A program made the translations under genes and the position numbers. 64,000 bases of DNA from Candidatus Woesebacteria bacterium. GTDB taxonomy: Bacteria > Patescibacteriota > Microgenomatia > UBA8517. The stretch covers positions 354,981 through 418,980 of the forward strand of contig OY970314.1 of assembly GCA_963716475.1 (NCBI GenBank), in the 5' to 3' direction. Positions 1 through 64,000 of the stretch are shown one piece after another (positions within the stretch are counted from its first letter, which is position 1; each line of letters starts with the position of its first letter). The notes under the pieces were generated by a model. That model had not been told where the DNA came from. It ran no database searches and worked only from the letters and a program-made list of their open reading frames with translations.

Positions 1-322
1 ATTTACCGCAGATTGGAAAACACCAGATCTTTTTGAAGTTACATGTATAGAAATTATAGATTCTGCCTCATTTCTTAGCTTTCGATAAGTTTCAACAAAG
101 TTTCCCGGGAGGGCTCCTGTGGTTTGAGGTAGTTTTTCGCCGGATCGCATTTTTTGATAAAATATTTCGGATTCTATAGTATCAGGGTACGGTACATAAT
201 CCTTATTTTCAAAGAATTTAATTTCAAGAGGGACTACGGTTACCTCTAATTCTTTAGCCTCAGGGTTATCTTGTCTTATTGAACACCCGGAATCTGTTAC
301 GACGGCAACGTGCGTATCTCTT
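1..322 (-). CDS. DegV family fatty-acid-binding protein, N-terminal part; gene continues beyond the window
   Basis: Manual minus-strand translation gives VKERDTHVAVVTDSGCSIRQD...IHVTSKRSGVFQSAVN. This carries the DegV DSxxD/SxxSGT-like motifs. GTG start at 322 with an in-frame stop upstream. Confidence 0.55.
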
Positions 323-361
323 TCTTTCACAAATTATTATACAATTCCGAAGCAAACCCTG

Positions 362-435
362 TGGACGCTGGAGGGCTCGAACCCCCGACCTCATTCACGT
401 CAAGAATGCGCTCTAACCAACTGAGCTAAGCGTCC
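362..435 (-). tRNA. tRNA-Val(GAC)
   Basis: Reverse complement GGACGCTTAGCTCAGTTGGTTAGAGCGCATTCTTGACGTGAATGAGGTCGGGGGTTCGAGCCCTCCAGCGTCCA folds as a cloverleaf. Anticodon loop is TTGACGT. CCA is not encoded. Confidence 0.8.
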
Positions 436-514
436 AAACACATCCGCTTCGTTCAAAGTAACCTAAGCGTCTGAATGATGAAATTATACATTACAAGAGT
501 CTTTTGTTCTAATC

Positions 515-739
515 CTACGGGTTTTGAAGGTCTTTACAAAGATTTGTTTCCTGACAAAAAGCCGTGGTATTTCCACCCGCGTCTGTTTGCACTTTAACTT
601 TAATGGGACGCTCAAGCGAAGACTCCAATGTCGGACAATCAAAATCCAACATCAAAAAATGGCACGTACGAGGGTATTTTTTGATATCAACTTCTTCTCT
701 ATTAAAATTAACACAATTCGTTACAACAAGTCTTTCCAT
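515..739 (-). CDS. hypothetical small Cys-containing protein
   Basis: ORF lies immediately downstream (same strand) of the 745..1371 ORF. CHF...DFDCP...C residues suggest possible metal binding. No recognisable family. Confidence 0.25.
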   Translation of the reverse strand: MERLVVTNCVNFNREEVDIKKYPRTCHFLMLDFDCPTLESSLERPIKVKVQTDAGGNTTAFCQETNLCKDLQNP

Positions 740-744
740 AATGT

Positions 745-1371
745 TTATCCGGCAGATCTTTGCAGATAGTGATCAGGAGAAAGTAGAAATGAACTGCCCT
801 TTTTCTTGTACATACTCCAATAGTTTTTCTTTTCGGCACGTGTATTGCAGCTTTGAAGCCAAGTCGCTGTCATGTCTATTCTCTTTCTAAAGGATTGTAA
901 AAATTCGAGAATGCTCTGGAAAAAAGAGATATGGTAAACTCCGGGTTCGATAGGTGCTGTCATCATTGTCACCTGTGTAACTTCAGCAAGATTCTCTGTG
1001 CTTACCGCAACCTTTTGGACTTCTTGCATAATAATCTGAAGTTCGACTCTAAGTTCGTTGGTTTTTTCCTGAGAAACACGCCGTTCATCATTATTCATCT
1101 GCCGTTCCAGTGAAATTTGAGCTCTAAGGTGTTTATTCTCCTCAGACTTTCCCGTCATTACTTCGCTCATTTGAAGAGATTCGCCGGCGGCTATTTCACC
1201 ACTTATTTTTCCCTTTGGCACTGAAAAGCCCATCAATTCCTTAAAGAAGTCTTCAGAGGTATTTTTAAGAAAATCGCCGGTCTGAGAACCTGCTCCTATT
1301 CCCAAATCCTTGAGCGATTCAAGCACATTCCTGGTACGAAGCTGTTGCGTTTTCTTCTTTTGATCTGTCAT
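745..1371 (-). CDS. hypothetical coiled-coil protein
   Basis: 208-aa ORF with a charged, heptad-like central region. No family recognised. Confidence 0.4.
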   Translation of the reverse strand: MTDQKKKTQQLRTRNVLESLKDLGIGAGSQTGDFLKNTSEDFFKELMGFSVPKGKISGEIAAGESLQMSEVMTGKSEENKHLRAQISLERQMNNDERRVSQEKTNELRVELQIIMQEVQKVAVSTENLAEVTQVTMMTAPIEPGVYHISFFQSILEFLQSFRKRIDMTATWLQSCNTRAEKKNYWSMYKKKGSSFLLSPDHYLQRSAG

Positions 1372-1446
1372 TTCGCCAAAAGTTTATAGCAGCAACACTA
1401 AAATTGCAAGTTTTTAGCATGTTAATATTTTAGTTGATGCCGAGGT

Positions 1447-2328
1447 TCACGCCAAGTTAATCAAAAAGTCCAGAGCAGCACGCCTTTTAAGAATTGATTC
1501 TATCAGTCGTTTGCGGCTTTCAATATCTTCCTGGTTGTCCTTATTGTTTAAGTTTGTTGTTTGGGACATTTTCAGAGCCTCATCAATTTCTTTTTGATCA
1601 ATGCTAATAGCCTCAGTTTGAGCGATTTTGGTTAAAACAAGGTCGAGAGTAATAGCGTCTTTTGCCTGATTGGCATAATCTGCCCTGAGGTCTTCTGCTT
1701 TCTTTCCGATCGAAGATAAGTAGCTCTCCAATGCCAATCCTAATTTCTCAAGTCTAGCCAGTAAATTTGAAAGACGGCTGTCCGCCTCTTCCTCAACTAA
1801 AATTCTGGGAATAACGACTTTAACACTATCAAGAAGTGCTTTAATGACAACCTGCTCTTTCTCCTCGCGTGTGGGCACTCTCCTTTCCTCAGGCTTACCT
1901 TTATCTGGCGTCCATAGTGTTGAAGCCCGTGATGCCCCTTCAATTGCCTCCTTGTAGTCGCCCAAGGATACTTCCGGAAGCTCACAAGTAATACCTCTTA
2001 TTTGCCAATTTTCACCCTCTTTGGCATTAATCAATTCAAATTTAGGATAAACTGCAATTTTCAGTTTATTTTCGTTAACAGATTCTGCCAGCGCTTTAGG
2101 GAGAATATGACTCAAAGAGTGCTCAATAAGCTTAGATTGGGGAATTTTTTCTGCAACTTTATCGACAGGAGCCATGCCCTTCCTGAATCCCGGAATTTCG
2201 GTATCCTTTGCAAATTCCTGAATAGTTTCCTCTTCAGCACCTTTTATGATAGAGAAAGGAATTGTAAAAGTTATTTGAATATTACCGTCGCTCTCACGGG
2301 CAATAACTGAGGTTATTTTGTCAGACAT
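1447..2328 (-). CDS. tig: trigger factor, short form (N-terminal ribosome-binding and C-terminal chaperone arms, no obvious PPIase domain)
   Basis: N-terminal MSDKITSV...EIPGFRKGMAPVDKV signature (GFRxGxxP motif of Tig). 293 aa. Confidence 0.65.
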   Translation of the reverse strand: MSDKITSVIARESDGNIQITFTIPFSIIKGAEEETIQEFAKDTEIPGFRKGMAPVDKVAEKIPQSKLIEHSLSHILPKALAESVNENKLKIAVYPKFELINAKEGENWQIRGITCELPEVSLGDYKEAIEGASRASTLWTPDKGKPEERRVPTREEKEQVVIKALLDSVKVVIPRILVEEEADSRLSNLLARLEKLGLALESYLSSIGKKAEDLRADYANQAKDAITLDLVLTKIAQTEAISIDQKEIDEALKMSQTTNLNNKDNQEDIESRKRLIESILKRRAALDFLINLA

Positions 2329-2343
2329 GGGGATAATTATATA

Positions 2344-2526
2344 CTATTTTCCTCCGCTTGGTCCGCCCTTGTGCTGCGTGTGGAAAGTAGCCTGATTGAA
2401 TTTACCCCTTTGGGCTCCTTTGGGCACAAAACCTTTGTTAGATGAAAAAATGGACGGCTTCCCACCGCCAAAATTTAAAGTAGGGATCCTGGGTATTTCA
2501 GTTGATTTTTTAGTGTTATTTGCCAT
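2344..2526 (-). CDS. small basic Gly-rich protein (KGG-like), probably leaderless
   Basis: Internal Met (MANNTKK...) lies 12 nt downstream of TTGAAA-N15-TATAAT on the minus strand. There is no Shine-Dalgarno. The longer table ORF start (2565) would lie inside the promoter. Confidence 0.4.
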   Translation of the reverse strand: MANNTKKSTEIPRIPTLNFGGGKPSIFSSNKGFVPKGAQRGKFNQATFHTQHKGGPSGGK

Positions 2527-2639
2527 TTGACTAAGAATATTATATACTATCGCCAGAGTTTTCAAGGGATAGTGAGCTTCAATTTTGAGCTTCGCCTTTG
2601 TTCAGACTTCATATGAGAGGAGGTGAATTTTTAATTTAA

Positions 2640-2900
2640 ATGCAATCTAAACTTTTTGTAGGAAATTTGTCGTGGGAAGTCACGGCAGAAGACCTTAAGG
2701 CCCTTTTTGCAGGTGCTGGAACAGTCGTTGACGCCGCCGTTATAAGCGACAAAATGACCGGAAGAAGCCGTGGATTTGGTTTTGTAACCATGTCAAGCGA
2801 CGAAGAGGCCAAGAAATCTATTGAGATGTTTAATCAGGCAGACCTTAAAGGCCGCAAGATTAATGTCAATATAGCAAGACCCATGGAACCAAGACAGTAA
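2640..2900 (+). CDS. RRM-type RNA-binding protein
   Basis: RNP-2 LFVGNL and RNP-1 RGFGFVTM motifs. GGAGGTG Shine-Dalgarno 8 nt upstream. Confidence 0.85.
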   Translation: MQSKLFVGNLSWEVTAEDLKALFAGAGTVVDAAVISDKMTGRSRGFGFVTMSSDEEAKKSIEMFNQADLKGRKINVNIARPMEPRQ

Positions 2901-3006
2901 TAATATTGTCGAAAGTTTCGAAAGATAGTGGTGTGGTATTCGATAAAGGGGTGCCACGCGGATAAAAAAGCTTTATTAATAGCGGATTTTGAAAGAGTAG
3001 CTATCT

Positions 3007-3519
3007 TTATTTAAGGGAGTTTTGTTCCTGGTTATTATTCAGTAGCCTTTTTATTCTTCGTGATTCGCAATTCAGTTGTCTTTTTAAATCTATTTTTTCA
3101 ATGGAAGTGCCACAGTATACGACAACCATAATTCCTTTTGCTTTTGTATAATTGGGGTCAGGTAATATCCCTTTTTTTGGATCACCATTCATAAACAGCG
3201 AAACGTCTTTGCCTGAACTCTTTATTTGAACCGGCAGTTCCGGTAATCCGAATTCCGGTTGAAAAAGAATCCATTTATCTATGCCGTCGTAGACATCTTC
3301 GTCCGGAGTAGAATCTCTAACATTTTTAACAATTCTTAAATGCTTTGCATAATCTGTAAATCTGATTTCAGAGTTATCTCCAACCCTCTGAATAGCTTTA
3401 TGTAGGGCAATTTCACCCGCCCGAATGACATCATCACCTTTTGCTTTACCATCAGTTTCATGTATAAGGTTGAACATGGCATTAAGCTTTTCTTGCGCGA
3501 ACACACCTCTTTCTTTCAT
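3007..3519 (-). CDS. hypothetical protein
   Basis: 170-aa ORF with no recognisable motif. In an operon-like arrangement with the downstream hydrolase. Confidence 0.45.
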   Translation of the reverse strand: MKERGVFAQEKLNAMFNLIHETDGKAKGDDVIRAGEIALHKAIQRVGDNSEIRFTDYAKHLRIVKNVRDSTPDEDVYDGIDKWILFQPEFGLPELPVQIKSSGKDVSLFMNGDPKKGILPDPNYTKAKGIMVVVYCGTSIEKIDLKRQLNCESRRIKRLLNNNQEQNSLK

Positions 3520-3534
3520 TAAAGTTATCGGATT

Positions 3535-4539
3535 CTACCTTAATTTAGATTTGAAGAAAAGAAGAGAGTTTTCAACTGCCTGGTTCCAGGACGGAACAAG
3601 ATTATGATTAGCTCCGGGGTATTTAATGTATGAAATATCGATTTTATCCGTTTTTAGAGTTTTGAAGAGATCATCACTCCACCAGTAAGGGACAGATGTG
3701 TCGGCTGTGCCTTGGTTAAGCTGAATTGAAGCCTTAATTTTGTCAAAATAGCCCGTAGGTGAAAATATTGAAGCATCATATGTGTCATTAAATTCTGCAA
3801 GTTTCCCAACTATAAGTTTTCCGCCGTCATCAGCCTCATCCAAGTATGCAAGTATTGAAAAAGGAAATGGTTTACTTACCGGAGCCCAAAGGACAGTGGG
3901 GTAGTTAACTCCAGATATTTCGAGTGTTGTTATGGCAATCTGGCCGCCGTTACTGTGTCCCCATATAAATATGTTCTTTCCGTCCCACTCTTTTATGGAA
4001 GTAACAGATTTTAGTGTGATAGCCGCTGTTACGGAGGTTTGAAAACGTGATTCAAAGATGTCCCCCGCCTCCGTATCGCTATCCCCGTATCCCAAAAAGT
4101 CCGGTGCAACGGTAATAAATCCGTTCTGTGCAAAAACTGCTGCAGAAGGAGCAGTCCCCTCCCCGATTACATATTGCTTTTGATCGACATAGCCACGATA
4201 CATCACTATTACAGGAAATAGTCCCGTACCTTTTGGAATATTTATCATTCCTGAAGTTGTTTTTAGATTTTCTGAAAAATCAGGACTAAATTTCATTGTA
4301 TATTCAAAAGAAGTGTATTTAGGATCATCTTTCAGAATTTTGCCAATTTCTATAATTGACGATTTAAATGCAGACGTAGAGAGATTTTCGATAGTGTATT
4401 TAAGAAGCGGTGTTGGCTTAATTTGGGAAATTGGATTTGAATTTTTGGGGAGGTGATAGGCTGTATTGGCAAACCAGCCGATAAAAATGAAAATGACAGC
4501 AATTAAAAAATAGTAAAAAAAAATCTTAAAGTTGGACAT
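3535..4539 (-). CDS. secreted alpha/beta-hydrolase (esterase/lipase/peptidase S9-like)
   Basis: N-terminal TM/signal segment. Nucleophile elbow GHSNGG. Asp/His candidates downstream. Confidence 0.6.
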   Translation of the reverse strand: MSNFKIFFYYFLIAVIFIFIGWFANTAYHLPKNSNPISQIKPTPLLKYTIENLSTSAFKSSIIEIGKILKDDPKYTSFEYTMKFSPDFSENLKTTSGMINIPKGTGLFPVIVMYRGYVDQKQYVIGEGTAPSAAVFAQNGFITVAPDFLGYGDSDTEAGDIFESRFQTSVTAAITLKSVTSIKEWDGKNIFIWGHSNGGQIAITTLEISGVNYPTVLWAPVSKPFPFSILAYLDEADDGGKLIVGKLAEFNDTYDASIFSPTGYFDKIKASIQLNQGTADTSVPYWWSDDLFKTLKTDKIDISYIKYPGANHNLVPSWNQAVENSLLFFKSKLR

Positions 4540-4870
4540 CTATTTTTTTGCGATAAAATATTTTTCTGGCAGTCGGGCTTTGAGTAGTAAGACCTTGAAT
4601 AATTCCACCCATAAGAGCTCCTCGTGTAATCCAGGAGTCGAGGATTCCTCCCGTAACAAAAATTGAAATGCAAAGCAAGATCGATAAATTAAACCAGTGG
4701 TGAAAATGTATTACTCTGCCTTTTATAAAAATCCTAAGACTCGGGAAGATCTGGAACCACCTCACTCTTATTTGTGGTAAGTTTTTCCACACCCTTGAAT
4801 TGGGGTGACTAAAAATATTCCACATCTTGTAACTAATAGGAGTCACGATTGCGATATATAAGAATGGCAT
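4526..4870 (-). CDS. hypothetical membrane protein
   Basis: Hydrophobic stretch HFHHWFNLSILLCISIFVTGGIL. Overlaps the hydrolase start by 14 nt. Weak. Confidence 0.25.
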   Translation of the reverse strand: MPFLYIAIVTPISYKMWNIFSHPNSRVWKNLPQIRVRWFQIFPSLRIFIKGRVIHFHHWFNLSILLCISIFVTGGILDSWITRGALMGGIIQGLTTQSPTARKIFYRKKIDVQL

Positions 4871-4943
4871 GTATTAACTTTAGCACAAAATAGTAATTTA
4901 AATTTGACACGTCGGTCAGTAGATGATATTTTTCAGATAAGTT

Positions 4944-5141
4944 ATGAATGAAGAGCGCAACAAGTTCGGAGGATGGGAGCCGACAGGAAAACCTGGAGAA
5001 TATAGAGCCAGTATGATTACGGGTCCGGCTACCCCTGATTTTGAAAATTTTGCGGAACAATCAAGAGCCAGGTGGGATGTTGGTGAATGGGTAAAGGTGA
5101 AATTAAAACAACTTTTAGATAAAAGGACTCCAGCAAAGTAA
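4944..5141 (+). CDS. hypothetical small protein
   Basis: 65-aa ORF in the intergenic space upstream of dinB. No family. Confidence 0.3.
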   Translation: MNEERNKFGGWEPTGKPGEYRASMITGPATPDFENFAEQSRARWDVGEWVKVKLKQLLDKRTPAK

Positions 5142-5180
5142 GTACTTGACTTCGTATTTTATTCGGGTGTACAAGTAAGT

Positions 5181-5414
5181 ATGACAGAGGTAATCGATGA
5201 AAAAGTGGAAGTCGGAATGAGTGACTCTCCAAAGTGGGTTAAATGGAAAAACCGTATCCATCAAATCGACAAAGTGGGGCTTCATTACACCTTTCGGGAA
5301 GGTAGGATTCTCTACCACGTATTCTCTGTTTCAACAAAAACCTTGGCAATGAAACTTCAATTTGATACAGAGACTTTAGGATGGCGTCTTATGGAGGTTG
5401 CCGATGGAATTTAA
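5181..5414 (+). CDS. hypothetical small protein preceding the Y-family polymerase
   Basis: 77-aa ORF overlapping the dinB start by 17 nt. Possibly co-transcribed. Confidence 0.3.
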   Translation: MTEVIDEKVEVGMSDSPKWVKWKNRIHQIDKVGLHYTFREGRILYHVFSVSTKTLAMKLQFDTETLGWRLMEVADGI

Positions 5415-6651
5415 TTCGAGTCCCTCCTATATCATGCATATTGATCTTAATTCCTGCTTTGCGACTATCGAGCAGCAGGCTAACCCCTTCTTGCGTGGAA
5501 AACCCGTCGCCGTTGCGGCTTTTACTTCCCCCGGGGGCTGCATTCTGGCGGCATCGGTCGAGGCCAAAAAGTTGGGAATAAAAACGGGAATGAGAGTCAG
5601 AGACGGACGTGCAATTTTCCCAAAACTTGTAGTTCTTCCATCCGATCCCTGGAAATACCGTAACGTTCACCTGAAACTCCGGAGGTTAATTTCCGATTAC
5701 ACAAACGATTTTGTACCCAAGAGTATCGACGAGTTTGTTTTGAATGTGGAAGGCTACCCGAAGTTAAAATCGGAAAGTATAAGTCAGGCGGCAGGCGAAA
5801 TTAAGCAAAGGATAAAAAGCGAGATTGGTGAATGGCTCACCGTATCTATCGGAATTGCCACCAATAGATACTTGGCAAAAATTGCAGCCGGACTTCATAA
5901 ACCCGACGGGCTCGATGAAATAAATAAGGGTAATTTCCTGGATATATACTCCAAGCTGAAACTGACCGACCTAACCGGTATAAAAGTGCGGAATGCCGCC
6001 AGACTCAACGGAATGGGAATCTATTCGGTTCTCGATTTTTACCGGGCGCCGATTTGGAGGCTAAGGGCCGCTTTCCATTCAATTACCGGTCTTTATTGGC
6101 ACACACGCCTCTCAGGATACGAGGTTGATAATATTGAATTCGGTAGAAGAAGCTACGGCAATTCGGTAGCCTTAGGTAAAAGTCTAAGTAAAATTGAGGA
6201 GCTTTCACCCATACTTGCCAGACTCACGGAGAAGATGTGTAGCAGGCTGAGAGGGGCGGGATACAAGGCAAGCGGTATTCACTTGATGCTGACCTTTAAA
6301 AACGGCTCCTGGTGGCACAGGGGCAGGCTTCTTGCCCAGCCTTACTTTGACTCAAGGGACTTTTATAAGGCCGCTTTCAGACTTCTTATCGAGGCTGATC
6401 CGGATTCTCCTGTTCTTAATATTGCGGTTTCCTGTTTTGGCCTGACAAGAGCAAACTCTCTTCAGCTTAATTTTTTTGAGAATATCGGGGAAAAACAGAA
6501 TCTTACCCTGGCTGTTGACGATATAAATGGGAGATGGGGAGGATTCACGGTGGGAAGCGCCAGAAGCTTCGGCGGGGCCAAAATGGTAATGGACAGAATT
6601 GCGTTCGGAGGAATCAAGGAGTTGGAAGAATTCAGCCTAAATACCGGATAG
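5398..6651 (+). CDS. dinB: Y-family DNA polymerase (DinB / Pol IV-like translesion polymerase)
   Basis: IMHIDLNSCFATIEQQ (catalytic Asp motif) and SIDEFVLNV (SIDE motif) match the Y-family palm. Confidence 0.8.
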   Translation: MPMEFNSSPSYIMHIDLNSCFATIEQQANPFLRGKPVAVAAFTSPGGCILAASVEAKKLGIKTGMRVRDGRAIFPKLVVLPSDPWKYRNVHLKLRRLISDYTNDFVPKSIDEFVLNVEGYPKLKSESISQAAGEIKQRIKSEIGEWLTVSIGIATNRYLAKIAAGLHKPDGLDEINKGNFLDIYSKLKLTDLTGIKVRNAARLNGMGIYSVLDFYRAPIWRLRAAFHSITGLYWHTRLSGYEVDNIEFGRRSYGNSVALGKSLSKIEELSPILARLTEKMCSRLRGAGYKASGIHLMLTFKNGSWWHRGRLLAQPYFDSRDFYKAAFRLLIEADPDSPVLNIAVSCFGLTRANSLQLNFFENIGEKQNLTLAVDDINGRWGGFTVGSARSFGGAKMVMDRIAFGGIKELEEFSLNTG

Positions 6652-7143
6652 ATCTACATTGTCACCCGCTTTTATTTTATTTTGATCGGAAAAACCGGCG
6701 TTCACTTCAAGTACATAGTCTATGGGGCCGCCGGCAGAATACGTTTTTAAACTGTTGTCGGAAGTCCCCGGGGTAGGAAAAGGAATATTTTTATCAATGC
6801 GCACAATTTTGCCGTTCCCGATCCAAATCATATCCAATGGAATAAGCATATCTTTCATCCAAAAAAGAGGGCTCACTCCTTTTGTGTCAAAGATAAAAAG
6901 CATACCGCTGTCGGCTTTGAGAGAGGATACGCCTGAAAGACCCTGAGCTCTTTTTGCTTCCGTGTCGGCAATCTGTACACTAATTTTTTTTGTGCCAATA
7001 GTTATAGTCTTTTCGGAAGACGCCGTTGGTTGCGGCATGGATAAACCAGAGAACCCCAGAGGGAATGATTTTTGCGTGAATACGCCGACAACTACAAGGA
7101 AGGCGATAACTCCCAATATCGGAAGAACAACCTTTTTAAACAT
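6637..7143 (-). CDS. DUF192 family protein (COG1430), secreted/membrane-anchored
   Basis: N-terminal TM segment. DUF192 pattern ADTxxKRxxGL...GMLFIFD...FWMKDMLIPLDMIWI. Confidence 0.65.
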   Translation of the reverse strand: MFKKVVLPILGVIAFLVVVGVFTQKSFPLGFSGLSMPQPTASSEKTITIGTKKISVQIADTEAKRAQGLSGVSSLKADSGMLFIFDTKGVSPLFWMKDMLIPLDMIWIGNGKIVRIDKNIPFPTPGTSDNSLKTYSAGGPIDYVLEVNAGFSDQNKIKAGDNVDLSGI

Positions 7144-7258
7144 ACCTAAGGAATATTGCCAAGACTGCGAAGAATACCAAAATAGGAATTATCATAAACA
7201 GAACATTGTCGAGGGTAGACCTTGTCATTTTATGAATATGGATAATCTTGGCCTCCAT
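7136..7258 (-). CDS. possible 40-aa single-TM micro-protein
   Basis: Manual translation gives MEAKIIHIHKMTRSTLDNVLFMIIPILVFFAVLAIFLRYV. Its stop overlaps the ATG of the DUF192 gene (ATGTTTAA). Too short for the ORF table. Confidence 0.2.
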   Translation of the reverse strand: MEAKIIHIHKMTRSTLDNVLFMIIPILVFFAVLAIFLRYV

Positions 7259-7356
7259 ATATTTATATTATCACAAAAACGTTTTCCGTGAAAAATATCA
7301 AACTAAAACTTTACTTATCACTTCTATGCCTATAGAATGATAATGGCTTCTAATTT

Positions 7357-8865
7357 ATGAAAATTAAGTTAATAAATTTAGTGCCAGTATTAGCTTTGGT
7401 TGCAATACTTCCGGTGTTAGTTTTAGCCTCTCTACGTAAGCAAATATTTAACCCCAGAGCTGATCAAGGGGTCCCTTGGGGAACAGCTACAGCAAGTTCA
7501 CAATTAGCAAACTGGGAACCATATAAAGCAATAAACGGAAACGAAGGTGATGCTTATTCAAGCCAAGCCACTTCACGACCTGATAGTGTTCAGTGGTGGC
7601 AAGTCGCGATTGCCAGTCCGGTGACAATTCATAAAATTCGGATAAAGCCAAGAGTTTCCGACTCAAAAGTGTATGCCTTTCCTGTAAATTTTCAACTTCA
7701 GTACAGCACAGATAAGGGTAAAAATTTTGTCGCTATTCCGGGCCAATCATTTACTAATTATCCTGTGACAAGCGAATGGCAAGACTTTTTCTTTAATCCC
7801 ATTCCCAACGTAACAAATGTACGTATTTATGCGACTCGTCTAAACCCGGACAATTATGGGAATTATTACCTACAATTTGCTGAGGTTTTCTTGCAGGGGC
7901 CAGGTGCAAATCAATTTTCTGAATCCGTGAAGGTACTTGATAGGCCGGATGCTTGGGATTATGCACCAAGCGTACTTACATTTAACAATGATCCCATGAA
8001 AGCTCATATACTTTGGTGTACAACATCTAATACAAATAACAGGGAAAGTGACTCTATATATTATTCGGTCTTTGACATGAAAACTAAAAAACTTGTAAAA
8101 GACCCTGTCCGTGTACTAATCCCCAGTGCGCCTCCGGCGTGGGACAGTTATCATAACTGTGACCCGTCTGTTATCGGAGGACAATTTTCTTATAAGAGTT
8201 CTGTTTACAATTACGCAATGTATTATACCGGAACGGACGATATCGGTTCCAAGGCAAGAATAGGGGTGGCTTTTTCTAATGATTTAGTCAATTGGATAAA
8301 GTATCCAAACCCTGTTATTTCCCCCGATAGTTTAAGTACTTCCAGCTACGGTGCCGGTCAAACTTCTGTACATAGCGAAAATGGTAAATCCACTCTTACG
8401 GTTTTTTATAATGACATTACGAACGGGGTCAAAAAGATATATTACAGAACAACGACCGATGGCGTCACATTTTCAGATAGGACAGAAATCAGCACTAAAG
8501 GAATTCCCAACCTCTTAATGATCGATGCGAATAGTTTTGCTTACGATTATATAGATAATGTTTGGTATATGGTTGGCGGATTAAACAATCAATCTAAGCC
8601 GTGTCCAAAAAATCCCAAAGTCTTCGATCACATGGAAATTAATGTGTATACAAATGATAATCTCAAAAACGGAACATGGAAATTGAAAGGCACGCTTACG
8701 AATCCGGAGAGTAGCAATATGGATCATAATCCTTCATTTGTTACCGATGTATATGGAAATTTATCACCTTTTAAAACACAATTACCTATATTTTTCGGGC
8801 GTGGAGGATGCGGACTAGAAGATATTAAAACCTGGTCTCTCTGGATGGCCTCCGGATCTTTCTGA
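7357..8865 (+). CDS. secreted protein: N-terminal F5/8 type C (discoidin) domain + GH43/GH32-like five-bladed beta-propeller glycosidase-like domain
   Basis: Signal peptide. Discoidin-like WWQVAIASPVTIHKIRIKPR...FQLQYSTDKG. Propeller-like DPSVIGG...YAMYYTG and WxMVGG blades. Confidence 0.45.
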   Translation: MKIKLINLVPVLALVAILPVLVLASLRKQIFNPRADQGVPWGTATASSQLANWEPYKAINGNEGDAYSSQATSRPDSVQWWQVAIASPVTIHKIRIKPRVSDSKVYAFPVNFQLQYSTDKGKNFVAIPGQSFTNYPVTSEWQDFFFNPIPNVTNVRIYATRLNPDNYGNYYLQFAEVFLQGPGANQFSESVKVLDRPDAWDYAPSVLTFNNDPMKAHILWCTTSNTNNRESDSIYYSVFDMKTKKLVKDPVRVLIPSAPPAWDSYHNCDPSVIGGQFSYKSSVYNYAMYYTGTDDIGSKARIGVAFSNDLVNWIKYPNPVISPDSLSTSSYGAGQTSVHSENGKSTLTVFYNDITNGVKKIYYRTTTDGVTFSDRTEISTKGIPNLLMIDANSFAYDYIDNVWYMVGGLNNQSKPCPKNPKVFDHMEINVYTNDNLKNGTWKLKGTLTNPESSNMDHNPSFVTDVYGNLSPFKTQLPIFFGRGGCGLEDIKTWSLWMASGSF

Positions 8866-8873
8866 GGGACCTG

Positions 8874-8957
8874 TGCCGGGGACAGGAATCGAACCTGCAC
8901 GCCTTTAAGGGGCACTAGGTCCTAAACCTAGCGTGTATACCGTTTCACCACCCCGGC
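8874..8957 (-). tRNA. tRNA-Leu(TAG)
   Basis: Reverse complement GCCGGGGTGGTGAAACGG...CTAGGTTTAGGACCTAG... with a long variable arm. Anticodon loop TTTAGGA. Confidence 0.8.
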
Positions 8958-8962
8958 CTAGG

Positions 8963-9487
8963 TTAGATTATATCAAAGTTTAGAGGTAGTGAATCGATTT
9001 TTCTGACAAAAAATTTAACCCCGCTTCCCCAGGTAGTAGAGGGCGGAGCATACCTTTTAGCAATTTTTGCAATCGTGGGTGCACCTTTATCGATATAAGA
9101 ATATTTTATCGTTTTAGAAACATGAGAAATTGAATCCTCCCAGGAGGTAAAACTGTAATTTCCGTTAGCCCAACCATATGCGTTGTAGGAATTAGCGGGA
9201 ATATTCTTGCCGAAAGTTGATTCCACGCCGGAAATTGATGGTACTAGTCTGTAATCAAGACCGTTTTCATCTGCATAGACTACAAAATCTTCCGCATATT
9301 CGGAAAGGGGGGAGTTGTATTTTTCCAGGAAAATCCTGAGATTTTCCACACGGTAATCAAATCCGAAATCTTCTCCCTCGCTCTTTAAAGAGGCAGAATG
9401 ATCGGATAAGGTTTGAGCATTAACTCTAACTGTGCCTGTAAAGACTAAGATGGCTGTTATTAAGATATAAAGTATTAGTTTATTCAT
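8963..9487 (-). CDS. secreted GH73-like glucosaminidase (peptidoglycan hydrolase), paralog 1
   Basis: Start taken at MNKLILYI (signal peptide). ISGVESTFGK...NAYGW...SWEDSISHVSKTIK...KRYAP resembles the mannosyl-glycoprotein endo-beta-N-acetylglucosaminidase domain. Confidence 0.5.
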   Translation of the reverse strand: MNKLILYILITAILVFTGTVRVNAQTLSDHSASLKSEGEDFGFDYRVENLRIFLEKYNSPLSEYAEDFVVYADENGLDYRLVPSISGVESTFGKNIPANSYNAYGWANGNYSFTSWEDSISHVSKTIKYSYIDKGAPTIAKIAKRYAPPSTTWGSGVKFFVRKIDSLPLNFDII

Positions 9488-9693
9488 AACCGTTTGTAAA
9501 AAGAAGGCCCGTCTATAAATAGACGGGCCAAATATGTATTCCAACGCCGAAGTCATGTTTCCATGCTTAAGCCTCAGAATGTGCGCGTACTATAGCATAG
9601 AATTATAAGATAGTCAAGTATTATGGGCTTGAAAGTTGACTACTTTAGTAGTTCTGGCTTTAGGATATAAAACAATGAAGGATAAAAGAGGTA

Positions 9694-10329
9694 CTACTCC
9701 ATTTCGGACATGAATTCATTAACACCCTGTGCCCATGAGCCATTACTTAAAGGCGTATATTTGTTCATTATGTCATCAATGGTTGCGTAACCTTTATTGA
9801 GATAATTTTCTCTAAGTCCTTTAGAAACCTTCTCAATCCCCTCCTGAAATGAAGAAAATCCTACGGATCCCTGACCCGTAATTCCCCAGCCCCAACAGTT
9901 ATAAGACTCGGGGGGGATGATCTTACATACATTTGATTCCTGCCTGGCAATGGCGGTAATCAAACGAAAATCCAGAGAATACTTATCCGCGGTTTGGACA
10001 ATTAATCCTGAATATGGTGCAAGGGGTGAACCAAGACTTTCCATATATTGCCGAAGTATTTCAGGCCTGGCATCACCTGATGTTATTTCCTCCGAAACCG
10101 ACGGGGATTTCATGGGCAAAGATGCATAGACCTTTACACCCGACTGTGGAGAGGAGATTAGATTGGATAAAGATAAGTCTTGCTTGGCGGAAACACTGGA
10201 TTTAAGTGAGAATAGAGAAAAAAGACTAATACCAAGGGTTAATGGAGTTATCACAAAAAAAGAAATAACCAAAATCAGATTTTTCCAAAAACCGATATTC
10301 TCTTCCCTACTAAACTGGACACTTTCCAT
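9694..10329 (-). CDS. secreted GH73-like glucosaminidase (peptidoglycan hydrolase), paralog 2
   Basis: TM/signal N-terminus. ITAIARQESN...YNCWGWG...FQEGIEKVSKGL...GYATIDDIMNKY is paralogous to 8963..9487. Confidence 0.5.
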   Translation of the reverse strand: MESVQFSREENIGFWKNLILVISFFVITPLTLGISLFSLFSLKSSVSAKQDLSLSNLISSPQSGVKVYASLPMKSPSVSEEITSGDARPEILRQYMESLGSPLAPYSGLIVQTADKYSLDFRLITAIARQESNVCKIIPPESYNCWGWGITGQGSVGFSSFQEGIEKVSKGLRENYLNKGYATIDDIMNKYTPLSNGSWAQGVNEFMSEME

Positions 10330-10386
10330 TATTTGTCAGGATGCCACAAATGAGTGTTGTGTGTCAAGCATTTAAAGCTAAATATG

Positions 10387-10458
10387 AGCGGCGGACGGGA
10401 ATTGAACCCGCTACATTCTCCTTGGCAAGGAGACATTCTACCGATGAATTACCGCCGC
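10387..10458 (-). tRNA. tRNA-Gly(GCC)
   Basis: Reverse complement GCGGCGGTAATTCATCGGTAGAATGTCTCCTTGCCAAGGAGA...TTCAATTCCCGTCCGCCGCT. Anticodon loop TTGCCAA. Confidence 0.8.
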
Positions 10459-10515
10459 AAATCGAATTAATCTCACCGAAACAGGCCTAATGATACAACA
10501 AGTGAGGGTAAAACT

Positions 10516-11790
10516 CTAGGTTTTTATAAATATTTTCTTTGCAAATTGGTAGAACTTCACAATTTTTGACGGGTAAAAAATGGCAAAAGCAACCGGAATT
10601 AAAGCCATGAGAATTTTGGGATGATAACTTAGTTCAGGCATAATTAACATGTTTGTAACGGCAATTATTCCCAGTACTTCCTCCTTAGCAAACCTTTTTG
10701 CAAAAATAAATATTACAATTATTAAAAGAATCATGGGTGAATATGTATAGCGGAAACCGGAGGTTACTAAATTGGGATAAAAACCTGAAGGGAAAAAAAG
10801 ATATGCAAAAAAGCAAGGGTAAGCAATAAGCAGAAGCTTGGTAATATCATTACGAAGGTTTTTATTTAAACGTTTAAGTGTTAGGGAAAAAATAATAGGT
10901 ACAGCTAAAAATGCCAAGCACCAAACGGTATATTCAGATACAAACGCGTTTATCCAAACTTTATAACCTCCTGACCAAACAATTATCGAACGCCAGACAG
11001 GAAAAATTGTCCAGTCATTTTGATAACCTTTTAAGTGAAGAAATAATGAATTGGTTGGGTAATATGGATTTCCCGTTAATATGTAATTTCTGACATACCA
11101 GGAAAGTCCGAGAATTGAAAACGGAATTAAGAAAACGATTAGCCTTCGTAAATTTAGACTTTTTAAAACAGGCTTTCCTAAAACAACCAGAAGAAATACT
11201 GAAAAAATCGGGGCAGAGTATTTACTACCGAAAAACATGCCCATTGCCACGCCCAGAGATAAAAAGTATCGCCAGGTTTTTTTAGGATTTCGTAAAAGAA
11301 TTAGAGTTATTACGAAAAAACAGGCAAGCCAAACATCAATTGTCTGTGAAAGAAGCCAGCGTATTATGACGTGTAAAGAGGCGATCGTGGATGAAAAGAT
11401 AGTCGAATAATCGTTAGAAAAACCGTAAGTTTTAGCAAGATGTCTGACTACAAAGAACAAAAGGATTATTCCTACCCAGTCAAAGAGATTTATTGGGATA
11501 TGCAGCATAGTAAAGATAGCCAGAATCATTTCGGACGTGCCAGGACTGTATATAGTTCCCCTATCGATCAGTGGTGAGAAAGGAGCAAGTGCCGGATTAT
11601 AGATTTTCCCAGCTAGTATTAATTGTGAAATTGGAATATGGTATGCGACGCTGTCACCTTCCAAAACTTTACTAGTGGCTCCTTGTACAAAGTAATATAA
11701 AAGAAGAAAAGCAAATATCACAAGGGATATTTTGGAAAGATAAGAGAGAAGATCATTTTTCATATACTTGTGCCGAGAACAGTGCTCCAC
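10516..11790 (-). CDS. polytopic membrane protein, possibly GT-C-type glycosyltransferase (ArnT/PMT-like)
   Basis: More than 10 predicted TM helices with loop-rich architecture. No catalytic motif verified. Confidence 0.4.
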   Translation of the reverse strand: MEHCSRHKYMKNDLLSYLSKISLVIFAFLLLYYFVQGATSKVLEGDSVAYHIPISQLILAGKIYNPALAPFSPLIDRGTIYSPGTSEMILAIFTMLHIPINLFDWVGIILLFFVVRHLAKTYGFSNDYSTIFSSTIASLHVIIRWLLSQTIDVWLACFFVITLILLRNPKKTWRYFLSLGVAMGMFFGSKYSAPIFSVFLLVVLGKPVLKSLNLRRLIVFLIPFSILGLSWYVRNYILTGNPYYPTNSLFLHLKGYQNDWTIFPVWRSIIVWSGGYKVWINAFVSEYTVWCLAFLAVPIIFSLTLKRLNKNLRNDITKLLLIAYPCFFAYLFFPSGFYPNLVTSGFRYTYSPMILLIIVIFIFAKRFAKEEVLGIIAVTNMLIMPELSYHPKILMALIPVAFAIFYPSKIVKFYQFAKKIFIKT

Positions 11791-11897
11791 TTGAACATCC
11801 TAGACAGTTTCAAGGATACAGCAAACGAAATTGAAACTCTATATTCATAATTTGATGGCTAAATAGACATTTCAGCCCGAAAAATATATATTAAGTT

Positions 11898-12335
11898 ATG
11901 AGGGGTAACACCAAGGGTTTTACTCAAATTATTCTTATCATTGTTCTATTGATTATGGTTGGAGGAGCCGCCTATTATTACGGCTCTCAATCTTTAAGGA
12001 TTCCTTCACAGGCAACTTCTACTCTAACAGCAATACCTAATAATATTAATTGCAATACTGACGAAGAATATTTTGTAGACCATCGAAATGGACAGGGTGG
12101 TTGTGTTAAAAAGCCAAGCGATGCTGGCAAGTCTTGTACGAAAAGTTCTGCATGTCAATCGGGATATTGTGTAACAAAGGAGATTAAGGCAACGAAAGGT
12201 ATATGTTACGATTCTTACTATAACATTCCATGCTCTGACTGTTATTGGACAATAGAAAGTTCACAAAAAGCGGAGGTCCGAAAACAAATATCTGGTGGCG
12301 GAGAATCTACTTTTTCCCCTTGTTGTACCTACTAA
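11898..12335 (+). CDS. small secreted Cys-rich protein
   Basis: N-terminal TM/signal segment and 12 or more Cys in the C-terminal 100 aa. Confidence 0.45.
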   Translation: MRGNTKGFTQIILIIVLLIMVGGAAYYYGSQSLRIPSQATSTLTAIPNNINCNTDEEYFVDHRNGQGGCVKKPSDAGKSCTKSSACQSGYCVTKEIKATKGICYDSYYNIPCSDCYWTIESSQKAEVRKQISGGGESTFSPCCTY

Positions 12336-12367
12336 AAGTTAAAAGCAGACTAGAATAACCATAAATG

Positions 12368-12440
12368 TGCCGAGAGGCTGAGTCGAACAGCCATTTGACG
12401 CTCTTCAGGCGCCCGCCTTGACCACCTTGGCTATCTCGGC
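12368..12440 (-). tRNA. tRNA-Phe(GAA)
   Basis: Reverse complement GCCGAGATAGCCAAGGTGGTCAAGGCGGGCGCCTGAAGAGCGTCAAATGGCTGTTCGACTCAGCCTCTCGGCA. Anticodon loop CTGAAGA. TTCGA T-loop. Confidence 0.7.
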
Positions 12441-12460
12441 ATAAACTAAGCGATTGCTAA

Positions 12461-12514
12461 GACAAGATACACTTACCAGGGCTCTGGCTGGCCAAGCTTC
12501 GCTTATCTCGGCCA
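12461..12514 (-). repeat. composite intergenic repeat (copy A) carrying two GTAAGCGAAGC(T/A)TGGCC cores, upstream of tRNA-Phe
   Basis: About 85% identical to 55941..55993. Core also shared with 13074..13097 and 37446..37469. Confidence 0.6.
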
Positions 12515-12665
12515 AAAACCTTTTAATAATAAATATGCAATTCCAAGTAATAATAAACCGCCAAAAATCTTTAAAAGAAAGATAAATTCAGGAAAATCCA
12601 AAAAGAAACCGATTATTTTCCTCCAAATTATAGCTACCCAATAGTCATCTTTTCCCATATTCCGG

Positions 12666-12739
12666 TGGACACTGAGGGGCTCGAACCCCCGACCTCATCG
12701 ATGTAAACGATGCGCTCTAGCCAGCTGAGCTAAGTGTCC
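12666..12739 (-). tRNA. tRNA-Val(TAC)
   Basis: Reverse complement GGACACTTAGCTCAGCTGGCTAGAGCGCATCGTTTACATCGATGAGGTCGGGGGTTCGAGCCCCTCAGTGTCCA. Anticodon loop TTTACAT. Confidence 0.8.
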
Positions 12740-12744
12740 CTAAG

Positions 12745-12825
12745 TGCACCCGGAGAGACTCGAACTCTCACGCCTTTCGGCGTAGCTCCTCAAGCTACCG
12801 CGTATGCCAGTTCCGCCACGGGTGC
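12745..12825 (-). tRNA. tRNA-Leu(GAG)
   Basis: Reverse complement GCACCCGTGGCGGAACTGG...GTAGCTTGAGGAGCTAC... with a long variable arm. Anticodon loop TTGAGGA. Confidence 0.75.
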
Positions 12826-12871
12826 GTATCATAACAAACTGCACTAACCGCAAAAGTTTAGCTTCGACGAG

Positions 12872-12953
12872 TGCAGGTGGGAGGATTTGAACCTCCACGG
12901 GTTGCCCCACACGGCCCTGAACCGTGCGCGTCTGCCAATTCCGCCACATCTGC
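12872..12953 (-). tRNA. tRNA-Leu(CAG)
   Basis: Reverse complement GCAGATGTGGCGGAATTGG...CACGGTTCAGGGCCGTG... with a long variable arm. Anticodon loop TTCAGGG. Confidence 0.75.
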
Positions 12954-12969
12954 AATTATATCGTATTTG

Positions 12970-13041
12970 TGACCCTGGGAAGAATCGAACTTCCATCTCG
13001 TTCTTAGAAGGAACTTGCTCTATCCGTTGAGCTACAGGGCC
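12970..13041 (-). tRNA. tRNA-Arg(TCT)
   Basis: Reverse complement GGCCCTGTAGCTCAACGGATAGAGCAAGTTCCTTCTAAGAACGAGATGGAAGTTCGATTCTTCCCAGGGTCA. Anticodon loop CTTCTAA. Confidence 0.75.
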
Positions 13042-13046
13042 AAATA

Positions 13047-13097
13047 CATACGTATTTTACCATTCATTGGATGAATGGCCAAGCTTCGCTTACTATT
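13047..13097 (-). promoter_or_regulatory. sigma70-type promoter for the five-tRNA array (upstream box GTAAGCGAAGC, -35 TTGGCC, 17 nt spacer, extended -10 TGGTAAAAT)
   Basis: Minus-strand reading ATAGTAAGCGAAGCTTGGCCATTCATCCAATGAATGGTAAAATACGTATGTATTT then the tRNA 5' G. Nearly identical module at 37446..37491. Confidence 0.55.
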
Positions 13098-13134
13098 TGC
13101 ACAGCTAAACGGCTAGGATCTTCTTACATTTAAA

Positions 13135-13482
13135 CTAGATGATTTGTGAGGCTTTGATGAAGACTTTATTTGAACGGAGTTCGTTAAATGTTTTGCAAGG
13201 CTCCACGATTCTTGGATCGGTAATTTTGTAAAAGACGTTTTTACCCTGCCTTCTTGTAGTAACAAGCCCAACATACCTCAGATAAGCTAAATGTTGTGAG
13301 GTGTTGGATTTTCTGGTACCTAACATTTTCGAAAGCTCATTGACCGTGGCTTCCCTATCAACGATACAGTTTAATATCTCGAGACGCTTCGCATTTGCCA
13401 TAACTTTATAAAGCTCGGCATTTTTTCTATAAACTTCCTTACTGAATGGTGATTTTAGTGTAGTATTTTTCTTGTCTGCCAT
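13135..13482 (-). CDS. ArsR/SmtB family transcriptional regulator
   Basis: Winged HTH pattern RLEILNCI...ATVNELSKMLGTRKSNTSQHLAYLRYVGLV...RQGKNVFYKI. Confidence 0.8.
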   Translation of the reverse strand: MADKKNTTLKSPFSKEVYRKNAELYKVMANAKRLEILNCIVDREATVNELSKMLGTRKSNTSQHLAYLRYVGLVTTRRQGKNVFYKITDPRIVEPCKTFNELRSNKVFIKASQII

Positions 13483-13550
13483 TTTCTTAAAGCTTAATTA
13501 TATACATCATTTCAAGTACGTCAAATTAATTGATACAATGAGTACTTGGA

Positions 13551-14951
13551 ATGAAAAGAATTTTAACAGTTATATTCACAGTTGTGATTCTTTTTAACAT
13601 ACATTCCTGTGTTTTTGCTGAGAATATTCCTCAATCTGTCCCAAATAATAAATTCGGAATACATATAACGGATGAGAAAGATCTTCCCGACGCAGTTAAC
13701 CTAATTAACTCTTCCGGGGGCGATTGGGGTTATGTAACGTTTGTTATAACGGAATCCGCAAGAGATCACGACAGATGGCAGCAGGTTTTTGATCAGATGA
13801 GGAGACTTCACGTAATTCCGATCGTAAGAATTGCCACAAAAGCCGACGGAGACACGTGGGAAGCGCCAAATGATGCGGAAATAAATAACTGGATCGCTTT
13901 CTTAAATTCCTTAAATTGGGTAATCGAAAACCGCTATGTCGTGATTGCAAATGAACCAAACCATTCCTCCGAATGGGGAGGCACAATTGACCCGGCGGGT
14001 TATGCAAGTTATTTAAATAAATTTGCCTTAAAACTACATGAGGCATCCCCCGACTTTTTTGTTCTTCCGGCAGGACTTGATGCCTCTGCAAAAAACACCA
14101 CATCAACAATGGACGAAGTGACCTTTCTTAAAAAGATGCTTACCGCCGAGCCAAATCTTTTTGACAGTCTTGACGGCTGGGTATCACATTCTTACCCAAA
14201 TCCCGGTTTTTCGGGAAAGGATACTGATACCGGTCGGGGTACAATCGGCACGTTTGATTGGGAATTAAGTTATATAAAAACTTTAGGAATAACCAAGGAG
14301 TTACCCGTTTTTATAACTGAAACCGGATGGTCAAACCAGACTGTCGATCCTTCCAAAATTTCCGACATGTACGATTATGCTTTCAAAAATGTTTGGAATG
14401 ACCAACGGGTTATCGCCGTCACTCCGTTTATATTAAACTACCCAAATGCTCCTTTCGCTGAATTCTCCTGGAAGAAAAGCGACGGTACTTATTACCCTTA
14501 CTACTCCGGTATACAAAGGATCCCGAAAGTAGCAGGGTCACCAATCCAAGTAATTAGCGGTCAAATTCTTGGAGCCGTTGCCCAACCGCTAATTATTACC
14601 GGCAGCGACTTTTTTGGTGCTATATTAGCCAGAAACACAGGCCAATCCATTTGGAGTACTAAAAATGTTCTGGTTACTGCTGACACGAAAGATGTTTTAA
14701 TTAAAAGTTATTCATTCCCAAGCGTTGAACCAACAAGACTTGGTTTAATCATTTTTAAAGCTGAATTACCCGATAATACGGGAATATTTAGCCGATCTTT
14801 GTTTTTGAGTGACAACAATGGCAAAAGAATTACTAACAGTTTTCCGATTGAGGGGCTCCTGACAAAAATAGACAGAATGCAAGTTATCTCAATTTTTGCT
14901 AAAATAGGCTCGTACTTGTCCAGTGCTCTTTCACTTCCGAAATTCCGATAG
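13551..14951 (+). CDS. secreted clan GH-A glycoside hydrolase (GH5-like)
   Basis: Signal peptide. Acid/base motif VIANEPNHSSEW (NEP) and nucleophile motif VFITETGWS (ITExG). Confidence 0.6.
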   Translation: MKRILTVIFTVVILFNIHSCVFAENIPQSVPNNKFGIHITDEKDLPDAVNLINSSGGDWGYVTFVITESARDHDRWQQVFDQMRRLHVIPIVRIATKADGDTWEAPNDAEINNWIAFLNSLNWVIENRYVVIANEPNHSSEWGGTIDPAGYASYLNKFALKLHEASPDFFVLPAGLDASAKNTTSTMDEVTFLKKMLTAEPNLFDSLDGWVSHSYPNPGFSGKDTDTGRGTIGTFDWELSYIKTLGITKELPVFITETGWSNQTVDPSKISDMYDYAFKNVWNDQRVIAVTPFILNYPNAPFAEFSWKKSDGTYYPYYSGIQRIPKVAGSPIQVISGQILGAVAQPLIITGSDFFGAILARNTGQSIWSTKNVLVTADTKDVLIKSYSFPSVEPTRLGLIIFKAELPDNTGIFSRSLFLSDNNGKRITNSFPIEGLLTKIDRMQVISIFAKIGSYLSSALSLPKFR

Positions 14952-15086
14952 GAATTCTGAGAAGAGAAATGACAAAACGGAATAGTTTAAGCGTAAGCAA
15001 AAAACTTGAAAATGATGACCGTTTCGACGAAGGCCCATATGAACCTGCTAAAGCAGAACCATATGACTCCAGGTTGTAAGCAATCT

Positions 15087-15159
15087 GGGCCCATAGCTCA
15101 ATGGTAGAGCAGTACCCTCTTAAGGTAACGGTTGAAGGTTCGAATCCTTCTGGGCTCAC
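15087..15159 (+). tRNA. tRNA-Lys(CTT)
   Basis: GGGCCCATAGCTCAATGGTAGAGCAGTACCCTCTTAAGGTAACGGTTGAAGGTTCGAATCCTTCTGGGCTCAC. Anticodon loop CTCTTAA. Confidence 0.75.
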
Positions 15160-15218
15160 CCACTTCGTTCGTTTTCCCATCGGCTTCGATAGTGCCTATT
15201 TGTTAAAGAGTTTTGCAC

Positions 15219-15238
15219 ACGAATCCTTCTGGGCTCAC
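15219..15238 (+). repeat. exact 20-nt direct repeat of the tRNA-Lys 3' end (CGAATCCTTCTGGGCTCAC), att-like remnant
   Basis: 15141..15159 and 15220..15238 are identical, 61 nt apart. Confidence 0.6.
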
Positions 15239-15239
15239 A

Positions 15240-16091
15240 CTATTTACTCCATCTTGCCCATATTCCGGTTGAAAGAAGTCTTCCTGCAAATTTTTCCTTT
15301 AAAGTTAATTCACCATTTTCGATATGTCCCCCAAAATTCCCTAAATAATCATTCAGGGTATTGGCAAGCGTTATAGAAGAAGAAGAAATTGCGTACGCAT
15401 TTACCAAAACAAATAGGGGACTGTCTGATAAAATTCGTTTGCAGTTTGCCAGTAACTTTGGAAAATCCCGATTAAAATCCCAGACTTCACCGTTTGGACC
15501 GTGTCCGTATATCGGCGGGTCCATAATTATTGCGTCATATTTGACTCCCCTTTTGATCTCACGTCCGCTAAAAGTTACGGCATCATCAATTATCCAGCGT
15601 ATAGGAAGGGCATCCATACCATTTAGGTTTCTATTCTCGTTAGCCCAGGTTATGGCGGGTCTTGAAGAATCAAGATGTGTAACTTTTGCTCCGGCTTTTG
15701 CCGCAAAGAGTGAAGCAATTCCCGTATAGGCAAAGAGGTTAAGTAAATTAATTGGTCGGTCGGATGACTGCACGTTTTGATAAACATAGTCCCATTGTGT
15801 GGATTGTTCGGGGAAGACTCCTGTATGTTTGAAGGGTGAAAGTTTTGCCCAGAATTTGACTCCATTATACTCAAGTTCCCATTTTTCAGGAATATTACTT
15901 TTTATATTCCATCTGCCTTTATCTTCACTGGTTCTTTCAAAAAGGGCATCAGCTTTTTGCCACTCCCCTACCGATAATGTTTTTTTCCATATTATCTGAG
16001 GATCAGGTCTGTCAAGAAGATATTTTCCGAATCTCTCCAAACGCCTACCCTCACCACTGTCAAGCAAATCATAATCATTCATAGTGTTCAC
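15240..16091 (-). CDS. class I SAM-dependent RNA methyltransferase (RlmI/RlmK-like)
   Basis: FAYTGIASLFAAKAGAKVTHLDSS (SAM-binding fold) and IMDPPIYG (DPPxY-like catalytic motif). Confidence 0.65.
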   Translation of the reverse strand: MNTMNDYDLLDSGEGRRLERFGKYLLDRPDPQIIWKKTLSVGEWQKADALFERTSEDKGRWNIKSNIPEKWELEYNGVKFWAKLSPFKHTGVFPEQSTQWDYVYQNVQSSDRPINLLNLFAYTGIASLFAAKAGAKVTHLDSSRPAITWANENRNLNGMDALPIRWIIDDAVTFSGREIKRGVKYDAIIMDPPIYGHGPNGEVWDFNRDFPKLLANCKRILSDSPLFVLVNAYAISSSSITLANTLNDYLGNFGGHIENGELTLKEKFAGRLLSTGIWARWSK

Positions 16092-16094
16092 GCT

Positions 16095-17177
16095 CTAAGC
16101 GATAAATCTGATTTTCATATTATCCAAAACTTCTGTAGAAAATGAAACTTCCTGTCCGGGGAACTTGGCCCCCGGTCCCCAAATTTTAATAAGTTTTTTA
16201 TCGGCAGCAAAACCCGTTCCGATCTTCAAAGCTACATCTTTCAAAGTTTCGCCCTCTTTCATTATAATCGGACTGCCTGCTTTAGGATCTTCATCAGGTT
16301 TTACCAAGTAAACAGTAATAAACTTCAGGGCTTTCCAGATCTCAACTATAAGCTCGCTTACCCCCTCGCCTTTCTCAGCGCAGATACCAACATATTCGCC
16401 GTCTATCATATTTCGGTAATTCGGCTCCATATCCACTTTGTTAATTACAAAAATAGTAGGAACATAAACCCGATTATCCGAAAAAGCATCAAAAAGTCGT
16501 TCATAACCGACCTTTTCTTTAAGAGTAATATTGCCACTTTTAATGCCGTATTCACGGGCTATTTCTTTTATAGTTTCTTTATCTATGGCCTGCTTTATAT
16601 TAGAAAATATTTCCAAACCACCCTCAGACATTTTGTCAATAATTACTCTTGGCTTTTCCTGATTTATACGTATGCCGGATCCTTCTAGCTCTGCAACCAT
16701 TTTCCCCATAAGGTCTACCCTTTGAACATCCGTCATTACAATCAGTAAATCAGCGCTCCTGGCAACTGAAAGAACCTCTCTGCCCTTACCTTTTCCTTCT
16801 TTGGCTCCCTCGATAAGACCCGGTATGTCCAATATTTGAATATAGGCCTCTTTGTATTTGAGCATACCCGGAACAACTGTAACAGTAGTAAAGGCATAGG
16901 GAGCCACCTTGCTTTCAGCGTTGGTCAGACGGTTAATCAAAGTAGATTTGCCCGATGAAGGAGGGCCTACCAAAACTACCGTAGCATCTCCTTGTTTTTT
17001 AACGGAAAAGGAGGGGCCGCCACCGCCTGCGGATTTTCCTGACATATCAATTTCCTTATCTCTTAGCCTGGCAATCTTTGCTCTCATTGCGCCGATAAAC
17101 CCGTTTGTAGCTTTATGATGAGGAGTTTTTCTCAAAACTTCCTCTATTTGTTTGATTTGTTCGTCAATGGTTAGCAT
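16095..17177 (-). CDS. DRG/Obg-like GTPase with C-terminal TGS domain
   Basis: GPPSSGKSTL (G1), DIPGLIEGA (G3) and the downstream TGS-like GDVALKIG. Start moved to the internal MLTIDE, which is preceded by TATAAT. The longer table ORF would overlap tRNA-Arg. Confidence 0.65.
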   Translation of the reverse strand: MLTIDEQIKQIEEVLRKTPHHKATNGFIGAMRAKIARLRDKEIDMSGKSAGGGGPSFSVKKQGDATVVLVGPPSSGKSTLINRLTNAESKVAPYAFTTVTVVPGMLKYKEAYIQILDIPGLIEGAKEGKGKGREVLSVARSADLLIVMTDVQRVDLMGKMVAELEGSGIRINQEKPRVIIDKMSEGGLEIFSNIKQAIDKETIKEIAREYGIKSGNITLKEKVGYERLFDAFSDNRVYVPTIFVINKVDMEPNYRNMIDGEYVGICAEKGEGVSELIVEIWKALKFITVYLVKPDEDPKAGSPIIMKEGETLKDVALKIGTGFAADKKLIKIWGPGAKFPGQEVSFSTEVLDNMKIRFIA

Positions 17178-17204
17178 TTCAGGTATAATTATACCAGTAT
17201 TCGA

Positions 17205-17276
17205 GCGTCCATAGCTTAACGGATAAAGCAATAGTCTTCGGAACTATTGATGAGGGTTCGATTCCCCCTGGACGCA
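17205..17276 (+). tRNA. tRNA-Arg(TCG)
   Basis: GCGTCCATAGCTTAACGGATAAAGCAATAGTCTTCGGAACTATTGATGAGGGTTCGATTCCCCCTGGACGCA. Anticodon loop CTTCGGA. Confidence 0.7.
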
Positions 17277-17330
17277 CAAATCTTTTTTCTCGACAAATTC
17301 CATCGCAGTTATGATATAAGTAGTTCCAGG

Positions 17331-19025
17331 GTGAAGTATATTATTGTTTCCGGTGGTGTTTTAAGCGGCCTTGGTAAAGGCATTACCGCCGCCTCTATCG
17401 GTCTTCTTCTTAGGTCACGCGGCGTTAAAGTTACACTGATGAAGTGTGACATGTACTTGAATATAGACGCGGGTACCATGAACCCGATGGAACACGGCGA
17501 GGTTTTCGTTACACATGACGGACTTGAAACAGACCAGGATTTGGGACATTACGAACGGTTTACAAACCTGACATTAAACTCAAGCAATTATGTCACAAAC
17601 GGTAAGATTTATAAATTAGTTTTGGATAAAGAAAGAGCATTGGAATACGGCGGTAACTGCGTAGAACCTTATCATCAAATTCCTCCTGAGATAATCAAAT
17701 TATGGCTCCAGGCGGGACAAACCAATAAAGCAGATGTTGTCATCATTGAACTTGGAGGGACCGTTGGTGAATATGAGGGGCTTCTCTTTTTTGAGGCTTT
17801 CAGAAGATTAAAATTGGAACATCCAAAAGACGTGTGTCTTGTACACGTCGGGTATCTTCCTGCGCCTACGTCGATTGGAGAACTCAAGAGTAAACCGATT
17901 CAGCAATCTATTATTGCCCTTAACTCTCTTGGGGTCATGCCTGATTTCGTAATCGGACGGGCATCAAAAGACGTTGACAACAAACGAAAAGAAAAGATAG
18001 CAATGATGTCAGGACTTCCAATAGAAAATATTATCAGTAATCCTGATTTACCATCTGTTTACTTGGTACCCGACAAATTGGAGGCAGAAAAATTACCCTC
18101 CAAAATTATTAAAAGGCTTAGTTTGAAAGCCAAAAGACTTGATTTAAACAGATGGCATACATTGATTAAGTCTGTCGAAAAGGCGACTAATCCGGTAAAA
18201 ATAGGCATAGTCGGGAAATATCAAAATACCGGTGATTATATCCTGGAAGATTCTTATGTATCGGTGGTTGAGGCTTTAAAACATGCCGGCTATACATTAG
18301 GGGTAAAACCGGTAATTTCGTGGGTAAATTCTCAAGGTTTAGAAACCAAAAATAATAAGGAAATCACGGAAATATTAGAAAGATTTGACGGTATTATTGT
18401 TCCGCAGGGATGGGGCAAACGAGGTGTAGAGGGAAAGTTAATTGCCGTAAAATTTGCCCGGGAAAACAATATCCCCTACTTAGGTCTTTGTTTTGGTATG
18501 CAGATGGCATCAATAGAATTTGCAAGAAATGTTTTGAGATTAAGAAACGCCAATACCACAGAAGCAGATCCAGACACGAAATATCCTGTTATACATATCA
18601 TGACTGACCAGCAAAAGTATTTAAAAATGTGTCAATATGGTGGAACCATAAGGCTAGGTGCCTGGCCTTGCATCATTAAGAAAGGGACCATATTAGAAAA
18701 TTCATATAAGAAATTCGGAAACGTTAGTGGTGCCGCATGGAATATCGCACGTTGCGAGAATGATAAAATCACCGGTTCCAAACACATGATTATTTATGAA
18801 AGACACAGGCACAGATACGAGTTTAATAATAGATTTAAGGAAGCTTTCGAGAAACATGGTTTTGTTATATCCGGTACTTCACCAGACGGAAAGCTCGTTG
18901 AAGCGATTGAATTGAAAAACCATAAATTTTTTGTAGGAACGCAGTTCCACCCCGAATATATAAGCCGACCTCTGACTCCGCATCCGCTCTTTATTTCTTT
19001 TTTAACTACCTGTTTGTCTAAGTAA
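17331..19025 (+). CDS. pyrG: CTP synthase
   Basis: VKYIIVSGGVLSGLGKGITAASIG N-terminus and a C-terminal glutamine amidotransferase (GLCFGMQ, HPE). GTG start chosen because the ATG of the table ORF lies inside tRNA-Arg. Confidence 0.85.
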   Translation: MKYIIVSGGVLSGLGKGITAASIGLLLRSRGVKVTLMKCDMYLNIDAGTMNPMEHGEVFVTHDGLETDQDLGHYERFTNLTLNSSNYVTNGKIYKLVLDKERALEYGGNCVEPYHQIPPEIIKLWLQAGQTNKADVVIIELGGTVGEYEGLLFFEAFRRLKLEHPKDVCLVHVGYLPAPTSIGELKSKPIQQSIIALNSLGVMPDFVIGRASKDVDNKRKEKIAMMSGLPIENIISNPDLPSVYLVPDKLEAEKLPSKIIKRLSLKAKRLDLNRWHTLIKSVEKATNPVKIGIVGKYQNTGDYILEDSYVSVVEALKHAGYTLGVKPVISWVNSQGLETKNNKEITEILERFDGIIVPQGWGKRGVEGKLIAVKFARENNIPYLGLCFGMQMASIEFARNVLRLRNANTTEADPDTKYPVIHIMTDQQKYLKMCQYGGTIRLGAWPCIIKKGTILENSYKKFGNVSGAAWNIARCENDKITGSKHMIIYERHRHRYEFNNRFKEAFEKHGFVISGTSPDGKLVEAIELKNHKFFVGTQFHPEYISRPLTPHPLFISFLTTCLSK

Positions 19026-19054
19026 CCAATTTATCTGTATAATTGTGACTACGA

Positions 19055-19138
19055 GCCGAGGTGGCGAAATGGTATACGCAAGGGCCTTAAGAGCCCTCGA
19101 GTGCATAACTCATGCGGGTCCGAGTCCCGCCCTCGGCA
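19055..19138 (+). tRNA. tRNA-Leu(TAA); integration target (attL) of the downstream element
   Basis: GCCGAGGTGGCGAAATGG...AGGGCCTTAAGAGCCCT with a long variable arm then GCGGGTCCGAGTCCCGCCCTCGGCA. The 3' end is repeated at 35858..35886. Confidence 0.75.
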
Positions 19139-20723
19139 CAATACGGGATTCCTGATCGGCAAAGACCCGATTTTGCCATACATACGACATATTCTCAGGT
19201 CCGATCCATTTATTGTTTTCCATCACACTGTTTTGAGCTTCCTTGAAGTATAGAAACACGTTATTCGGTTTAATTTCAATCTTTTTGTCCTTTATTTTCA
19301 GGTCCGATCCGATTATTTTCAAAACCATCTCCCGAGTGTAAGCATCGCCAGTATCAAAAATTTTTAGTACATTCTTTGAGAAGTTTATCGCATTGTCGAG
19401 AACCTCTCCCCACATGGCAATCCTCTTGCTTGTTTGTTGTTCCTTGAGTACCTGCTCACGCATCAATAATTTCGACTTTTTGGCCTCATAGGTATCATTA
19501 TCAATAATTCCGTCTATTTTCATTCCATAGAGTTTTTCCTTTCTTTCGTCAATGTCATTAAGTTCTTTTGTGATTGATTCTCTTTGTTTTATTGAAAAGT
19601 TAAACTCCTCATTGTTCCGGCGTTTCAGGACTTTTCTGAAGTATTCGGCAAACTCGGGATTAAGTTGTAGTTGGGAAACATATTCTCTGATTTGTTTTTC
19701 AAGATCTGCTGCCCTCAGGTACTTCGAATCACAAGGACCCTTTTTCTTCGTACAGTGATAATGAGTAAATATATGAGAAGTTCCATTCTTATAATGTTTG
19801 GTTTTTCTCTCTCCTGTTATGGACGCGCCACAGGGACATTTGAAGATTCCCAAATAAGGGATTGGATCAACCAAAGAATTGGGAGATCCGGCGTTCTTTG
19901 AATCAAGAAGCTTTTGAACCCTTATAAACTCAGACATTGTTATCATTGGCTTATGTATTCCTGGGTAAGTTGTTCCAGAATAGACAAAGTTACCGGTATA
20001 GAAAATGTCCCGAAAAAATCTGAAAGCCACAGTCCTAGATATAGGATTGCCCTTCTTCCCGGTAAGTGCCATTGAGTTCATCTTTTTGAGTATCTGTGGG
20101 ATCGTATAGTGCCCTGTAAGCATCATCTCCCACGCTTTCCGACAAAGACTCCATACTCTTTCATCAGGAACAATATACCTTGCCCCCTTCGGGAATTGAG
20201 GAGTATTGGAATAACCCAAAGGTGCGTTACCGGGATATTCTCCTCGCTCTGCCTTTAATTGAAGTCTGGCTTTGATAATCTTGCTTAATTTGTTTGAATA
20301 CTCTTCATTGAAAAGACTTTCGACACCTGCTTTGAGAATGTTATTTGTATCATAGACGTCGGTCGGGGTTATGATTAGAAGTTTTCCTTGAGTGATAAGG
20401 TCCCGGCAAATACCGTTCTCTTCGCCATTTCTTCCGATCCTGTCCATATTCGAAGTGACAATCGTATCTACTTTGCCCTTCTTGACCAACTCGATCATCT
20501 TGAAAAACTCAACTCTAACATCAGCCTTCCAACCGGTTTTTGCTTCTATAAATGGAGGCGCGATTAGTTTGATTCCTCTGTCCTGAATGATTCTTTTGCA
20601 GATAGTAAGTTGATCCTGAAGCGATAATATCTGCTTATTTTTATCCTCTGAACTCTTCCTACAATAAATGACACCTTGCATATTACCTTCTTCCATAATT
20701 GTCCTTTCCAAGGGGGTTGTCAA
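19110..20723 (-). CDS. large serine recombinase (integrase)
   Basis: N-terminal resolvase domain with GVIYCRKSSEDKNKQ (catalytic Ser), a recombinase domain and the zinc ribbon CPCGASITG...HYHCTKKKGPCDSKY. Its 3' end overlaps the tRNA-Leu 3' end. Confidence 0.8.
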   Translation of the reverse strand: MTTPLERTIMEEGNMQGVIYCRKSSEDKNKQILSLQDQLTICKRIIQDRGIKLIAPPFIEAKTGWKADVRVEFFKMIELVKKGKVDTIVTSNMDRIGRNGEENGICRDLITQGKLLIITPTDVYDTNNILKAGVESLFNEEYSNKLSKIIKARLQLKAERGEYPGNAPLGYSNTPQFPKGARYIVPDERVWSLCRKAWEMMLTGHYTIPQILKKMNSMALTGKKGNPISRTVAFRFFRDIFYTGNFVYSGTTYPGIHKPMITMSEFIRVQKLLDSKNAGSPNSLVDPIPYLGIFKCPCGASITGERKTKHYKNGTSHIFTHYHCTKKKGPCDSKYLRAADLEKQIREYVSQLQLNPEFAEYFRKVLKRRNNEEFNFSIKQRESITKELNDIDERKEKLYGMKIDGIIDNDTYEAKKSKLLMREQVLKEQQTSKRIAMWGEVLDNAINFSKNVLKIFDTGDAYTREMVLKIIGSDLKIKDKKIEIKPNNVFLYFKEAQNSVMENNKWIGPENMSYVWQNRVFADQESRIVPRAGLGPA

Positions 20724-20892
20724 TAGACTGAGTATTTAGCTCGGACCTGTCGAGTGATTCAAGAAACATAATCATTCGGGATGCCTGATCCTCACATTCT
20801 TCAAGTGTCAAATCAAGGTTGTAACATTTCTTGCAAAGCGCCTGAAATTCAAGAACTTCTTCGTGGTTTAGGTAGCCTGTTAGATATCTCAT
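20683..20892 (-). CDS. small hypothetical protein immediately upstream of the recombinase (candidate directionality factor/regulator)
   Basis: 69-aa ORF with position-based inference only. Confidence 0.25.
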   Translation of the reverse strand: MRYLTGYLNHEEVLEFQALCKKCYNLDLTLEECEDQASRMIMFLESLDRSELNTQSIDNPLGKDNYGRR

Positions 20893-20899
20893 TTTTTTC

Positions 20900-22642
20900 T
20901 CAATTTGTATCGTTTAAAATTTCCTCAAATTCCTTGAAATAATCGGATACAAATTTGTCGTCTTTTTGTATTTCTGATTTTTCAATAAATAGGTTGTCTT
21001 TGAACCTGACAACTTTCTTGGTACGCATTTCTTCGAAATCTTTTTTGGAGGCTTGCTTTAAGATGAAATTGTGGCTGTCGATAAACTTTCCGATTTCCTC
21101 TACCCACTTATCTATTTTGGACGTTAAATCCACTTCGTAAACTTTGGATAATTTTTCAAATAAATCTCTAAAAATTAACAGTGTGGAATAGTATTTTTTA
21201 AGTTCTTCAGTGGTGTTTTTAATTAATTCGTTTAGGCTATTGTCTTCAAATTCTATAACCCTTTCTCCATTTACCTCAGTCTCTTTTACAAACTCCATGA
21301 GCTCAATGTAATTCTTGATTCTGGCTATGGTTATTTGGGAGAAATTAAGGGCAAGTGGTTTACCATCTTCGTCCAGATTGGTGATCAAAAGTTCCCGGTC
21401 CAAATGTACCCCTTTTTGTTCCGGATCGTCATCTGCGTACAAAATTCCCAAGTTCGGATCGTAGCGGTCCACGTACTCATTGTGTTCCGCAATAAACTGA
21501 TAATTCCCTTTGAAGGCATAAAGACTATTTCCGGTGACAATATCTCCTTCCTTACTCATTTTTCCGGCAGAAATGAGGCTATCTAATGCGTTTTTGGATT
21601 TGGTTTTGGCCTTAATCCATTCCTTAAAGATAACATCTGAGGATGATTTGGTTACTCCGTTACAAGTTACAGTCTGTGTGGATTTAAATAGGGGCACATA
21701 TTCATCCAATAATCCGTTATCTAACCATTCCAGACAGACGGCTTTTAATTCCGAATCAACTGTTGTTTTGTGTTTGGCGGCATAATCATTAATGGCTTCC
21801 GCTATATTTTCAGCGGTATAGTCTAACAATGCTTCTTCAGGAGTCAGTTTCTTATCTTCCGATACCGCATCAAACGCTTTTTTAAACCTTTCCTCCTCCG
21901 GCAATGTATCCAGTTTGATCTTTCGTTTGTTAATCCACTTCTTAACAACTTCCTTTATGGGAATTGAAGCAAAATAATGCCAGAATTGATACTCCTTGGC
22001 GTATTGATTGTAGGATTTTTTAACAATCAGGTCTGCTAACTTGTTATTATCATCGGCTGTTAGTTTTTCCTTGCCGTCAAAGAGATTTGCAATTGCCTCT
22101 TCCTCGTCCAAATAATCAGTTTCATATTTAGCATCAGGGAAAAGAATTAATAAATCTTCTTGAAGCTCCTTACTTAAACTCTCAAAACCCAGTTGATATA
22201 CGGCGCGATTATAATCTAATCCTCCTTCTAATTTTACCTCCCGTTGTTTTTTGATTATCTCTAGAGCTTGATCAATCTTTACAAGCTTGATGTCATCCAA
22301 TCTTTCAACCCATCTTTTCAATTCCCTAAAAGCCGGGTAAATTAATAAAAAGTTGCTTATTTGTTTTTCCTGGAAAAAAGTAATTTGTGCATTTAGAAAT
22401 ATGGTCTGGGCATCGAGTTCAGCAAATCCGATTGTTCTCCAGCCTCTAATAAAAAGGTTATACTCTTTGACTTCGTAATTGTTCTTTGGTGTCCAACCTT
22501 CAGTTAAAGTATGTTCTTCTGCCTCGCTAAGTACAGCCTTACCAGTTTTTTGTTTCTCCATATAATTGTGAACAACAAGGAGAACTCTCTCTTTTGGAGT
22601 TAAGTTTTCTGAAATCCTAGCTAGATTTAAATCTTTTGACAT
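20900..22642 (-). CDS. hypothetical protein (580 aa), element cargo
   Basis: Long, acidic, Lys/Glu-rich ORF with no recognisable motif. Confidence 0.4.
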   Translation of the reverse strand: MSKDLNLARISENLTPKERVLLVVHNYMEKQKTGKAVLSEAEEHTLTEGWTPKNNYEVKEYNLFIRGWRTIGFAELDAQTIFLNAQITFFQEKQISNFLLIYPAFRELKRWVERLDDIKLVKIDQALEIIKKQREVKLEGGLDYNRAVYQLGFESLSKELQEDLLILFPDAKYETDYLDEEEAIANLFDGKEKLTADDNNKLADLIVKKSYNQYAKEYQFWHYFASIPIKEVVKKWINKRKIKLDTLPEEERFKKAFDAVSEDKKLTPEEALLDYTAENIAEAINDYAAKHKTTVDSELKAVCLEWLDNGLLDEYVPLFKSTQTVTCNGVTKSSSDVIFKEWIKAKTKSKNALDSLISAGKMSKEGDIVTGNSLYAFKGNYQFIAEHNEYVDRYDPNLGILYADDDPEQKGVHLDRELLITNLDEDGKPLALNFSQITIARIKNYIELMEFVKETEVNGERVIEFEDNSLNELIKNTTEELKKYYSTLLIFRDLFEKLSKVYEVDLTSKIDKWVEEIGKFIDSHNFILKQASKKDFEEMRTKKVVRFKDNLFIEKSEIQKDDKFVSDYFKEFEEILNDTN

Positions 22643-22643
22643 T

Positions 22644-23063
22644 TTAATGTTTTGAAATTGAGCGTTTGCGTTCCAAAAGAACGCTTTCTACCATCTCTAC
22701 CCGTTGGTTCAGATTGGAGGCTTCTAGGGCCTTTAGGATGTGGCTGGCGAGGTATCCTACGGTGTTAGCGATATTTGGGGGAATCTCACCGCTCCGGACG
22801 CCATTTATCGTGCTTTCAAGAAGGGTGGCCACTTCTGTCGGGTCTTTAATGCTTAGTGGTTCAAGATTCAGTTCAACCTTTTTACTGGCAAGGCCACCTC
22901 TGACAAGCGCCATATGTCTTTCGACTTCTACGTCTGGATTGTGGACAAAACAGTACACGCTCCCTTTCATGGATGCGGCACCGCATTGATCTCCGTTTTC
23001 TTTTATATAACTGCATTTTTTCTCTTCCATATAAGTTACGCTTATGGGGTGTACCCCCCTCAA
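22644..23063 (-). CDS. hypothetical Cys4 (zinc-finger-like) protein
   Basis: CSYIKENGDQCG...CFVHNP gives four Cys in the N-terminal 40 aa. Confidence 0.35.
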   Translation of the reverse strand: MRGVHPISVTYMEEKKCSYIKENGDQCGAASMKGSVYCFVHNPDVEVERHMALVRGGLASKKVELNLEPLSIKDPTEVATLLESTINGVRSGEIPPNIANTVGYLASHILKALEASNLNQRVEMVESVLLERKRSISKH

Positions 23064-23143
23064 ATTTGATATACTATTGTTTAGTTCTTTTTGCCTCCTA
23101 GTGGGTTCAGTTCCTAGTAGATTGACTAGGAGGCAATACAGAA

Positions 23144-23707
23144 CTACTCCTTTGTTATAAAAGGAGATTCCCCGTCAAAGATAAGATCCAGGTTGATCTG
23201 CTCTAAACGCTCATCAACCAGTTTTTGCATTTCCTTTGACAGCTTTACCTTTGGTTGGGGTAAAAGGGAATACTTAACGTCCATAGGGGAAGTCCCGTTT
23301 GTACGAGTGATCGTTACATCGTAGTCACGAAGATCTCCCCACGCTTCTGAATCCTCAAGACCTTTCATAAGCCTCTGCAATCCCGCTTGGGTCAACTCAA
23401 GGATCTGAACGTCTCCAAGTTCTTTATTTAAAACGACAAACATCCAAAAATGCTTTCCTCTGTTGCGCGGATCCGTTGCATTTCTTATCTCATCCGGAAG
23501 CTCATCGTATGTTCTAACACGAATTGGAGTTCTCTTTTTACCTTCTTCTTTCCAGTATTCAAAACCAACGATTGCGTTAGTAAGAACCCTGAAAGTGCTA
23601 TCGCCTTCATCAAACTTCATGTAGGCTGATCTGCTTTTTGGCATTTCATAGTCTTTGGGTAATATGCTCATATTTTTCTCACCTCCTTTCCGCTGTATAA
23701 AAAGCAA
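23144..23707 (-). CDS. hypothetical protein
   Basis: 187-aa ORF with no confident family. Confidence 0.35.
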   Translation of the reverse strand: MLFIQRKGGEKNMSILPKDYEMPKSRSAYMKFDEGDSTFRVLTNAIVGFEYWKEEGKKRTPIRVRTYDELPDEIRNATDPRNRGKHFWMFVVLNKELGDVQILELTQAGLQRLMKGLEDSEAWGDLRDYDVTITRTNGTSPMDVKYSLLPQPKVKLSKEMQKLVDERLEQINLDLIFDGESPFITKE

Positions 23708-24033
23708 TACTTATTAAATTGAACTGAACTTTCTAATTTGAGCTGGTCCTTAACGGTCCAGGGTTCCGAGACGCCGAAGAGTGCTTCAATGTTGTTGATT
23801 AGAGGAAATATTACTTCAGCCTTATAAAATTCATGTTTTGGTTTGGAGCTTCTGATATAGGGAAGTGTGTATTCACAAAAGCTTTTGAACGTCTTTGTTG
23901 AGATAATTTTGTCAAATTCAATATATATTTTTGTGACATTTTCATTCTTGATAACAATTGCGTCAGCGTTCCTGTGGCAATAAGAACTAAGTACCTCGTC
24001 GCAGTTTACAAATTTGGTTACTAGGTATTTCAT
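23668..24033 (-). CDS. hypothetical protein
   Basis: 121-aa ORF overlapping its neighbours by a few codons (operon-like). Confidence 0.3.
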   Translation of the reverse strand: MKYLVTKFVNCDEVLSSYCHRNADAIVIKNENVTKIYIEFDKIISTKTFKSFCEYTLPYIRSSKPKHEFYKAEVIFPLINNIEALFGVSEPWTVKDQLKLESSVQFNKYCFLYSGKEVRKI

Positions 24034-25730
24034 ACGGGTTCGACCTCACTTTCTACAGGAAACATATTTTGTGATGCCTCCACGCCTTTCTGTGGCTGAA
24101 TGGGAGCATCGGAAGCACGGGAAGCATCCTCCGAGTTGCCAGCATGGTCTGTGTTTGTATCTGGCAACTTGTCAGCTACCCGTTGATTTGCTCCCATTGC
24201 CTCCATGCTTCCATTCTGGGGCTGGTTTTTCATGGAGGCATTTTCATTTACGGAAGCATTTTTTGTTTTCTTGAGGGTGATCGTGTTATTGGTAATTTCC
24301 TCGCCGTGGGTTACAGATATGCCCATCGCCGCAAGATTGGTTTTAATAAGATTTATCTTTCTCCAAAGCCATGTTGCAGATTTAGGGAACCCGTAACTTC
24401 CTCCAACTTCGAGTTTGTCTGCTGTAGCAAGTTTGGATAGTTCGGTAAAAAGGTCTGAGCTTGCCCCTGACCAGTCGTTATGGATTGACATAAACTCCAG
24501 AATTGTTTGGGCGACAGGGGAAGCGTCAATTGCAGCCTTATTTTGTCTGGCAATATTCTTTTCAAAAGCCTGTAAAAATCCATCAACTTCATATCCCAAA
24601 GAAACAGCTGCTGCGGCAGCTACTCTAGCGTAATCAGCCATACGGGGTCTGGTAGGAAGTTTAATATCCTCCTTAATCTTTAGAACCTGAGAAGCTATGT
24701 CAAAGAGGGCTCCAAGGATCTGGGGTTTTTCTTTTTCAAAATCATTCCAGAATTTAGTTTCTTCTCTGCGGTTTGAGTCACTGATTCTTTCAAGAGTAAA
24801 GATCAAACTTCGGTCAAGCAAATCAGCCTTCTCGGCTACCAGGTTTATTCCGTTTAGTCCAACTGCCACCAATAACTCAAATATAATATCGGAATCATCT
24901 GAGAATAATTTCCGTTTTGAAAAACCTAAACCTGTCACAAACCCGGATAAAGAATCCGAGCCTTCAGTTGAGAGGTAACTTAAATTATCAAAATACAGAC
25001 AATAATGGTGACTTGCCATTTGTGTCAGTTCATCTATGGCAGACCTCATCTTCAGTAGGTCAACACGGGAAGGGTCAATTAGCTTTCTGATGACACGGAG
25101 AAGGGTTGATTTCGCGCTGCCTTGCTCTCCTGTCGCGATTATCATTGCCCGAGGGATATCGCAGAAGAGAATAGCCACAAGATAAGTCAAAAACAAAATC
25201 TTGTCCTCGGAGTTTTTGAGGTTAACATACTCGAGTATTTTGCTCAATGCACCGCCTTTTTCAGGAATAGACTGAACCTTTTGATGAGTAAATCGTCGAA
25301 ATAGCGGCGCTTTTGCTTTTACAACTTCCCAGCCTGAGGGAGTTATCTCAACAATGTTGACGTCATCTCCAATATCGTAGGAGATAGTTTCCTCAATTTT
25401 AGCTATGCGATTAAAGAGTGATATTTTTATGCCTTCGTGTTGAGATTTTCCTTCCAATGCAGCCATAGCCTGAGAAAAGATTTCACTGGAAAAACCTTCA
25501 TTAAAAGCTTCCCAATAAACTCCTGAAACCCATCGTCTGAATACCGCACCGGAAACGGAGTAACCAACCGCGGGCCTATCTGGTAACTGTACTTGGGGTT
25601 CGCCAAATTGATCCAAAAAGAACTTGCAACCTCTCTTTAGCACCAGTGTTATCAATATGTCGCCAACTTTCTGCTGTTTGACTAATTCATTAGCCGCTTT
25701 GTCGAGTACTTCTTTATTTTTAGCTTTCAT
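24030..25730 (-). CDS. P-loop NTPase of the phage/plasmid primase-helicase (D5/VirE/P4-alpha C-terminal) type
   Basis: Walker A IIATGEQGSAKSTLL and Walker B HHYCLYFDNL. Lies immediately downstream of a CHC2 primase zinc-finger gene. Confidence 0.55.
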   Translation of the reverse strand: MKAKNKEVLDKAANELVKQQKVGDILITLVLKRGCKFFLDQFGEPQVQLPDRPAVGYSVSGAVFRRWVSGVYWEAFNEGFSSEIFSQAMAALEGKSQHEGIKISLFNRIAKIEETISYDIGDDVNIVEITPSGWEVVKAKAPLFRRFTHQKVQSIPEKGGALSKILEYVNLKNSEDKILFLTYLVAILFCDIPRAMIIATGEQGSAKSTLLRVIRKLIDPSRVDLLKMRSAIDELTQMASHHYCLYFDNLSYLSTEGSDSLSGFVTGLGFSKRKLFSDDSDIIFELLVAVGLNGINLVAEKADLLDRSLIFTLERISDSNRREETKFWNDFEKEKPQILGALFDIASQVLKIKEDIKLPTRPRMADYARVAAAAAVSLGYEVDGFLQAFEKNIARQNKAAIDASPVAQTILEFMSIHNDWSGASSDLFTELSKLATADKLEVGGSYGFPKSATWLWRKINLIKTNLAAMGISVTHGEEITNNTITLKKTKNASVNENASMKNQPQNGSMEAMGANQRVADKLPDTNTDHAGNSEDASRASDAPIQPQKGVEASQNMFPVESEVEPV

Positions 25731-26338
25731 ATTTGTAATTTGCTAACAATCTCCATAAATCCCATTTCCGGGTTAGTCTTTTGCATAAAATCGATTGCAT
25801 TGTTGCCATGGGCGGCACAGCCAAAACAGTGCCATGAACCATTCGGATAAATGTAAAAAGAAGGATTACGTTCTTCGTGGAATGGGCAAGCTACACGAAA
25901 CTTGCAACCACACGGCCTTGCGTCAGGAATCAAATCTTGAGTCGGGTACTCCCTTGCTTTTTGGACCTTGGCGCTGGTAGTATATTTAACTCCTGGTTCA
26001 TAGCCGGAGAGCCGTAGCCAGTATTTTAACCACTTTTTAAAGTTTTCTTCATGTAGTTCGACTGAACATTCCAACACTTTTTTGTGAAAATCGCTGAGGG
26101 GTTTGGCAGTTTTTATTTCGGCAAAAAATTTTTCCCTATCTGCATACAGTTCTTTAATTTTGGCTACGGCAACATCTTCGACGCAACTCTTAAATTCTGG
26201 TTCAATAGGAATGTACCGCGGTGGATTTGTTACTTTCCTTTTGAATTTAAGTGGGAAAGCCGTGTGGTTTATAACGAGTTGAGGTTGGCTATCCATAAAT
26301 TTGTTCACTGAAACCCAATCGATTCGAGATGTTTTCAT
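25727..26338 (-). CDS. CHC2-type primase zinc-finger protein
   Basis: C-terminal CPFHEERNPSFYIYPNGSWHCFGCAAHGNNAIDFM matches the DnaG/primase CHC2 zinc finger. Confidence 0.6.
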   Translation of the reverse strand: MKTSRIDWVSVNKFMDSQPQLVINHTAFPLKFKRKVTNPPRYIPIEPEFKSCVEDVAVAKIKELYADREKFFAEIKTAKPLSDFHKKVLECSVELHEENFKKWLKYWLRLSGYEPGVKYTTSAKVQKAREYPTQDLIPDARPCGCKFRVACPFHEERNPSFYIYPNGSWHCFGCAAHGNNAIDFMQKTNPEMGFMEIVSKLQI

Positions 26339-26345
26339 AATTTCT

Positions 26346-26612
26346 TTATGTTTGTTGATACAATTTGTCCTTTAATTGTTTTATTGCCATCACAAATTTA
26401 CGAACATCAACCATAGACTCCGGTGAGTCCTCCGATGAATAATTGAAGTTTTGAAGTAATCGCTCACGTTCTGGAGTATCTAAAAAAACAAATTCGGAGC
26501 GTCTTGAATCAGTACGATCTATGTTGACAAGTTCCAACCCTTTGGTAAAAAGGAAAGCCGCAACATAAAAGTTGCTTGTTTTAAAATATCTGTCGTCACT
26601 TTTATCCTTCAT
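26346..26612 (-). CDS. hypothetical protein
   Basis: 88-aa ORF with no motif. Confidence 0.3.
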   Translation of the reverse strand: MKDKSDDRYFKTSNFYVAAFLFTKGLELVNIDRTDSRRSEFVFLDTPERERLLQNFNYSSEDSPESMVDVRKFVMAIKQLKDKLYQQT

Positions 26613-26943
26613 ATGCGATTAGTCCTAAAAATTCGATGGGTGTCGCGGATTCCAATAGATACTCGCCGTTTTCTTCTCGGAGGATCTCTGAAAAAGTCAG
26701 ATGATTTGTATCAAGAAACCTCTTCTTTCGATAGGCTGCTTTTATTAAATCTCTAATCTTGTTATTCAGAATATTGTTTACGAAAGTCGAGGCTGAAGCG
26801 TACATGGGATTAAACAGATTGCCCTTAAGCCAAAGGTGAATCCGAAGTTCCTGGGCAACATCTTCCCAGTCCATATTGGGAACCTGGGCCTTGATGGCCT
26901 TTGCTACGATAACATTCTCATATTTAGAAAAAATTATACTCAT
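26602..26943 (-). CDS. sigma-70 region-2-like protein (minimal ECF-like sigma factor; no region 4 detected)
   Basis: DWEDVAQELRIHLW...FNPMYASASTFVNNILNNKIRDLIKAAYRK resembles ECF sigma region 2. Confidence 0.4.
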   Translation of the reverse strand: MSIIFSKYENVIVAKAIKAQVPNMDWEDVAQELRIHLWLKGNLFNPMYASASTFVNNILNNKIRDLIKAAYRKKRFLDTNHLTFSEILREENGEYLLESATPIEFLGLIAYEG

Positions 26944-27148
26944 ATCTATTGAAGGACTCTTGGAGTGGTTGAGGCCAATAAAAAAGGGCTCTCAATCAAC
27001 CCCAATATGTCCATAATTCATATTGGAATCAATTGATAGCCCTTCTTATCGCTACCTGGGTTAGCCTTGTTAGCTAACTATGTAAATTATACCATAAAAC
27101 CTAAAAACTTTTCGGGTTTTTATCCCCTCTATAGTAATATACGACAAT

Positions 27149-29074
27149 TCATGCACCCCAACCCCAATCAATTTCCCTGTAGTTAATATTTTTACACCTG
27201 GGACATCGTGCCGATAGGGTAAGGTTCCCATAATTTAGCTTTACCTTTATGGGAATTTGATTCGCCGTCCACAGGCTGACCACATTATTATGCGCGAACT
27301 TATAAAGCGTTCTTTCTCCACAAAAATCGCACTTCCACTCACCAACTTTAATTTTTGACCAGTCTTGCCCAATATCCAAGGCCCCAGATTCAATCCTTGC
27401 TAAACACTCATCACAAATAGGAGTATCCGAGACCTGACTATCACCGTGTTGTTGATGTCTAATTACCGGTTTTGCTCTACATACTCTACAGAACAGAAGC
27501 TCCATTTGGAATTCAATATCGGAAAGCTCAGCGCCCTTATTTTGCCAGTGCTGAGCGTTCTTGTGGACCTTTTGATATTCCTTGTTATAGAAATCTAGCT
27601 GTTTTTCTCTGGTCAAAGTTTTTAATTTTTCGCTTCGCTTAGACCAAAAAAAATTGCCAAAATTATGCTCCTCATCCCAAGCTTTGTTTTCTTTTTCCCT
27701 TATCTTTTTATGACAGACTTCAAGTATTTCCCATAACTCTCTTTTTAGGTCACTAAGCCTGAAGTCTATGGCATTATGTATTTCGCTTTTAACAAAAAGT
27801 TCATAATCCTCCTTTTTGGCCTCCTCGGAAGTAATTTCCTTCTTTTGCAGCTTCTGCCATATTTCATCGTCCCAAAGACTAAGAAACCCGCGTTTATTTT
27901 CAGCTAATTCTTTCGTGGCTTGTCGTAAAACCTGTTCAACTGATAACTTGGTATTCGGGTCCAGGTCGTCGATTGTTAAACTTTCCTCAAGCTCGATTGG
28001 TCTAACACCGTTGGCAATAAAGTGCATATCTCCATACCTTTTTTCATAATCCTTTAGTTCTTCCTCGAAGCCCTTAATTCTAGTTTGTACTTCATCATCG
28101 GCAAACTCTTTGTTGTCCGCCTTCGCTGCCCATATCTTAAAACCCAAGACGGTTGCCCAAATTGATTTCGTTTCAGTTCCGTGGACATACTCGCTTTTTG
28201 GTGCAAGGTATGGACGAATACCCCTATCTCCATAAAGTAACTCAAAGATGGGTGGCAATTTTTTACCAAATACAGCCTCCGCGACCTCTAAAACTAGGTC
28301 ATAAACTGTATATAGCTCCTGGGCTAGCATTGCACCACCTTTAAATAAATCCCTTCGCCATTGCGGATGAAGATGGATGTAGTAATACCAATTTTCAAGC
28401 GGGTCAATCTGGATAGCAACTTCAGCAATTGTCTTCAAAAGGACGTTGAGATCGGATTCAGAAAGCGAATACTTCTTTAATAATTCTGGCCTACCTTTAA
28501 TAAGTGAAGTATCAAAATATAATTCCGGTGCACCGTTAAAATGCCGTTCCTTGTACCGGCTAAATCTTTGGTACCTCGAACTTTTAAGAGAGTGGAGTAG
28601 TCTCAAAAAATTATTAAAATTTACACATAGATCAACCACATTATTAGGAAACGATTTACTACCCCTCTTGGCAATTGTTATGTTGAAAGCAAATCCAGAA
28701 GCCCCCCAACTAACCATTCTGAACGCTTGTTGTTTGTAAAAGTCTAAATCCTCATTGACCCAAAGTTTTCCTTCGTGAACTTGGTTTTTTGACAACGCGG
28801 TAATTATAAAAATTTGATGGGGACTATAATAATTAACTAAAGCTCCTTTTTCTGCCCCATTTTCGTGAACTTTTTCTTTAACCTGAAGTAGTGGTTCTAA
28901 AAACCCATCGGATTCTGCTGCTCTTAGAAAACTCTCATCTACATTGTTAATTTTTTCAGTGCGGGAGTAATCATATTTACAGAACTCTATAAAAGATTTT
29001 TCCGAAAGTAACTTCTCCTTTATAATTTCAAATGGATATTTATTCTCATCTTTAGTACTCATATTTATATTCAC
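27149..29074 (-). CDS. hypothetical 641-aa protein with C-terminal multi-zinc-ribbon module
   Basis: CRVCRAK...CDEC, CDFCGERT and CPRCKNINY CxxC pairs in the last 120 aa. Confidence 0.4.
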   Translation of the reverse strand: MNINMSTKDENKYPFEIIKEKLLSEKSFIEFCKYDYSRTEKINNVDESFLRAAESDGFLEPLLQVKEKVHENGAEKGALVNYYSPHQIFIITALSKNQVHEGKLWVNEDLDFYKQQAFRMVSWGASGFAFNITIAKRGSKSFPNNVVDLCVNFNNFLRLLHSLKSSRYQRFSRYKERHFNGAPELYFDTSLIKGRPELLKKYSLSESDLNVLLKTIAEVAIQIDPLENWYYYIHLHPQWRRDLFKGGAMLAQELYTVYDLVLEVAEAVFGKKLPPIFELLYGDRGIRPYLAPKSEYVHGTETKSIWATVLGFKIWAAKADNKEFADDEVQTRIKGFEEELKDYEKRYGDMHFIANGVRPIELEESLTIDDLDPNTKLSVEQVLRQATKELAENKRGFLSLWDDEIWQKLQKKEITSEEAKKEDYELFVKSEIHNAIDFRLSDLKRELWEILEVCHKKIREKENKAWDEEHNFGNFFWSKRSEKLKTLTREKQLDFYNKEYQKVHKNAQHWQNKGAELSDIEFQMELLFCRVCRAKPVIRHQQHGDSQVSDTPICDECLARIESGALDIGQDWSKIKVGEWKCDFCGERTLYKFAHNNVVSLWTANQIPIKVKLNYGNLTLSARCPRCKNINYREIDWGWGA

Positions 29075-29136
29075 AAAAAAACCCGTTTATCACGGGCAGT
29101 GTAATATCTGTATTTTACGCCTTTCCAAATAAAACG

Positions 29137-29997
29137 CTACTTAGCTGGAGATGCTTTATTCAAAAATTCTGAAATAATATTTACCGGAATTATTACGCCA
29201 AGGTTTTGATAGTTGCCAGTTAAAACAGCTGAAGGAATTCCAACCATGCAATCATTTTGATCAACAGCAAGCCCTCCTGAATTTCCATTATCTATATTGG
29301 CAGACGTTAGGATATCCCCATCATCAGAAAAACTACTTATGATTCCGTCTGTAATGGTTAGATTGTATCCGCCACTTGTAACTGGATAACCATAAATCCT
29401 AACTGCGTCACCCAATTTTGGACTATTGTTTTTGCAACTACTAGGGAACACAAAAGCAGAAAAAGTTTTAGGGTAGGTACCCCAAACCTTCCCGTCCGAA
29501 TCCTTATAAGCAGAGGTTACTACCAATACTGCCATATCATATTGCTTACTCAATTTAGGAACAATATATGGCTCTGCATTGTAGATTTCAGCGGGGGCAC
29601 CAGTATTTGGGTCAGGCAAGCTAACCAAACAGCCTTTTGAACCAGCTATAACATGATTGTTTGTTAATATCGTTCCGTCCGTTAACCATATTGTTCCTGA
29701 TCCTCCTTCTTTGTTATCGCAAAATACGTTGACAACAGAAGATGCTACATTATACGGTACGGTCGGGCTAGGTGACCCACCAGACGGTGTGTTGGAATTG
29801 GGAGAATTTTGAGAGTAGGCAATTATAAAAATTACCAATAGTATTAAAAAAACTAAAATTAATCCCTTTCTACGTTTAATCCACCCGCCTAAACGGTACT
29901 TCAATCTTGAGAGTCTCCTCCATACGATTTTCTGCCCACAATTCGGGCAGAATCTTTCATCCGACTTAATTTGATTGCCACAATTTTTACAATACAT
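29137..29997 (-). CDS. N-terminal zinc-ribbon + TM + trypsin-like (S1) serine protease
   Basis: MYCKNCGNQIKSDERFCPNCGQ zinc ribbon and a TM helix. Candidate S1 triad motifs LTNNHV (His), DMAVLVV (Asp) and GNSGG (Ser). Confidence 0.55.
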   Translation of the reverse strand: MYCKNCGNQIKSDERFCPNCGQKIVWRRLSRLKYRLGGWIKRRKGLILVFLILLVIFIIAYSQNSPNSNTPSGGSPSPTVPYNVASSVVNVFCDNKEGGSGTIWLTDGTILTNNHVIAGSKGCLVSLPDPNTGAPAEIYNAEPYIVPKLSKQYDMAVLVVTSAYKDSDGKVWGTYPKTFSAFVFPSSCKNNSPKLGDAVRIYGYPVTSGGYNLTITDGIISSFSDDGDILTSANIDNGNSGGLAVDQNDCMVGIPSAVLTGNYQNLGVIIPVNIISEFLNKASPAK

Positions 29998-30008
29998 AAT
30001 AAACTTTC

Positions 30009-30383
30009 TTAATCCTCTCTCATTCCGATTGTTGGAACAAAGCGCCCTATGTTATTAATAAGGTATATTGGCGTAAGAAAAAAAGAAATCATACCCCACC
30101 ATCCAAGGAAAAGCGTAGTTAGAGTCCTCTTTTTAAACTCACGATTTATACATTTTTTACAAAGATTGCCTTTTATAGACGAACTCTGACGCATAACCAG
30201 CATGCCTATATTTTGGTAAAACTCGACATATTTTGTTGGAGTAAGGCTGCCACACACCTGACAATGGTTATTAGTCGGTCCAAAAACCGGCGAAGAGGGA
30301 TTATTCTTATTAATTATTGTTCCACAATGCTGACAGAAGTTGTTGCTTTTAGGATTGCTTTTTCCACATTTTTCGCAGAACAT
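30009..30383 (-). CDS. zinc-ribbon membrane protein (paralogous N-terminal DZR-like domain)
   Basis: MFCEKCGKSNPKSNNFCQHCG plus further CxxC pairs and a C-terminal TM helix. Confidence 0.45.
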   Translation of the reverse strand: MFCEKCGKSNPKSNNFCQHCGTIINKNNPSSPVFGPTNNHCQVCGSLTPTKYVEFYQNIGMLVMRQSSSIKGNLCKKCINREFKKRTLTTLFLGWWGMISFFLTPIYLINNIGRFVPTIGMRED

Positions 30384-30509
30384 AATCTTTGAGAAATTTG
30401 CCTAAACTACCCCCAAATTGAATTGTACTCTAAAAATAAATCCATTTCTTAGATTTTATTGAAAAATAGGTGTAGAATCAATTTGGTTGGGTAGTCTAAA
30501 ATAAATAAT

Positions 30510-31133
30510 ATGTACTGCAGTAATTGTGGGAAACACAACTCCGAAGGCAGTAAGTTTTGCGAACACTGTGGCTCACAGCTTATAAAAGACTCTGCAGAAA
30601 ATAAATCCGTTAGCCAGGCTAAGGCTGTAGTTGATCCCCCAAAAACAGAAAATAAGGAGCCTTTGCCAAAAGATAAAAAAGTAAATGCTGGACTTGGGGG
30701 CTGGTTGGCATTAGTTGGACTAGGAATGATCGTGGGGGTTGTTTGGCAAAGCTACAGCATATTTGGATATTTTTCCTATTTATCAAATACTTATACTATT
30801 CCTGGTTACTCAAGTCTTTTATGGTTTGAGTTTTTAATAGGAGTCGCCTTTATAGGTTCTCTTGTTTATCTAATCTATTTATATTTCAAAAAGAAGAAGA
30901 ATTTTCCGAAATACTATGTTTTTTATTTAATCGCCTCTATAGTTTTTGCATTATTGGATTGGCTCTGGGTAGCTTCATTACAGGCTCCGACTCAAGAACT
31001 TCAAAAAATACTAAACGACACGGTAACGCAAAATTCAAGCAATGTATCCCGAACCGTAGTGCAATCAGTAATTTGGATTTTGTATATGTTAAAGTCGAAA
31101 CAGGTTAAGGCAACTTTTATTGAAGATAAATAA
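30510..31133 (+). CDS. zinc-ribbon membrane protein (paralogous N-terminal DZR-like domain)
   Basis: MYCSNCGKHNSEGSKFCEHCGS followed by 4 TM helices. Confidence 0.5.
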   Translation: MYCSNCGKHNSEGSKFCEHCGSQLIKDSAENKSVSQAKAVVDPPKTENKEPLPKDKKVNAGLGGWLALVGLGMIVGVVWQSYSIFGYFSYLSNTYTIPGYSSLLWFEFLIGVAFIGSLVYLIYLYFKKKKNFPKYYVFYLIASIVFALLDWLWVASLQAPTQELQKILNDTVTQNSSNVSRTVVQSVIWILYMLKSKQVKATFIEDK

Positions 31134-31141
31134 ACTAAACT

Positions 31142-31741
31142 ATGAAAATTATTAAGCAAGTCGTCTATGTTGTAGCAGCGCTGGCAGCATTCGGTTTGGT
31201 CAGGTGGGGTATTTCAGCTCTTCAAACTAACAATGCCAGTAATAACACTGCCAATTATTTTACAAATGAGACTTGGCAACCATTTAACTCAACAGAAGGC
31301 GGTTTTAGTATTAACTTTCCTAAATATCCAACAACCAATCCCTCAGAAACCCAAAGCACGGGTGGTGTGACCTACGTTTCTACACAATATAGCGCCGAGG
31401 GCAGTGACGGAGATAGTTATGTTGCTATTTACGGTTATTACCCAAATCTTTTATCAAATAAATACAATGCAAAAAGTGGAATTGAAGGTAGCATTAACGG
31501 TATGGTTAGCTCAGATAAATCGAACCAGTTAATATCCTCAAACTTTGTGAATGTCGGTAGCCATCAGGGAGCGGATTACGTAATTTACAATAAAGACGTG
31601 GCTTCTTATTTGAGAGGAAGAGTAATTGTTGTTTTAGAAGGAAGTAATCCTGTCAAAATATATATCCTCATGGATGCGTCAAAAAACGCAAACGCCACAG
31701 ACAACTATACAAAATTTATTAACAGTTTTGAGATTCAATAG
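31142..31741 (+). CDS. secreted hypothetical protein
   Basis: Signal/TM N-terminus with a Ser/Asn/Thr-rich body. Confidence 0.4.
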   Translation: MKIIKQVVYVVAALAAFGLVRWGISALQTNNASNNTANYFTNETWQPFNSTEGGFSINFPKYPTTNPSETQSTGGVTYVSTQYSAEGSDGDSYVAIYGYYPNLLSNKYNAKSGIEGSINGMVSSDKSNQLISSNFVNVGSHQGADYVIYNKDVASYLRGRVIVVLEGSNPVKIYILMDASKNANATDNYTKFINSFEIQ

Positions 31742-31742
31742 T

Positions 31743-31762
31743 TAGTGAGTTGGAGTGGGGGG
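31743..31762 (+). repeat. intergenic motif TAGTGAGTTGGAGTGGGGGG (copy 1 of 4)
   Basis: Same motif at 32688..32709, 34949..34965 and 35753..35770, all in plus orientation. Confidence 0.5.
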
Positions 31763-31807
31763 TATTTCTTAGGTTTTCCTGAAAAAGTGGTGTAAAATCG
31801 ACTTGTT

Positions 31808-32671
31808 ATGAGTAAAGGGAAAGCTCGAACCAAAAAATCTCAAAAAGTTAGCGAAAAAACCACTATTTTCTCCACTTCGGCAAAGTATCTAATGGCCATA
31901 ATTGTTGCTCTTGGTTTTGTTGCGGCATTTTCTGTATATGCAAAAGCCCAATTGGAAAAAAGTCCTTTTCTCGCAAGCCCAACACCAATTGCTCTCCCCA
32001 CCTTCACACCTATCCCCGTGACACCCACGCCTACAGTTGATCCTAACCCGATAATTACCTGCAATATCAATGTCAGTTGTGGGGGTGGTTCAAAACAATT
32101 GAGACAGAGTGTCTGTAACAACATGATATGTTGCCTCTACAGTACTGAGTGCGGTGGGCCAAAATTTGTAGCAAAGAGTCAATGTCCTGCGAACGGGACA
32201 TGCTGCCAGGTTGGAAATAAATGGACTTATTACTTATCGAAAGATAAGTGCACACAGGATCAAAATGCTTACAATTCCAGTGTCAACCAAAACAATAACA
32301 CTTATATTCCGTCTACCTATACGCCACCAACCTACTATACGTGTACCCTTTATTATCCCGCATTAAAATTATATCAAACATACACTTCACTTTATAAAAC
32401 AAAGGCTGAATGTGATTCCGCCCAGGCTTCTCTCAACCAAGGTTCACAAACGGTTCAATATACAGCTCCCACAACAGCTCCATACCAAGCTCCACAAATG
32501 ACCAAAAGCCAGTGTCAAGCAAGTGTAAATGATAAATATGGGAGTCTTATGCGCAGTTATGGGTGCTACTATCCGTGCCCGGCCACCGGAGACTGTGGAA
32601 GCTCCTCAGTGTGTGAAGCTTATTGGTATCAAGCTCAAAAAGACATGAACAGCTGCAATCAATATCCCTAG
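31808..32671 (+). CDS. secreted Cys-rich, Pro/Thr-linker protein
   Basis: N-terminal TM segment, a PT-rich linker and more than 25 Cys. Confidence 0.45.
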   Translation: MSKGKARTKKSQKVSEKTTIFSTSAKYLMAIIVALGFVAAFSVYAKAQLEKSPFLASPTPIALPTFTPIPVTPTPTVDPNPIITCNINVSCGGGSKQLRQSVCNNMICCLYSTECGGPKFVAKSQCPANGTCCQVGNKWTYYLSKDKCTQDQNAYNSSVNQNNNTYIPSTYTPPTYYTCTLYYPALKLYQTYTSLYKTKAECDSAQASLNQGSQTVQYTAPTTAPYQAPQMTKSQCQASVNDKYGSLMRSYGCYYPCPATGDCGSSSVCEAYWYQAQKDMNSCNQYP

Positions 32672-32687
32672 CTCGATCTATTTTATA

Positions 32688-32709
32688 AATAGTGAGTTGG
32701 GTTGTGGGG
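32688..32709 (+). repeat. intergenic motif AATAGTGAGTTGGGTTGTGGGG (copy 2 of 4)
   Basis: See 31743..31762. Confidence 0.5.
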
Positions 32710-32726
32710 TTATTGTGTTTTAAAAG

Positions 32727-34892
32727 TTAATCAATAAACTCATCTAGTATTTTTAAAGCTTCTTCGGTCAAATTTTCTTTATAACTAGGTATTTCTATAT
32801 TAAATTTTTGAAAATAAATCTGATGAATAAACTTTATTAACTTCTCATCTAAATAACCGTGCGTATGAAGAGATGAGCTCTTAGCATCCTTTGACCTAAA
32901 ACCATTTAAAAATAACTTACCCATACCACAATATATGACAAAGATTTCGGTTAAAATCTCATTTTCCTGCTCGTCGTCAAGTGTAATTTTTTCCTCATGA
33001 ATTAAAATATAGTGTGCCAATTCATGAGCCAAAATATACCCAAACCCAAATGGGTCTTTTGTGAATAATTTTGGGATACTAATTTTTGAACCAGAAATAA
33101 AGCCTCCGATTCCTTGTTCCTCGAAAAACTTTGACTCTGCCATTTCTACGTCTGGTAAACTTTTCAGGTTTAGAATACGACCCAAATAACGCAGCGCCTT
33201 AAATGGATCACCCTCTTTAAGCATTGAGTAAAAAGCCCCATCTGGTTCAAAAACTGTTATCTCTTTGTTTTCCAGGACTGCATTAAGATAATTAAATTGA
33301 TTTAATACATACTGGCGAATATCTTTACCTTTTATCCCAATTTCAAATCCAGTACCACCAAAAGAAAATGTGTTCCCTTTTTGGACAAATAATTTTTGCC
33401 CACTTTCTGAATATGCCTCTAAACCTATTTCCATATCTGCTCCGACATTAACCCTTATTTCAATAACTCTGTTATTCAATGCTTGAATTTTCCATACGTT
33501 AAGGCTTTGAAAAACGTCCCCCTCTTTTGTAGTTAGGTGGATTTCCACAAATTTTGATTTGTTCTCACCTGTTATCTCGAATGTGTGATTCTTGGATGTC
33601 GGAATTGCTGAATCTTTTCTTGTCATTTCTATAAATTCACCGCCAGACAACCTTACAAGAATAGAAAATGGAATAACTTCAAGAGCAAGAAAATTTGTTA
33701 CCTTACCGGTTAGTACTCTGGAATAATTAAAAGCTCCTATAGCGAGTAATTTTTCATTTCCAAAAGCCACACCTGCTCCGACAAAAGCTTTATGAACAAG
33801 CTCTTTTATGCTTTGTTGAATAAATGAATCGCCAAGAATAATTATGCTTTCGAAATTTTTCTTTTTCTCTACTTCAAATATCTCAGAGGCCAACTTCTCT
33901 ACTGATTTAACCAGATCGTCAAAAGTCGTGGCCAAAAAGTTATGAAGTGCGCCCAGGTTAATTTTTGTATCAAGAGTTTGAAAGCTTCCATCTTTACATA
34001 GGACAAATGGTAGATTTAGCTCATATGTTTCCTCAACTTGTGACGTTTTCAGAAATTCATTGACTGCGTCTAAAATCCGTACAATATTTTTTGGGTCTTC
34101 TAACGCGAAGTTGCGAGAATCTTTGCCAATCTCGGAAATAAAAAAATCGAGCACAGTTTGCTCTATTTTTCTTCTAGTGATTGTATTTGTATATTGAGTG
34201 CCTATTGTGTACAAAACACCGTCTCCATAATTAACCAATGATACGTTTGTGTTGTCCTGGGATATAGAAACAAAAAGATATTCTGTACCCCTGTTTTTAC
34301 TATCGTTTTTTGGTTTCTTTGAAAATAATTTTTTGTATAACGGAAGTCTCGCATATTTTTGGATGGCTTGACGATCAAGATTTTTTTTCTGTTCTTCGCG
34401 GCTCAAACTCCCATGGTTCAATCTTACAAGCAAGCTGTCAATATTAGATTGACCAAAGAAGGCCGCCGGTTGGGACATTATTCTTATATCTTTTACTCCA
34501 ATTAAGGAAAAGGCTCTCTCTATTAAACTATGCCAATAATAATATTTATCATAAGGAATGGTTATACAAACATTATCAATTCCATCGTCGGGGAGATAGG
34601 TTTTGATTTTATTTAATATAGATGCAAATATAACTGCCAAGCACCTTTCAACACTTATTTGTTCCTTATCAATAACTACACCGTTCAATTCAATAATCTG
34701 GTCCAAATCATAAATTAAACTATTCTTTTCGGTAAGAAATTTATTAAAACCTTCATCGCCCGGAAAAACTTTACCGTTCACAAAAGCTAAAATGTTTCTA
34801 ACTTCATAAATTTTACAATTATCAGGATCTATTCCATTGACCAAGAACGCAGCTTTTGTGGTTTTTGTATTGAAATCAATTCCAATATTCAT
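32727..34892 (-). CDS. DnaK-like Hsp70 (nucleotide-binding + substrate-binding domains) fused to a C-terminal ImmA/IrrE-type HExxH metallopeptidase domain
   Basis: Hsp70 signatures in order: IGIDFNTKTTKAAF, ITIPYDKYYYWHSLIERAFSLIGVKDIRIMSQPAAFFG, ILGDSFIQQSIKELV, and SBD-like LEVIPFSILVRLSGGEFIEMTRKDSAIPTSK. C-terminal LAHELAHYILIHEE. Confidence 0.55.
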   Translation of the reverse strand: MNIGIDFNTKTTKAAFLVNGIDPDNCKIYEVRNILAFVNGKVFPGDEGFNKFLTEKNSLIYDLDQIIELNGVVIDKEQISVERCLAVIFASILNKIKTYLPDDGIDNVCITIPYDKYYYWHSLIERAFSLIGVKDIRIMSQPAAFFGQSNIDSLLVRLNHGSLSREEQKKNLDRQAIQKYARLPLYKKLFSKKPKNDSKNRGTEYLFVSISQDNTNVSLVNYGDGVLYTIGTQYTNTITRRKIEQTVLDFFISEIGKDSRNFALEDPKNIVRILDAVNEFLKTSQVEETYELNLPFVLCKDGSFQTLDTKINLGALHNFLATTFDDLVKSVEKLASEIFEVEKKKNFESIIILGDSFIQQSIKELVHKAFVGAGVAFGNEKLLAIGAFNYSRVLTGKVTNFLALEVIPFSILVRLSGGEFIEMTRKDSAIPTSKNHTFEITGENKSKFVEIHLTTKEGDVFQSLNVWKIQALNNRVIEIRVNVGADMEIGLEAYSESGQKLFVQKGNTFSFGGTGFEIGIKGKDIRQYVLNQFNYLNAVLENKEITVFEPDGAFYSMLKEGDPFKALRYLGRILNLKSLPDVEMAESKFFEEQGIGGFISGSKISIPKLFTKDPFGFGYILAHELAHYILIHEEKITLDDEQENEILTEIFVIYCGMGKLFLNGFRSKDAKSSSLHTHGYLDEKLIKFIHQIYFQKFNIEIPSYKENLTEEALKILDEFID

Positions 34893-34948
34893 TTTTATTG
34901 GTATTTAGAGGGCTTATGTGAATCTTAGCATCTGGGGATAAAAATAAA

Positions 34949-34965
34949 CAGTGAGTTGGAGTGTG
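34949..34965 (+). repeat. intergenic motif CAGTGAGTTGGAGTGTG (copy 3 of 4)
   Basis: See 31743..31762. Confidence 0.5.
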
Positions 34966-35015
34966 TATTCCAAAGATTTCTCCAAAAAAAGCATAGACTC
35001 TGGAAATGAATGGAA

Positions 35016-35726
35016 TTATGAAACAAATCTTATCTCAGCACCGTTTTTAATATATTTAGTAATGGTTGGTATTCCTCGTGTCTCTCCGAAAGAATCTGTA
35101 TAAATGTCCCCACCACCTTGGCGTTCAACCTCAAAACCTAAATTTTTATAATCCTCATCTTTCAAATCCCAATAACCAAAGGGGAAATCAAATAATATTG
35201 TGGGTTTCACTTTTTTATGAAAGTCTTCGTAATGTTCTTCTAAATATGCCGTGATAACGCGTGTATATTCACCACCTTCTTTTTTGATAGTTCTGTCTAC
35301 GACTCCTAGTTCAAGATAATCCTTCATTTGATCTTCGTCACCGGCCACTACTGCAGAAAATATATCGTTTTTACTGGACTCTGGTAAATAAATATCTGTA
35401 CCTCCAGAATTTTGGACAATAAAAGCATCTTCGCTGGCTAAATACACCAATTTAATAAACGCCTTCTGTGATATATTTCTATAATAATCTTTCCTCCATT
35501 TGGTTACTTCTCCCTTTGACCATTCCTTTACCGGTTTACCTTCTAATCCACTCTTAATACCAGATATTTCTGCAAATAACTTATTTTGATAAATAGCATT
35601 TGAGGCTTCTATAAAAAACTTATGTGAAGGTGTGGAGCCCCTATTAGCCTCAAGTTTTTTGATACGCTTGTCCAATACATAAAAGATATAATAAATAACT
35701 ACACCCACAATTACATAAGTCCACAT
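35016..35726 (-). CDS. hypothetical protein with N-terminal TM anchor
   Basis: 236-aa ORF with no motif. Confidence 0.4.
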   Translation of the reverse strand: MWTYVIVGVVIYYIFYVLDKRIKKLEANRGSTPSHKFFIEASNAIYQNKLFAEISGIKSGLEGKPVKEWSKGEVTKWRKDYYRNISQKAFIKLVYLASEDAFIVQNSGGTDIYLPESSKNDIFSAVVAGDEDQMKDYLELGVVDRTIKKEGGEYTRVITAYLEEHYEDFHKKVKPTILFDFPFGYWDLKDEDYKNLGFEVERQGGGDIYTDSFGETRGIPTITKYIKNGAEIRFVS

Positions 35727-35752
35727 ACTCGTATTTTACACCTTTATATGTA

Positions 35753-35770
35753 TAGTGAGTTAGGGTGAGG
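35753..35770 (+). repeat. intergenic motif TAGTGAGTTAGGGTGAGG (copy 4 of 4)
   Basis: See 31743..31762. Confidence 0.45.
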
Positions 35771-35857
35771 AATAAAGTCTCCGGTATTCGTTAAGTTCCT
35801 GAAGTTTAGAAGCTAGAATATCAGTCTCACTTGGAGTATCATTCAGATAGGCGAATA

Positions 35858-35886
35858 GGTCCGAGCCGAGTCCCGCCCTCGGCACA
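35858..35886 (+). repeat. attR-like direct repeat of the tRNA-Leu(TAA) 3' end
   Basis: AGGTCCGAG[CCGAG]TCCCGCCCTCGGCACA versus 19115..19140. A weaker third copy AAGTCCGAGTCCCGG sits at 35941..35955. Confidence 0.65.
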
Positions 35887-35961
35887 GTAAGTTCAAATTA
35901 CATAAATATTCATTTTAAACAATAAAATATAGCCTTGAATAAGTCCGAGTCCCGGAAAGAG

Positions 35962-36174
35962 TTAACCTTTGAAGTTTAAATCTTGGGCAAGCTGAGGCAA
36001 ATCTATCTTGGGAAGTTTATCTGTTTCAGCAGCGTAAGTTTGTAAATCTATTTTACCTTCGAGGTAATCTGCAGTTAATTGCCTCAGACTTCTTTCACCC
36101 GCATCTATTTCTTCAACTGTAACTCGGTGTTTCAGTACACCGATTCTTTCCAGAAGTCTTTCAGGCATTTTCAC
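35962..36174 (-). CDS. hypothetical small protein
   Basis: 70-aa ORF just outside attR. Confidence 0.3.
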   Translation of the reverse strand: MKMPERLLERIGVLKHRVTVEEIDAGERSLRQLTADYLEGKIDLQTYAAETDKLPKIDLPQLAQDLNFKG

Positions 36175-36286
36175 AATATAGATAAATTATGGTTAAATTG
36201 CAAGTTTATTAAAACCACCCATATGCTCTCTCAATAATTTAACTTCTATAAATGAAAATCTTGAGAGTCTAAATTAATATTAGATT

Positions 36287-36565
36287 CTATTTCTCAGCTA
36301 AATTACCAGGAGCCTCGTTCTTTGGTTGCGCTTTTCTAATCTGAAGCGTAGCTGAATCGTATCCTTCACAAACTTCCCCATCGCCATCCGCTACTTCTCT
36401 AAACTTGTCGGGGTATTTTTTTGCCAACTCGTGACTTTTTTTAGCCGCATCCGTAGCAATGTTTGAATAGTGTTCTGTATCTGATATGGGCAGGAAAACA
36501 TCCCCCTCCAATCCGGGGTAAACACCCGGTTTAAACGAACACAACTGTTCTAAATGTGGTGCCAT
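36287..36565 (-). CDS. hypothetical small protein
   Basis: 92-aa ORF. Confidence 0.3.
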   Translation of the reverse strand: MAPHLEQLCSFKPGVYPGLEGDVFLPISDTEHYSNIATDAAKKSHELAKKYPDKFREVADGDGEVCEGYDSATLQIRKAQPKNEAPGNLAEK

Positions 36566-36628
36566 AATTATTTTTTCTTGAGTAGGTTTATATATACTTT
36601 AAAAGTAAAAATATATCAAGCCTTTCAC

Positions 36629-37417
36629 CTATTTATTTACCACAAAAAGTTCGTTTTTTCTGACGAAAGACTCTATAAGCTCTTTCAGAGGTGGATAAAT
36701 TAACTGTGTTCGATATTTCATAAGCGCACTATATTTAGCATTTTCAACATCGGACGTGAGAGGAAAACTCAACCACTGTTTTGAAAAATCAAGTAGTTTA
36801 ATCGGCGGCGTCACGTACAAATTCTTATTCAATTCCTTGGGTAAAGGAAAATTCGGAAAATGAACTAAGTAATAATAGATACTAGCTTTAATTTTTAAAT
36901 TTGAAATAACCGTCTCAGCATCTACACCTGTAGTTTTGTGATCGGGGTGCATGTCATTAATACTGGGGACGAGAATGATATTCGGGTGAACGAAAGTAAC
37001 TATATTTTTAAAGTAATTTTGCACTTGGCCTTGATTTACCTTTTCTAAATTTCCGTCCGGATAATTGAGATAAATCAAATTATTTTCAGAAACCCCAAGT
37101 GATGATGTAACTTTTGCAAACTCGTTATAACGAATCTTTTCCAAATGGTGTTTATTTCCATCCGTTACCAGTGTAATCCATACATTAGCACCCACTGAAG
37201 TGGCTGTCTTAATAAATCCACCAGCCGCAATTGTTTCGTCGTCAGGATGCGGGGAAAAAACCAAAATTGTATCCGTTTTTTTCGGTCCGGGAATAGTATT
37301 CAATAAATTGATACCTGTTTGCGGTACCGATTTATAATACCAAGTGTAAAAGACAGAATATCCTAAAGCCAGAATAGAAATACCAAGGAGAATCACCAAT
37401 TTTGTCTCTTTCTTCAT
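36629..37417 (-). CDS. LmbE/PIG-L family N-acetylglucosaminyl deacetylase, membrane-anchored
   Basis: FSPHPDDE and NDMHPDHKTTG (HxDH) PIG-L motifs. N-terminal TM helix. Confidence 0.6.
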   Translation of the reverse strand: MKKETKLVILLGISILALGYSVFYTWYYKSVPQTGINLLNTIPGPKKTDTILVFSPHPDDETIAAGGFIKTATSVGANVWITLVTDGNKHHLEKIRYNEFAKVTSSLGVSENNLIYLNYPDGNLEKVNQGQVQNYFKNIVTFVHPNIILVPSINDMHPDHKTTGVDAETVISNLKIKASIYYYLVHFPNFPLPKELNKNLYVTPPIKLLDFSKQWLSFPLTSDVENAKYSALMKYRTQLIYPPLKELIESFVRKNELFVVNK

Positions 37418-37445
37418 ACTTTCATTTTATGACAAATTAAGGGGA

Positions 37446-37491
37446 ATGGTAAGCGAAGCTTGGCCATTTCCAAACCGAAATGGTAAAATAC
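37446..37491 (+). promoter_or_regulatory. sigma70-type promoter for tRNA-Pro (upstream box GTAAGCGAAGC, -35 TTGGCC, 18 nt spacer, extended -10 TGGTAAAAT)
   Basis: ATGGTAAGCGAAGCTTGGCCATTTCCAAACCGAAATGGTAAAATACATATAT then the tRNA. Matches the module at 13047..13097 at 32 of 33 anchored positions. Confidence 0.55.
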
Positions 37492-37497
37492 ATATAT

Positions 37498-37570
37498 CGG
37501 AGTGTAGCGCAGTTGGTAGCGCGCCACGTTTGGGACGTGGAGGTCCCCGGTTCGATCCCGGGCACTCCGA
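37498..37570 (+). tRNA. tRNA-Pro(TGG)
   Basis: CGGAGTGTAGCGCAGTTGGTAGCGCGCCACGTTTGGGACGTGGAGGTCCCCGGTTCGATCCCGGGCACTCCGA. Anticodon loop TTTGGGA. Confidence 0.8.
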
Positions 37571-37653
37571 CTTAACAATGTTAAAACATACAAATAGTTA
37601 CCGATTTTCCCCGATCACGATTCCGGGCTAGTCTTCTATTATTTAATATTTAT

Positions 37654-38262
37654 ATGCAAGAAAATGAAGATTTTACTATTCAAAGAATTCCATTAAATAC
37701 CGAGTCATGGTGTGGGCATGCACTTATTCATTCGGCCGCAATTTCCTTTAATATTGCTCACGTTTGTCAAAAAGATCTCCACAATTATGTTTCCGACCCG
37801 AATTGGGGTACAGAAAAAGGTGAACTATACAAAATGGCCCGATCATTTTTACCAAAAGATCATATTTTGATGAAAGAGAATTGGTCTAAAGAAGACTTAG
37901 ACAAGCTTAACGAAAAAGCCAGAGTCGTGGTTATATTAGACACAACAGACATCCTTAAAAGAGTTTCAAATATAACAGGAAAAATAGTAAATGACGTAGA
38001 CGGACATTATATATCCTATTTAGGAAACGGTTTAATAATTGATCCGTCAGCCGAGGAAATTGTCGTCGGACCCGACACAGAGCCTGAAAATAAAGGGGTA
38101 ATTCTGACTGATTGTCCAAATATTTATTATCTATCTGATGAAATTTTAGAGAAAATTTGGTTTGACACCAATAAGAATGGCAGTATAAATAAACATTTAG
38201 CTTTGGTTATGCTTCATCCTGATGACGATCCTTCAATTCTCGAAGAATACCGAAAAAAATGA
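37654..38262 (+). CDS. papain-fold Cys peptidase, C39-like domain protein (paralog 1)
   Basis: ESWCGHALIHSAA (Cys) and DGHYISYLG (His) with a downstream IIDPS. Paralogous to 39197..39721. Confidence 0.45.
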   Translation: MQENEDFTIQRIPLNTESWCGHALIHSAAISFNIAHVCQKDLHNYVSDPNWGTEKGELYKMARSFLPKDHILMKENWSKEDLDKLNEKARVVVILDTTDILKRVSNITGKIVNDVDGHYISYLGNGLIIDPSAEEIVVGPDTEPENKGVILTDCPNIYYLSDEILEKIWFDTNKNGSINKHLALVMLHPDDDPSILEEYRKK

Positions 38263-38276
38263 TAAAATAGGCTTGC

Positions 38277-38347
38277 GCGGGATTAGTTAATCGGCTTAAC
38301 AACAGCTTTCCAAGCTGTGAAGAGGGGTTCGACTCCCCTATCCCGCT
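38277..38347 (+). tRNA. tRNA-Gly(TCC)
   Basis: GCGGGATTAGTTAATCGGCTTAACAACAGCTTTCCAAGCTGTGAAGAGGGGTTCGACTCCCCTATCCCGCT. Anticodon loop TTTCCAA. Confidence 0.8.
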
Positions 38348-38379
38348 CAAAAATCAGATTTTGAGGGGTCAAGCTTTGC

Positions 38380-38442
38380 TTATCCCGCTCTGAGTTTGAC
38401 GAAGAGGGGATATGAGCCTAGCGATTATTCCGCTCAAAATTT
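38380..38442 (+). repeat. two degenerate copies of the tRNA-Gly(TCC) 3' end (TTATCCCGCTC and TTATTCCGCTCAAAAT)
   Basis: Compare the tRNA end CTATCCCGCTCAAAAA at 38337..38352. Confidence 0.45.
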
Positions 38443-38445
38443 GAA

Positions 38446-39135
38446 TTACTGCGTTTTAGAGCTTCCTATGACCACCTGAATAGTATCCGCTGAAGAACTT
38501 GCAAGTGTCTGCGGCGAATCAACAACATAGGTTTTTCCAAGAGCACTCGATAGGGCTGCTATAAAAGCAGCGTCGACTGTGGACTGGGCTTTAATAATTG
38601 TCTTTGTATAATCGTATGTTGCGGCATTTGCCGTTGATCCGACTTTAAAACCGGCAGTTGTAAGCAATGTTTTGGCTTTCCCTGCTTCACCTGAAATTCC
38701 CGATCCGTTAAAAACACTGATTGAATATTTGGTTAAATCAACAGAGGCAGATGGCGTAGATGTTGTAAAGGGAACAGGGGATGGCTCCGATGTGGGAGTC
38801 GTGGTTCCTTCCTGGCCATAATTAACACCTCTTTGATAAAAAACAATACCTCCCAAAATTGCACCCAGGAGGAAAATTACGGGGATAATGATCCAAAGGA
38901 CGTTTAAAGAGGATTTTTTGATTTCGCGGGCACTGGTCTCTTTAACTACGTCGGTTTTCTTTTCTTCAACTTTATTTTCAGGTTCTGTTGTAATAGTATC
39001 TTTGGCAGCTTCATCCAGAATCTTTGGCTCAACAGTTTCGGCATGTTCCTTAACCTCTTCCTTTGAAACTTCGTCTGATTTAATTTCCTCAACAACCATT
39101 CTTCTTCTTTCATTAGATTCACCTTTATTTGGCAT
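38446..39135 (-). CDS. membrane-anchored LytR_C domain protein
   Basis: Charged N-terminus and a TM helix. C-terminal ISVFNGSGISGEAGKAKTLLTTAGFKV resembles the LytR_C pattern. Confidence 0.5.
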   Translation of the reverse strand: MPNKGESNERRRMVVEEIKSDEVSKEEVKEHAETVEPKILDEAAKDTITTEPENKVEEKKTDVVKETSAREIKKSSLNVLWIIIPVIFLLGAILGGIVFYQRGVNYGQEGTTTPTSEPSPVPFTTSTPSASVDLTKYSISVFNGSGISGEAGKAKTLLTTAGFKVGSTANAATYDYTKTIIKAQSTVDAAFIAALSSALGKTYVVDSPQTLASSSADTIQVVIGSSKTQ

Positions 39136-39196
39136 CGATAGAATTAGTATATAAAAAAATCTTCTGTAATAGCAATATGGATGTTATAATTTACGT

Positions 39197-39721
39197 ATGC
39201 AAATCAGTATTAACGAATGGAAGAAATTCCATAAATTCCAAGAAAAACCGGGTTGGTGCGGACCGGCTGTAATACAAATTGCGCTTAACGCCTGCGGTAT
39301 TAATAAAACCCAAAAAGATATAGCAAAAGAAGTATATAAAGACTGGTGGGGTACAACTCAACAAATCATGCTTGCGTACTTAAGCAGGTTTTTCAAAATT
39401 GTTAACTATAAGCATAACGCAACTATGAAAGATATTTCCCTTCATTTAAAAAAGGGGCATATCGTAATTCTGGATTGGTGGGACAATATTGATAAGGAAG
39501 ATGAACCGGGAGGTCATTATTCGATAGTCGGAAACTATGATTATAAATTGAAAGGGTTGACTCTCGTGGACCCTTCAAATGGTCGTCCCGGAATCTGGAC
39601 AATTTCCGACAAAGAATTCAATAAAAACTGGTATGATACTTTAGACGTTCACGATAGAACCTGGATTGACGGCTGGATGCTTTGGATTGATCCCTCTTCC
39701 AAAATAATCTTAAAAAAATAA
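39197..39721 (+). CDS. papain-fold Cys peptidase, C39-like domain protein (paralog 2)
   Basis: GWCGPAVIQIAL (Cys) and GGHYSIVGNYD (His) with LVDPS. Confidence 0.5.
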   Translation: MQISINEWKKFHKFQEKPGWCGPAVIQIALNACGINKTQKDIAKEVYKDWWGTTQQIMLAYLSRFFKIVNYKHNATMKDISLHLKKGHIVILDWWDNIDKEDEPGGHYSIVGNYDYKLKGLTLVDPSNGRPGIWTISDKEFNKNWYDTLDVHDRTWIDGWMLWIDPSSKIILKK

Positions 39722-39771
39722 CCAACTCAGTTTCTTTTAAGCAAATAGATATATAATTCTGGCCTTCATAT

Positions 39772-40032
39772 ATGGAGGAACGTATAAAAATAGATATTCA
39801 AGAGTGTGAGACATGTACCCGGAATGATTGCCGCGCTAAAAATTTTGTTAAATGGCTACGATCCCCCGAAAGAGATTTGCCCACTGATTTGCCCAAACTG
39901 TCAGAGGATGTTCGTGCATTTTTAGGAAATAAAAATATCGGGAGCAGAGTAACACAAAGTGAGGAATCTATTATCGTCGATGTAAATAACCGCTGTAGCG
40001 CCAGAATCACCTTAACTCCCATAAACGAATAA
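39772..40032 (+). CDS. hypothetical protein
   Basis: 86-aa ORF with CxxC near the N-terminus. Confidence 0.3.
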   Translation: MEERIKIDIQECETCTRNDCRAKNFVKWLRSPERDLPTDLPKLSEDVRAFLGNKNIGSRVTQSEESIIVDVNNRCSARITLTPINE

Positions 40033-40038
40033 GCAATC

Positions 40039-40425
40039 TTGCTTTGCCGTATAAATTGTCTTTTTTATATAAATTGGTTAGAATTAATTATGCCGATAAT
40101 CCCAGACTTTTCTTTTATATACAAAGCCTCTTACTTCATAATGGCCATTCCCACAATTTTGGTTATCATAGTATCAATTCTTTCTTCCAAAGAAATGGGT
40201 GGGACTCTTGGTAATGGGTTAAAAAAAATCGCTACCGGTACTATCGTAGATTCCATTTTAATCGCAACTTTTATTTTTTGGGAAAGGGGGGCTCAAGGAA
40301 TTATTGATGAGAATGTTATGAAATACTTTTTCCTGGCTTCAGGAATCTTCGCTTCAACATTCCTAATTATTGGTTTTTACCAGATCTACGAGATTACTAA
40401 AAGGTTAAAACTTTCCAGCCCTTAA
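40039..40425 (+). CDS. hypothetical membrane protein (4 TM)
   Basis: Hydrophobic profile only. Confidence 0.35.
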   Translation: MLCRINCLFYINWLELIMPIIPDFSFIYKASYFIMAIPTILVIIVSILSSKEMGGTLGNGLKKIATGTIVDSILIATFIFWERGAQGIIDENVMKYFFLASGIFASTFLIIGFYQIYEITKRLKLSSP

Positions 40426-40439
40426 GAAAGGAGATATTC

Positions 40440-40727
40440 TCAGCCTTGGACTTTACTATTAGTGATTTCGTCTCTCATCTTTTTACAGTTTTCGCAGAGC
40501 TCTTCTTTGTTAGCTAAAGTAATTTTTTCCTCCTCCGCTTTATCAATAGATATCCAGCCCCCCATACCAAATTTTTTATCTCCAAGATAGATATCAACCC
40601 TTCCTACATGTCCACGTTGTATACCTAAGCTTTCTATCCCGGGACAAGGAACCCAAAACCGTGAACCAATGGGTAACTCGGCATAATACTTTTCGTCTTC
40701 TTCCGTTGAAGGTTGTATCAATTTCAT
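40440..40727 (-). CDS. hypothetical protein
   Basis: 95-aa ORF with CENCKK near the C-terminus. Confidence 0.3.
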   Translation of the reverse strand: MKLIQPSTEEDEKYYAELPIGSRFWVPCPGIESLGIQRGHVGRVDIYLGDKKFGMGGWISIDKAEEEKITLANKEELCENCKKMRDEITNSKVQG

Positions 40728-40744
40728 TTAAGTTAAATCGTTTG

Positions 40745-40818
40745 GGTGGGCAAGGCGATTCGAACGCCCAACCTCCTCCTCCACAGGGAGGCGCTCTAAC
40801 CGTTGAGCTATGCCCACC
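40745..40818 (-). tRNA. tRNA-His(GTG) with encoded G-1
   Basis: Reverse complement GGTGGGCATAGCTCAACGGTTAGAGCGCCTCCCTGTGGAGGAGG...TTCGAATCGCCTTGCCCACCC. Anticodon loop CTGTGGA. Confidence 0.8.
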
Positions 40819-40993
40819 GCGTCGAAGTAAACTTTGCTTTTCGAATTAGGCTCACTAAGAGCTAATTCTTTGCGCTTCATTACTTCTCCTTTCAAAATCC
40901 TCCGGATTTTGTGAAAGGATAAAGCTATTTTATCACGATACTCAGCTAAATTCTCAGCCCCAGTCTAATTTAATCTGGTATAATCGTGAAGGT

Positions 40994-41686
40994 ATGAAAG
41001 ACTATTTTATGAGAAATAAAGTTTTTATAATTGTTATTTTGGCTACAGCATTGCTTCTGTTTGGTGGAATTTTTCTTTTTAGTAAAGGAGGAAATTCCAA
41101 TGTATCCACAAATATTGTAAATTCCTCACTTCTGGTTCCTCAAAACGCTATTGAAACCTCCGGCTTTGTCAACGGCAACTACTTGCCCGCCTCTTCATCC
41201 GCATCCGTGACTCTTGTCGAATTCGGGGACTATGAGTGTCCGGCATGCGGCGTGTATAGCCCGTTTGTACAACAACTGCTAACTGATTTCGCAGGGAAAA
41301 TTAATTACGTTTTCAGAAATTATCCTCTTTCACAACATACAAACGCATTAATTTCGTCATACGCAGTCGAGGCTGCAGGACTCCAGGGAAAATATTGGCA
41401 GATGCATGAAAAAATGTATAGCGCTCAATCTGACTGGTCCAATCTAAGCGACCCCACCAGTGTGTTTATTGGTTACGCAAAAGACCTGAGCCTAGATACT
41501 AACCAATTTTCATCCGATATAAACTCATCAACCGTTAAAAATATGGTACAAAATGATACAAACGACGGTAATACGATAGGAATTACCGAAACTCCTACCT
41601 TTTATTTAAACGGGCAAAAAATAACTCTTGCAGGGTCGTACGATCAACTGAAGAGTCTTATAGAGTCCGCCCTGGCGGGAAAATAA
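40994..41686 (+). CDS. DsbA-like thioredoxin-fold thiol:disulfide oxidoreductase, membrane-anchored
   Basis: TM anchor and the CPAC active-site motif in EFGDYECPACGVYSP. Confidence 0.7.
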   Translation: MKDYFMRNKVFIIVILATALLLFGGIFLFSKGGNSNVSTNIVNSSLLVPQNAIETSGFVNGNYLPASSSASVTLVEFGDYECPACGVYSPFVQQLLTDFAGKINYVFRNYPLSQHTNALISSYAVEAAGLQGKYWQMHEKMYSAQSDWSNLSDPTSVFIGYAKDLSLDTNQFSSDINSSTVKNMVQNDTNDGNTIGITETPTFYLNGQKITLAGSYDQLKSLIESALAGK

Positions 41687-41698
41687 GGTCTCAATTCA

Positions 41699-43024
41699 TT
41701 ACTTTCTGCTGATTATGTAAGTAGTCGGGTAATAGAGGAAGGCAGCAGGTGAATCCTCGACTAAAAATCTTTGAAAGTCAAAATAGATCTTTTTCCTCGC
41801 ATCGGTATTAATTTCACTTCTGCCGTCCTCCAGGAGCTTATCTATTCTGGGGTTTTGGTAACGCGTAATGTTTGTTGCTGTCTGAGTAGAATGCCACATC
41901 GAATATTGATCGGGGTCATCAGGTATGTCAAATATGGCTAAAAAAGCCTGGTAATCTGAGGGAACTTGAGAAATGACCTGTAAATTCACATTCACCCCCA
42001 CAGCCTGCCAATCCTTGGCAATTATTTCAGCAGTTGATAGAAGTATGGGAGTCGTTGAAAGATTAACGGTAACATCAGAAAGTTTTGCACTGGTTTTATA
42101 ATCATCTATCATGGTTTTTGCTTTTACCGGATCGTAATCGTAAGGCTTAACTTGTGGGTTGTAAGCCCAAGAATCTATAGAAATCGGCCCGATAGCCCTT
42201 TCTCCACCCAAAATGCTTTTGTCTATAGCATAAGAAAGCGCCTGCCGGATATTCTTTTCCTGAAGCAACTTATCCTGAGTATTGAAAAAAACTCCTACAT
42301 ATTGTCCCGTACTGGATAGCTGCGTAATTTTCATCTTTCCCCAGGAATCAAACGGAGAAGGATTTAAAACATCTGAGATCTGATCAACGTCCCCCAGCTC
42401 CAGGGCCAGTTTGGTCTTTTCCTCAGTAGGATTAAATTTGTAGATAATGGTTTTTCCGTTCTTATTTTTCATAGCAATCTGTTCTACAACTGAACCGTTT
42501 AATGAAATATTTGTCACTCTGTATTCCCCGGTACCCAAAAGGCCGGATTTAAAGGCTGGTTTCGAAACTACAGTAGGAAATGCTGAATAAGCATTTTGAA
42601 GCTTGAAGGTTATGGTTTTATCATCGGGGCGTTCTATCGTAACATCAGAGAACTGATATAGTATTCCCGAACTCACGACCTTTTTGCCATCCTGCCAATA
42701 AAGATTGTCTTTTAGAGTGAATGACCAGGTTTTCCCCTTATCGGGGGTCTCCCAGGAGGCTGCTAAATCAGGTTCAACATTTCCGCTCGCATCAAGTTTT
42801 GTTAACCCGTCTCCGACAAGATCAAGAATAGAACTAGGCAAACTTGATAAAGTATAACGGCCAGTCATTCCAATCCTGACGGATTGCGACTCAACCAGAA
42901 GAGGTAGTGAATATTTAAGAAAAAAGAAGAATGCTACCCCCAAACTGATGCTTACTATTATTAAAAATTTAAATCGGGACATAAACGCTCCGATTAGTCG
43001 CACTATGTAGCGGAGATTTAACAT
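41699..43024 (-). CDS. ABC transporter substrate-binding protein, family 5 (oligopeptide/nickel type)
   Basis: DLAASWETPDKGKTWSFTLKDNLYWQDGKKV pattern. N-terminal TM/signal segment. Confidence 0.55.
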   Translation of the reverse strand: MLNLRYIVRLIGAFMSRFKFLIIVSISLGVAFFFFLKYSLPLLVESQSVRIGMTGRYTLSSLPSSILDLVGDGLTKLDASGNVEPDLAASWETPDKGKTWSFTLKDNLYWQDGKKVVSSGILYQFSDVTIERPDDKTITFKLQNAYSAFPTVVSKPAFKSGLLGTGEYRVTNISLNGSVVEQIAMKNKNGKTIIYKFNPTEEKTKLALELGDVDQISDVLNPSPFDSWGKMKITQLSSTGQYVGVFFNTQDKLLQEKNIRQALSYAIDKSILGGERAIGPISIDSWAYNPQVKPYDYDPVKAKTMIDDYKTSAKLSDVTVNLSTTPILLSTAEIIAKDWQAVGVNVNLQVISQVPSDYQAFLAIFDIPDDPDQYSMWHSTQTATNITRYQNPRIDKLLEDGRSEINTDARKKIYFDFQRFLVEDSPAAFLYYPTTYIISRK

Positions 43025-43030
43025 TAATAA

Positions 43031-43246
43031 TTAAATAACGAGTTGCAGTAGCGAAATGACCACAAAAACTATAGCAAAAACGAAAGTTGACCTGAAAATA
43101 AGTTTTTCAAGTCCACGTCTGCTAAAAGAAGTGCCTCCCCCGAAGCTTCCGGATCTTCCGAAACCCGTCCCTCTGGCCTGAATAAGGATCAACCCGATGA
43201 GAATGATCGAAGAAAGTATCTGCATGAATGTCAAAATTTGCTTCAT
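43031..43246 (-). CDS. secG: preprotein translocase subunit SecG
   Basis: 71 aa. N-terminal TM helix. QARGTGFGRSGSFGGGTSFSRRGLEKLIFR fits the SecG Gly-rich loop. Second TM follows. Confidence 0.7.
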   Translation of the reverse strand: MKQILTFMQILSSIILIGLILIQARGTGFGRSGSFGGGTSFSRRGLEKLIFRSTFVFAIVFVVISLLQLVI

Positions 43247-43295
43247 ATCTAGTTATTATACCTTATTTACCGGGGTTTTGACTGTCCAAGCTCCG

Positions 43296-43697
43296 CTACT
43301 TGAGGATCCAATACCCTATGGAAGCAACCATTGAAATAAGAAAAGAAAATGCTATAAAAGCGAATATCCCCGAAAGGGAAATTCCCGGAATAATAAACCA
43401 GTAGGAAGAAAAACCCTTAAAAACAAAATCCATAAGTTTAAACCCGGGTACAATTAACGTAACTATATACAAAGTAATTGCAAACCCCGCCCACCTGAAA
43501 AGTCCGAAGGTTATAAGGTTAATAGGTAAAAGAAGGATATTGATAATGGGTCTGATTATAAGTGATGTAAGTGTTAGAACTATTCCGGCCAAAAGAACGG
43601 AATATGTGCCTTCTGCAAAAACGATTCCGGAAACCACTAAAGAAACCACATAAAGAGAGGCCGTGTTAATAATGAAGTGCTTTAAGACAGTCTTCAC
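43296..43697 (-). CDS. DUF360/phage_holin_4_2 family 4-TM membrane protein
   Basis: IIRPIINILLLPINLITFGLFRWAGFAITLYIV matches the family signature. Confidence 0.45.
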   Translation of the reverse strand: MKTVLKHFIINTASLYVVSLVVSGIVFAEGTYSVLLAGIVLTLTSLIIRPIINILLLPINLITFGLFRWAGFAITLYIVTLIVPGFKLMDFVFKGFSSYWFIIPGISLSGIFAFIAFSFLISMVASIGYWILK

Positions 43698-43736
43698 AAA
43701 AACAGTATATGCAGATTTGAAAGATATTTACAAATA

Positions 43737-45089
43737 TCAATTAACTAATGACCTTGAAATTAACTTGTGGTGGTAAGCTCTTGCAAACCTGTGTGCTTCG
43801 TCACGAACACGTGATACTAAATGTAAAACATTTCCCTCAAGCTTAATCTTTTGGTCTCCGATAATAAGTCTATCAGGGTTCTTGGCAATTCCCACCACCG
43901 GAATATTTAATTTATTCATATAAATTATTTTTTTAAAAGTATTCACTTGGGCAACACTTCCGTCTACGATTACCAGGTCGGGAATTCCCCAGTCATCTAA
44001 ATGCCTTAGCCTCCTCGTCATCACTTCCCTTAAAGAATCCACATCACTCCCTCCCTTTTTTTGCCTGATTCTAAAATGCCTGTAAAAATTTTTATCCGCT
44101 TCAGCGTCAATATAGGTAACCATGGATGCCGTAGGTTTCGTCCCCGCCAGATGGGCAATATCGAAGCATTCCACTCTTCGTAGGTTTTCTATGGTTATCC
44201 CGCATTTTGAAAGTATTTTACTTAATTCCCTAACCTCCTTTAGCCGCATATCTTCATACAAATTAGGGTTTTGCATATAAAAATCCGTAGGCATACGCGG
44301 CTGGGTTATATAATCTAAAGCATTAATTTTATTCCTAAGTACTCCGGCTTCCTCAAATTTTTCATCCAGTGAACATTTTTCCATTTCTCTTGTTAGTTCT
44401 CTTCTTACGCCATCAAATTTTGCCGAAAGTACGGCTTTAACCCTGCTTATATTTTTCAAGTATTCTTTTCTTTTCATATTTTTTAACTGCGCATCCTTAA
44501 TTCTTTCTATTTCGGAAGGGCATGGATGGCAAAGCCCTATATGGGAATAAAGGCAGGCTCTGCTTCCCAATTTATGATCTGAATAGGGGAAAATTCGTCT
44601 AAGCATTTTCAGGACAGAGCGGACGTTCCGGGAAGAAGGGAATGGTCCGTAAAACGCCAAGTTTTTTTGATTTTCGGCAATTTTTCTGGCTGTAATTACC
44701 CGGGGATAAGTTTCCTTGGTAATTTGAATATAAAGCGGGTGTTTATCATCTTTGGCTGCAATATTGTATTTGGGTAGATATATGCGAATTAATCTGGCTT
44801 CCAAGAGGAGGGCCTCAAGTTCCGAAGTGACTTGAATATACGACATTTCCTGTGCTTCTCCTATCATTTTCGAGGTTTTTATTTCCAAATCCAGATCGAA
44901 ATATGATGAAACCCTTCTTTTCAGGTTTATTGCTTTTCCGATATAAATAGGTAATCCATCTTTAAAAAAAACATATATGCCTGCACCTTCAGGAAGTTTC
45001 CTGTAGAACTTAGGGACTATTTTTATTTTCGGCAGTTTTTCCATTAAATCTTTCATAAACTTTTCGTCCGACAGTCGCAATTGTAGCAA
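43737..45089 (-). CDS. uvrC: excinuclease ABC subunit C, short form lacking the C-terminal HhH region
   Basis: GIY-YIG AGIYVFFKDGLPIYIGKAINLKRRVSSYF and the endonuclease domain ECFDIAHL...VRDEAHRFA. True start probably an internal Met (MKDL or MEKL), which reduces the overlap with the upstream gene. Confidence 0.8.
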   Translation of the reverse strand: MLQLRLSDEKFMKDLMEKLPKIKIVPKFYRKLPEGAGIYVFFKDGLPIYIGKAINLKRRVSSYFDLDLEIKTSKMIGEAQEMSYIQVTSELEALLLEARLIRIYLPKYNIAAKDDKHPLYIQITKETYPRVITARKIAENQKNLAFYGPFPSSRNVRSVLKMLRRIFPYSDHKLGSRACLYSHIGLCHPCPSEIERIKDAQLKNMKRKEYLKNISRVKAVLSAKFDGVRRELTREMEKCSLDEKFEEAGVLRNKINALDYITQPRMPTDFYMQNPNLYEDMRLKEVRELSKILSKCGITIENLRRVECFDIAHLAGTKPTASMVTYIDAEADKNFYRHFRIRQKKGGSDVDSLREVMTRRLRHLDDWGIPDLVIVDGSVAQVNTFKKIIYMNKLNIPVVGIAKNPDRLIIGDQKIKLEGNVLHLVSRVRDEAHRFARAYHHKLISRSLVN

Positions 45090-46914
45090 AAAACTTTCTA
45101 AAAGATATTTTCTTAAGCTTAATCAGGACAAAAATTATTATAACAATTAGAAAAGCAGAAATTGCCAAAAGGCTGTTGATAACCACCTGTGTTTTATTTG
45201 TCGTAATTCTCACAGAACTAACTCCCGCCTTAACCTCAACTACATCAGGAGACCCCTTTCCCAGAATACTAAAGGGTACTGTGACATTCATCTTATAAAT
45301 TGAAAAAGGAGGAACGAGTTCAAGAAAATTGCGGCTTACCTCCTTATTGTCAAAATAGACCGTCGGATATACGGAATACAATGCTTGTGGACCCGGATTT
45401 TCAATTTTTACGGAATATATGGAACTAAGAAAAGGCAATGTCCTCACTGGCGAGAAAGAAATATTTAAACTAGTAGCGCTAATATCCGGAAGTTTCCCAA
45501 AAGAAACATAAACGTCTTTTTGCGGATTTGATCCCAGTTTATACGAACCGGGAGGATATGGCATCACTGAACTTTCTCCGTGGATAACAAAAGTAAAATG
45601 CCTGAGATCAAGTTTGTCAAAATAATCAACACCTCCGCTTGTGGAAGCCCAAGTCGGATCAATAGGAATCCATACGCCTTTATCTTTATCGTAATACTCA
45701 GGCCAGGCATGCAACACATCGGCAACCAGGCTTAAAGGTTGAAGTTCAGGATTTTCGGTATAGGCATAGCCGTTAATTTCCCGGGCGGGGATTCCTGCCG
45801 CGCGTGCAATAGCGATAAAAAGGTCCGTAAACTCCATACAAATAGCCTGCGTAGGATTTTGTAAAGCGGAAACTGCACCCATTCTTTGGACATTAGGTTG
45901 TACACGGTTAAAATCGTATGTCAGAGTTTTTGAAACGTAATCGTAAATTGCCTTCGGGGTCTTGAGTTCGGTAGCCAAAGCTTTTATTCGGGGGTCGTTT
46001 ACCTGCCAGTATTCGGTTTCACGCAGGTTATCGCTTAACTCCATATCGGTAGGTTTGGGGAACGTTCTAAAACCTGCAAAAATCTGCACAGAACCGGAAG
46101 CGTTAACATCAACCCTTTGCCGTGCTGTAAGAATATACGAGGCAAGCCAATTTCCGTCTGCATCAACTGTTACATTATCAGGTTTGGGATCGAGTTTTTG
46201 TAAATACACCTTCTGAAATGATGTGTCCGGGGGCAGGGCAATCTGAGTTTCGGCGTTTTTTGCAAGAGGATTTTCAAGATGATAAGAAAGGTTGAAAGCA
46301 AATACTTGAAATTGTCCAAACCCAGCTGAAATTCCGGATTGGATAACCTCATTCATATTAAACGTGTAGACATATCCTTTATCGTTTGCTTGGCTGCTTT
46401 CAGGATTCGGAGAAATATAGGCCTCAAGTCCAAAGCTGGGCGGTACTTTGAGTACGACACGGTAGCTTCTGAAGGAAGTGTCTTCTCCAAGACGGGGAAT
46501 TGATACTTCCCAAATCTCACCTGTTCTGACGGCAAAACTATTATTCTCGTACGAAATCGCAAAATGTCTTTTGGTTCCCTTGCCGACAACTGCGTCGGGA
46601 AAATTAACTTTTATTTTTGTAGCCGTGCCGTCCTTTTGAACATCAAACGGAATGGAGTTGCCGTTTGCGTCCGTTGCCGCTATATTTTGTGTGTCAATGT
46701 TATCAAGACCCAAGCTGTAGTTTGTGGCATAGAGATTCGATAAATTATTCTCAAGCGTAATGTTGTGGGTAACAATAGTCTTTCCCGAATCCTGGACATC
46801 ATATGTAACAGTAGCGTCAACGGCAAATTCGTTTTGCGCCTTAATTACGGCGGGAATCAGCAACAAAAACAAAGCGGTTATTATAAAGAATACAAAAGTA
46901 CGCAAAGACTTCAT
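45010..46914 (-). CDS. secreted transglutaminase-like domain protein
   Basis: Signal peptide. QAICMEFTDLFIAIARAAGIPAR...HAWPEYY...D gives a Cys-His-Asp core. Confidence 0.6.
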   Translation of the reverse strand: MKSLRTFVFFIITALFLLLIPAVIKAQNEFAVDATVTYDVQDSGKTIVTHNITLENNLSNLYATNYSLGLDNIDTQNIAATDANGNSIPFDVQKDGTATKIKVNFPDAVVGKGTKRHFAISYENNSFAVRTGEIWEVSIPRLGEDTSFRSYRVVLKVPPSFGLEAYISPNPESSQANDKGYVYTFNMNEVIQSGISAGFGQFQVFAFNLSYHLENPLAKNAETQIALPPDTSFQKVYLQKLDPKPDNVTVDADGNWLASYILTARQRVDVNASGSVQIFAGFRTFPKPTDMELSDNLRETEYWQVNDPRIKALATELKTPKAIYDYVSKTLTYDFNRVQPNVQRMGAVSALQNPTQAICMEFTDLFIAIARAAGIPAREINGYAYTENPELQPLSLVADVLHAWPEYYDKDKGVWIPIDPTWASTSGGVDYFDKLDLRHFTFVIHGESSVMPYPPGSYKLGSNPQKDVYVSFGKLPDISATSLNISFSPVRTLPFLSSIYSVKIENPGPQALYSVYPTVYFDNKEVSRNFLELVPPFSIYKMNVTVPFSILGKGSPDVVEVKAGVSSVRITTNKTQVVINSLLAISAFLIVIIIFVLIKLKKISFRKFFATIATVGRKVYERFNGKTAENKNSP

Positions 46915-46961
46915 TCCTTTAAGTATAAAGCATATTAACCGTAATGACTTACAAAAATAAT

Positions 46962-49874
46962 TTATTTAAGATATTCCCCTGTATAAGAAGATCTGTTTCT
47001 TGCGACATCAGCCGGCCTTCCCACAGCCACAACTCTCCCGCCGGCATCTCCACCTTCAGGTCCCAAATCTATAATGTAATCGCAATTTTTAATAACATCT
47101 AAATTGTGTTCAATTACAAAAACTGAGTTACCTTTTTGAACGAGTAGTTTTAATACCCGCATCAGACGCTCAACATCGGCAAAATGAAGTCCTGTTGTAG
47201 GTTCATCCAAAATATAGATTGTTCTTCCTGTAGAACGCCTTGAAAGTTCCGTTGCCAATTTTACCCTTTGCGCCTCACCACCCGAAAGAGTTGTTGCTGG
47301 TTGTCCAAGTTCGATATAGCCAAGTCCGACTAACGAAAGTGTTTCCAGTTTACTTTCAATTTGCGGGTGAGCATGAAAAAATTCCAGTCCTTCATCAACC
47401 GTCATCGCCAGTACTTCTGCAATATTTTTACCGCGGTAAGTAATTTCCAAAGTCTGAGAGTTATATCTTTTTCCGTGGCAAACGTCACAAGTCACCCAAA
47501 TATCACTCATAAACTGCATTTCAATCTTAATTTGCCCCTGTCCCTCGCAGGCCTCGCATCTCCCGCCTCTGACATTGAAAGAAAACCTGCCCTTTTTATA
47601 TCCGGCGGTTTTGGCATCGTGAGTCAAAGTAAAAACATCGCGGATGGGATCAAAAAGCCCCGTATATGTAGCAGGGTTACTTCTCGGGGTCCTTCCTATC
47701 GGACTTTGATCTATTAGAATTGCCTTATCTATGTTTTCCAGTCCTTCGATTTTCTTATATCCTCCGGGTTCACCCCTGTAATTCGGATTCAATTCTTTTT
47801 GAAGAGCAGGGTACAAGGTTTCTACCAGAAGAGTGGACTTTCCCGAGCCGGAAACACCCGTAATAGCAATCAATTTACCTAAAGGGAAAGAAACATTAAT
47901 ATTTTTCAGGTTGTACATATCCGCCCCGAATATTTTCAGATCTTCACTTTTGATCGGAAGCTGACTTTGTGAGTTTCCGGGTAATTGTATAACCTTCTTA
48001 CCTGATAAATATTTACCTGTGATCGACTTTGGATTTTTTTCTATTTCTTTCGGCGTTCCGGTTGCCACCACTTCCCCGCCGTGCTTCCCCGCACCGGGAC
48101 CAAAGTCCCCAATCCAGTCGCTTTGGCGCATCATTGTCGCATCATGCTCCACAACGACAACGGTATTACCCAAATCTCTGAGGTTTTTAAGAGTGTCAAT
48201 AAGTTTCTGGTCGTCTCTCGGATGAAGTCCTATTGTCGGTTCATCAAGAACATACAAAACCCCTGTTAATCCCGATCCGATTTGTGACGCCAGTCTGATT
48301 CTTTGTGCTTCCCCCCCTGAAAGAGAACCTGCGACACGGTTTAGAGTAAGGTATTCCAACCCAACCGAAATCAAAAACCTGAGTCGTCCCAAAGTTTCTT
48401 TTATTACAAGCCTGCCGATCTCTTTTTCTCTGTCATTTGATATTTTCTGCAAAGTTTCTATCCAATCTATACATTTATTTATCGAGAATTCGGTAACTTG
48501 TGAAATAGATAAGCCTCCGATTGTTATTGAAAGTGCTTCTTTTTTAAGCCTTGTTCCGGCACACTCCGGACAAATTTTTTCTCTCATGTATTTCCTGATT
48601 TCTTCCTTAACCCAGTCACTTTCACTTTCTAAGTATCTTCTTTCAAGCTCCGCGGTAAAACCTATAAACTTTTCCCAGATATAAGTTTCGCGGCCGAACC
48701 TGTTTGTCCCGTAAACGTGATATTGTCTGTCTCCGGTTCCTTTTAAAAGAATGTTAATTTTCTCAGCCGTTAATTCACCAATTGGTAGATGCATATCAAT
48801 CTTTTGTTCTTCACACATTTGTTTGATTAACCGTCCGTACCAGGTTTCGTGTTCAAACATGTTGGAAAACGGCAAAATACCGCCTTCCATAATTGTTAGT
48901 TCAGGAGAGAATACTAAATTAGGATCAACCTTAAGAATTTTTCCTAAACCCGTACACGTCGGGCATGCACCTTGCGGTGAATTAAATGAAAAGGATCTGG
49001 GTTCAATTTCGGGGAGACTAATGTTGTCAACAGGGCAAGCAAATCGCTCAGAAAACAGGTGATCCTCAAATTTTTTTGGTGAAACCGGCATAGAAAACTC
49101 TTTATCGAGAACATTAGCCAATTTAACCATACCTTCTGATAAATTAAGAGCTTGTTGTATGGAATCGGCCAATCGATTTTTAAGTTCTGCTCTTGACGAC
49201 TGCCCCTTCAAACTATTTATTGACAGGGCAATTCGGTCGATAACGGCTTCAATGGTATGCTTATTCGTTTTTATCAAAACCAAATCTTCCGACAGATCGT
49301 GCATGTAGCCGTCAATACGAACTTGTCTATATCCTTTTGATTTCAAATTTTCAAAAAGTTGGGAAAATTCACCCTTCCTGGCCTCGACCATGGGCGAAAG
49401 AAGTATAAACCAGGCTTTCCTGTCAGTTTTAGCGGTTTTTTCAATCAAATCGAGTGCCTGTTCAACAATCTGGTCCAGTGTCTGGTGAGAAATTTCCCGT
49501 CCGCAAATAGGACAATGGGGATGACCGATCCTGGCAAAAAGAAGCCGCAAATAATCGTAAATTTCCGTAACCGTTCCGACCGTACTTCGGGGGTTATGGG
49601 AAGTTGTCTTCTGATCAATAGAAATTGCCGGTGAAAGTCCCTCAATCGAATCAACATCAGGCTTTTCCATAATTCCCAGGAATTGACGGGCATAAGATGA
49701 AAGTGACTCAACGTAGCGTCTTTGACCTTCTGCATATAAAGTATCAAAAGCCAAAGAACTTTTTCCTGACCCGGATACTCCCGTTAGGACAACCAATTTA
49801 TTCTTAGGAATATCGAGATCTACATTTTTTAAATTATGCTGTTTGGCACCACGAATTTTAATAAAGTTATCCAT
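46962..49874 (-). CDS. uvrA: excinuclease ABC subunit A
   Basis: NLKNVDLDIPKNKLVVLTGVSGSGKSSLAFDT, two ABC ATPase modules and zinc-finger Cys clusters. 970 aa. Confidence 0.95.
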   Translation of the reverse strand: MDNFIKIRGAKQHNLKNVDLDIPKNKLVVLTGVSGSGKSSLAFDTLYAEGQRRYVESLSSYARQFLGIMEKPDVDSIEGLSPAISIDQKTTSHNPRSTVGTVTEIYDYLRLLFARIGHPHCPICGREISHQTLDQIVEQALDLIEKTAKTDRKAWFILLSPMVEARKGEFSQLFENLKSKGYRQVRIDGYMHDLSEDLVLIKTNKHTIEAVIDRIALSINSLKGQSSRAELKNRLADSIQQALNLSEGMVKLANVLDKEFSMPVSPKKFEDHLFSERFACPVDNISLPEIEPRSFSFNSPQGACPTCTGLGKILKVDPNLVFSPELTIMEGGILPFSNMFEHETWYGRLIKQMCEEQKIDMHLPIGELTAEKINILLKGTGDRQYHVYGTNRFGRETYIWEKFIGFTAELERRYLESESDWVKEEIRKYMREKICPECAGTRLKKEALSITIGGLSISQVTEFSINKCIDWIETLQKISNDREKEIGRLVIKETLGRLRFLISVGLEYLTLNRVAGSLSGGEAQRIRLASQIGSGLTGVLYVLDEPTIGLHPRDDQKLIDTLKNLRDLGNTVVVVEHDATMMRQSDWIGDFGPGAGKHGGEVVATGTPKEIEKNPKSITGKYLSGKKVIQLPGNSQSQLPIKSEDLKIFGADMYNLKNINVSFPLGKLIAITGVSGSGKSTLLVETLYPALQKELNPNYRGEPGGYKKIEGLENIDKAILIDQSPIGRTPRSNPATYTGLFDPIRDVFTLTHDAKTAGYKKGRFSFNVRGGRCEACEGQGQIKIEMQFMSDIWVTCDVCHGKRYNSQTLEITYRGKNIAEVLAMTVDEGLEFFHAHPQIESKLETLSLVGLGYIELGQPATTLSGGEAQRVKLATELSRRSTGRTIYILDEPTTGLHFADVERLMRVLKLLVQKGNSVFVIEHNLDVIKNCDYIIDLGPEGGDAGGRVVAVGRPADVARNRSSYTGEYLK

Positions 49875-49935
49875 ACAATATACCCGCCGGTTCTATCCGG
49901 TGGACGAGAAAGTATAGCACGTCTATCCAGAAGAT

Positions 49936-50187
49936 CTAAGCGTGACGCTCGCGGCAATTGCCTTCTAAATAAGCTCCATCAAAGTCCCCATCTATATTAA
50001 GTCTTGCTATCTCTGACTTTGCGACTCTATTGATCCCCGCGCCAATGTGATCATTATCACCCCAAATTCTTAAGCTTAGACAATCTTTAGAATCACATGG
50101 AATTTCGATTCGGTTTCTTGATGTTCCTTCCACAACAAAGGCTACCAGCATTTTTTCGCAAGGTCTTGACTGCTTATCCTGATCCAT
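49936..50187 (-). CDS. hypothetical small Cys-containing protein between uvrA and uvrB
   Basis: 83-aa ORF with no family. Confidence 0.25.
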   Translation of the reverse strand: MDQDKQSRPCEKMLVAFVVEGTSRNRIEIPCDSKDCLSLRIWGDNDHIGAGINRVAKSEIARLNIDGDFDGAYLEGNCRERHA

Positions 50188-50229
50188 GAGCTCTTGTATT
50201 ATAAATAGAAGAGGTTGTAAGTCAATTGA

Positions 50230-52260
50230 TTATTTCCGGAGAGCGATATCCCGAACTTTATCCCTGATTTCTGCAGCCAATTCAAAATTCAAGTCTTGTG
50301 CAGCAAGGCGCATTTCAGTAGTTAAATTTTTAATTAAACGCTTTTTCTCCATAGGAGTCATGGAATCAACTTCCAAATGGGGAAGGCTATCGTAAACCGG
50401 TTCTTTGGATCCGAAGACCCAGGGAGCTTTCTCTCCCTCTTCACGATCAATCAACTTCTCACGTATAGGTTTTTCCACACTGACGGGTGTGATATTGTGT
50501 TTTTTATTGTAGGCTAGCTGATACTTACGGCGTCTTTTGACCTCGCTTAAAGCTCTTTCCATAGAACCGGTTATATGATCGGCATACATAATTACACGTC
50601 CCTCAACGTGTCTGGCAGCCCTACCCATCGTCTGAATAAGTGTCACGTCGCTACGCAAAAAACCCTCTTTATCTGCATCCAGGATGGCCACAAGACTCAC
50701 CTCGGGCAGATCTAATCCTTCCCTTAGCAAATTTATTCCAACAAGCACGTCATACCTCCCGTTTCTGAGGTCATCAAGAATATCGGTTCTATCAAGTGTT
50801 GCTACATCGGAATGCAAATACTGGACTTTCAGACCTTGTTCATTCAAATAAGTTGTCAGATCCTCGGCGGTTCTTTTAGTCAAAGTTGTAACCAAGGTTC
50901 TTTGCTTTTTGGCTACGGTTTTTTTGATTTCTTCAATAATGTCAGCTATTTGATTTTTAACGGGGCGGATGTCAACTAAAGGATCGGGAATTCCCGTCGG
51001 ACGTACAAGCAACTCGACTACATGTTTTTTTGACATTGAAACTTCCCATTCGCTTGGAGTCGCCGAGCTAGCAATAAAATTCGGAATACGGCGCATAAAC
51101 TCTTCAAATCTAAGGGGCCGGTTATCAAGAGCTGAGGGCAAACGGAATCCGTAATCAATTAATGTTTGCTTTCTGGCCAAATCCCCGTTAAACATTCCAC
51201 GGATTTGAGGAAATGTCATGTGGCTTTCGTCCACCAGTAACAACCATTTGTCTTTATAAGGTTCATTAAAATAATCCAAAAGTGAAAAAGGGGCATCCCC
51301 GGGCCTTCTGCCGTCAAAGTACCTCGAGTAATTCTCAATCCCTTTAACGTATCCGACTTCCTTAATCATCTCCAGGTCATATGTAACTTTTTGGGCAATC
51401 CGGTGAGCTTCCAAAATCTTTCCCTCTTTTTTGAGTTGGGCAACGCGGACTTCCAAATCTTTGCGTATCGCGTCGAAGGCGTCCGTATGCGCGGTGGGGT
51501 CGGTCATAAAATGTTTGGCCGGGTATAAAACAAAATTGGACGGATCAAACCCTTCCTTCTTTTCAACCTTATCGCCTGTAAGCGGATTGATTAATTCAAC
51601 TTTTTCGATTTTCTCATCTCCAAACTCTATATGAACCCCCTCATCAAGATAAGCAGGGTAAACATCAATGGCATTTCCACGAACCCTGAAAGTTCCGCGG
51701 TTAAATCCGAAATCGCTCCTTTCGTATTGAAGATCCACCATCCTATCGATTATCTGTTCACGGTTTATTTTCATCCCCTCCGTAAACTCAAGAACAAAAT
51801 GGCCGTATTCACGGGGCGAACCGATGTTGTAGATGCATGAAACAGAAGCAACAACTATTGTGTCGGCCCGGGTCAAAAGATTCGTGGTAGCAGCCAGACG
51901 CAATTTATCAATAGTTTCATTAATATCCGCATCCTTTTCTATATAGGTATCAGTTGAGGGAATATAAGCTTCCGGCTGATAAAAATCGTAATAGGAAACG
52001 AAATAACTGACTGCATTCTCCGGAAAGAAATCCCTTAGCTCCTGATAAAGTTGGGCTGCCAGAGTTTTATTGTGAGAAATAATAAGTGTCGGGCGCTGAA
52101 CCTTTTCTATAACTCCGGCCATGGCAAAAGTTTTACCCGATCCCGTTACACCGAGAAGAGTTTGATATTTCTCTCCACTCAAAATTCTCTCCGACAAAGC
52201 CGATACCGCTTTTTCCTGGTCGGGTATAGCTTTAAATTTTGATGCAAGTTTAAATTTCAT
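50230..52260 (-). CDS. uvrB: excinuclease ABC subunit B
   Basis: GVTGSGKTF Walker A, helicase motifs, and C-terminal UVR motif LAAQDLNFELAAEIRD. Confidence 0.95.
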   Translation of the reverse strand: MKFKLASKFKAIPDQEKAVSALSERILSGEKYQTLLGVTGSGKTFAMAGVIEKVQRPTLIISHNKTLAAQLYQELRDFFPENAVSYFVSYYDFYQPEAYIPSTDTYIEKDADINETIDKLRLAATTNLLTRADTIVVASVSCIYNIGSPREYGHFVLEFTEGMKINREQIIDRMVDLQYERSDFGFNRGTFRVRGNAIDVYPAYLDEGVHIEFGDEKIEKVELINPLTGDKVEKKEGFDPSNFVLYPAKHFMTDPTAHTDAFDAIRKDLEVRVAQLKKEGKILEAHRIAQKVTYDLEMIKEVGYVKGIENYSRYFDGRRPGDAPFSLLDYFNEPYKDKWLLLVDESHMTFPQIRGMFNGDLARKQTLIDYGFRLPSALDNRPLRFEEFMRRIPNFIASSATPSEWEVSMSKKHVVELLVRPTGIPDPLVDIRPVKNQIADIIEEIKKTVAKKQRTLVTTLTKRTAEDLTTYLNEQGLKVQYLHSDVATLDRTDILDDLRNGRYDVLVGINLLREGLDLPEVSLVAILDADKEGFLRSDVTLIQTMGRAARHVEGRVIMYADHITGSMERALSEVKRRRKYQLAYNKKHNITPVSVEKPIREKLIDREEGEKAPWVFGSKEPVYDSLPHLEVDSMTPMEKKRLIKNLTTEMRLAAQDLNFELAAEIRDKVRDIALRK

Positions 52261-52363
52261 AAATCTATTTTATCATTATATGTAAGTTAATTTCGTAATA
52301 TGTTTGGTTTTGATATGAAAAGTTCCAGTTGACGAGTTCGGGTAATATTCGTATATTGTTTGT

Positions 52364-52987
52364 ATGCCGATAATCATTTACAAAAGACAAAAACAAATAC
52401 TCGGATTCATCAAGCAATATATCCAGTCAAACGGAACAGCTCCTACATTAAAGCAAATTGCAGAGTCTATCGGTGTATCTTCCCTGGCCACCGTTCACGA
52501 GCATCTTCAGGCTTTAGAGGCAAAAGGTCTTATTACCCGGAAATCCGGAAAAATGCGGTCAATTGATTTGGCACCGGGTGATATTAACCTTGGCCAACCC
52601 GAAGGTTTTGATGCCCCGATTTTAGGCTTTATTGCAGCCGGTGCCCCCATCGAACCATATACAGATCCTAATGCAACCATGAATATACCGGCTGCTTTTG
52701 TCAGCGGTAAGAAAAGAACCTACGTTTTACAAGTCCGGGGTGAGAGCATGATTGAAGACGGAATAATGGATGGGGATCATGTAATTATTGAGCAGGCTGA
52801 AGCAGCTACAAATGGTGAGATTGTGGTTGCACTTTTGGATAACGGAATGGCAACTCTTAAAAGATTTTTCAGGGAAACCACAAGAATCAGGCTTGAACCT
52901 GCTAATGCCAAAATGCAACCCATATTTGTCAAAAACGTGAGAATCCAAGGAAAAGTGGTCGGCTTAGTCAGAAGATACACTAACTAA
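52364..52987 (+). CDS. lexA: LexA repressor (S24 peptidase)
   Basis: N-terminal winged HTH, an AG cleavage site (IAAGAPI), Ser in GESM and Lys in TLKRF. Confidence 0.85.
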   Translation: MPIIIYKRQKQILGFIKQYIQSNGTAPTLKQIAESIGVSSLATVHEHLQALEAKGLITRKSGKMRSIDLAPGDINLGQPEGFDAPILGFIAAGAPIEPYTDPNATMNIPAAFVSGKKRTYVLQVRGESMIEDGIMDGDHVIIEQAEAATNGEIVVALLDNGMATLKRFFRETTRIRLEPANAKMQPIFVKNVRIQGKVVGLVRRYTN

Positions 52988-54648
52988 TCGAACTTAGAAT
53001 CAAGCAAATTATGGCCTGTCATGCTTGATGGAATTTCAATATTCAGCAACTTCAGGATTGTGGGTGCGACATCAGCTAAAATACCGGCAGTTAGAATGAT
53101 AGGCTTACCTACTAATTTCTGTGAAATTACAATAAAGGGAACAGGGTTCCTACTATGCTCGGTGTCAATCGCACCGGTTTCATTATTAATCATCTCTTCA
53201 CAATTGCCATGATCGGCAGTAATAATCATATTGCCGCCGTATGCCAAAATCCAATCACTGAGCTTTCCTAAACATTCATCTACCACCTCACAGGCTTTTA
53301 CGGCAGCGCCTATATTCCCCGTATGCCCGACCATGTCTGGGTTGGCAAAATTTACAAGAACAAATTTATAACCGGGAGTTTCTTTCAATTTCGTTAAAAC
53401 CCCTTCAGTTACTTCCTGAGCACTCATTTCGGGTTTAAGATCGTATGTTGCAACTTTAGGGGATGGAATTATTAAGCGTTCTTCACCATCAAACGCCACC
53501 TCCTGCTGACCGTTAAAATAAAAAGTTACAAATCTTTCCTTCTCACTTTCGGAAACTCTTAATTGTTTATATCCGGCTTCAGAAACAACCCTGCCTAAAG
53601 GTAATTTCACTACCTCAGGGGGAAAGGCAACTTTAGCCTCCGCTTCGACAATCGCTTTTTCATATTCAGTCATGGTCGCAAAATAAAGGTTATTAAGTCT
53701 TGGACCACGAATAAAAGGTTCCTTGATGTCTACAACGGGTTGTGCCAGGTGAGTTCTTTGATATTTAATTAGATATGGATCAAATCCGACAGGAAGATTT
53801 GCTTTTGAGAAGTCCTCAAAACAAAAGGCCCGAGAAAGTTGTCTGGGTCTATCGATCCTGAAATTAAAAAAGATAACGGAATCGTTGTCCTTTATTGTAA
53901 TTAACGGCTTCCCGTCTACCCCTGTGATTACGCAGGGCTCGATAAATTCGTCAGTTTTACCCTCGGCATACGAGGTATCAATTCCTTCCTCAACTGTTTT
54001 AACCAACTGTCCTTCTCCTTTGGTTAATGCAAAATATGCTTTGGCAGTCCGTTCCCATCTCATATCTCTATCCATGGCCCAATACCTGCCCATTATGGTT
54101 GCGATTTTACCGATATTCTGTCTTGTCAAAACCACACGAAGCTGATTAATGTAACCTTTGGCGGCAGTGGGCGGGGAATCCCTTCCATCCGTAAAAAGAT
54201 GCAGGAAAACCCTGTCGAAATTGTTGCGTTTGCAAAGGTCTATCAAAGCAAAAAGATGTTCTATATTACTGTGAACCCCGCCGGCGCCAATCAATCCCAT
54301 TAAATGAAGATTGCTGTTATTCGTTTTTGCATGTGCAATGGCTCCTATTAAAACCTGGTTTTGATAAAAACTTCCGTCGGCTATACTCATGTTTATTCTT
54401 TGTAAATCCTGATAAACAATTCTGCCTGCGCCAAGATTGAGATGTCCAGTTTCGGTGTTACCGACTTCACCTCTGGGAAGACCCACCGATTCACCTGACG
54501 CCTGTAATTGAGTATGCGGATACGAAGCGGTGAATTTATTCATGTTGGGCGTTTCGGAGCGGGAAATTGCATTTCCCGGACCCGGGGCCGCAATTCCCCA
54601 TCCGTCCAAGACTACAAGAATAACAAAATTTGAAGAATTCTCATCCAT
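52984..54648 (-). CDS. gpmI: 2,3-bisphosphoglycerate-independent phosphoglycerate mutase
   Basis: VLDGWG and TDGRDSPP motifs with a C-terminal phosphatase domain. 554 aa. Confidence 0.85.
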   Translation of the reverse strand: MDENSSNFVILVVLDGWGIAAPGPGNAISRSETPNMNKFTASYPHTQLQASGESVGLPRGEVGNTETGHLNLGAGRIVYQDLQRINMSIADGSFYQNQVLIGAIAHAKTNNSNLHLMGLIGAGGVHSNIEHLFALIDLCKRNNFDRVFLHLFTDGRDSPPTAAKGYINQLRVVLTRQNIGKIATIMGRYWAMDRDMRWERTAKAYFALTKGEGQLVKTVEEGIDTSYAEGKTDEFIEPCVITGVDGKPLITIKDNDSVIFFNFRIDRPRQLSRAFCFEDFSKANLPVGFDPYLIKYQRTHLAQPVVDIKEPFIRGPRLNNLYFATMTEYEKAIVEAEAKVAFPPEVVKLPLGRVVSEAGYKQLRVSESEKERFVTFYFNGQQEVAFDGEERLIIPSPKVATYDLKPEMSAQEVTEGVLTKLKETPGYKFVLVNFANPDMVGHTGNIGAAVKACEVVDECLGKLSDWILAYGGNMIITADHGNCEEMINNETGAIDTEHSRNPVPFIVISQKLVGKPIILTAGILADVAPTILKLLNIEIPSSMTGHNLLDSKFD

Positions 54649-55918
54649 TTTGTTTCATTTGGACAAGCTCTATTTCAATTGCAGAAAGGCGGTTGTATTT
54701 GGCTACGCGCTCTCCTCTTGCAGGCGCCCCTGATTTTATATAATCAGCCGCAACCCCCACTGCAAAATCGGCAATAAAGCTATCATTTGTTTCTCCGGAT
54801 CTATGAGAAACTACAACTTTCCAGCCAGCATCTTTTGTAGCTTTAACAACACTTAACGTTTCCGATACCGTACCGATTTGGTTGGGTTTTATTATTGCGG
54901 CGTTACAGGCTTTCTCCTGAATTGCTTTTTGTACACGCTTAAGATTGGTTGCAAGTAAATCATCGCCTACAATTATCAATTCACTGGAAAGTTCCGAGGT
55001 AAGTTTCTTCCAGCTGTCCCATCCGTCTTCGTAAAAAGCATCCTCGATAATTGCCAACTTATACTGATCAAACAACGATTTGTAATACTCAAGAAATTGG
55101 GTATCATCCATCCCGCTGGTTTTATCTTTAATTGTATATTCACCGTCTTTATAAAAAGAATTTGAGGCGACATCAAGCCCGAGAAAAACGTCTCTCCCAA
55201 GCGAGTAGCGTGTTTCCTTAATTGATTCAATAAAAACCTCAAATGCGTCGGTATTTGTAAAAAGGTTGGGCGCATATCCACCTTCCTGTCCGACGGAATG
55301 GATCGCTCCTCTATGGGACAGGTTGTTACCGATTGTTTGGTAAATCTCCACACCCATTTGAAGACCGTCAATAAAACTCTTATTGCTTGCCGGCACAACC
55401 CAAAATTCCTGAAAGTCAAGATTGCCGGCACCGTGTTTGCCTCCGTTTATCATATTGAACAAAGGGGTGGGCATTTTCACTTTTTGAGTAACACCCGCTT
55501 TAGAAGCCAAACCGTAAATCCAGGCATAAAGCGGCTGACCGGAAGCGGCTGCACCGCATTTTGTAACAACCTCCGAGACAGAAAGAATAGCATTAGCACC
55601 ATATTTCGATTTATTTTCAGTACCGTCCAAATCGATAAGTTTTTTGTCAATTCCAAACTGATCAATCGGATCCATATCAACTATTGCCGGTCCTAAAACC
55701 GAATTGACATTATCAACCGCCTGCAAAACACCAAGGCCTAAATATCGGGGGTTATTTGCATCTCTAAGTTCCAATGCTTCATGTGTACCGGTTGAAGTTC
55801 CGGCAGGAACCGATGACACACCAACTTGTCCATTGTCCAACATGCAAGCCGTTTCCACGGTTGGAATACCCCGCGAATCCAAAATTTCTCTCGCCCAAAC
55901 ATGTTTTATCTTGCTCAT
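54641..55918 (-). CDS. eno: enolase
   Basis: MSKIKHVWAREILDSRG N-terminus and SHRSGETEDSFIADFAV-like block. 425 aa. Confidence 0.9.
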   Translation of the reverse strand: MSKIKHVWAREILDSRGIPTVETACMLDNGQVGVSSVPAGTSTGTHEALELRDANNPRYLGLGVLQAVDNVNSVLGPAIVDMDPIDQFGIDKKLIDLDGTENKSKYGANAILSVSEVVTKCGAAASGQPLYAWIYGLASKAGVTQKVKMPTPLFNMINGGKHGAGNLDFQEFWVVPASNKSFIDGLQMGVEIYQTIGNNLSHRGAIHSVGQEGGYAPNLFTNTDAFEVFIESIKETRYSLGRDVFLGLDVASNSFYKDGEYTIKDKTSGMDDTQFLEYYKSLFDQYKLAIIEDAFYEDGWDSWKKLTSELSSELIIVGDDLLATNLKRVQKAIQEKACNAAIIKPNQIGTVSETLSVVKATKDAGWKVVVSHRSGETNDSFIADFAVGVAADYIKSGAPARGERVAKYNRLSAIEIELVQMKQNG

Positions 55919-55921
55919 ATT

Positions 55922-55997
55922 TAAATTCTACAATAACTCACGACAAGCTTCGCTTACCAGGGCCCTAACTGGCCATGCTTCGCTTATCTTGCTCATA
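55922..55997 (-). repeat. composite intergenic repeat (copy D), inserted between ppsA stop and eno start
   Basis: 55941..55993 is about 85% identical to 12461..12514. Flanked by a 16-nt direct repeat TTATCTTGCTCATATT (55906..55921 and 55985..56000). Confidence 0.6.
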
Positions 55998-58268
55998 TTA
56001 AATGTCCTTCTCCGCCTCTGCGATAACTCCACGGACTCTGTCTATAGAATCAGGGTTAATCGAAACACTGGTTATTCCCCATCTTACGAGCTTTTTGACC
56101 AGGTCTTCATACTCACTGGGTGCCTGGCCGCAGATTGAACTGGTTATTCCCGCCTCCGAACACTTTCTTATCACACGTCTTAGTGCCCATAAAACTGCAG
56201 GCGTGCGTTCACTAAACTCGCGTGCAACTTCCGAATTGTCTCTGTCGGTTCCCTCTATGAGCATTGTCAAATCATTACTTCCGATAGAAACTCCGTCAAT
56301 CCCAACTTTAATGAAATCTTCTATTTGAATAACATTAACAGGAATTTCTACCATCATCAAAAATTTAAATGATGCTTTCTCAAATAATCCTTCGCTGGCA
56401 ACCAACCTCCTGACCTTGGCCAGTTCTTCAGGTGACCTTACGAAAGGAATCATCAAATATAAATTATCAAATTTTTCGCGGACAGCTTTAATAGCCTGAA
56501 GTTCCAAGTTGAAGACTTCAGGATTAGACACATACCGATAGGCTCCCCTAAAACCGAGCATCGGGTTGGGCTCTACCGGTTCCCAATTTTTACCACCGAT
56601 AAGAGACCTGTATTCGTTTGTTTTAAAATCGGTTGCCCGGTATACTACCGGCCTGGGATAAAAGGCTTTGCAGAACGTCTCCAGATCACGCGCGAGTTTA
56701 CCAACAAACTTACCCTGCACCTTTCTTTTAATTGCCTCTTTAGGATGAATTCCTATATTTGCCATCATGAATTCCGCGCGGAGAAGTCCGACACCGTCGA
56801 CATTTCTTTTGGCAATTTCTTTTGCCCTCTCAGGCTCCGCCAGATTTACATACACTTTCGTGGCAGTTTTTGTATTTTTATATTTAGGTTTCTCAACCAA
56901 TTTGCTATTTGACAATTGAGTTTTGACATTTGCCCCCATATATATTTCTCCGGCTTCGCCGTTAACCGTAACTATTTCCCCGTCTTTCAATTTCTTAGTT
57001 GCATCATTAGTCCCAACCACACAAGGAATTCCAAGCTCTCTCGAGACTATTGCGGCATGGCTGGTCTGGCCGCCTTCGTCGGTGATGATAGCCGCCGATT
57101 TTTTCATCGCCGGCACATAATCCGGTGATGTCATCGGGGCCACCAACACATCACCTTTTGCAACTTTACCTATCTCTTTAGGGCTTTTGAGTATTTTAAC
57201 GGGACCTGTACCAATTCCCGGAGATGCGGGGCTTCCTGTCAATATCGGAGCTTCAGCGATTTTAAATCCGTTTTTATCTTCTTTCGTGATTCTTGTCGTT
57301 TTAGCAATCGCAGTAACCGGGCGGGTCTGAACTATGAAGAGTTTCCCTTTTTCCTTAGCCCATTCCGTATCCTGAGGGAAATAATAGTGGGTGTGTAACC
57401 TGAATGAAAGTTTGGCCAATTCAACAATTTCCTTATCAGAAATCTTCTGTATGTTCCGTATCTTGCCCGGTACTGCAACTTCCTTGTTTTCACCGCTTTT
57501 AGTCCGGACAAGTTGAGTACCCTGATCCGAAATTTCTTTCGAAAGAATCGCGAAAGTATCTTTTTGCACAACATAAGTGTCGGGAACCACCGATCCCTGG
57601 ACTATCATTTCGCCTAAACCCCAAACAGACTCTATAACAATTCTGTCTTTATCGTCGTTTACAGGATCAATGGAAAACATGACACCGGAAACTTCCGATT
57701 CCACCATTTTTTGCACCGCCACGGATATTTTCACCTTTTCGTGAGGAATCTTATTTTCAACCCGGTAATAAATGGAGCGGCCGGTGAAAAGCGATGCCCA
57801 ACACTCACGCACCGCCGTAAGAACATTTGCTTCACCTTTAACGTTTAAAACCGTGATTCCCATTCCCGCAAAAGAGCTTTGCGGCATATCCTCAGCTGTA
57901 GCCGAAGTGCGGACTGCCACCAGAGCTTTTTTGAAAGCACCTGAAAGTCGTTTATAAGAAGTAATTACCTCACTGATAACCTCGTCAGGAAGTTTGCCAT
58001 TCACAATCATTTTCTGAATCCTACCCGAAGCGCTATCAAGTTGTGCAGGATCGTTTACATCAACGACAGCTAAGATATCGTAAATTTTTTTAACGATATC
58101 GTTCTCTTTTAAAAAGAGGTCGTATGCATTAATTGTAATTGCAAAACCATTCGGAACCGGAAAACCTGCCTGGGTCATTTCACCTAAATTTGCACACTTT
58201 CCGCCAACCAAAGGGGTATCATTTTTATCAATATCTTTAAAGAAGGCTATTATCGGGTGGGCAGACAT
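55998..58268 (-). CDS. ppsA: phosphoenolpyruvate synthase (pyruvate, water dikinase)
   Basis: VGGKCANLGEM ATP-grasp N-terminus, phospho-His GGQTSHAAIVSRELGIPCVVG and the PEP-utilising SIGSNDLT. 756 aa. Confidence 0.75.
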   Translation of the reverse strand: MSAHPIIAFFKDIDKNDTPLVGGKCANLGEMTQAGFPVPNGFAITINAYDLFLKENDIVKKIYDILAVVDVNDPAQLDSASGRIQKMIVNGKLPDEVISEVITSYKRLSGAFKKALVAVRTSATAEDMPQSSFAGMGITVLNVKGEANVLTAVRECWASLFTGRSIYYRVENKIPHEKVKISVAVQKMVESEVSGVMFSIDPVNDDKDRIVIESVWGLGEMIVQGSVVPDTYVVQKDTFAILSKEISDQGTQLVRTKSGENKEVAVPGKIRNIQKISDKEIVELAKLSFRLHTHYYFPQDTEWAKEKGKLFIVQTRPVTAIAKTTRITKEDKNGFKIAEAPILTGSPASPGIGTGPVKILKSPKEIGKVAKGDVLVAPMTSPDYVPAMKKSAAIITDEGGQTSHAAIVSRELGIPCVVGTNDATKKLKDGEIVTVNGEAGEIYMGANVKTQLSNSKLVEKPKYKNTKTATKVYVNLAEPERAKEIAKRNVDGVGLLRAEFMMANIGIHPKEAIKRKVQGKFVGKLARDLETFCKAFYPRPVVYRATDFKTNEYRSLIGGKNWEPVEPNPMLGFRGAYRYVSNPEVFNLELQAIKAVREKFDNLYLMIPFVRSPEELAKVRRLVASEGLFEKASFKFLMMVEIPVNVIQIEDFIKVGIDGVSIGSNDLTMLIEGTDRDNSEVAREFSERTPAVLWALRRVIRKCSEAGITSSICGQAPSEYEDLVKKLVRWGITSVSINPDSIDRVRGVIAEAEKDI

Positions 58269-58283
58269 AAATACATTATATAG

Positions 58284-59300
58284 TTAATGGACGGGTTGCG
58301 AAAGCTTGTTTTTAAGTTCTATGATCCAAGGCTCTGGACCGGGGTCTGTATTTTGAAGCATTGATAAATAAAATCCTACCCACGCACAATAGTGAGGCAG
58401 TTCCAAAGCCTGTACGGATTTGGTTGAACCTTTCAAACCATAATCTTTAGATTGAAGTCCTTGTTCTTTGAAAATATTCTCCGTAACCTGATAACGGGTA
58501 AGAACCCTCGGATGATTAAATTTACTTATAAAGAATAAGTATTTAATATTTGATTTCGCAATATCGGGTTTTTGGGTTGCTTCAATTAAAACATGATTAA
58601 CCTCCGGAAAATCGTAAAATTGAGAAAAGTTTCTGGAAATTTCGCACATAGCATTTCTTCCTGCATTTAGTGCCCCTATAAAGGGACGTCCACTAAAAAG
58701 TACGGGCATAGATCCGTTTAACCATTCAGCCGTTTCCTTAGGGTTCCACGTCTTTCTTATTTCGATAAGCTCATCAAGAGTCAAACTTATTTCCTCCTCG
58801 GTCGTGTTTATTATTCCTGCTTTTGCCAGTACTCCGGCAAGAGCCCCGAGAGAAACTCCGAGACCGCTTTTGGGAAATCCGGAGGGATTTGTTTTACCGG
58901 GAGTAACAATTGCGCCGGGAAATATCTTGTTTTTGATCATTTCTCCAATTCTCCCTCCGGTTGTGACTCCCAGGATTTTAGCTCCAACGGAATTTGCGTA
59001 ATCAATTGCCGATAGCGTTTCCTCGGTATTGCCTGAATACGAATTAACAATTACTAGCGTTTCAGAATTAACCCAGGCGGGTAATCCGTAATCGTTATAA
59101 ACCTCAAAAGGAAATTTTAAGCTTTCCTCATATAAACCTTGGAGTATTTTGCCTGCATTTGACGAACCACCCATTCCGCTAACGATAACGGCTTTAGGTG
59201 AAAATTGAGGAACATCAGAAGCATGGGCTTGCTTCCAGCACTCCCTGATTTGATCCGGAAAAAGTGTCAGAGCCTTTTCAATTCCAAGAGAGTCTTTCAT
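58284..59300 (-). CDS. bifunctional phosphoglucose/phosphomannose isomerase (SIS-domain, archaeal-type)
   Basis: Two SIS-like halves, with VIVSGMGGSSNAGKIL in the first. Confidence 0.5.
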   Translation of the reverse strand: MKDSLGIEKALTLFPDQIRECWKQAHASDVPQFSPKAVIVSGMGGSSNAGKILQGLYEESLKFPFEVYNDYGLPAWVNSETLVIVNSYSGNTEETLSAIDYANSVGAKILGVTTGGRIGEMIKNKIFPGAIVTPGKTNPSGFPKSGLGVSLGALAGVLAKAGIINTTEEEISLTLDELIEIRKTWNPKETAEWLNGSMPVLFSGRPFIGALNAGRNAMCEISRNFSQFYDFPEVNHVLIEATQKPDIAKSNIKYLFFISKFNHPRVLTRYQVTENIFKEQGLQSKDYGLKGSTKSVQALELPHYCAWVGFYLSMLQNTDPGPEPWIIELKNKLSQPVH

Positions 59301-60652
59301 CTTGATCTAATTATACTTAAAACTTCGTCTCTTTTAACCTCCATTAATTCTTTCGATTTGGCCTCAAGCGTAAGACGAAGAAGAGGCTCGGTATTACTTG
59401 GCCTGACGCAAAAACGATAGTCCTGATATTCAATAGCTACCCCATCAAGTTTAGAAATCTCAGCATCAGAATATTTTAGGGCAATTTCGTTCATCTTTCC
59501 TTCTTTGTCGGTAACATCACTATTAATCTCACCCGAGATAAAATATTTATTCAAAACCGGAGTCATTACCTCAGACAGTTTTGATCCGGTTTCACTCAAA
59601 TACTCCAATATCTGCATTGGAGGAATCATTCCACAATCGGAATACCAATAATCTCGATAGTATGTATGTCCGCTAGACTCAGCCCCAAAAACAGCATTTT
59701 CACTTTTAAGAACTTCTTTAATATATGAATGTCCGACACGGGATATTACTGCTTCTCCTCCGTTATTTTTAATAGCATCCAGAAGTGCCCAAGTGTATCT
59801 GGGGTCATAAACAATCTTCTCACCCGGATGTTTTTTGAGCATTTGTTTAATTAGAACCGTGTTTAGAAAGTATGGTTCTACAAAAAGTCCTCCATCGGCA
59901 CAGAAAAAGACACGGTCGGAGTCTGCATCCCAAGTTATACCCAAATCTGCACCGCTTGTTTTAACAAGCTCTGAAAATTCAACTCTATTTTCTGGGATAA
60001 ACGGATCGGGCCTTCCTTTGGGGAAAGTCCCATCAGGTTCAAAATTCAATTTAATTAGTTCGATGGGGAGTTTACCCATCTTGAAGATTTTTTCGAATAT
60101 TTTTCCTCCCAAACCAAAATTTGGATTTAAAACAACCTTCATCGGTTTAATTTTTGATGGGTCAATCCAACTCAAAATGTACTTGCAGTAATCTTCCCAG
60201 ATATCCATGTTTCGTACACTACCTTTTTTACCGGAATCAATTTTTTGTCCGGACAAAACAAAGTCTCTGACCTGGCTAATACCGTGCTCCAATGTCATTG
60301 GGGTTGGGCCTTTTTCTACCATTTTCAACCCATGCCATTCAGGAGGGTTGTGTGATGCTGTAGATTGCAAACCACCCCCAAACTTATAATTTCCGACGCC
60401 AAAATAGAGCATGTCTGTAGACATAAACCCGACGTCAACTACATTTACTCCTGCATCGGTAAGACCCCTGATAACACTGTCTTTAATTTCTCCGGAATGA
60501 AGTCTTATATCCATGCCTATCATTACCTCTCCCTCAGGTTTTGCAAAATTTACATAACCTTGACCAATTCTGTAGGCAATATCTTCGTTTATAGAGTCCG
60601 GATAAATTCCTCTTATATCGTAAGCTTTGAAAATTGAAGGGTCGATAGTCAT
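59297..60652 (-). CDS. phosphoglucomutase/phosphomannomutase
   Basis: Active-site TASHNP and metal-binding DADSDR (TWDADSDRV). Confidence 0.8.
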   Translation of the reverse strand: MTIDPSIFKAYDIRGIYPDSINEDIAYRIGQGYVNFAKPEGEVMIGMDIRLHSGEIKDSVIRGLTDAGVNVVDVGFMSTDMLYFGVGNYKFGGGLQSTASHNPPEWHGLKMVEKGPTPMTLEHGISQVRDFVLSGQKIDSGKKGSVRNMDIWEDYCKYILSWIDPSKIKPMKVVLNPNFGLGGKIFEKIFKMGKLPIELIKLNFEPDGTFPKGRPDPFIPENRVEFSELVKTSGADLGITWDADSDRVFFCADGGLFVEPYFLNTVLIKQMLKKHPGEKIVYDPRYTWALLDAIKNNGGEAVISRVGHSYIKEVLKSENAVFGAESSGHTYYRDYWYSDCGMIPPMQILEYLSETGSKLSEVMTPVLNKYFISGEINSDVTDKEGKMNEIALKYSDAEISKLDGVAIEYQDYRFCVRPSNTEPLLRLTLEAKSKELMEVKRDEVLSIIRSR

Positions 60653-60655
60653 TGT

Positions 60656-61330
60656 TTATTCTAATTGCTTAATTATAAGTAGGTCAAGTTCGTTCGTTAA
60701 ATCCGATTTGGAAGATTTGATTTTGATATCAATTTCTGCAAGCTTCCCGATTAATAATTTCAGTTGATCGATAGTAAATTTTGAAGCTTGCCCCTTCAAC
60801 TTCCCCACTCGCCAATTTGGATAGGGGAGACTCGCCGCATCGGTTTTGACCCAGTATAAGTCTCTAAAAAGTTTTGCGATAAGTGTAAAAATAAATTCCG
60901 GAGCTTCCTTTTCAATCAATTCATGAAACTGCTTAATGCTCTTTTCCGAGTTCCCGGGATATAAATTGTCAAGAAAATTCCAGAGGATTACCGGTAATTT
61001 AAATTCCTCGATTTTAATGTCTTTCGGTAGACTTTTAAGAATAGTTTGAGAAACATAGCCTTCATGATAAATAATCAGATTACCCGGAAGTGTGCTTGAA
61101 TTTTTACTAATCCATTCCAGCTCTTTTTTCCCGAGTCTCGTTATGTCTCTGACAATAAAAAATCTTTCGGCTCCGAAAAGCGAAGGGGAACTCAATTGTT
61201 CCCGAATCGATTCGGATTTATCATCAAGATAGGCAACCTCCCAACCCCTGTCCCTGGCTGTTTCTATAAATTTAGAAAGTCTTTCGTACAACTTTCTTTC
61301 ATCATCTCCATGCAAAATTATTATTTTCAT
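60656..61330 (-). CDS. DNA polymerase III delta subunit-like protein (short)
   Basis: MKIIILHGDD...SLFGAERFFIV N-terminal pattern typical of HolA. 224 aa. Confidence 0.4.
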   Translation of the reverse strand: MKIIILHGDDERKLYERLSKFIETARDRGWEVAYLDDKSESIREQLSSPSLFGAERFFIVRDITRLGKKELEWISKNSSTLPGNLIIYHEGYVSQTILKSLPKDIKIEEFKLPVILWNFLDNLYPGNSEKSIKQFHELIEKEAPEFIFTLIAKLFRDLYWVKTDAASLPYPNWRVGKLKGQASKFTIDQLKLLIGKLAEIDIKIKSSKSDLTNELDLLIIKQLE

Positions 61331-61332
61331 TT

Positions 61333-61755
61333 TTAAGATTCACGCATATTCTCAAAATACCTTTGAATAAGTTCATCAAGTTTATTATGGAAACTACCCT
61401 TACCGCGCCTTGTGTGCGGCAAGAGTGCGCCTGAAAAATTTTTAGGTATATGGCCTATCTCGTGAAGCAGTACTTTATCCTGATCCCTCGGGGACAATTT
61501 ATCAAAATAGTGCGAGATAACTTCAATAATATAGGCAGGTTCGACATGAAGTGCGTTTTGCCAAAGAGCCGGTAGTCCCCATGTTCTTGCATAGGCACGG
61601 GATTTTGACCCGGTAGATCTATAAAAAAATAATCTCTCACCCAAAAGATAATCAAGCTGAAGATTCTCCATTAAATGAAGAACACGGGCCTTAATATCCG
61701 GCGCCTCCTGCCAATCAAACTTTAAAGACTTCCGTCCCTTCCTTAACCGCCTCAT
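61333..61755 (-). CDS. SprT-like HExxH zinc metallopeptidase-like protein
   Basis: FFYRSTGSKSRAYARTWG (SprT-like N-terminal) and LLHEIGH. Confidence 0.4.
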   Translation of the reverse strand: MRRLRKGRKSLKFDWQEAPDIKARVLHLMENLQLDYLLGERLFFYRSTGSKSRAYARTWGLPALWQNALHVEPAYIIEVISHYFDKLSPRDQDKVLLHEIGHIPKNFSGALLPHTRRGKGSFHNKLDELIQRYFENMRES

Positions 61756-61960
61756 TAGTCTTCAATCCTATCACATCCCCTTTGCCAGCGGAATCCTTCT
61801 TTTCGTGTTCGATTTGGATAGACTCGACTTTCTGTTCAAATAAATCTTCCCCTCCCCGGACAAACTTTATACTATCACCGACACTTAATGTCCCATCCAA
61901 ATCAACGATCGCCACACTTAACTTATCGTAATAATGAGAAACATGCCCAACTTTAAACAA
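61715..61960 (-). CDS. hypothetical small beta-barrel-like protein
   Basis: 81-aa ORF with no family assigned. Confidence 0.3.
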   Translation of the reverse strand: MFKVGHVSHYYDKLSVAIVDLDGTLSVGDSIKFVRGGEDLFEQKVESIQIEHEKKDSAGKGDVIGLKTNEAVKEGTEVFKV

Positions 61961-62492
61961 CTTTTTTCACCTCCTTTTTACCCTCAGGTGAGGGTGTTTT
62001 CTTTTCGGTTAACTTAAATGCATGCGTTAATGCTACGGCAAGTGCGTCAGCTGCGTTGTCAAAATGAGTTTTTTTATGTGCCTCGCTTTTAACGCGATTT
62101 CCTAATATTTTTCTAATATGTTCCTGCACTTCCTTTTTGTTTGCACGCCCGTTTCCGGTTATCATCTTCTTAATCGTACCAGGAGCGTATTCCTCAACAT
62201 GTATTTTGCCTTTACTTGCTGCAAGAAGTATTGCTCCCTGAGCCTGTCCGACAGCGATGACGGTTTTGGCATTGGTTGCAAAGAATATTTTTTCAAATAC
62301 AAAAACGTCGGGTTTATGTTTTTTAATAAGACGGAGAGTCTCCTCAAATATAAAGTCTAACCGGGTTTCTTTAAGAAGTTTTTTGTCAGTTTCAATAAGT
62401 CCCCAATCCACGACCTCATTGCCTTTCTCACTTAAATTAACCAAACCGAATCCGGTAGTAGCAGTACCTGGATCAATTCCGAGTATGAGCAT
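61953..62492 (-). CDS. ruvC: Holliday junction resolvase RuvC
   Basis: MLILGIDPGTATTGFGLV catalytic Asp motif, further acidic residues and FDNAADALAVALTH. Confidence 0.85.
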   Translation of the reverse strand: MLILGIDPGTATTGFGLVNLSEKGNEVVDWGLIETDKKLLKETRLDFIFEETLRLIKKHKPDVFVFEKIFFATNAKTVIAVGQAQGAILLAASKGKIHVEEYAPGTIKKMITGNGRANKKEVQEHIRKILGNRVKSEAHKKTHFDNAADALAVALTHAFKLTEKKTPSPEGKKEVKKVV

Positions 62493-62530
62493 AGCCTAGT
62501 CTAACACATTACTTTCTTCCTTTTTTTCCC

Positions 62531-62773
62531 TCATTTTTTGGAGATCATAAAGATATAAATGATATCAAGTATCCCCAAAGTATGGACCAGTAGTAAAATT
62601 ACAAACCAGACTTTATTGCTATCCCTGGCGGCTCTCCAAAGAGCCCATCCCATCCAAAAAAGACTCCAAAGTGAAATCGGGATCAATAAAATTCCAAGCC
62701 ATCCGGCTAAAAGTCCGGGAAACAATATGTTTGTGGGATTTGTCCCAAAGTAGTTATACATCATCATCACCAC
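62531..62773 (-). CDS. hypothetical small membrane protein (2 TM)
   Basis: Hydrophobic profile only. Confidence 0.3.
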   Translation of the reverse strand: MVMMMYNYFGTNPTNILFPGLLAGWLGILLIPISLWSLFWMGWALWRAARDSNKVWFVILLLVHTLGILDIIYIFMISKK

Positions 62774-62820
62774 CTTCTAACCTAACTTTAATCCTTGGTA
62801 AAGAATTCTACAAGTAAGAT

Positions 62821-63183
62821 TTAATCAACATATATAATCCTTGCCGATGAAATTTTACCTTTATTGATTTCCAAAGCTACAACTTCAATTCTTAATTTTT
62901 TCGGTAAGTCCGGATGCAGCAACGAATAATACTCCCCTGTTCGGCCGATTTTCCAGAGTTTTGAGGGTGTTACGGACTCTTCAGGTTTCCCAAATTTTGC
63001 ACTCCATCTGGCCTTGACTTCAACAAACACAAGGCAACCGTCCTTAATTGCAACGATATCGATTTCTCCAAACTTACTTCTGAAATTTCTGTCAACTACC
63101 TTGTAGCCATTTCTTATAAGAAGCTTAACGGCAAAATCCTCAGCGAGTTTTCCTTGTACGTTTGATGGGCCTTTTTTCTCCAC
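62821..63183 (-). CDS. YraN family (UPF0102) endonuclease-like protein
   Basis: FGEIDIVAIKDGCLVFVEVKAR motif. Confidence 0.7.
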   Translation of the reverse strand: MEKKGPSNVQGKLAEDFAVKLLIRNGYKVVDRNFRSKFGEIDIVAIKDGCLVFVEVKARWSAKFGKPEESVTPSKLWKIGRTGEYYSLLHPDLPKKLRIEVVALEINKGKISSARIIYVD

Positions 63184-63529
63184 TCTTTATTCTAACCGCG
63201 GCCTTTTTAAAAATCATCTCTACTTCTGTTGGAGCTTTTTCTCTTGTATAGTAAAGCTTGGCTCTTTTGACACCCTCTATCCCCCTTTTAACAACAACGA
63301 TTTTGTCGATAGTAGGCAAGCCAACTGGAAAAATTCTTTCAATTCCGATTCCTGCTTCACCGACTCTTCTGACAACAAATGTTTTCCCCGGGTCTCTGCC
63401 CTTAATCCCCATAACCATACCTTCAAATATGGCCTCGCGGGACTTGTCGCCCTCTTTGATCTTTTGGACAACACGCACCCTATCTCCTACTCCAAACTCA
63501 GTATCTTTAAGTGTGATTTTTAGCGCCAT
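63140..63529 (-). CDS. rplS: 50S ribosomal protein L19
   Basis: FGVGDRVRV...FEGMVMGIKG...FVVRRV...GIERIFPV...RAKLYY. Confidence 0.85.
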   Translation of the reverse strand: MALKITLKDTEFGVGDRVRVVQKIKEGDKSREAIFEGMVMGIKGRDPGKTFVVRRVGEAGIGIERIFPVGLPTIDKIVVVKRGIEGVKRAKLYYTREKAPTEVEMIFKKAAVRIKSGEKRPIKRTRKTR

Positions 63530-63575
63530 AGGTTGGTATTGTACAGAAAAACTCCATTAGCTTCAAGCCTCCAAA

Positions 63576-64000
63576 TTATGGCTCGTTATTTTCGATTATC
63601 TCGGCTATCTGCTTGGCCAAAGTTTCATTCCAAACAATTCTGAAAGGTAATTTAATCTTTTTACCTCCCTCAAATACCAAATACCCGGTTTGATCACCCA
63701 AATTTCCGGTAAGAAGAGTTTTCAACCTCTTTAGAGAGTTTAAATCGGTGTTTTTTGGAACTTTGATAAATACTTCCCTCTCCTTTTCCTGGCTCAAACT
63801 CGATAAGGTTTCGGTGGATTCAACCAGGATTGCAGGGGTTTCATCACGGGTATCAACTTTGCCTGTAATCAAAAGGGGCTGACCCTCCACCCAAAAATCT
63901 CTGGATGTCTTAAAAATCTTCGGGAATATAACCAATTCGAGGGTCCCCGTCCCGTCGTCAAACTTGGCAAAAGCCATTTCGGCTCCGGTTTTTCTGGTCG
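63576..64000 (-). CDS. dnaE: DNA polymerase III alpha subunit, C-terminal OB-fold region (partial; gene continues past the window edge)
   Basis: DGTGTLELVIFPKIF...GQPLLITGKV pattern typical of the DnaE C-terminus. Reading frame stays open upstream of the annotated Met to position 64000. Confidence 0.45.
   Translation of the reverse strand, partial: TRKTGAEMAFAKFDDGTGTLELVIFPKIFKTSRDFWVEGQPLLITGKVDTRDETPAILVESTETLSSLSQEKEREVFIKVPKNTDLNSLKRLKTLLTGNLGDQTGYLVFEGGKKIKLPFRIVWNETLAKQIAEIIENNEP

Follow-up and report, generated by a model that had tools for sequence, protein, structure and literature searches.

What is the near-identical sequence that precedes two separate tRNA units in this Woesebacteria genome, and is it a signal of stable-RNA genes or of something more widely distributed? 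In the window, by which we mean the whole 64,000-nt stretch of DNA that was analysed, similar blocks stand upstream of tRNA-Arg(tct) and tRNA-Pro, and their resemblance, first pointed out in the first-pass annotation, is real and far beyond chance. The two segments comprise the following parts.

13042-13097, minus strand: segment upstream of tRNA-Arg(tct), reading ATAGTAAGCGAAGCTTGGCCATTCATCCAATGAATGGTAAAATACGTATGTATTT; directly precedes tRNA-Arg(tct) at 12969-13041.
13079-13092, minus strand: core TAAGCGAAGCTTGG of the tRNA-Arg(tct) copy, including the GCGAAGC mini-hairpin.
13077-13082, minus strand: -35-like TTGGCC of the tRNA-Arg(tct) copy, made of the 3' end of the core and the next CC.
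13060-13078, minus strand: perfect 19-nt hairpin CCATTCAT-CCA-ATGAATGG of the tRNA-Arg(tct) copy, setting a 17-nt spacer.
13054-13059, minus strand: putative -10 hexamer TAAAAT of the Arg copy, with the tRNA-Arg(tct) 5' end (13041) 12 nt downstream.
37446-37497, plus strand: segment upstream of tRNA-Pro, reading ATGGTAAGCGAAGCTTGGCCATTTCCAAACCGAAATGGTAAAATACATATAT; directly precedes tRNA-Pro at 37498-37571.
37450-37463, plus strand: core TAAGCGAAGCTTGG of the tRNA-Pro copy, with a -35-like TTGGCC at 37460-37465.
37464-37483, plus strand: 20-nt hairpin CCATTTC-CAAACC-GAAATGG of the tRNA-Pro copy, giving an 18-nt spacer.
37484-37489, plus strand: putative -10 hexamer TAAAAT of the Pro copy, with the tRNA-Pro 5' end (37498) 8 nt downstream.

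The 12 of 12 identities previously counted for ATGGTAAAATAC hold, whereas the first block is identical at 22 of 23 positions rather than at 20 of 21. The intervening spacers had been described as diverging; they do differ in sequence, but both are in fact perfect hairpins related by compensatory changes (CCATTCAT/ATGAATGG versus CCATTTC/GAAATGG). A consensus promoter scan returned TTGGCC-17-TAAAAT for Arg and TTGGCC-18-TAAAAT for Pro, with TG before the -10 in each; in the Arg copy, the 3' TGG of the hairpin is the TGn of the extended -10. Since the -10 boxes are 12 and 8 nt from the respective tRNAs, the expected leader is ~2-6 nt, and the proposed start 6-10 nt before the mature tRNA does not fit. 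The 15-mer AAGCGAAGCTTGGCC occurs exactly three times in the window and, with at most three mismatches, seven times, against 1.27 expected; none of 100 shuffles reached seven.

Besides the Arg and Pro copies, the window holds four or five further members of the same family, at an overall density of ~1 element per 10 kb.

12476-12505, minus strand: 30-nt copy of a non-promoter subfamily (core plus CCAGCCAGAGCCCTGG) upstream of tRNA-Phe, with an exact core at 12492-12505.
55943-55986, minus strand: two degenerate tandem copies before enolase, the first TAAGCGAAGCATGG + CCAGTTAGGGCCCTGG, the second a truncated TAAGCGAAGCTTGT.
55925-55932, minus strand: putative extended -10 TGTAGAAT, created by the 3' end of the insertion upstream of enolase, whose ATG (55918) follows after 6 nt.
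55984-56003, minus strand: upstream copy of ATTTAA(A)TATGAGCAAGATAA, a direct repeat of ~20 nt that duplicates the enolase start and recurs downstream at ~55906-55926.
38369-38382, minus strand: degenerate core TAAGCAAAGCTTGA, antisense at the 3' end of tRNA-Gly(tcc).
38346-38365, minus strand: hairpin CTCAAAATCTGATTTTTGAG following that degenerate core at the tRNA-Gly(tcc) 3' end.
43267-43299, minus strand: decayed copy GTAGCGGAGCTTGGACAGTCAAAACCCCGGTAA, with three mismatches in the 15-mer and its CCAGTCAAAGCCCTGG-type hairpin broken.

The third exact core, ~50 nt upstream of tRNA-Phe, had been missed earlier; tRNA-Phe therefore has its own copy, flanked by the direct repeat GCCGAGATA at 12504-12512 and at positions +1 to +9 of tRNA-Phe (12432-12440). 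The enolase tandem copies belong to an insertion of 79 nt that separates the stop codon of PEP synthase from the ATG of enolase, and the tRNA-Gly(tcc) copy is flanked by the repeat GAGCGGGATA at 38381-38390 and 38339-38348. The full module stands before only two of the 14 tRNA genes of the window (65 and 61 bits in cmsearch; the next match scores 26 bits), and the remaining tRNAs have plain TGnTATAAT boxes.

The recurring unit consists of the 14-nt core TAAGCGAAGCTTGG, a perfect hairpin CCA...TGG of 13, 16 or 19 nt, and then TA, with element lengths of mostly 27, 30 or 33 nt. Within the core, AAGC-GAA-GCTT includes GCGAAGC, a very stable DNA mini-hairpin, and two adjacent hairpins are predicted for the element. 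An exact 17-mer scan of genomes yielded 22 loci, with seven labelled Woesebacteria or Patescibacteria and one syntenic relative (L020); most of the others look like chance matches. A metagenome scan yielded at least 120 loci. Among the matches listed there are ~150 copies on low-GC metagenome and MAG contigs, labelled, where labels are present, as Woesebacteria or Patescibacteria; these counts include homologous loci from several metagenomes, so the copies are not fully independent. Of 148 low-GC copies among the matches listed, CCA follows the core in 122 and a perfect stem of at least 4 bp directly after the core is present in 86, with TA following in 72 of those 86; the dinucleotide preceding the core is most often GG (54 of the 148). 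Hairpin length is 13, 16 or 19 nt in 47 of 61 distinct hairpins (P = 3e-12 versus one third), and among 63 distinct hairpins with at least five pairs, 60 are perfect, three have one mismatch and none has a G-T pair. Across 12 promoter-type copies the hairpin covaries, with 96.5% of cells paired, 12 two-sided and no one-sided changes in the helix, and none of 500 shuffles scoring as high. The arms of these 12 copies are invariant (CCATT/AATGG), and the other subfamilies have unrelated stems.

Copies of either orientation also lie in frame within ORFs, where they encode (D/G)KRSLAS..GK or, read antisense, ..GQASLI; the host proteins are an aminoacyl-tRNA synthetase, a PolX-like protein, PEP synthase (in a linker) and ribosomal protein L17 (in the tails). 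Others form tandem arrays or adjoin 9-30-nt duplications of tRNA 5' ends, and inverted copies of tRNA D-arms also occur. Comparing three loci, L005, L009 and L010, with the window by local tblastn did not establish their taxonomy, which an identical tRNA-Gly(tcc) settled for L009. Rfam covariance models, at the gathering threshold and at E <= 10, recovered tRNAs only, the best match to the module being at chance level (11 bits, E = 7.5). A scan of viral contigs gave six matches, all chance-like, within coding sequence and without a hairpin, and thus no phage link. The literature returned nothing relevant on the core sequence, on palindromic or in-frame repeats in CPR bacteria, or on leaderless promoters or MITEs in Patescibacteria.

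The sigma-70 geometry proposed earlier, TTGGCC-17/18-TGGTAAAAT, gains support from its recurrence, spacing, orientation and retention in orthologs, and the 33-nt version very probably acts as a ready-made promoter, a function that we infer from geometry, genomic context and conservation. This geometry is found only in the 33-nt subfamily, including the Arg and Pro copies, and the same 33-nt architecture recurs in unrelated contigs. A -10 box (TAAAAT, TAGAAT or TAAACT) follows 12 of the 13 noncoding copies with a 19-nt hairpin, whereas copies with a 13- or 16-nt hairpin are mostly followed by TAAAAA, TAAACA or TAAGCG. In the copies checked, a gene start comes after the -10, either a tRNA 5' end at 8-13 nt or an ATG at 6-9 nt, that is, in leaderless arrangement (L001, L015, two copies in L029, L064, L065 and L136). 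Among the matches listed, 33 of 148 copies precede a tRNA by at most 120 nt, which corresponds to an enrichment of 28-fold, and 32 of these 33 share its orientation; where copies are intergenic, the gene downstream has the same orientation in 38 cases versus 7. The window itself has 17 sites at which TAnAAT is followed after 5-9 nt by the start codon of a long ORF, and leaderless extended -10 promoters therefore appear to be the house style. Three relatives (L157, L158 and L159) retain the module at tRNA-Pro, where GCTTGG, the hairpin and TAAAAT persist, the hairpin of L157 having undergone a compensatory change to TCATTTC/GAAATGA. The 5' core decays at orthologous promoters (TAGACGATGC, TAAGCAGAGC, TATGCACAGC) and is lost in L156.

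In the mechanism that we propose, CTTGGCC of the 33-nt version would supply a -35-like hexamer, the 19-20-nt hairpin would set the 17-18-nt spacer, and the terminal TGG of the hairpin together with TAAAAT would form an extended -10, from which a sigma-70-type polymerase would start ~7 nt downstream, producing a 2-6-nt tRNA leader here and leaderless mRNAs elsewhere. The 27- and 30-nt versions, found in frame in ORFs, in arrays and beside tRNA fragments, would be passengers. As a -35, TTGGCC is a weak match (TTG plus one more base, 4/6), and the extended -10 alone could do the promoter job without it.

Comparison with relatives reveals four empty sites. In L149-L153, PEP synthase and enolase are directly adjacent, where the window has the 79 extra nt with their 20-nt duplication; the 3' flank of tRNA-Gly(tcc) is 97 nt longer in the window than in L157, the copy being part of those 97 nt; the tRNA-Phe copy is absent from the same site in L020, L154 and L156; and a copy at tRNA-Gly(gcc) in L020 has no counterpart in the window. 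At two further copies, L149 and the window are too diverged for a clean empty site. Flank duplications of at least 9 nt accompany ~30% of copies, versus ~1% in the control, with sizes from 9 to at least 27 nt, the point at which the measuring window ends. TA, sometimes TGGTA, is present at both element junctions, and copies within tRNA 5' fragments sit exactly at GG|TA (L068, L075 and L126). The family thus has many dispersed non-coding copies that are polymorphic among relatives, as in MITEs, and we infer that it spreads at the DNA level, inserting next to TA and often at GG|TA. Terminal inverted repeats are absent, the 5' end TAAGCGAAGC having no inverted counterpart at the variable 3' end; no fixed-length target duplication was found among the copies; and a Pfam search of 20 window ORFs identified no transposase near the modules, nor any candidate mobilising enzyme or related IS. 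The term mobile therefore refers here only to presence/absence and copy number.

Several other origins were considered and set aside. Unequal crossing-over between TGGTA repeats accounts for tandem arrays, but not for the first tRNA 5' duplication, which in L073 and L102 has no upstream element copy. A sequencing linker artefact, conceivable for a core with HindIII and MscI sites, does not agree with copies in independent assemblies of several projects that have diverged at orthologous positions. Read in reverse, CCAAATCAGAATTTGG is similar to the anticodon arm of a Gln tRNA, but other hairpin variants do not fit such a tRNA-like origin of the core or hairpin. A three-way junction like that of a hammerhead was considered for the expanded copy in L010, which is missing the conserved hammerhead core.

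Taken together, we give a probability of roughly 0.7 to the reading that the Arg/Pro segment is one copy of a dispersed miniature double-hairpin repeat family in contigs of Woesebacteria and related Patescibacteria, with a 33-nt promoter version and spread at the DNA level. The first-pass annotation had instead seen a defined tRNA/stable-RNA promoter of this organism, with GTAAGCGAAGC placed where an UP element or activator site would be; spelled out as a rival, the promoter would be specific to the lineage, and an activator, if one binds there, would co-regulate tRNA, rRNA and ribosomal-protein genes. The module common to two tRNA units with correct sigma-70 geometry and the strong enrichment upstream of tRNAs would agree with this, but we consider it very unlikely, given that only two of 14 window tRNA genes carry the module and that the same module elsewhere precedes genes for a 5'-3' exonuclease, RNase H, UvrB and small membrane proteins; the sampled loci suggest that most copies are away from stable-RNA genes. 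GTAAGCGAAGC itself is the core of a dispersed, insertion-polymorphic repeat that is also found within ORFs, where it is in frame, in tandem arrays, and on the antisense strand at the 3' end of a tRNA. With six G/C in 11 bases it is not A/T-rich as an UP element would be, and it is the least conserved part of the orthologous tRNA-Pro and tRNA-Arg promoters. Could the element instead be a passenger only, which inserts at the GG|TA of extended -10 boxes (TGGTAAAAT) or tRNA D-loops (G18G19-TA) and whose core and hairpin add nothing to transcription? The TA after 72 of 86 hairpins, the GG before 54 of 148 cores and the insertions exactly at GG|TA of tRNA fragments would fit, as would the plain extended -10 promoters without a -35 that are common in the window and the non-canonical spacing in L060 and L073, with just 13 and 10 nt between the core and TAAAAT. 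A preference of this kind for GG|TA, which both kinds of site offer, could account for part of the association with TGGTAAAAT. This account is rather unlikely as a whole: the tie of the 19-nt hairpin copies to a -10 box, which most of the 13- and 16-nt copies do not share, points to a specialised 17-nt-spacer variant and not to random landing; TAAAATTGGG follows the hairpin in both L029 copies and in L064, which suggests that the -10 moves together with the element; and orthologs keep GCTTGG and the spacer length.

Three further readings concern the hairpins and the core themselves. A dimeric regulator might have as its operator the palindrome CCATT-N9-AATGG or the core GCGAAGCTTGGC, which is nearly palindromic (10 of 12 positions symmetric), or the sequence might be a cruciform conferring supercoiling sensitivity on the promoter; the invariant arms of the 12 promoter-type copies and the retention of the palindrome, through compensatory change, in the non-transcribed spacer of orthologs speak for such a role, and Horwitz and Loeb reportedly found in 1988 that cruciform extrusion affects artificial promoters whose spacer contains a palindrome. 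We regard this as distinctly unlikely, since inner stem positions vary within one genome yet stay complementary (Arg versus Pro in the window, and the two L029 copies), which fits structure or a templated origin better than the half-sites of one protein; in addition, stems in other subfamilies are unrelated and no regulator was found. Another idea is that the core tags a non-transposition DNA process, as a DNA-uptake sequence for the competence system or, with the GCGAAGC mini-hairpin as its basis, as a primase signal for single-strand initiation: it is conserved across many contigs while its surroundings vary, and GNA mini-hairpins are known at the priming sites of phage G4 and RSF1010 and in phage N4 promoters (PMC13037366). 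Copies, however, arrive complete, in units of 27-33 nt that have flank duplications and empty sites in relatives, which is not how uptake sequences accumulate; with a density of ~1 per 10 kb and an orientation that tracks genes only in intergenic copies, this idea is highly improbable. There is scarcely any likelihood that the element acts at the RNA level, as a processing or stability signal, a small RNA, or an attenuator or terminator hairpin. Two adjacent hairpins are predicted, and some copies follow genes, such as an arsR-like gene and a LytR_C gene; against this, the module has no Rfam match even at E <= 10, its stems have no G-U pairs, both orientations occur inside ORFs, and the promoter-type hairpin is upstream of the predicted start. 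The hairpin is followed by TAA and not by a T-run; no terminator-like sites are present at 12300-13200, around the Arg and Phe copies, and the single such site near tRNA-Pro (37310-37328) is outside the module.

The double-hairpin repeat family resembles several known systems in part. Correia elements of Neisseria are dispersed MITEs of which some subtypes provide sigma-70-like promoter hexamers to the neighbouring gene (PMC10969869). They are likewise short, non-coding, insertion-polymorphic and often immediately upstream of genes; they are, however, ~100-200 bp long, with terminal inverted repeats and a TA target duplication, whereas the Woesebacteria element has 27-33 nt, no terminal inverted repeats, an internal perfect hairpin as its variable part and a promoter activity that is predicted here. 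Rickettsia palindromic elements (RPEs) are found in frame in unrelated housekeeping genes and are read through as an extra peptide (PMC10969869). In-frame palindromic insertion into unrelated ORFs is common to both, but RPEs are families of ~100-150 bp in Rickettsia, as opposed to units of 27, 30 or 33 nt, and no promoter subfamily or tRNA 5' duplication has been described for them. Hairpin and double-hairpin elements of fungal and sponge mitochondria occur in intergenic regions, rRNA and protein genes, stay in transcripts and move by a route that is unknown (PMC2800124). Very short and made of one or two hairpins as well, they differ in being organellar and of other composition, with no 14-nt core across many genomes and no described promoter role. 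REP/BIME and IS200/IS605-derived elements have a short motif followed by an imperfect palindrome, and are thought to be handled as single-stranded DNA hairpins, without classical terminal inverted repeats. The order of a short conserved motif and then a palindrome, again without such repeats, is the same here, but REPs are extragenic, genome- or species-specific and paired with a gene for a RAYT (Y1 HUH) transposase, whereas the Woesebacteria copies also lie in ORFs and their core extends across many contigs. With extended -10 (TGn) sigma-70 leaderless promoters the module has in common TGnTAnAAT, a start predicted ~7 nt further on and a distance of 6-9 nt from the -10 to the ATG; ordinary promoters of this type are not copies of a mobile unit and have no covarying perfect palindrome in the spacer.

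We suggest tentatively, at somewhat less than even odds, that ultra-short (27-33 nt) mobile double-hairpin DNA elements form an undescribed class in CPR bacteria, based on GCGAAGC, sized in multiples of three bases, spreading by a flank-copying hairpin or template-switch process, and including one subfamily that is a portable promoter. Such a mode of spread would explain both the inverted tRNA D-arm copies and the 9-30-nt direct duplications of gene 5' ends. If this is true, a portable promoter (-35, spacer and extended -10) would convert genes to independent leaderless transcription, as at enolase.

For an uncultured group whose transcription signals are essentially unstudied, the module offers a compact (~45 nt) and testable promoter, and the data suggest that leaderless extended -10 transcription is the norm in the Woesebacteria group. 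Annotation of MAGs is affected by spurious small ORFs, apparent insertions in conserved proteins and pseudo-tRNA fragments. Two mechanistic puzzles stand out: that the non-transcribed spacer of a promoter holds a perfect palindrome that covaries, and that insertions copy their flanks. A very small genome (~0.98 Mb) still carries a proliferating repeat, one that would rewire operons, with enolase gaining its own promoter, add peptides to housekeeping proteins and leave fragments of tRNA genes behind.

The near-identical segments that the first-pass annotation had noticed before tRNA-Arg(tct) and tRNA-Pro, two of the 14 tRNA genes in the window (ARAGORN and Rfam), read toward the tRNAs exactly as it had written them (13042-13097, minus strand, and 37446-37497, plus strand). 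That they share a module is confirmed by block identities (22/23 in the first block and 12/12 in ATGGTAAAATAC), by 15-mer counts and by a consensus scan. The 64-kb window contains three exact matches to the 15-mer AAGCGAAGCTTGGCC and seven with up to three mismatches, against 1.27 expected, a count attained by no shuffle, while the scan returned TTGGCC-17-TAAAAT and TTGGCC-18-TAAAAT, both with TG preceding the -10. The spacers had been described as divergent and do differ in sequence, but they are perfect hairpins that start with CCA and end with TGG; hairpin arms in the window are CCATTCAT/ATGAATGG, CCATTTC/GAAATGG and CCAG/CTGG. The 14-nt core preceding the hairpin itself contains AAGC-GAA-GCTT, and GCGAAGC is a classic, very stable DNA mini-hairpin (Tm 76.5 °C; PMC13037366).

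Here we show that both segments are copies of a previously unreported repeat family; a literature search returned no match to the core sequence and no relevant related report. The window holds further copies:

about 50 nt upstream of tRNA-Phe: a third exact core
in the gap separating the PEP synthase stop from the enolase start: two tandem degenerate copies
3' end of tRNA-Gly(tcc), antisense, between convergent genes: one copy
43267-43299: a decayed copy

Having its own core copy, tRNA-Phe is therefore more than just the final gene of the tRNA-Arg array in which it was previously annotated, and the tRNA-Gly(tcc) copy, between convergent genes, is not in a promoter position. Direct repeats flank the Phe copy (GCCGAGATA, equal to tRNA-Phe +1 to +9), the enolase copies (ATTTAA(A)TATGAGCAAGATAA, the enolase start) and the Gly copy (GAGCGGGATA, the tRNA-Gly 3' end). 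At 38391-38445 (minus strand), upstream of the element copy, the tRNA-Gly(tcc) 3' end is partly repeated a second time in degenerate form (TGAGCGGAATA), which suggests that duplication happened here twice in succession.

An exact scan of genomes for TAAGCGAAGCTTGGCCA gave 22 loci, of which seven are Woesebacteria or Patescibacteria MAGs and three are low-GC MAGs labelled Gammaproteobacteria; one locus, L020, has the tRNA synteny of the window, and most of the remainder look like chance matches. The Gammaproteobacteria label of L009 (CAZCNT010000020.1, uncultured) is probably a binning error, because its tRNA-Gly(tcc) at 243-314 is 72/72 identical to that of the window; this contig bears the same repeat family, and L005 and L010 may be mislabelled likewise. 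The metagenome scan yielded at least 120 loci, most of those among the matches listed being low-GC contigs with the same architecture. Named enolase homologs at 78-94% identity are mostly labelled Candidatus Woesebacteria, Microgenomates or Patescibacteria.

Allowing two mismatches, we collected at least 148 copies from low-GC loci among the matches listed. CCA follows the core in 122/148 listed copies, and in 86 of the 148 the core runs straight into a perfect stem of 4 bp or more, followed by TA in 72/86. Among the matches listed, 47 of 61 distinct hairpins are 13, 16 or 19 nt long (P = 3e-12), so that elements measure 27, 30 or 33 nt, a size pattern also valid outside ORFs. Some hairpin variants (CCAAATCAGAATTTGG, CCAGTCAGAGCCCTGG, CCAAAGAGTACTTTGG) recur across unrelated contigs, and tandem arrays are common (loci L026, L042, L074 and L130). 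In L010 (6700-6760, minus strand), the third of the tandem units preceding tRNA-Ala(ggc) carries a 36-nt insert in place of the core's GAA loop, with two more small hairpins (AAGC|TGATCCGATTTCATCGGACCACATCGCAAGCGAT|GAAGCTT); another insertion may have nested here, or this unit may represent a longer version of the element.

Copies lie upstream of tRNAs, in other intergenic positions and inside genes. Of the 148 listed copies, 33 have a tRNA at most 120 nt downstream (28-fold enriched), with 32/33 in the orientation of the tRNA; about 18 of these 33, among the matches listed, are preceded by a duplicate of the tRNA leader and 5' part. The duplicated 5' parts end at the D-loop G18G19-TA, and in several loci (L009, L066, L117, L128 and L141) the duplicated D-arm reappears, inverted, as the arm behind the core. 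Flank duplications of at least 9 nt accompany about 30% of listed copies versus about 1% in a shuffled-partner control. Among the matches listed, 38 intergenic copies are oriented toward the downstream gene and 7 face the other way. Other copies lie in frame inside long ORFs, in both orientations, reading (D/G)KRSLAS..GK in sense and ..GQASLI in antisense; hosts include ribosomal protein L17 tails, a PEP synthase interdomain linker, an aminoacyl-tRNA synthetase, a PolX-like protein and glycosyltransferases.

Orthologous sites in relatives (L-numbers denote their loci) differ in occupancy:

PEP synthase/enolase junction, L149-L153 (enolase 90-94% identical): the end of PEP synthase overlaps the enolase ATG or stops 1-2 nt short of it; the window carries an additional 79 nt, including a 20-nt duplication
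tRNA-Gly(tcc) 3' flank, L157: 2 nt separate the LytR_C gene stop and the tRNA 3' end; the window carries an additional 97 nt
upstream of tRNA-Phe, L020, L154 and L156: copy absent
upstream of tRNA-Gly(gcc), L020: copy plus 20-nt duplication, absent from the window

The 3' end of the enolase insertion is TGTAGAAT, which precedes the ATG by 6 nt and would thus have given enolase its own extended -10. The tRNA-Val(tac)-tRNA-Phe spacer is a hot spot for insertions: the gap is 223 nt in the window (12441-12663), L020 and L154 have gaps of 4 and 22 nt, and a LAGLIDADG ORF occupies this position in L156. Elsewhere, an integrated element of about 16.7 kb (19110-35885) adjoins tRNA-Leu(taa); it encodes a large serine recombinase (19110-20723, minus strand; Resolvase, Recombinase and Zn_ribbon_recom), and a 20-nt direct repeat of the tRNA 3' end, CCGAGTCCCGCCCTCGGCAC, is present at 19120-19139 and 35866-35885. 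In L157 and L158, tRNA-Leu(taa) and CTP synthase instead directly adjoin the PIG-L deacetylase gene.

In an alignment of 12 promoter-type copies (the 33-nt elements), 96.5% of hairpin cells are paired and three pairs covary, with 12 both-side and no one-side changes in the helix, and the alignment's score was reached by no shuffle; among the matches listed, pairing is perfect in 60 of the 63 distinct hairpins that have 5 or more pairs. Such covariation might be read as RNA structure, but the lack of G-T pairs (none in the three mismatches) and the position upstream of the predicted start, together with ORF copies in both orientations, the absence of a T-run after the hairpin and of any Rfam match to the module, point to a DNA-level palindrome. 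Selection (for a cruciform or for protein binding) could maintain this palindrome, as could templated correction of quasi-palindromes. Three known kinds of element come nearest in behaviour: promoter-bearing MITEs, for example Correia elements; Rickettsia palindromic elements, which share in-frame insertion; and mitochondrial hairpin elements, which share size and the double hairpin. The family differs from MITEs in having no terminal inverted repeats and from REPs in having copies in ORFs.

Copies with the 19-nt hairpin (CCATTT…AAATGG) stand apart from the other copies. In 12/13 noncoding cases TAAAAT, TAGAAT or TAAACT follows, giving TTGGCC-17-TAAAAT, whereas TAAAAA, TAAACA or the next core comes after most 13- and 16-nt hairpins. 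In the promoter-type copies checked, the -10 lies 8-13 nt upstream of a tRNA 5' end or 6-9 nt upstream of an ATG. Protein genes downstream (5'-3' exonuclease, RNase H, UvrB, a CutA-like protein, small membrane proteins) include no stable-RNA or ribosomal-protein genes, and the proposed designation as a stable-RNA promoter is not upheld. A covariance model of the 12 copies, run on the window, gave full scores only for the Arg and Pro copies (65 and 61 bits), lower ones for the enolase, Phe and Gly copies (26, 25 and 16 bits), and no match at other tRNAs of the window.

Before tRNA-Pro, relatives carry:

L157: TAGACGATGCTTGG-TCATTTCgtgaaTGAAATGA-TAAAAT
L158 (2860-2970): three tandem promoter-type modules, core TAAGCAGAGCTTGG
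L159 (2629-2732): TATGCACAGCTTGG-CCATTTCGAAGCGAGATGG-TAAAAT, a 19-nt tRNA-Pro 5' fragment and a second copy

This region has been repeatedly remodelled by the same element in L158 and L159. Three parts persist at these orthologous sites, namely GCTTGG, TAAAAT and the hairpin, in which CC/GG has become TC/GA in L157 by compensatory change, and this supports a putative promoter role for the 3' part of the module. The 5' half of the core drifts, which argues against GTAAGCGAAGC as the UP element or activator site proposed earlier. Before tRNA-Arg(tct), L156 has lost the 5' core but retains CCTTAGCC-18-TAAAAT (14 bits), and L020 keeps GTGGTAAAAT with a diverged core. The promoter reading of the Arg and Pro copies is thus well supported, as a prediction, by geometry, context and conservation. 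At the divergent PIG-L deacetylase gene (37424-37452, minus strand), TAAAAT lies 6 nt before the ATG; TGGTAA, which forms the 5' edge of the tRNA-Pro module, reads on the opposite strand as TTACCA, the -35-like element of this gene, so that the module may serve both directions.

The window has 17 sites of TAnAAT, 5-9 nt, a start codon and a long ORF, many with TGn (for example at 58280, 52272, 37429, 35738, 30497 and 39185), and plain TGnTATAAT boxes at other tRNAs. These suggest that leaderless transcription from an extended -10 is the norm in this genome, a style that the module appears to fit.

Follow-up and report, generated by a model that had tools for sequence, protein, structure and literature searches.

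The window, the whole 64,000-nt stretch of DNA analysed here, is part of a source contig of ~983 kb. An intact tRNA-Lys(CTT) gene lies between the gene of a predicted secreted protein, for which no Pfam match was found, and a convergent gene for an RlmI-like SAM-dependent methyltransferase (Table 1). Homologues of the methyltransferase (identity from 85% downwards) are named Microgenomates or Woesebacteria, and the genome was therefore assigned to the CPR/Patescibacteria. The 3′ end of the tRNA-Lys gene is repeated directly in front of the methyltransferase stop codon (cta, 15240–15242, minus strand), one base separating the two, which bears out the original prediction that the second copy abuts this stop. 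Fourteen tRNA genes were found in the window; a second copy of the 3′ end was present solely for tRNA-Lys(CTT) and tRNA-Leu(TAA).

Table 1 Features of the window discussed in the text. LSR large serine recombinase.
Feature	Position	Strand	Remarks
Predicted secreted protein, 466 aa	13551–14951	+	Conserved left-hand neighbour
Region A, 135 nt	14952–15086	+	Between the stop of the 466-aa gene and the tRNA; not in compact L002, L005 and L008 (alignment)
Intact tRNA-Lys(CTT)	15087–15158	+	Rfam RF00005, 70 bits
Repeat copy 1, putative attL side	15141–15159	+	T-loop C56 to discriminator A73 plus C
Spacer B, 60 nt	15160–15219	+	Read as remnant of inserted DNA
Repeat copy 2, putative attR side	15220–15238	+	Exact copy; lies at the ancestral junction as a displaced tRNA-Lys 3′ fragment
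RlmI-like SAM-dependent methyltransferase	15240–16082	-	PF10672, 2.5e-14; convergent; conserved right-hand neighbour
tRNA-Leu(TAA), anticodon UAA	19055–19139		Last 20 nt are CCGAGTCCCGCCCTCGGCAC
LSR gene, 537 aa	19110–20723	-	Stop inside tRNA-Leu; probable start near 20681
Island in tRNA-Leu(TAA), 16.7 kb	19120–35885	+	Exact 20-nt repeat CCGAGTCCCGCCCTCGGCAC at 19120–19139 and 35866–35885
Island cargo: DnaG-type zinc-ribbon protein	25727–26338
Island cargo: trypsin-like protease	29137–29997
Island cargo: HSP70-like protein	32727–34892		A DUF2569 protein is a further cargo product

The repeated sequence, CGAATCCTTCTGGGCTCAC, occurred exactly twice in the window, both times on the plus strand (15141–15159 and 15220–15238), and covers the T-loop from C56, the 3′ strand of the T-stem, the 3′ strand of the acceptor stem, the discriminator A73 and one further C. 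No third site was found in the window with up to three mismatches allowed. A chance origin was ruled out by 100 dinucleotide-preserving shuffles of the window, none of which contained the repeat. The bases bordering the two copies differ (t at 15140 versus a at 15219; c at 15160 versus a at 15239), and the exact repeat is therefore 19 nt long. The original prediction was thus right about an exact duplicate at these positions and wrong about its length, given as 20 nt; the separation it put at 61 nt measured 60 nt (79 nt from start to start). ARAGORN called the intact tRNA at 15086–15162, and neither ARAGORN nor Rfam gave a second tRNA or tRNA-like match near copy 2. The same strain is represented by just two short Logan contigs besides the source contig; L001 (ERR12035932) stops within copy 2 and L208 within the tRNA, and the window spacer is covered by neither. 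L001 ends 12 nt into copy 2 (15228–15239), immediately before the single difference between the window (CCTTC) and the common allele (CCATC). This end point could reflect a co-occurring variant, or simply tRNA k-mers shared within the sample.

The spacer between the copies starts with CCACTTCGTTCG, which is the native tRNA trailer in the L016 lineage, and ends with TTTTGCACA, a junction motif common to L016, L120, L102, L123, L168 and the attR of L035. Alignment placed no counterpart of the spacer in relatives with a compact gene layout. No ORF or recognisable gene fragment was found between the two 19-mers of the window, no terminator, promoter or stable fold was predicted in the spacer (fold z-scores of -1.07 and -0.61), and Rfam matched only tRNAs at the locus, leaving the spacer without a match. 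A short segment at 15184–15194 (TTCGATAGTG) faintly resembles the variable loop and T-stem of the tRNA-Lys (GGTCGATGG).

Upstream of the tRNA, region A contains older debris at 14982–15008, comprising a degenerate tRNA 5′ fragment and a GTAAGCAAA..CTTG motif. Further along, 8 nt of the tRNA 5′ end (GGCCCATA) are repeated at 15032–15039 and followed by a 47-nt insert (15040–15086), such that 8–9-nt repeats of the tRNA 5′ end bracket an insert ending CCAGGTTGTAAGCAATCT across 15032–15086. A 9-nt 5′ repeat with an insert ending CCAGGTTGTRAGCAATCT also occurred in L024 and L095; the counterparts lie at 8076–8126 in L024 and at ~7670–7745 in L095, the latter with the same repeat and insert end. Fifty-one nucleotides of region A were 90% identical to L024/L135, the adjacent genes being saturated at silent sites. 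Besides these homologues and those described below, no other copies of the spacer or of the upstream segment were found in the window or in the fetched loci.

The wider distribution of the duplicate was surveyed in 163 methyltransferase-bearing loci from GTDB genomes, JGI metagenomes and other assemblies. L002/L003, L005–L008, L013 and L023 had a compact order of 466-aa secreted protein, tRNA-Lys(CTT) and methyltransferase, in which the tRNA 3′ end lay 0–10 nt from the methyltransferase stop or overlapped it; in L023 the terminal TCA of the tRNA, read on the opposite strand, is the TGA stop. Long contigs reached through the homologues P0002 and P0018 had the compact layout too, and those of P0007 and P0011 had other layouts. 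The CTCAC-A-CTA junction that follows copy 2 in the window is the one that follows the complete tRNA in L002. Copy 2 therefore marks the former 3′ end of the tRNA gene, and the intact tRNA-Lys(CTT) is shifted 79 nt away from its ancestral spot beside the methyltransferase stop. An arrangement fixed in all relatives and never holding inserted DNA, named beforehand as counter-evidence, was not what we found: the duplicate was lacking in the nearest relatives and scattered over the methyltransferase tree.

The same spacer type occurred in the window, the L016 population and L120, each with a fragment of tRNA positions 55/56–73 beside the methyltransferase and a complete tRNA-Lys 50–90 nt away. 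These homologous spacers follow the pattern YCACTTCGTTCG..TTCGATNGTGCC..TGCAYA^CGAATCC (the caret marks the break), have the same end points and measure 60 nt in the window, 60 nt in L120 and 50 nt in the L016 population. Identity between the window and L120 spacers was 47/61 (77%; shuffles gave a mean of 33.4 and a maximum of 40), and the 4-fold sites of the adjacent gene were saturated (38%). Within each of the three genomes the two 19-mers were identical; between genomes they differed at three positions, which co-vary with the 5′ half of the tRNA. The structure was identical in four independent assemblies of the L016 population (L016, L112–L114), which rules out an assembly artefact as the source of this kind of structure. 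YCACTTCGTTCG trails copy 1 in the window and in L120, and L016 has it as a native trailer, placed after the methyltransferase-proximal copy and before the stop codon, a pattern that fits a trailer which would have arrived with foreign DNA. In L120 and L123 the methyltransferase frame lacks the ancestral stop and reads through the antisense 19-mer fragment into the spacer, adding ~14 residues in L120.

Variants with clearer tRNA debris were found in about eight more lineages, including L102, L123, L140, L030, L118 and L126. The debris-rich spacers consist of CCCTTTTAATCG (anticodon-loop-like), a hairpin, tRNA positions 38–52 and 18–40 nt ending TTTG(C/T)A(TA), and are followed by the 19-mer. 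The hairpin after CCCTTTTAATCG (L102, L123, L168, L035, L118, L126 and L140) showed compensatory changes in its stem (GCAGC/GCTG, TTTGC/GCAAA, TCCGCC/GGCGGA), which suggests a selected DNA or RNA structure. Cloverleaf remnants of a tRNA pseudogene at copy 2 had been regarded as speaking against integration. They were found in part in relatives, where positions 38–52 precede the fragment, and as no more than the faint trace described above in the window; displaced att sites are themselves just such tRNA fragments.

Identity to the tRNA ended sharply at the T-loop, being 19/19 within copy 2, and the bases just before it bore no relation to the tRNA. A break of the same form, TTTG(C/T)A(YA)^CGAATCC, recurred in L016, L120, L102, L123, L168, L035 and L030, and in about ten lineages overall. 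Its constant position in the T-loop points to site-specific recombination and not to decay of a tandem copy.

Alleles of tRNA-Lys(CTT), compared over about 45 loci, were at odds with the methyltransferase tree. The window allele was identical to that of L095 (73/73) and differed from that of its sister lineage L002 at >12 positions. Identical 73-nt alleles were likewise shared between distant clades by L002, L096 and L120, by L102 and L018, and by L129 and L116, and sister lineages could differ at >12 positions, compensatory stem changes included. This suggests that the single-copy tRNA-Lys gene has been replaced horizontally. In L102, L123, L126, L140 and L035, the fragment beside the neighbouring gene was unlike the intact tRNA and paired with a 5′ fragment further upstream that belonged to another allele (GGGCTCA with TGAGCTC in L126; GGGCCCA with TGGGCTC in L123). 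A clean parallel to the presumed scar of the window is L102, where the fragment beside the methyltransferase was the sister-clade allele and the intact tRNA a foreign one, with the same sequence as in L018. Judged by such pairings, the intact gene of several relatives clearly appears to be a replacement lying between pieces of an older gene.

The orientation of the tRNA varied as well. It was inverted relative to the methyltransferase in L012, L017, L020, L021, L024, L025, L029, L035, L127, L129, L136, L139 and L212, which are scattered on the tree, and the gene seems to have been inverted, or re-inserted in either orientation, repeatedly. A promoter-like TGnTAAAAT box often stood just after the methyltransferase stop in these lineages. 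L025 (~6918–7130) and L140 carry a complete tRNA-Lys(CTT) with an encoded CCA, surrounded by a 9-bp inverted repeat (CATTCAAAA / TTTTGAATG) and placed inside the anticodon-loop region of a broken older tRNA-Lys whose halves still pair.

Inserted DNA between the two copies, for which the original prediction had looked to related genomes, was present in L035/L137 (Woesebacteria GW2011_GWB1_39_10). Here the complete tRNA-Lys and the 19-mer fragment lie 4.2 kb apart, and the interval holds a large serine recombinase (LSR) of 524 aa (Resolvase+Recombinase+Zn_ribbon_recom), a 221-aa ORF and an MFS transporter. The whole tRNA is covered, in antisense, by the LSR reading frame. The L035/L137 fragment is followed by the same sequence as the intact L168 tRNA, and we take this sequence to be the native flank. 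L136/L213 and L214/L215 also have intact LSR genes of the same family that overlap the tRNA-Lys next to this methyltransferase; at the far end of the L213/L136 element there was no 19-mer fragment, the only likeness being a T-loop-like GTTCGAAT. L168 had been considered as a mid-sized element, with 1.35 kb between copies and NUDIX- and HAD-like genes without a recombinase, and this candidacy was weakened by the finding that the DNA beside its tRNA is native flank. Insertions of 2.8–4.5 kb between methyltransferase and tRNA (L014/L015, L026) were set aside as ordinary genes with no recombinase, probably reflecting a different synteny.

An association of LSRs with tRNA genes extended beyond tRNA-Lys. 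All 17 LSR genes in the fetched loci ended in or beside a convergent tRNA gene, and six isoacceptors served as targets (Leu-TAA, Leu-TAG, His, Gly-TCC, Lys-CTT and Arg-TCT); the places concerned were the loci L012, L023, L024, L025, L035, L112, L114, L115, L133, L136 and L213–L215. The family comprised at least 6215 homologues (E ≤ 1e-30). A G[FILV][EG][PLH] motif, corresponding to the antisense T-arm, occurred within the last 70 residues of 78 of the 120 best homologues (P0121–P0240) versus 2 of 813 background windows. The last ~25 LSR residues are an antisense translation of the tRNA, with a G[FILV]EP-type motif in the tail. The attachment site of these recombinases seems, from these gene ends, to lie within the 3′ end of the recombinase gene.

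A larger, intact element of this kind resides in the window itself, in tRNA-Leu(TAA) (Table 1). Its repeat (20/20) starts at the same T-loop position as that of tRNA-Lys, and there is no second full tRNA. The genome therefore displays an occupied site of this kind. The LSR at its left end was 29% identical to that of L035 (E 1e-51), and no tyrosine integrase was found among the tested island ORFs. The element was not present in L002 and L005; L002 has 2 nt between its tRNA-Leu and a PIG-L gene, whose window ortholog (75% identical) is at 36629–37417. A 12-nt partial third copy of the tRNA-Leu T-loop region (GTCCGAGTCCCG) was observed at 35943–35954, ~60 nt past the right-hand repeat, with ~740 nt of extra DNA between it and the PIG-L gene. 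It may be older debris at the tRNA-Leu site.

The element that might have left the spacer was sought in IMG/VR. Its free attP form would be the junction TTTTGCACA-19mer-CCACTTCG. Scans of IMG/VR with spacer-left, upstream-segment and attP-form patterns gave no matches, or 36 chance 17-mer matches without extended similarity, and IMG/VR matches to the 19-mer itself were discarded as irrelevant, being only high-GC proteobacterial prophage or tRNA-Lys(TTT) sequences. Neither the ends of the resident tRNA-Leu element nor LSR C-termini were significantly similar to the spacer. Only the 6–8-nt junction motif was common to the remnant and the L035 attR.

Taken from comparative sequence evidence, the duplicate is probably, and in our view somewhat better than evenly so, the mark of a site-specific recombination event within the tRNA-Lys(CTT) T-loop, a scar of the restorative attL/attR type. 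An integrative element, most likely an LSR element of the kind that uses tRNA genes as attachment sites group-wide, would have recombined with the tRNA-Lys gene at or just 5′ of C56. It would have brought its own copy of the last 19 nt of the tRNA, so the gene would have stayed intact at the left junction (attL, 15087–15159), and the host's own 19 nt would have remained joined to the methyltransferase stop (attR, 15220–15238). The element would since have been reduced to ~60 nt (15160–15219), leaving today an attL–attR pair without a recombinase and presumably unable to excise unaided. The intact tRNA-Lys would then be a host–element hybrid and the 60 nt would derive from the two ends of the element. 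We infer that an LSR made this scar and not another recombinase; the family acting at the window tRNA-Lys was probably of the serine and not of the tyrosine type. The core of the original prediction, that a duplicated tRNA 3′ end is an integration scar of an element now decayed or deleted, is thus supported by the ancestral junction, the LSR insertions in relatives and the tRNA-Leu island. Its alternative of a duplicated att core retained as a landing pad gained no support.

Several observations sit uneasily with this reading. The sister lineage L002 has a different tRNA-Lys allele, the 3′ end of which is not copy 2, and this would argue against a restorative scar. That no recombinase lies between the copies, and that L136/L213 are without a far-end 19-mer, speaks against a scar left by an LSR. 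Neither a parent element nor an attP form turning up in the IMG/VR scans, the dissimilarity of the spacer to the resident element's ends and to LSR C-termini, and the very short repeats and target disruption usually described for serine-recombinase elements (PMC5704250) count against it as well. Three independent deletions to the same remnant, in the window, L016 and L120, are unlikely, these lineages being scattered and each standing beside duplicate-free ones. The identity of the 19-mers within each genome, together with a spacer conserved at 77% where neutral sites are at 38%, is not predicted by simple decay. Together with the incongruent alleles and the apparent replacements in relatives, these points could reflect a replacement gene, a small cassette spreading horizontally or homogenised copies. 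We consider unlikely a broader reading in which a large serine-recombinase family of these ultra-small bacteria attaches at the loops of tRNA genes, its gene ends written over the tRNA, and repeatedly restores, replaces, inverts and horizontally exchanges the single-copy tRNA-Lys(CTT) gene, with the conserved 60-nt spacer and its matching 19-mer being a small non-autonomous unit or att decoy that is kept or spread, and no passive scar.

Among the rival explanations, one holds that the intact tRNA-Lys came complete with the inserted DNA, the old host gene having been disrupted and never rebuilt. Copy 2 would be the 3′ end of the disrupted gene, the debris at 14982–15008 its other end, and the element would have shrunk to a tRNA with short flanks. 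We regard this as somewhat unlikely, although several observations agree with it: the fragments of L102, L123, L126, L140 and L035 are unlike the intact tRNA and are paired with 5′ fragments of other alleles, the alleles do not follow the methyltransferase tree and that of the window is shared with L095 and not with its sister L002, in L035 the LSR extends over the entire tRNA, the tRNA of the window is flanked by debris left and right, and tRNA-dependent lysogeny offers a precedent (PMC10865867). However, copy 2 matches the intact gene at 19/19 positions and the supposed 5′ remnant of the same old gene at only ~10/17, so both remnants cannot be equally old without homogenisation, and the LSR island in tRNA-Leu of the same window is restorative, with a 20/20 repeat and no second full tRNA.

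Two further explanations were considered. The unit of tRNA, spacer and 19-mer could be an old module kept by selection or gene conversion, acting as a decoy or protected att site or as a 3′ trailer element, and no passive scar. The conserved spacer beside saturated 4-fold sites, the 19-mers that agree within three genomes and differ between them at positions co-varying with the tRNA 5′ half, the similar spacer lengths and an architecture stable over four assemblies of one population are in its favour. Yet the module is missing from most relatives, the nearest included, no promoter, terminator or stable structure was predicted and no Rfam match found, there are only three independent examples, and a recent horizontal spread of related mobile sequence accounts equally well for the conservation, which makes such a module very unlikely. 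Local duplication by replication slippage, or a tandem tRNA copy now decayed, would need no mobile element, and the proximity of the direct repeats (79 nt apart) and the faint likeness of TTCGATAGTG to GGTCGATGG, a hint of older tRNA-derived sequence, agree with it. We nevertheless find it extremely improbable, as a tandem event would duplicate the spacer too, a decaying copy would not hold 19/19 identity beside unrelated sequence with a sharp T-loop break, about ten lineages have this same break, which in L035 stands at the end of a recombinase-bearing island, and the ancestral junction lacks the sequence that follows copy 1.

The duplicate chiefly marks tRNA-Lys(CTT) as an attachment site in a ~1 Mb genome of an uncultured lineage whose mobile elements are poorly described. 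Integration at tRNA sites in these bacteria appears to be the work of LSRs that use long tRNA-restoring repeats, and not of tyrosine integrases, and an essential single-copy tRNA gene seems to have been swapped between lineages. If confirmed, this would add a class of natural serine-integrase attachment sites and a route of gene flow in organisms thought to be poor in mobile elements.

Islands and prophages in tRNA and tmRNA genes are reportedly flanked by the regenerated gene and a displaced 3′ fragment, as Williams is said to have described in 2002. The window resembles such tRNA-integrated islands in having an intact tRNA at one end, a 3′ direct repeat at the other, a T-loop sublocation and empty sites in relatives, and displaced tRNA fragments are used as island boundaries in the Islander database (PMC4383910). 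It differs from these islands, which carry tyrosine integrases, in that only 60 nt lie between the repeats and the recombinases found at the site in relatives are LSRs. Cis-mobilizable decayed integrative elements (CIMEs) have kept attL and attR and lost the genes for integration and transfer (PMC5704250). Like CIMEs, the tRNA-Lys locus of the window has a putative attL and attR with no recombinase between them, at a site that related elements still use; CIMEs, however, span hundreds of bases to kilobases and stem from tyrosine-integrase ICEs of Firmicutes, whereas the window remnant measures 60 nt and is no more than a candidate for mobilisation in cis.

Partial tRNAs left by decayed elements are known from the tycheposons of Prochlorococcus (bioRxiv 10.1101/2020.12.28.424599). 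Common to both are tRNA hot spots, partial tRNAs and degenerate elements from successive integrations, a minority with LSRs and streamlined hosts. The phylum and the element families are different, and here the debris lies within ~300 nt of a single tRNA. Unlike in the tycheposon case, the tRNA-Lys gene itself appears, from its alleles and orientations, to have been exchanged and inverted repeatedly. In the tRNA-dependent lysogeny of actinobacteriophages the tRNA gene is not rebuilt and the element's same-isotype tRNA takes over (PMC10865867), which is similar to those relatives whose intact tRNA-Lys allele differs from the flanking fragments. These phages use tyrosine integrases with ~10 bp shared between attP and attB, whereas the window repeat is 19/19 and could equally be restorative; the window fragment has the sequence of the intact gene, which fits restoration and replacement alike.

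With the classical large serine integrases (phiC31, Bxb1, TP901-1, TndX), attP and attB have only 2 to about 12 bp in common and the interrupted target is mostly a protein-coding gene; integrases at tRNA sites are usually of the tyrosine type. The recombinases found at this site in relatives and at the window tRNA-Leu have the Resolvase, Recombinase and zinc-ribbon architecture of phiC31-type integrases. They differ in their repeats of 19 nt (tRNA-Lys) and 20 nt (tRNA-Leu), in the restored tRNA 3′ end and in having the 3′ end of the recombinase gene across the repeat; serine-recombinase elements usually have very short direct repeats and a disrupted target (PMC5704250). The duplicate itself belongs to a known kind, that of displaced tRNA fragments and decayed elements, and is a routine marker of past integration, here at a hot spot of insertion. 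The less usual parts appear to lie outside it, in the serine recombinases, the 19–20-nt repeats, the gene end placed over the site and the exchange and inversion of the tRNA.

Follow-up and report, generated by a model that had tools for sequence, protein, structure and literature searches.

The segment at positions 19120-35886 of the window (the whole 64,000-nucleotide stretch of DNA analysed here) is probably an integrative plasmid-like element of Woesebacteria/Microgenomates (CPR bacteria) that was inserted by a large serine recombinase (LSR) into the 3' end of a tRNA-Leu(TAA) gene. What is new is the combination of serine chemistry with tRNA targeting of the kind seen with tyrosine integrases, which makes the element a variant of known ones. 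In addition, the sequence places its attachment site, attP, within the 3' end of the recombinase gene, a feature missed in the earlier note on this DNA. The features of the element are listed in Table 1, where related loci are designated by L numbers.

Table 1. Features of the integrated element and its borders
Feature	Positions	Strand	Remarks
tRNA-Leu(TAA), integration target, attB side of attL	19055..19139	+	ARAGORN; Rfam RF00005, 56 bits
LSR, 528 aa from MEEGNM	19110..20696	-	Pfam, PHROGs; longest ORF to 20723
attL common core	19120..19140	+	21 nt, identical to attR core
p69, small protein	20683..20892	-	homologues upstream of recombinase in L002, L003, L009, L014, L094
p580, all-alpha orphan, hallmark of plasmid family	20900..22642	-
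p139, Cys-rich small protein	22644..23063	-	directly upstream of p580 where both detected, few exceptions
p187, possibly single-strand DNA-binding protein	23144..23707	-	PHROG 8542 at 8e-13; weak SSB PHROGs at 2e-3
p121	23668..24033	-	conserved in L002 and L094
p566, P-loop protein, putative replicative helicase	24030..25730	-	homology to L096 fusion
p203, C-terminal CHC2 (DnaG-type) zinc finger	25727..26338	-	PF01807 at 5.5e-13
DUF5659 protein	26346..26612	-	Pfam, 2e-14
Sigma-70 region-2-like small protein (weak)	26602..26943	-	Pfam 9e-5, under curated cut-off; PHROG 1740 at 2e-4
p641, orphan, C-terminal Cys4 zinc ribbons	27149..29074	-	related elements: 610-674 aa proteins
Zn-ribbon trypsin-like protease	29137-29997	-	accessory block 29137..31133
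Zn-ribbon membrane protein	30009-30383	-	accessory block 29137..31133
Zn-ribbon DUF2569 protein	30510-31133	+	accessory block 29137..31133
Secreted 199-aa protein and Cys-rich 287-aa protein	31142..32671	+
HSP70-like ATPase fused to C-terminal region with HExxH motif	32727-34892	-	Pfam HSP70 4e-20; NCBIfam DnaK
p236, 236-aa orphan	35016-35726	-
Detached 3' piece of recombinase ORF, VPRAGLGSDLFAYLNDTPSETDILASKLQELNEYRRLYSSP*	35760..35885	-	frame open, conserved in 4 elements
attR common core	35866..35886	+	element's P arm directly on left side
Third att-like copy, GTCCGAGTCCCG	35943..35954	+	12 nt

Borders of the element and occupancy of the tRNA-Leu(TAA) site

The borders are marked by CCGAGTCCCGCCCTCGGCACA, the common core, which occurs exactly twice in the 64 kb, at 19120-19140 and 35866-35886 (0 copies expected by chance), which gives an element of 16,746 bp; extended beyond the 21-nt core, the repeat reaches 24 nt at 96% identity. 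Because the element brings along a duplicate of the final ~21 nt of the tRNA, the tRNA gene at the left border is still intact in the integrated state; the crossover presumably lies somewhere inside the attL core. The earlier note had proposed an integrated element in tRNA-Leu(TAA), and the repeats, the intact tRNA and the relatives in which the site is empty or otherwise occupied bear this out. The direct repeat that it reported at 35858..35886 is real, with 21 nt exact, but the 5-nt internal duplication described for this copy is a misinterpretation, since GGTCCGAGCCGAG represents the arm of the element itself, which is also found in the attR of L014, the relic of L008 and the attP-like junction of L013. 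The attR copy is the P arm of the element, not a tRNA end carrying a duplication. The weaker third copy, given as 35941..35955, also exists but comprises only 12 nt, at least two matches to which were obtained in 1 of 100 shuffles; it is probably what remains of a previous integration into this hotspot, comparable to the relic of L008, and the two together indicate that degraded leftovers build up next to this tRNA. The shift in composition is present but modest (GC 0.381 in the element versus 0.404 outside; tetranucleotide distance 0.017 versus 0.012).

The 3' part of the tRNA (59 nt) is identical in 8 GTDB genomes of Woesebacteria/Microgenomates. At three loci (L005, L007 and L011), the identical tRNA-Leu is followed directly by tRNA-Pro, that is, the site is empty; at L008, L010 and L012, the identical tRNA has unrelated flanks and the element is absent, and L008, which shows synteny on both sides without the 16.7 kb, has retained an att relic but no recombinase. 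At L003/L004, L006, L009, L014 and L094, the identical tRNA is occupied by different elements with a recombinase of the same clade, among them a second bounded element of 6.8 kb with other cargo and its own attR (L014); no attR was found in the examined part of the contig of L094, an 83% relative. Since the identical tRNA is either empty or held by other elements in relatives, the site is polymorphic in related Woesebacteria/Microgenomates genomes, and the comparison with empty sites suggested in the earlier note comes out in favor of integration.

A large serine recombinase with a tRNA-encoded C-terminus

The ORF at 19110-20723 (minus strand) matches the Pfam families Resolvase, Recombinase and Zn_ribbon_recom, with PF00239 at 6.5e-18 (profile positions 2-144 of 145) and, in the C-terminal part, PF07508 at 1e-7 and PF13408 at 1e-6, as well as PHROG 95, integrase, at 2e-65. 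Across 30 homologues, Y11, R13, K14, S15, R61, R86 and R89 are invariant, as are the zinc-ribbon cysteines C287, C289, C315 and C322. The protein accordingly has the makeup of an LSR, namely an N-terminal resolvase catalytic domain with the Ser nucleophile and Arg residues, a C-terminal recombinase domain and a Cys4 zinc ribbon. The LSR is complete and abuts the tRNA, and the earlier note had correctly described its position, domains and catalytic serine; the length given there is 537 aa, and the 100% identical database product P0001, which starts with MEEGNM, has 528 aa. Its observation that the last codons lie in the tRNA 3' end is accurate as well: the stop codon TGA corresponds to TCA at 19110-19112, within the tRNA, and the final 10 codons (VPRAGLGPA and the stop) are read from the strand opposite to the 3' end of the tRNA.

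This arrangement extends to the clade. C-termini antisense to a tRNA were found in 70 of 120 homologues; the controls gave 0-4 of 120 and 0 of 96. Overlaps at the DNA level involve tRNA-Gly(CCC/TCC/GCC) and tRNA-Thr(TGT), and recombinases of this clade end antisense inside tRNA-Leu, tRNA-Gly and tRNA-Thr genes. The same clade is used by both CPR prophages and plasmids. IMG/VR was searched with two queries, the recombinase protein and the clade profile: the former retrieved no relative, the latter 7, each of them located at the end of a prophage contig of 29-60 kb. The small protein p69 is constantly encoded upstream of this recombinase clade, even where the cargo differs; it matches no Pfam family, does not resemble the HTH_17 protein of L096, and is a candidate accessory or directionality factor that might assist recombination.

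The attachment site within the recombinase gene

Past attR, the recombinase frame remains open for 41-46 conserved codons in four elements, whereas the other frames close after 11-24; in shuffled sequence, a frame stays open for 41 or more codons by chance with P ~0.05 each. Because the frame runs across attR over these conserved codons in all four elements, attP can be assigned to the inside of the recombinase gene. When the site is configured as attP, the ORF continues through the core into a conserved tail of ~35 aa (SDLxxYxNDxxxEAxILxxQLxxLxxHL); in the integrated gene, this tail is replaced by three tRNA-encoded residues, GPA, followed by a stop. The piece coding for the tail stays at attR after integration, 16.7 kb from the integrated recombinase gene. 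In L013, the tail is fused to the recombinase (P0027), which represents the attP form; this is the sole such ORF found, and a tandem array of two elements would give the same junction. In the excised form of the window element, the detached tail would likewise be joined in frame to the recombinase.

Backbone and cargo genes

The left 10 kb of the element form a conserved backbone that consists of p641, the DUF5659 protein, the zinc-finger protein, the helicase-like p566, p139, p580, p69 and the recombinase, and is syntenic with L002 and L094 at 83% and also with L096. The DUF5659 protein is further found in L002, L014, L094 and L096, and the L096 homologue of p139 shows a weak match to DUF5763. 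Residues 19-477 of p566 are 50% identical to the C-terminal part of a 778-aa Prim-Pol/PriCT_1 fusion of L096, its other matches being at the P-loop level only. The protein p203 clusters with primase-helicases of circular plasmids; no catalytic primase domain was detected in it.

The right 6.7 kb carry variable envelope, secreted and chaperone-like cargo. The accessory block is absent from the 83% relative L002/L094, in which the Cys-rich 287-aa protein is found; the HExxH motif of the HSP70-like fusion was read from the translation. Pfam matched the CHC2 zinc finger, weakly the Sigma70_r2 domain, the Zn-ribbon protease and membrane proteins and the HSP70-like protein, in agreement with the gene content reported previously. 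The sole PADLOC match in the element is to the generic protease domain within its S1 protease; nothing was found in the HSP70-like fusion, and there is no indication of a defence island. No relaxase, coupling protein or type IV secretion system was matched by Pfam or NCBIfam in the element, which is therefore not classified as an ICE or IME.

Plasmid, satellite or island

The best label for the element is suggested by the pair p139 and p580, which co-occur in 68 of the 81 loci that have a p580 homologue. This pair marks 14 circular metagenomic contigs of 7.3-10.8 kb that carry genes for ParA, a primase-helicase (DnaG-DnaB fusion) and a resolvase; besides the pair, the element shares with these free circular plasmids a zinc-finger protein related to their primases. 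Searches of all 18 element ORFs against Pfam and PHROGs yielded no match to capsid, portal, terminase, tail or lysis proteins, and the element is not assigned to the tailed prophages. The missing matches are informative because Pfam detects a terminase in prophage relatives with the same recombinase clade. Given the occurrence of the pair on such circles and the lack of a virion gene match, "integrative plasmid" fits best; the earlier suggestion of a plasmid-like element rather than a prophage, with no capsid, portal or terminase, is thereby upheld and sharpened. The element can presumably excise as a circle and replicate; such autonomous replication is putative, since neither ParA nor a recognisable replication initiator nor a catalytic primase domain was found in it.

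A helper-dependent phage satellite or defective prophage, with p580, p641 and p236 as divergent capsid-redirecting or structural proteins, is a distinctly less probable interpretation. P4/PICI-type satellites combine an integrase, a primase and a helicase, and the layout of the integrase, zinc-finger primase-like protein and P-loop helicase resembles theirs; furthermore, the 29-60 kb CPR prophages use the same recombinase clade, several replication genes match PHROGs, and structural proteins of CPR phages can be too divergent for HMMs. Against this stand the missing virion, packaging and lysis matches, the confident, mostly helical structure models of p580 and p641, the two largest orphans, in which fold searches found no HK97, jelly-roll, portal or terminase match, the plasmid features (ParA partition genes and multimer-resolution recombinases) of the 7-11 kb circles that carry p139 and p580, and the outcome of the IMG/VR search, in which only the clade profile retrieved prophages.

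That the segment is a fixed, dead genomic island, in which the repeat is an ancient leftover and the tRNA overlap and open tail frame are functionless, is very unlikely. The relic without a recombinase at L008, the 12-nt third copy, the small composition shift and the fact that no circular junction was observed would agree with it. However, none of the 18 ORFs is disrupted, the two 21-nt cores do not differ at any position, the catalytic residues of the recombinase are conserved, and the frame of the detached tail is both open and conserved in every copy (4 of 4). Close relatives are polymorphic at the site, where recombinases of this clade are accompanied by differing cargo, and two independent assemblies are interrupted precisely where the tRNA meets the element. 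Finally, it is hardly conceivable that the second repeat is part of a decayed tRNA gene duplicate and that the segment is normal chromosomal DNA with a recombinase gene in it by chance, even though the window is very rich in tRNAs (14 in 64 kb, ARAGORN) and tRNA-Leu paralogues have acceptor and T-arm sequence in common. The earlier note had itself raised the possibility of another tRNA gene here, but ARAGORN and Rfam called no tRNA or pseudo-tRNA at 35.8-35.9 kb. Sharing is limited to the last 21 nt, the interval is missing from syntenic relatives, and the DNA on the left side of the repeat codes for the recombinase tail and has homologues in the element arms of L014, L008 and L013.

Comparison with known integration systems

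The integrative plasmids pSAM2 and SLP1 of actinomycetes have tRNA-targeting tyrosine integrases. The plasmid-like element described here resembles them as a plasmid able to live integrated, with a tRNA as a hotspot of serial accretion, and follows the same logic as tyrosine-integrase elements that target tRNAs, in which the tRNA 3' end carried by the element makes the gene whole again upon integration and a direct repeat of 20-odd nt results; it differs in its serine enzyme and in that no conjugation or transfer gene was found. With P4-like and PICI satellites it shares an integrase and a primase/helicase module on an island of roughly 10-17 kb at a tRNA; unlike in those, no genes for capsid-size redirection, packaging or helper sensing were recognised, and its relatives are autonomous circles with ParA. 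The enzyme has the same resolvase, recombinase and Cys4 zinc-ribbon organization as the integrases of phiC31, Bxb1, TP901-1, A118, TndX and CcrAB and, as with the large serine integrases of phages and ICE/IME, lies at the edge of the element beside the att site. Such recombinases are characterized by short att sites that cross over at 2 bp and share little attP/attB identity, and by a recombination directionality factor that sets the direction. Described serine systems have common cores of 2-8 bp and usually insert in, and disrupt, protein-coding genes (PMC8092301, PMC5704250), whereas here the target is a tRNA 3' end, the 21-nt identity, far above the 5-8 bp reported for Int-S systems (PMC8092301), regenerates the tRNA, and attP falls inside the recombinase ORF.

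An attachment site within the integrase gene is known from the tyrosine integrases of SSV1, pTN3 and pT26-2, where integration partitions the gene; this "suicidal" arrangement, in which the gene is split into inactive halves, has been stated to be exclusive to archaea, and the compact module of int and att moves between viruses and plasmids (PMC8371274). In the present case, one recombinase/att module likewise serves prophages and plasmids, but the swap is confined to the last ~35 codons and affects none of the catalytic domains; moreover, the integrase is of the serine type and works in a bacterial host. The mycobacteriophages BPs and Brujita (clusters G, N and P) have attP in the 3' end of a gene, such that the C-terminus is a sensor of state (PMC3694055, PMC8092301). 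As in their integration-dependent immunity, the free and integrated forms encode different C-termini; in those phages, the protein concerned is a repressor that loses an ssrA-like degradation tag, whereas here it is the recombinase itself.

Possible consequences of the tail swap

Depending on whether the element is free or integrated, the tail swap may alter the activity, directionality or stability of the enzyme, although an ORF that runs into a tRNA could also be tolerated rather than used. A further reading, which we consider speculative and rather doubtful, is that the recombinase has two isoforms set by the state of the element, such that the attachment site is an integration/excision switch for the whole recombinase clade. 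The free circle would then produce the full-length enzyme with the conserved ~35-aa tail and the integrated copy a tail-less enzyme ending in tRNA-encoded residues, and the isoforms would differ in directionality or stability. If this is true, tRNA-targeting serine integrases of CPR bacteria would possess a built-in switch that is common to phages and plasmids.

Insertion of the element in tRNA-Leu and polymorphism of the site

The end of the tRNA-Leu(TAA) gene, which was called by both ARAGORN and Rfam, is the 21-mer CCGAGTCCCGCCCTCGGCACA. With up to 3 mismatches allowed, this sequence occurs in exactly two copies in the 64 kb, compared with zero matches in shuffled sequence, and a repeat finder extended the pair to 24 nt (96% identity, spacing 16,746 bp). 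At the second copy, neither ARAGORN nor Rfam called a tRNA. The earlier note had described both this repetition of the tRNA 3' end near 35.9 kb, to which the two exact 21-nt copies correspond, and a weaker third copy, which is indeed present as the 12-nt att-like sequence GTCCGAGTCCCG. The 5-nt CCGAG duplication that it placed inside the attR (far-border) repeat belongs instead to the conserved P arm, the element sequence left of the attR core. The predicted attP and attB are CATTCAGATAGGCGAATAGGTCCGAGCCGAGTCCCGCCCTCGGCACAATACGGGATTCCTGATCGGCAAAG and CATAACTCATGCGGGTCCGAGTCCCGCCCTCGGCACAGTAAGTTCAAATTACATAAATA, respectively.

When one genome from each GTDB species was searched for the 59-nt 3' part of tRNA-Leu(TAA), matches were obtained in 8 genomes, namely Woesebacteria, Microgenomates or Patescibacteria MAGs, some of them mislabelled bins. 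The tRNA-Leu is followed by 3 nt, tRNA-Pro(TGG) and then tRNA-Gly(TCC) in L005, L007 and L011, by unrelated sequence in L008, L010 and L012, and by the 3' end of a homologous recombinase in L006 and L009. Synteny between the window and the genome L008 extends over both flanks: an Obg-like GTPase and tRNA-Arg lie at one border, and PIG-L, tRNA-Pro and tRNA-Gly at the opposite one. Between tRNA-Leu and PIG-L, however, L008 contains just a 137-aa ORF and an attR relic instead of the 16.7 kb of the window. Occupied tRNA-Leu genes were found in the metagenome contigs L003/L004 (recombinase, 54%), L014 (68%, beside the same CTP synthase as in the window) and L094/L002 (83%). L014 has both borders, which enclose a 6.8-kb element with cargo wholly different from that of the window element (FtsK_gamma, DUF6804, SpoVG); attR was not found in the examined DNA of L094, L105, L106 and L107. 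The window element also differs in composition from its surroundings, with a GC content of 0.381 inside versus 0.404 outside and a tetranucleotide distance to the host mean of 0.017 versus 0.012 (Mann-Whitney p = 3e-6). Thus, the comparisons of empty sites and of composition proposed in the earlier note have now been run: tRNA-Leu lacks the element in L005, L007 and L011, so that occupancy is polymorphic, and the composition is shifted relative to the flanks. Since occupancy of the site varies and the second repeat does not belong to a tRNA, neither of the counter-readings named in that note, a locus constant among relatives and without a composition shift or a repeat belonging to another tRNA gene, applies.

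Two independent Logan assemblies, L001 (from ERR12035932, identical to part of the window) and L002, stop exactly where the last 30 nt consist of tRNA sequence only. A k=31 graph breaks in this way if a sample contains occupied tRNA copies alongside copies with other flanks. An internal repeat was sought in the window as the cause of the break at the other end of L001, and none was found.

To the right of the attR core, the window contains the 12-nt att-like copy, two small orphan ORFs and a PIG-L deacetylase. Given that tRNA-Leu and tRNA-Pro are 3 nt apart in L005, L007 and L011, this content may be an older accretion at the same tRNA-Leu hotspot. The candidates f70 and f92 in this region were considered as a decayed recombinase remnant and rejected. 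The 20-mer ATGGCCAAGCTTCGCTTAC precedes two tRNA genes, tRNA-Arg(TCT) and, in inverted form, tRNA-Pro(TGG). Its orientation with respect to the tRNA is the same at the two sites, and it may be a common tRNA promoter or regulatory element.

Coordinates of the features in the window and in related loci
Feature	Location	Strand	Remark
20-mer ATGGCCAAGCTTCGCTTAC	13074-13093		upstream of tRNA-Arg(TCT)
tRNA-Leu(TAA)	19055-19139	+	ARAGORN, Rfam
Recombinase ORF	19110-20723	-	
Part equal to L001	19111-30667		Logan assembly
21-nt repeat, tRNA copy	19120-19140		attL (tRNA-side border)
Motif around ATAGTGAGTTGGAGTG	31733-31763, 32680-32710, 34939-34969, 35743-35773		four copies, one orientation
721-aa HSP70-like fusion	32727-34892	-	
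21-nt repeat, second copy	35866-35886		attR
Region right of attR core	35887-37417		
Third att-like copy	35943-35954		12 nt
Small orphan ORFs	35962-36174, 36287-36565	-	
20-mer ATGGCCAAGCTTCGCTTAC, inverted	37449-37468		upstream of tRNA-Pro(TGG)
tRNA-Leu to PIG-L in L008	L008:5025-5587		JBGPAU010000001.1
Core copies in L014	7736-7753, 923-940		
Integrated backbone relative	L096:3752-13594		GCA_021824915.1, about 10 kb; also L097, L098
Clade recombinases, prophage	L105:10001-11620, L107:10001-11629		37-41% identity
Clade recombinases, IMG/VR	L108-L114, around 3001-4600		37-41% identity

A clade of tRNA-targeting large serine recombinases

The ORF beside the tRNA encodes a complete large serine recombinase with Pfam matches to Resolvase, Recombinase and Zn_ribbon_recom, and with similarity to the PHROG 95 integrase (2e-65). 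The database product, 528 aa long, was matched in an exact-product look-up, whereas queries with the longest ORF, for the recombinase as for CTP synthase, had no exact match because the start codons differ. Invariant positions among 30 homologues comprise Y11, R13, K14, S15, several Arg and four Cys. The ORF ends in VPRAGLGPA-TGA, the final codons being antisense to the tRNA 3' end; the earlier note had likewise placed its last codons inside the tRNA 3' end.

This arrangement extends to the homologues of the recombinase. In the 120 best homologues, the C-terminus resembles translated antisense tRNA (VPRAGLGPA, ERVxGIEPx, GAGEGTRTP or a final WCG). Using only 33 reference tRNAs and E-values up to 0.01, we found antisense tRNA matches in the last 35 aa of 70 of the 120, against 4/120 and 0/120 for two controls with internal segments of the same proteins and 0/96 for the C-termini of the p580 family (p580 is an orphan protein of the window element). 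At the DNA level, the recombinase ORF runs over tRNA-Leu(TAA) in the window, L003/L004, L014 and L094, over tRNA-Gly(CCC) in L105/L106, over tRNA-Gly(TCC) in L107, and over tRNA-Gly(TCC/GCC/CCC) and tRNA-Thr(TGT) in the IMG/VR contigs L108-L113. In the prophage and IMG/VR loci (L105, L107, L108-L114), the gene is located at the element edge, antisense through almost all of tRNA-Gly(CCC/TCC/GCC) or tRNA-Thr(TGT). Given that L105-L107 carry a GpA-type terminase and that the IMG/VR contigs with a clade recombinase are 29-60 kb long, one recombinase module serves true CPR prophages as well as plasmids. IMG/VR searches with the recombinase as the sole query found no relatives, and those with the 18-nt core found only unrelated phages bearing tRNA-Leu ends.

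A homologue of p69, a small protein of the window element, is kept directly upstream of the recombinase in L002, L003, L009, L014 and L094 regardless of the cargo. The assignment of p69 as an HTH_17 excisionase was rejected as it shows no similarity to the L096 protein.

attP within the recombinase gene

When the minus strand is read from the attR core, the VPRAGL frame remains open in four copies, for 41 codons in the window, 43 in L014, 41 in L013, and 46 in the L008 relic, although the latter has no recombinase nearby. The other two frames reach a stop after 11-24 codons in all four copies, and in shuffled sequence 41 or more open codons occur with a probability of about 0.05. The four tail peptides are 44-46% identical and share the pattern SDLxxYxNDxxxEAxILxxQLxxLxxHL. 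In L013, a contig without a tRNA, the tail is fused to the recombinase (protein P0027, 554 aa), and the junction has the order P arm, core, P' arm, that is, the attP configuration, which would arise equally from two elements in tandem. From these sequence comparisons, attP is predicted to lie within the recombinase reading frame. The open, conserved tail frame and the L013 fusion suggest that the free form would encode an enzyme of about 560 aa, tail included; upon integration, the last ~35 codons would be shifted to the far border, and GPA-stop from the tRNA would take their place. Owing to this tail exchange, the enzymes of the free and of the integrated state could differ in directionality, activity or half-life; alternatively, the exchange could have no effect.

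A probable integrative plasmid and its circular relatives

Among 18 element ORFs, comparison with Pfam and PHROGs identified no capsid, portal, terminase, tail or lysis matches. The recognizable genes encode a CHC2 zinc-finger protein, DUF5659, a weak sigma region-2 match, a possible SSB, a trypsin-like protease, Zn-ribbon membrane proteins and an HSP70-like protein. Over the C-terminal two-thirds of the 778-aa Prim-Pol/PriCT_1 fusion of the related element L096, p566 shows 50% identity, which makes it a putative helicase-type replication protein. For p580 and p641, the two largest orphans, structure models were of high confidence and largely helical and resembled no HK97, jelly-roll, portal or terminase fold; searches of p580, p566 and p641 against PDB sequences, singly and as profiles, gave P-loop matches only, and NCBIfam and PADLOC searches of the orphan proteins yielded nothing informative. 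Synteny with L002/L094 covers the left 10 kb of the element; the remaining 6.7 kb on the right consists of variable cargo, of which only a Cys-rich protein is shared with them.

In this right-hand part, a 721-aa protein combines an HSP70-like nucleotide-binding and substrate region with a C-terminal part containing an HExxH motif; it matched no defence-system model and is similar to PHROG 22485, a family of unknown function. The motif around ATAGTGAGTTGGAGTG recurs in the intergenic spacers of the right-hand cargo and may serve as a promoter, a terminator or a binding site.

The 96 homologues of p580 are all unnamed, and many are on 8-10 kb contigs. A p580 profile scan of JGI metagenomes produced 194 loci, the best 79 of which were retrieved; these 79 include 14 whole contigs of about 7.3-10.9 kb (L018, L019, L023, L029, L030, L037, L041, L045, L053, L061, L065, L073, L086, L090) with terminal overlaps of 118-127 nt. 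Given these overlaps and the differing offsets of the p580 gene, the contigs represent circular molecules. They share the p139+p580 gene pair, a DnaG-Toprim-DnaB_C primase-helicase and MerR/HTH_17 proteins, and also encode a ~315-aa tyrosine recombinase or a small resolvase; some have ParA with an RHH protein, or a methylase-Mrr fusion. An orphan protein of ~370 aa, absent from the window element, always follows p580. Six further proteins, with no family assigned or previously unscanned, matched no virion PHROG. Judging from their gene content, the circular contigs are plasmids, and they appear to form an undescribed CPR plasmid family. The same backbone is integrated beside ychF, without a tRNA, in L096-L098, where the large serine recombinase is a different, unrelated one; the gene order in L096 is HTH_3, a 610-aa protein, DUF5659, the Prim-Pol/PriCT_1-helicase fusion, p139, p580 and HTH_17.

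The existence of p139+p580 circular plasmids implies that the window element is a member of that lineage that carries an integration module, and it can be predicted to be an ordinary cargo-carrying integrative plasmid. The earlier note, which favored a plasmid-like integrative element over a complete prophage and suggested searching the cargo against phage structural profiles, was right in substance: the search detected no virion family, and the p580 lineage is found on circular contigs.

Comparison with known integrases and significance

The interest of the window element is its integration module. In reviews and surveys, serine-integrase systems have common cores of 5-8 bp or very short direct repeats and insert within protein-coding genes, which are disrupted, whereas tRNA 3' ends with cores of 25-76 bp are typical of tyrosine integrases (PMC8092301, PMC5704250). 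An att site within the recombinase's own gene, the arrangement of the 'suicidal' SSV-type tyrosine integrases, has been regarded as restricted to archaea (PMC8371274), and the C-terminus of mycobacteriophage repressors changes on integration (PMC3694055, PMC8092301). Unlike the described serine integrases, the clade analyzed here targets tRNA genes, with ~20 nt restoring identity; it acts at tRNA genes as tyrosine integrases do, yet is a serine enzyme; and it resembles the SSV-type integrases in the predicted location of attP within its own reading frame, but is bacterial. At this locus, which has about 120 relatives, these features, tRNA targeting and attP in the own frame, point to a bacterial serine-integrase clade that departs from both patterns found in the reviews. 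A few lactic acid bacterial phages with a tyrosine integrase have a core that extends over the int 3' end, so such an overlap is not by itself unique. Full-text literature searches retrieved no paper describing CPR serine integrases at tRNA genes or CPR plasmids of the p139+p580 type; CPR plasmids have been called rarely studied (PMC12023590).

The clade offers a testable model of state-dependent control of a serine integrase and a natural set of tRNA-specific large serine recombinases that is of interest for genome engineering. This locus and its relatives provide a first handle on the plasmids and integrative plasmids of CPR bacteria.
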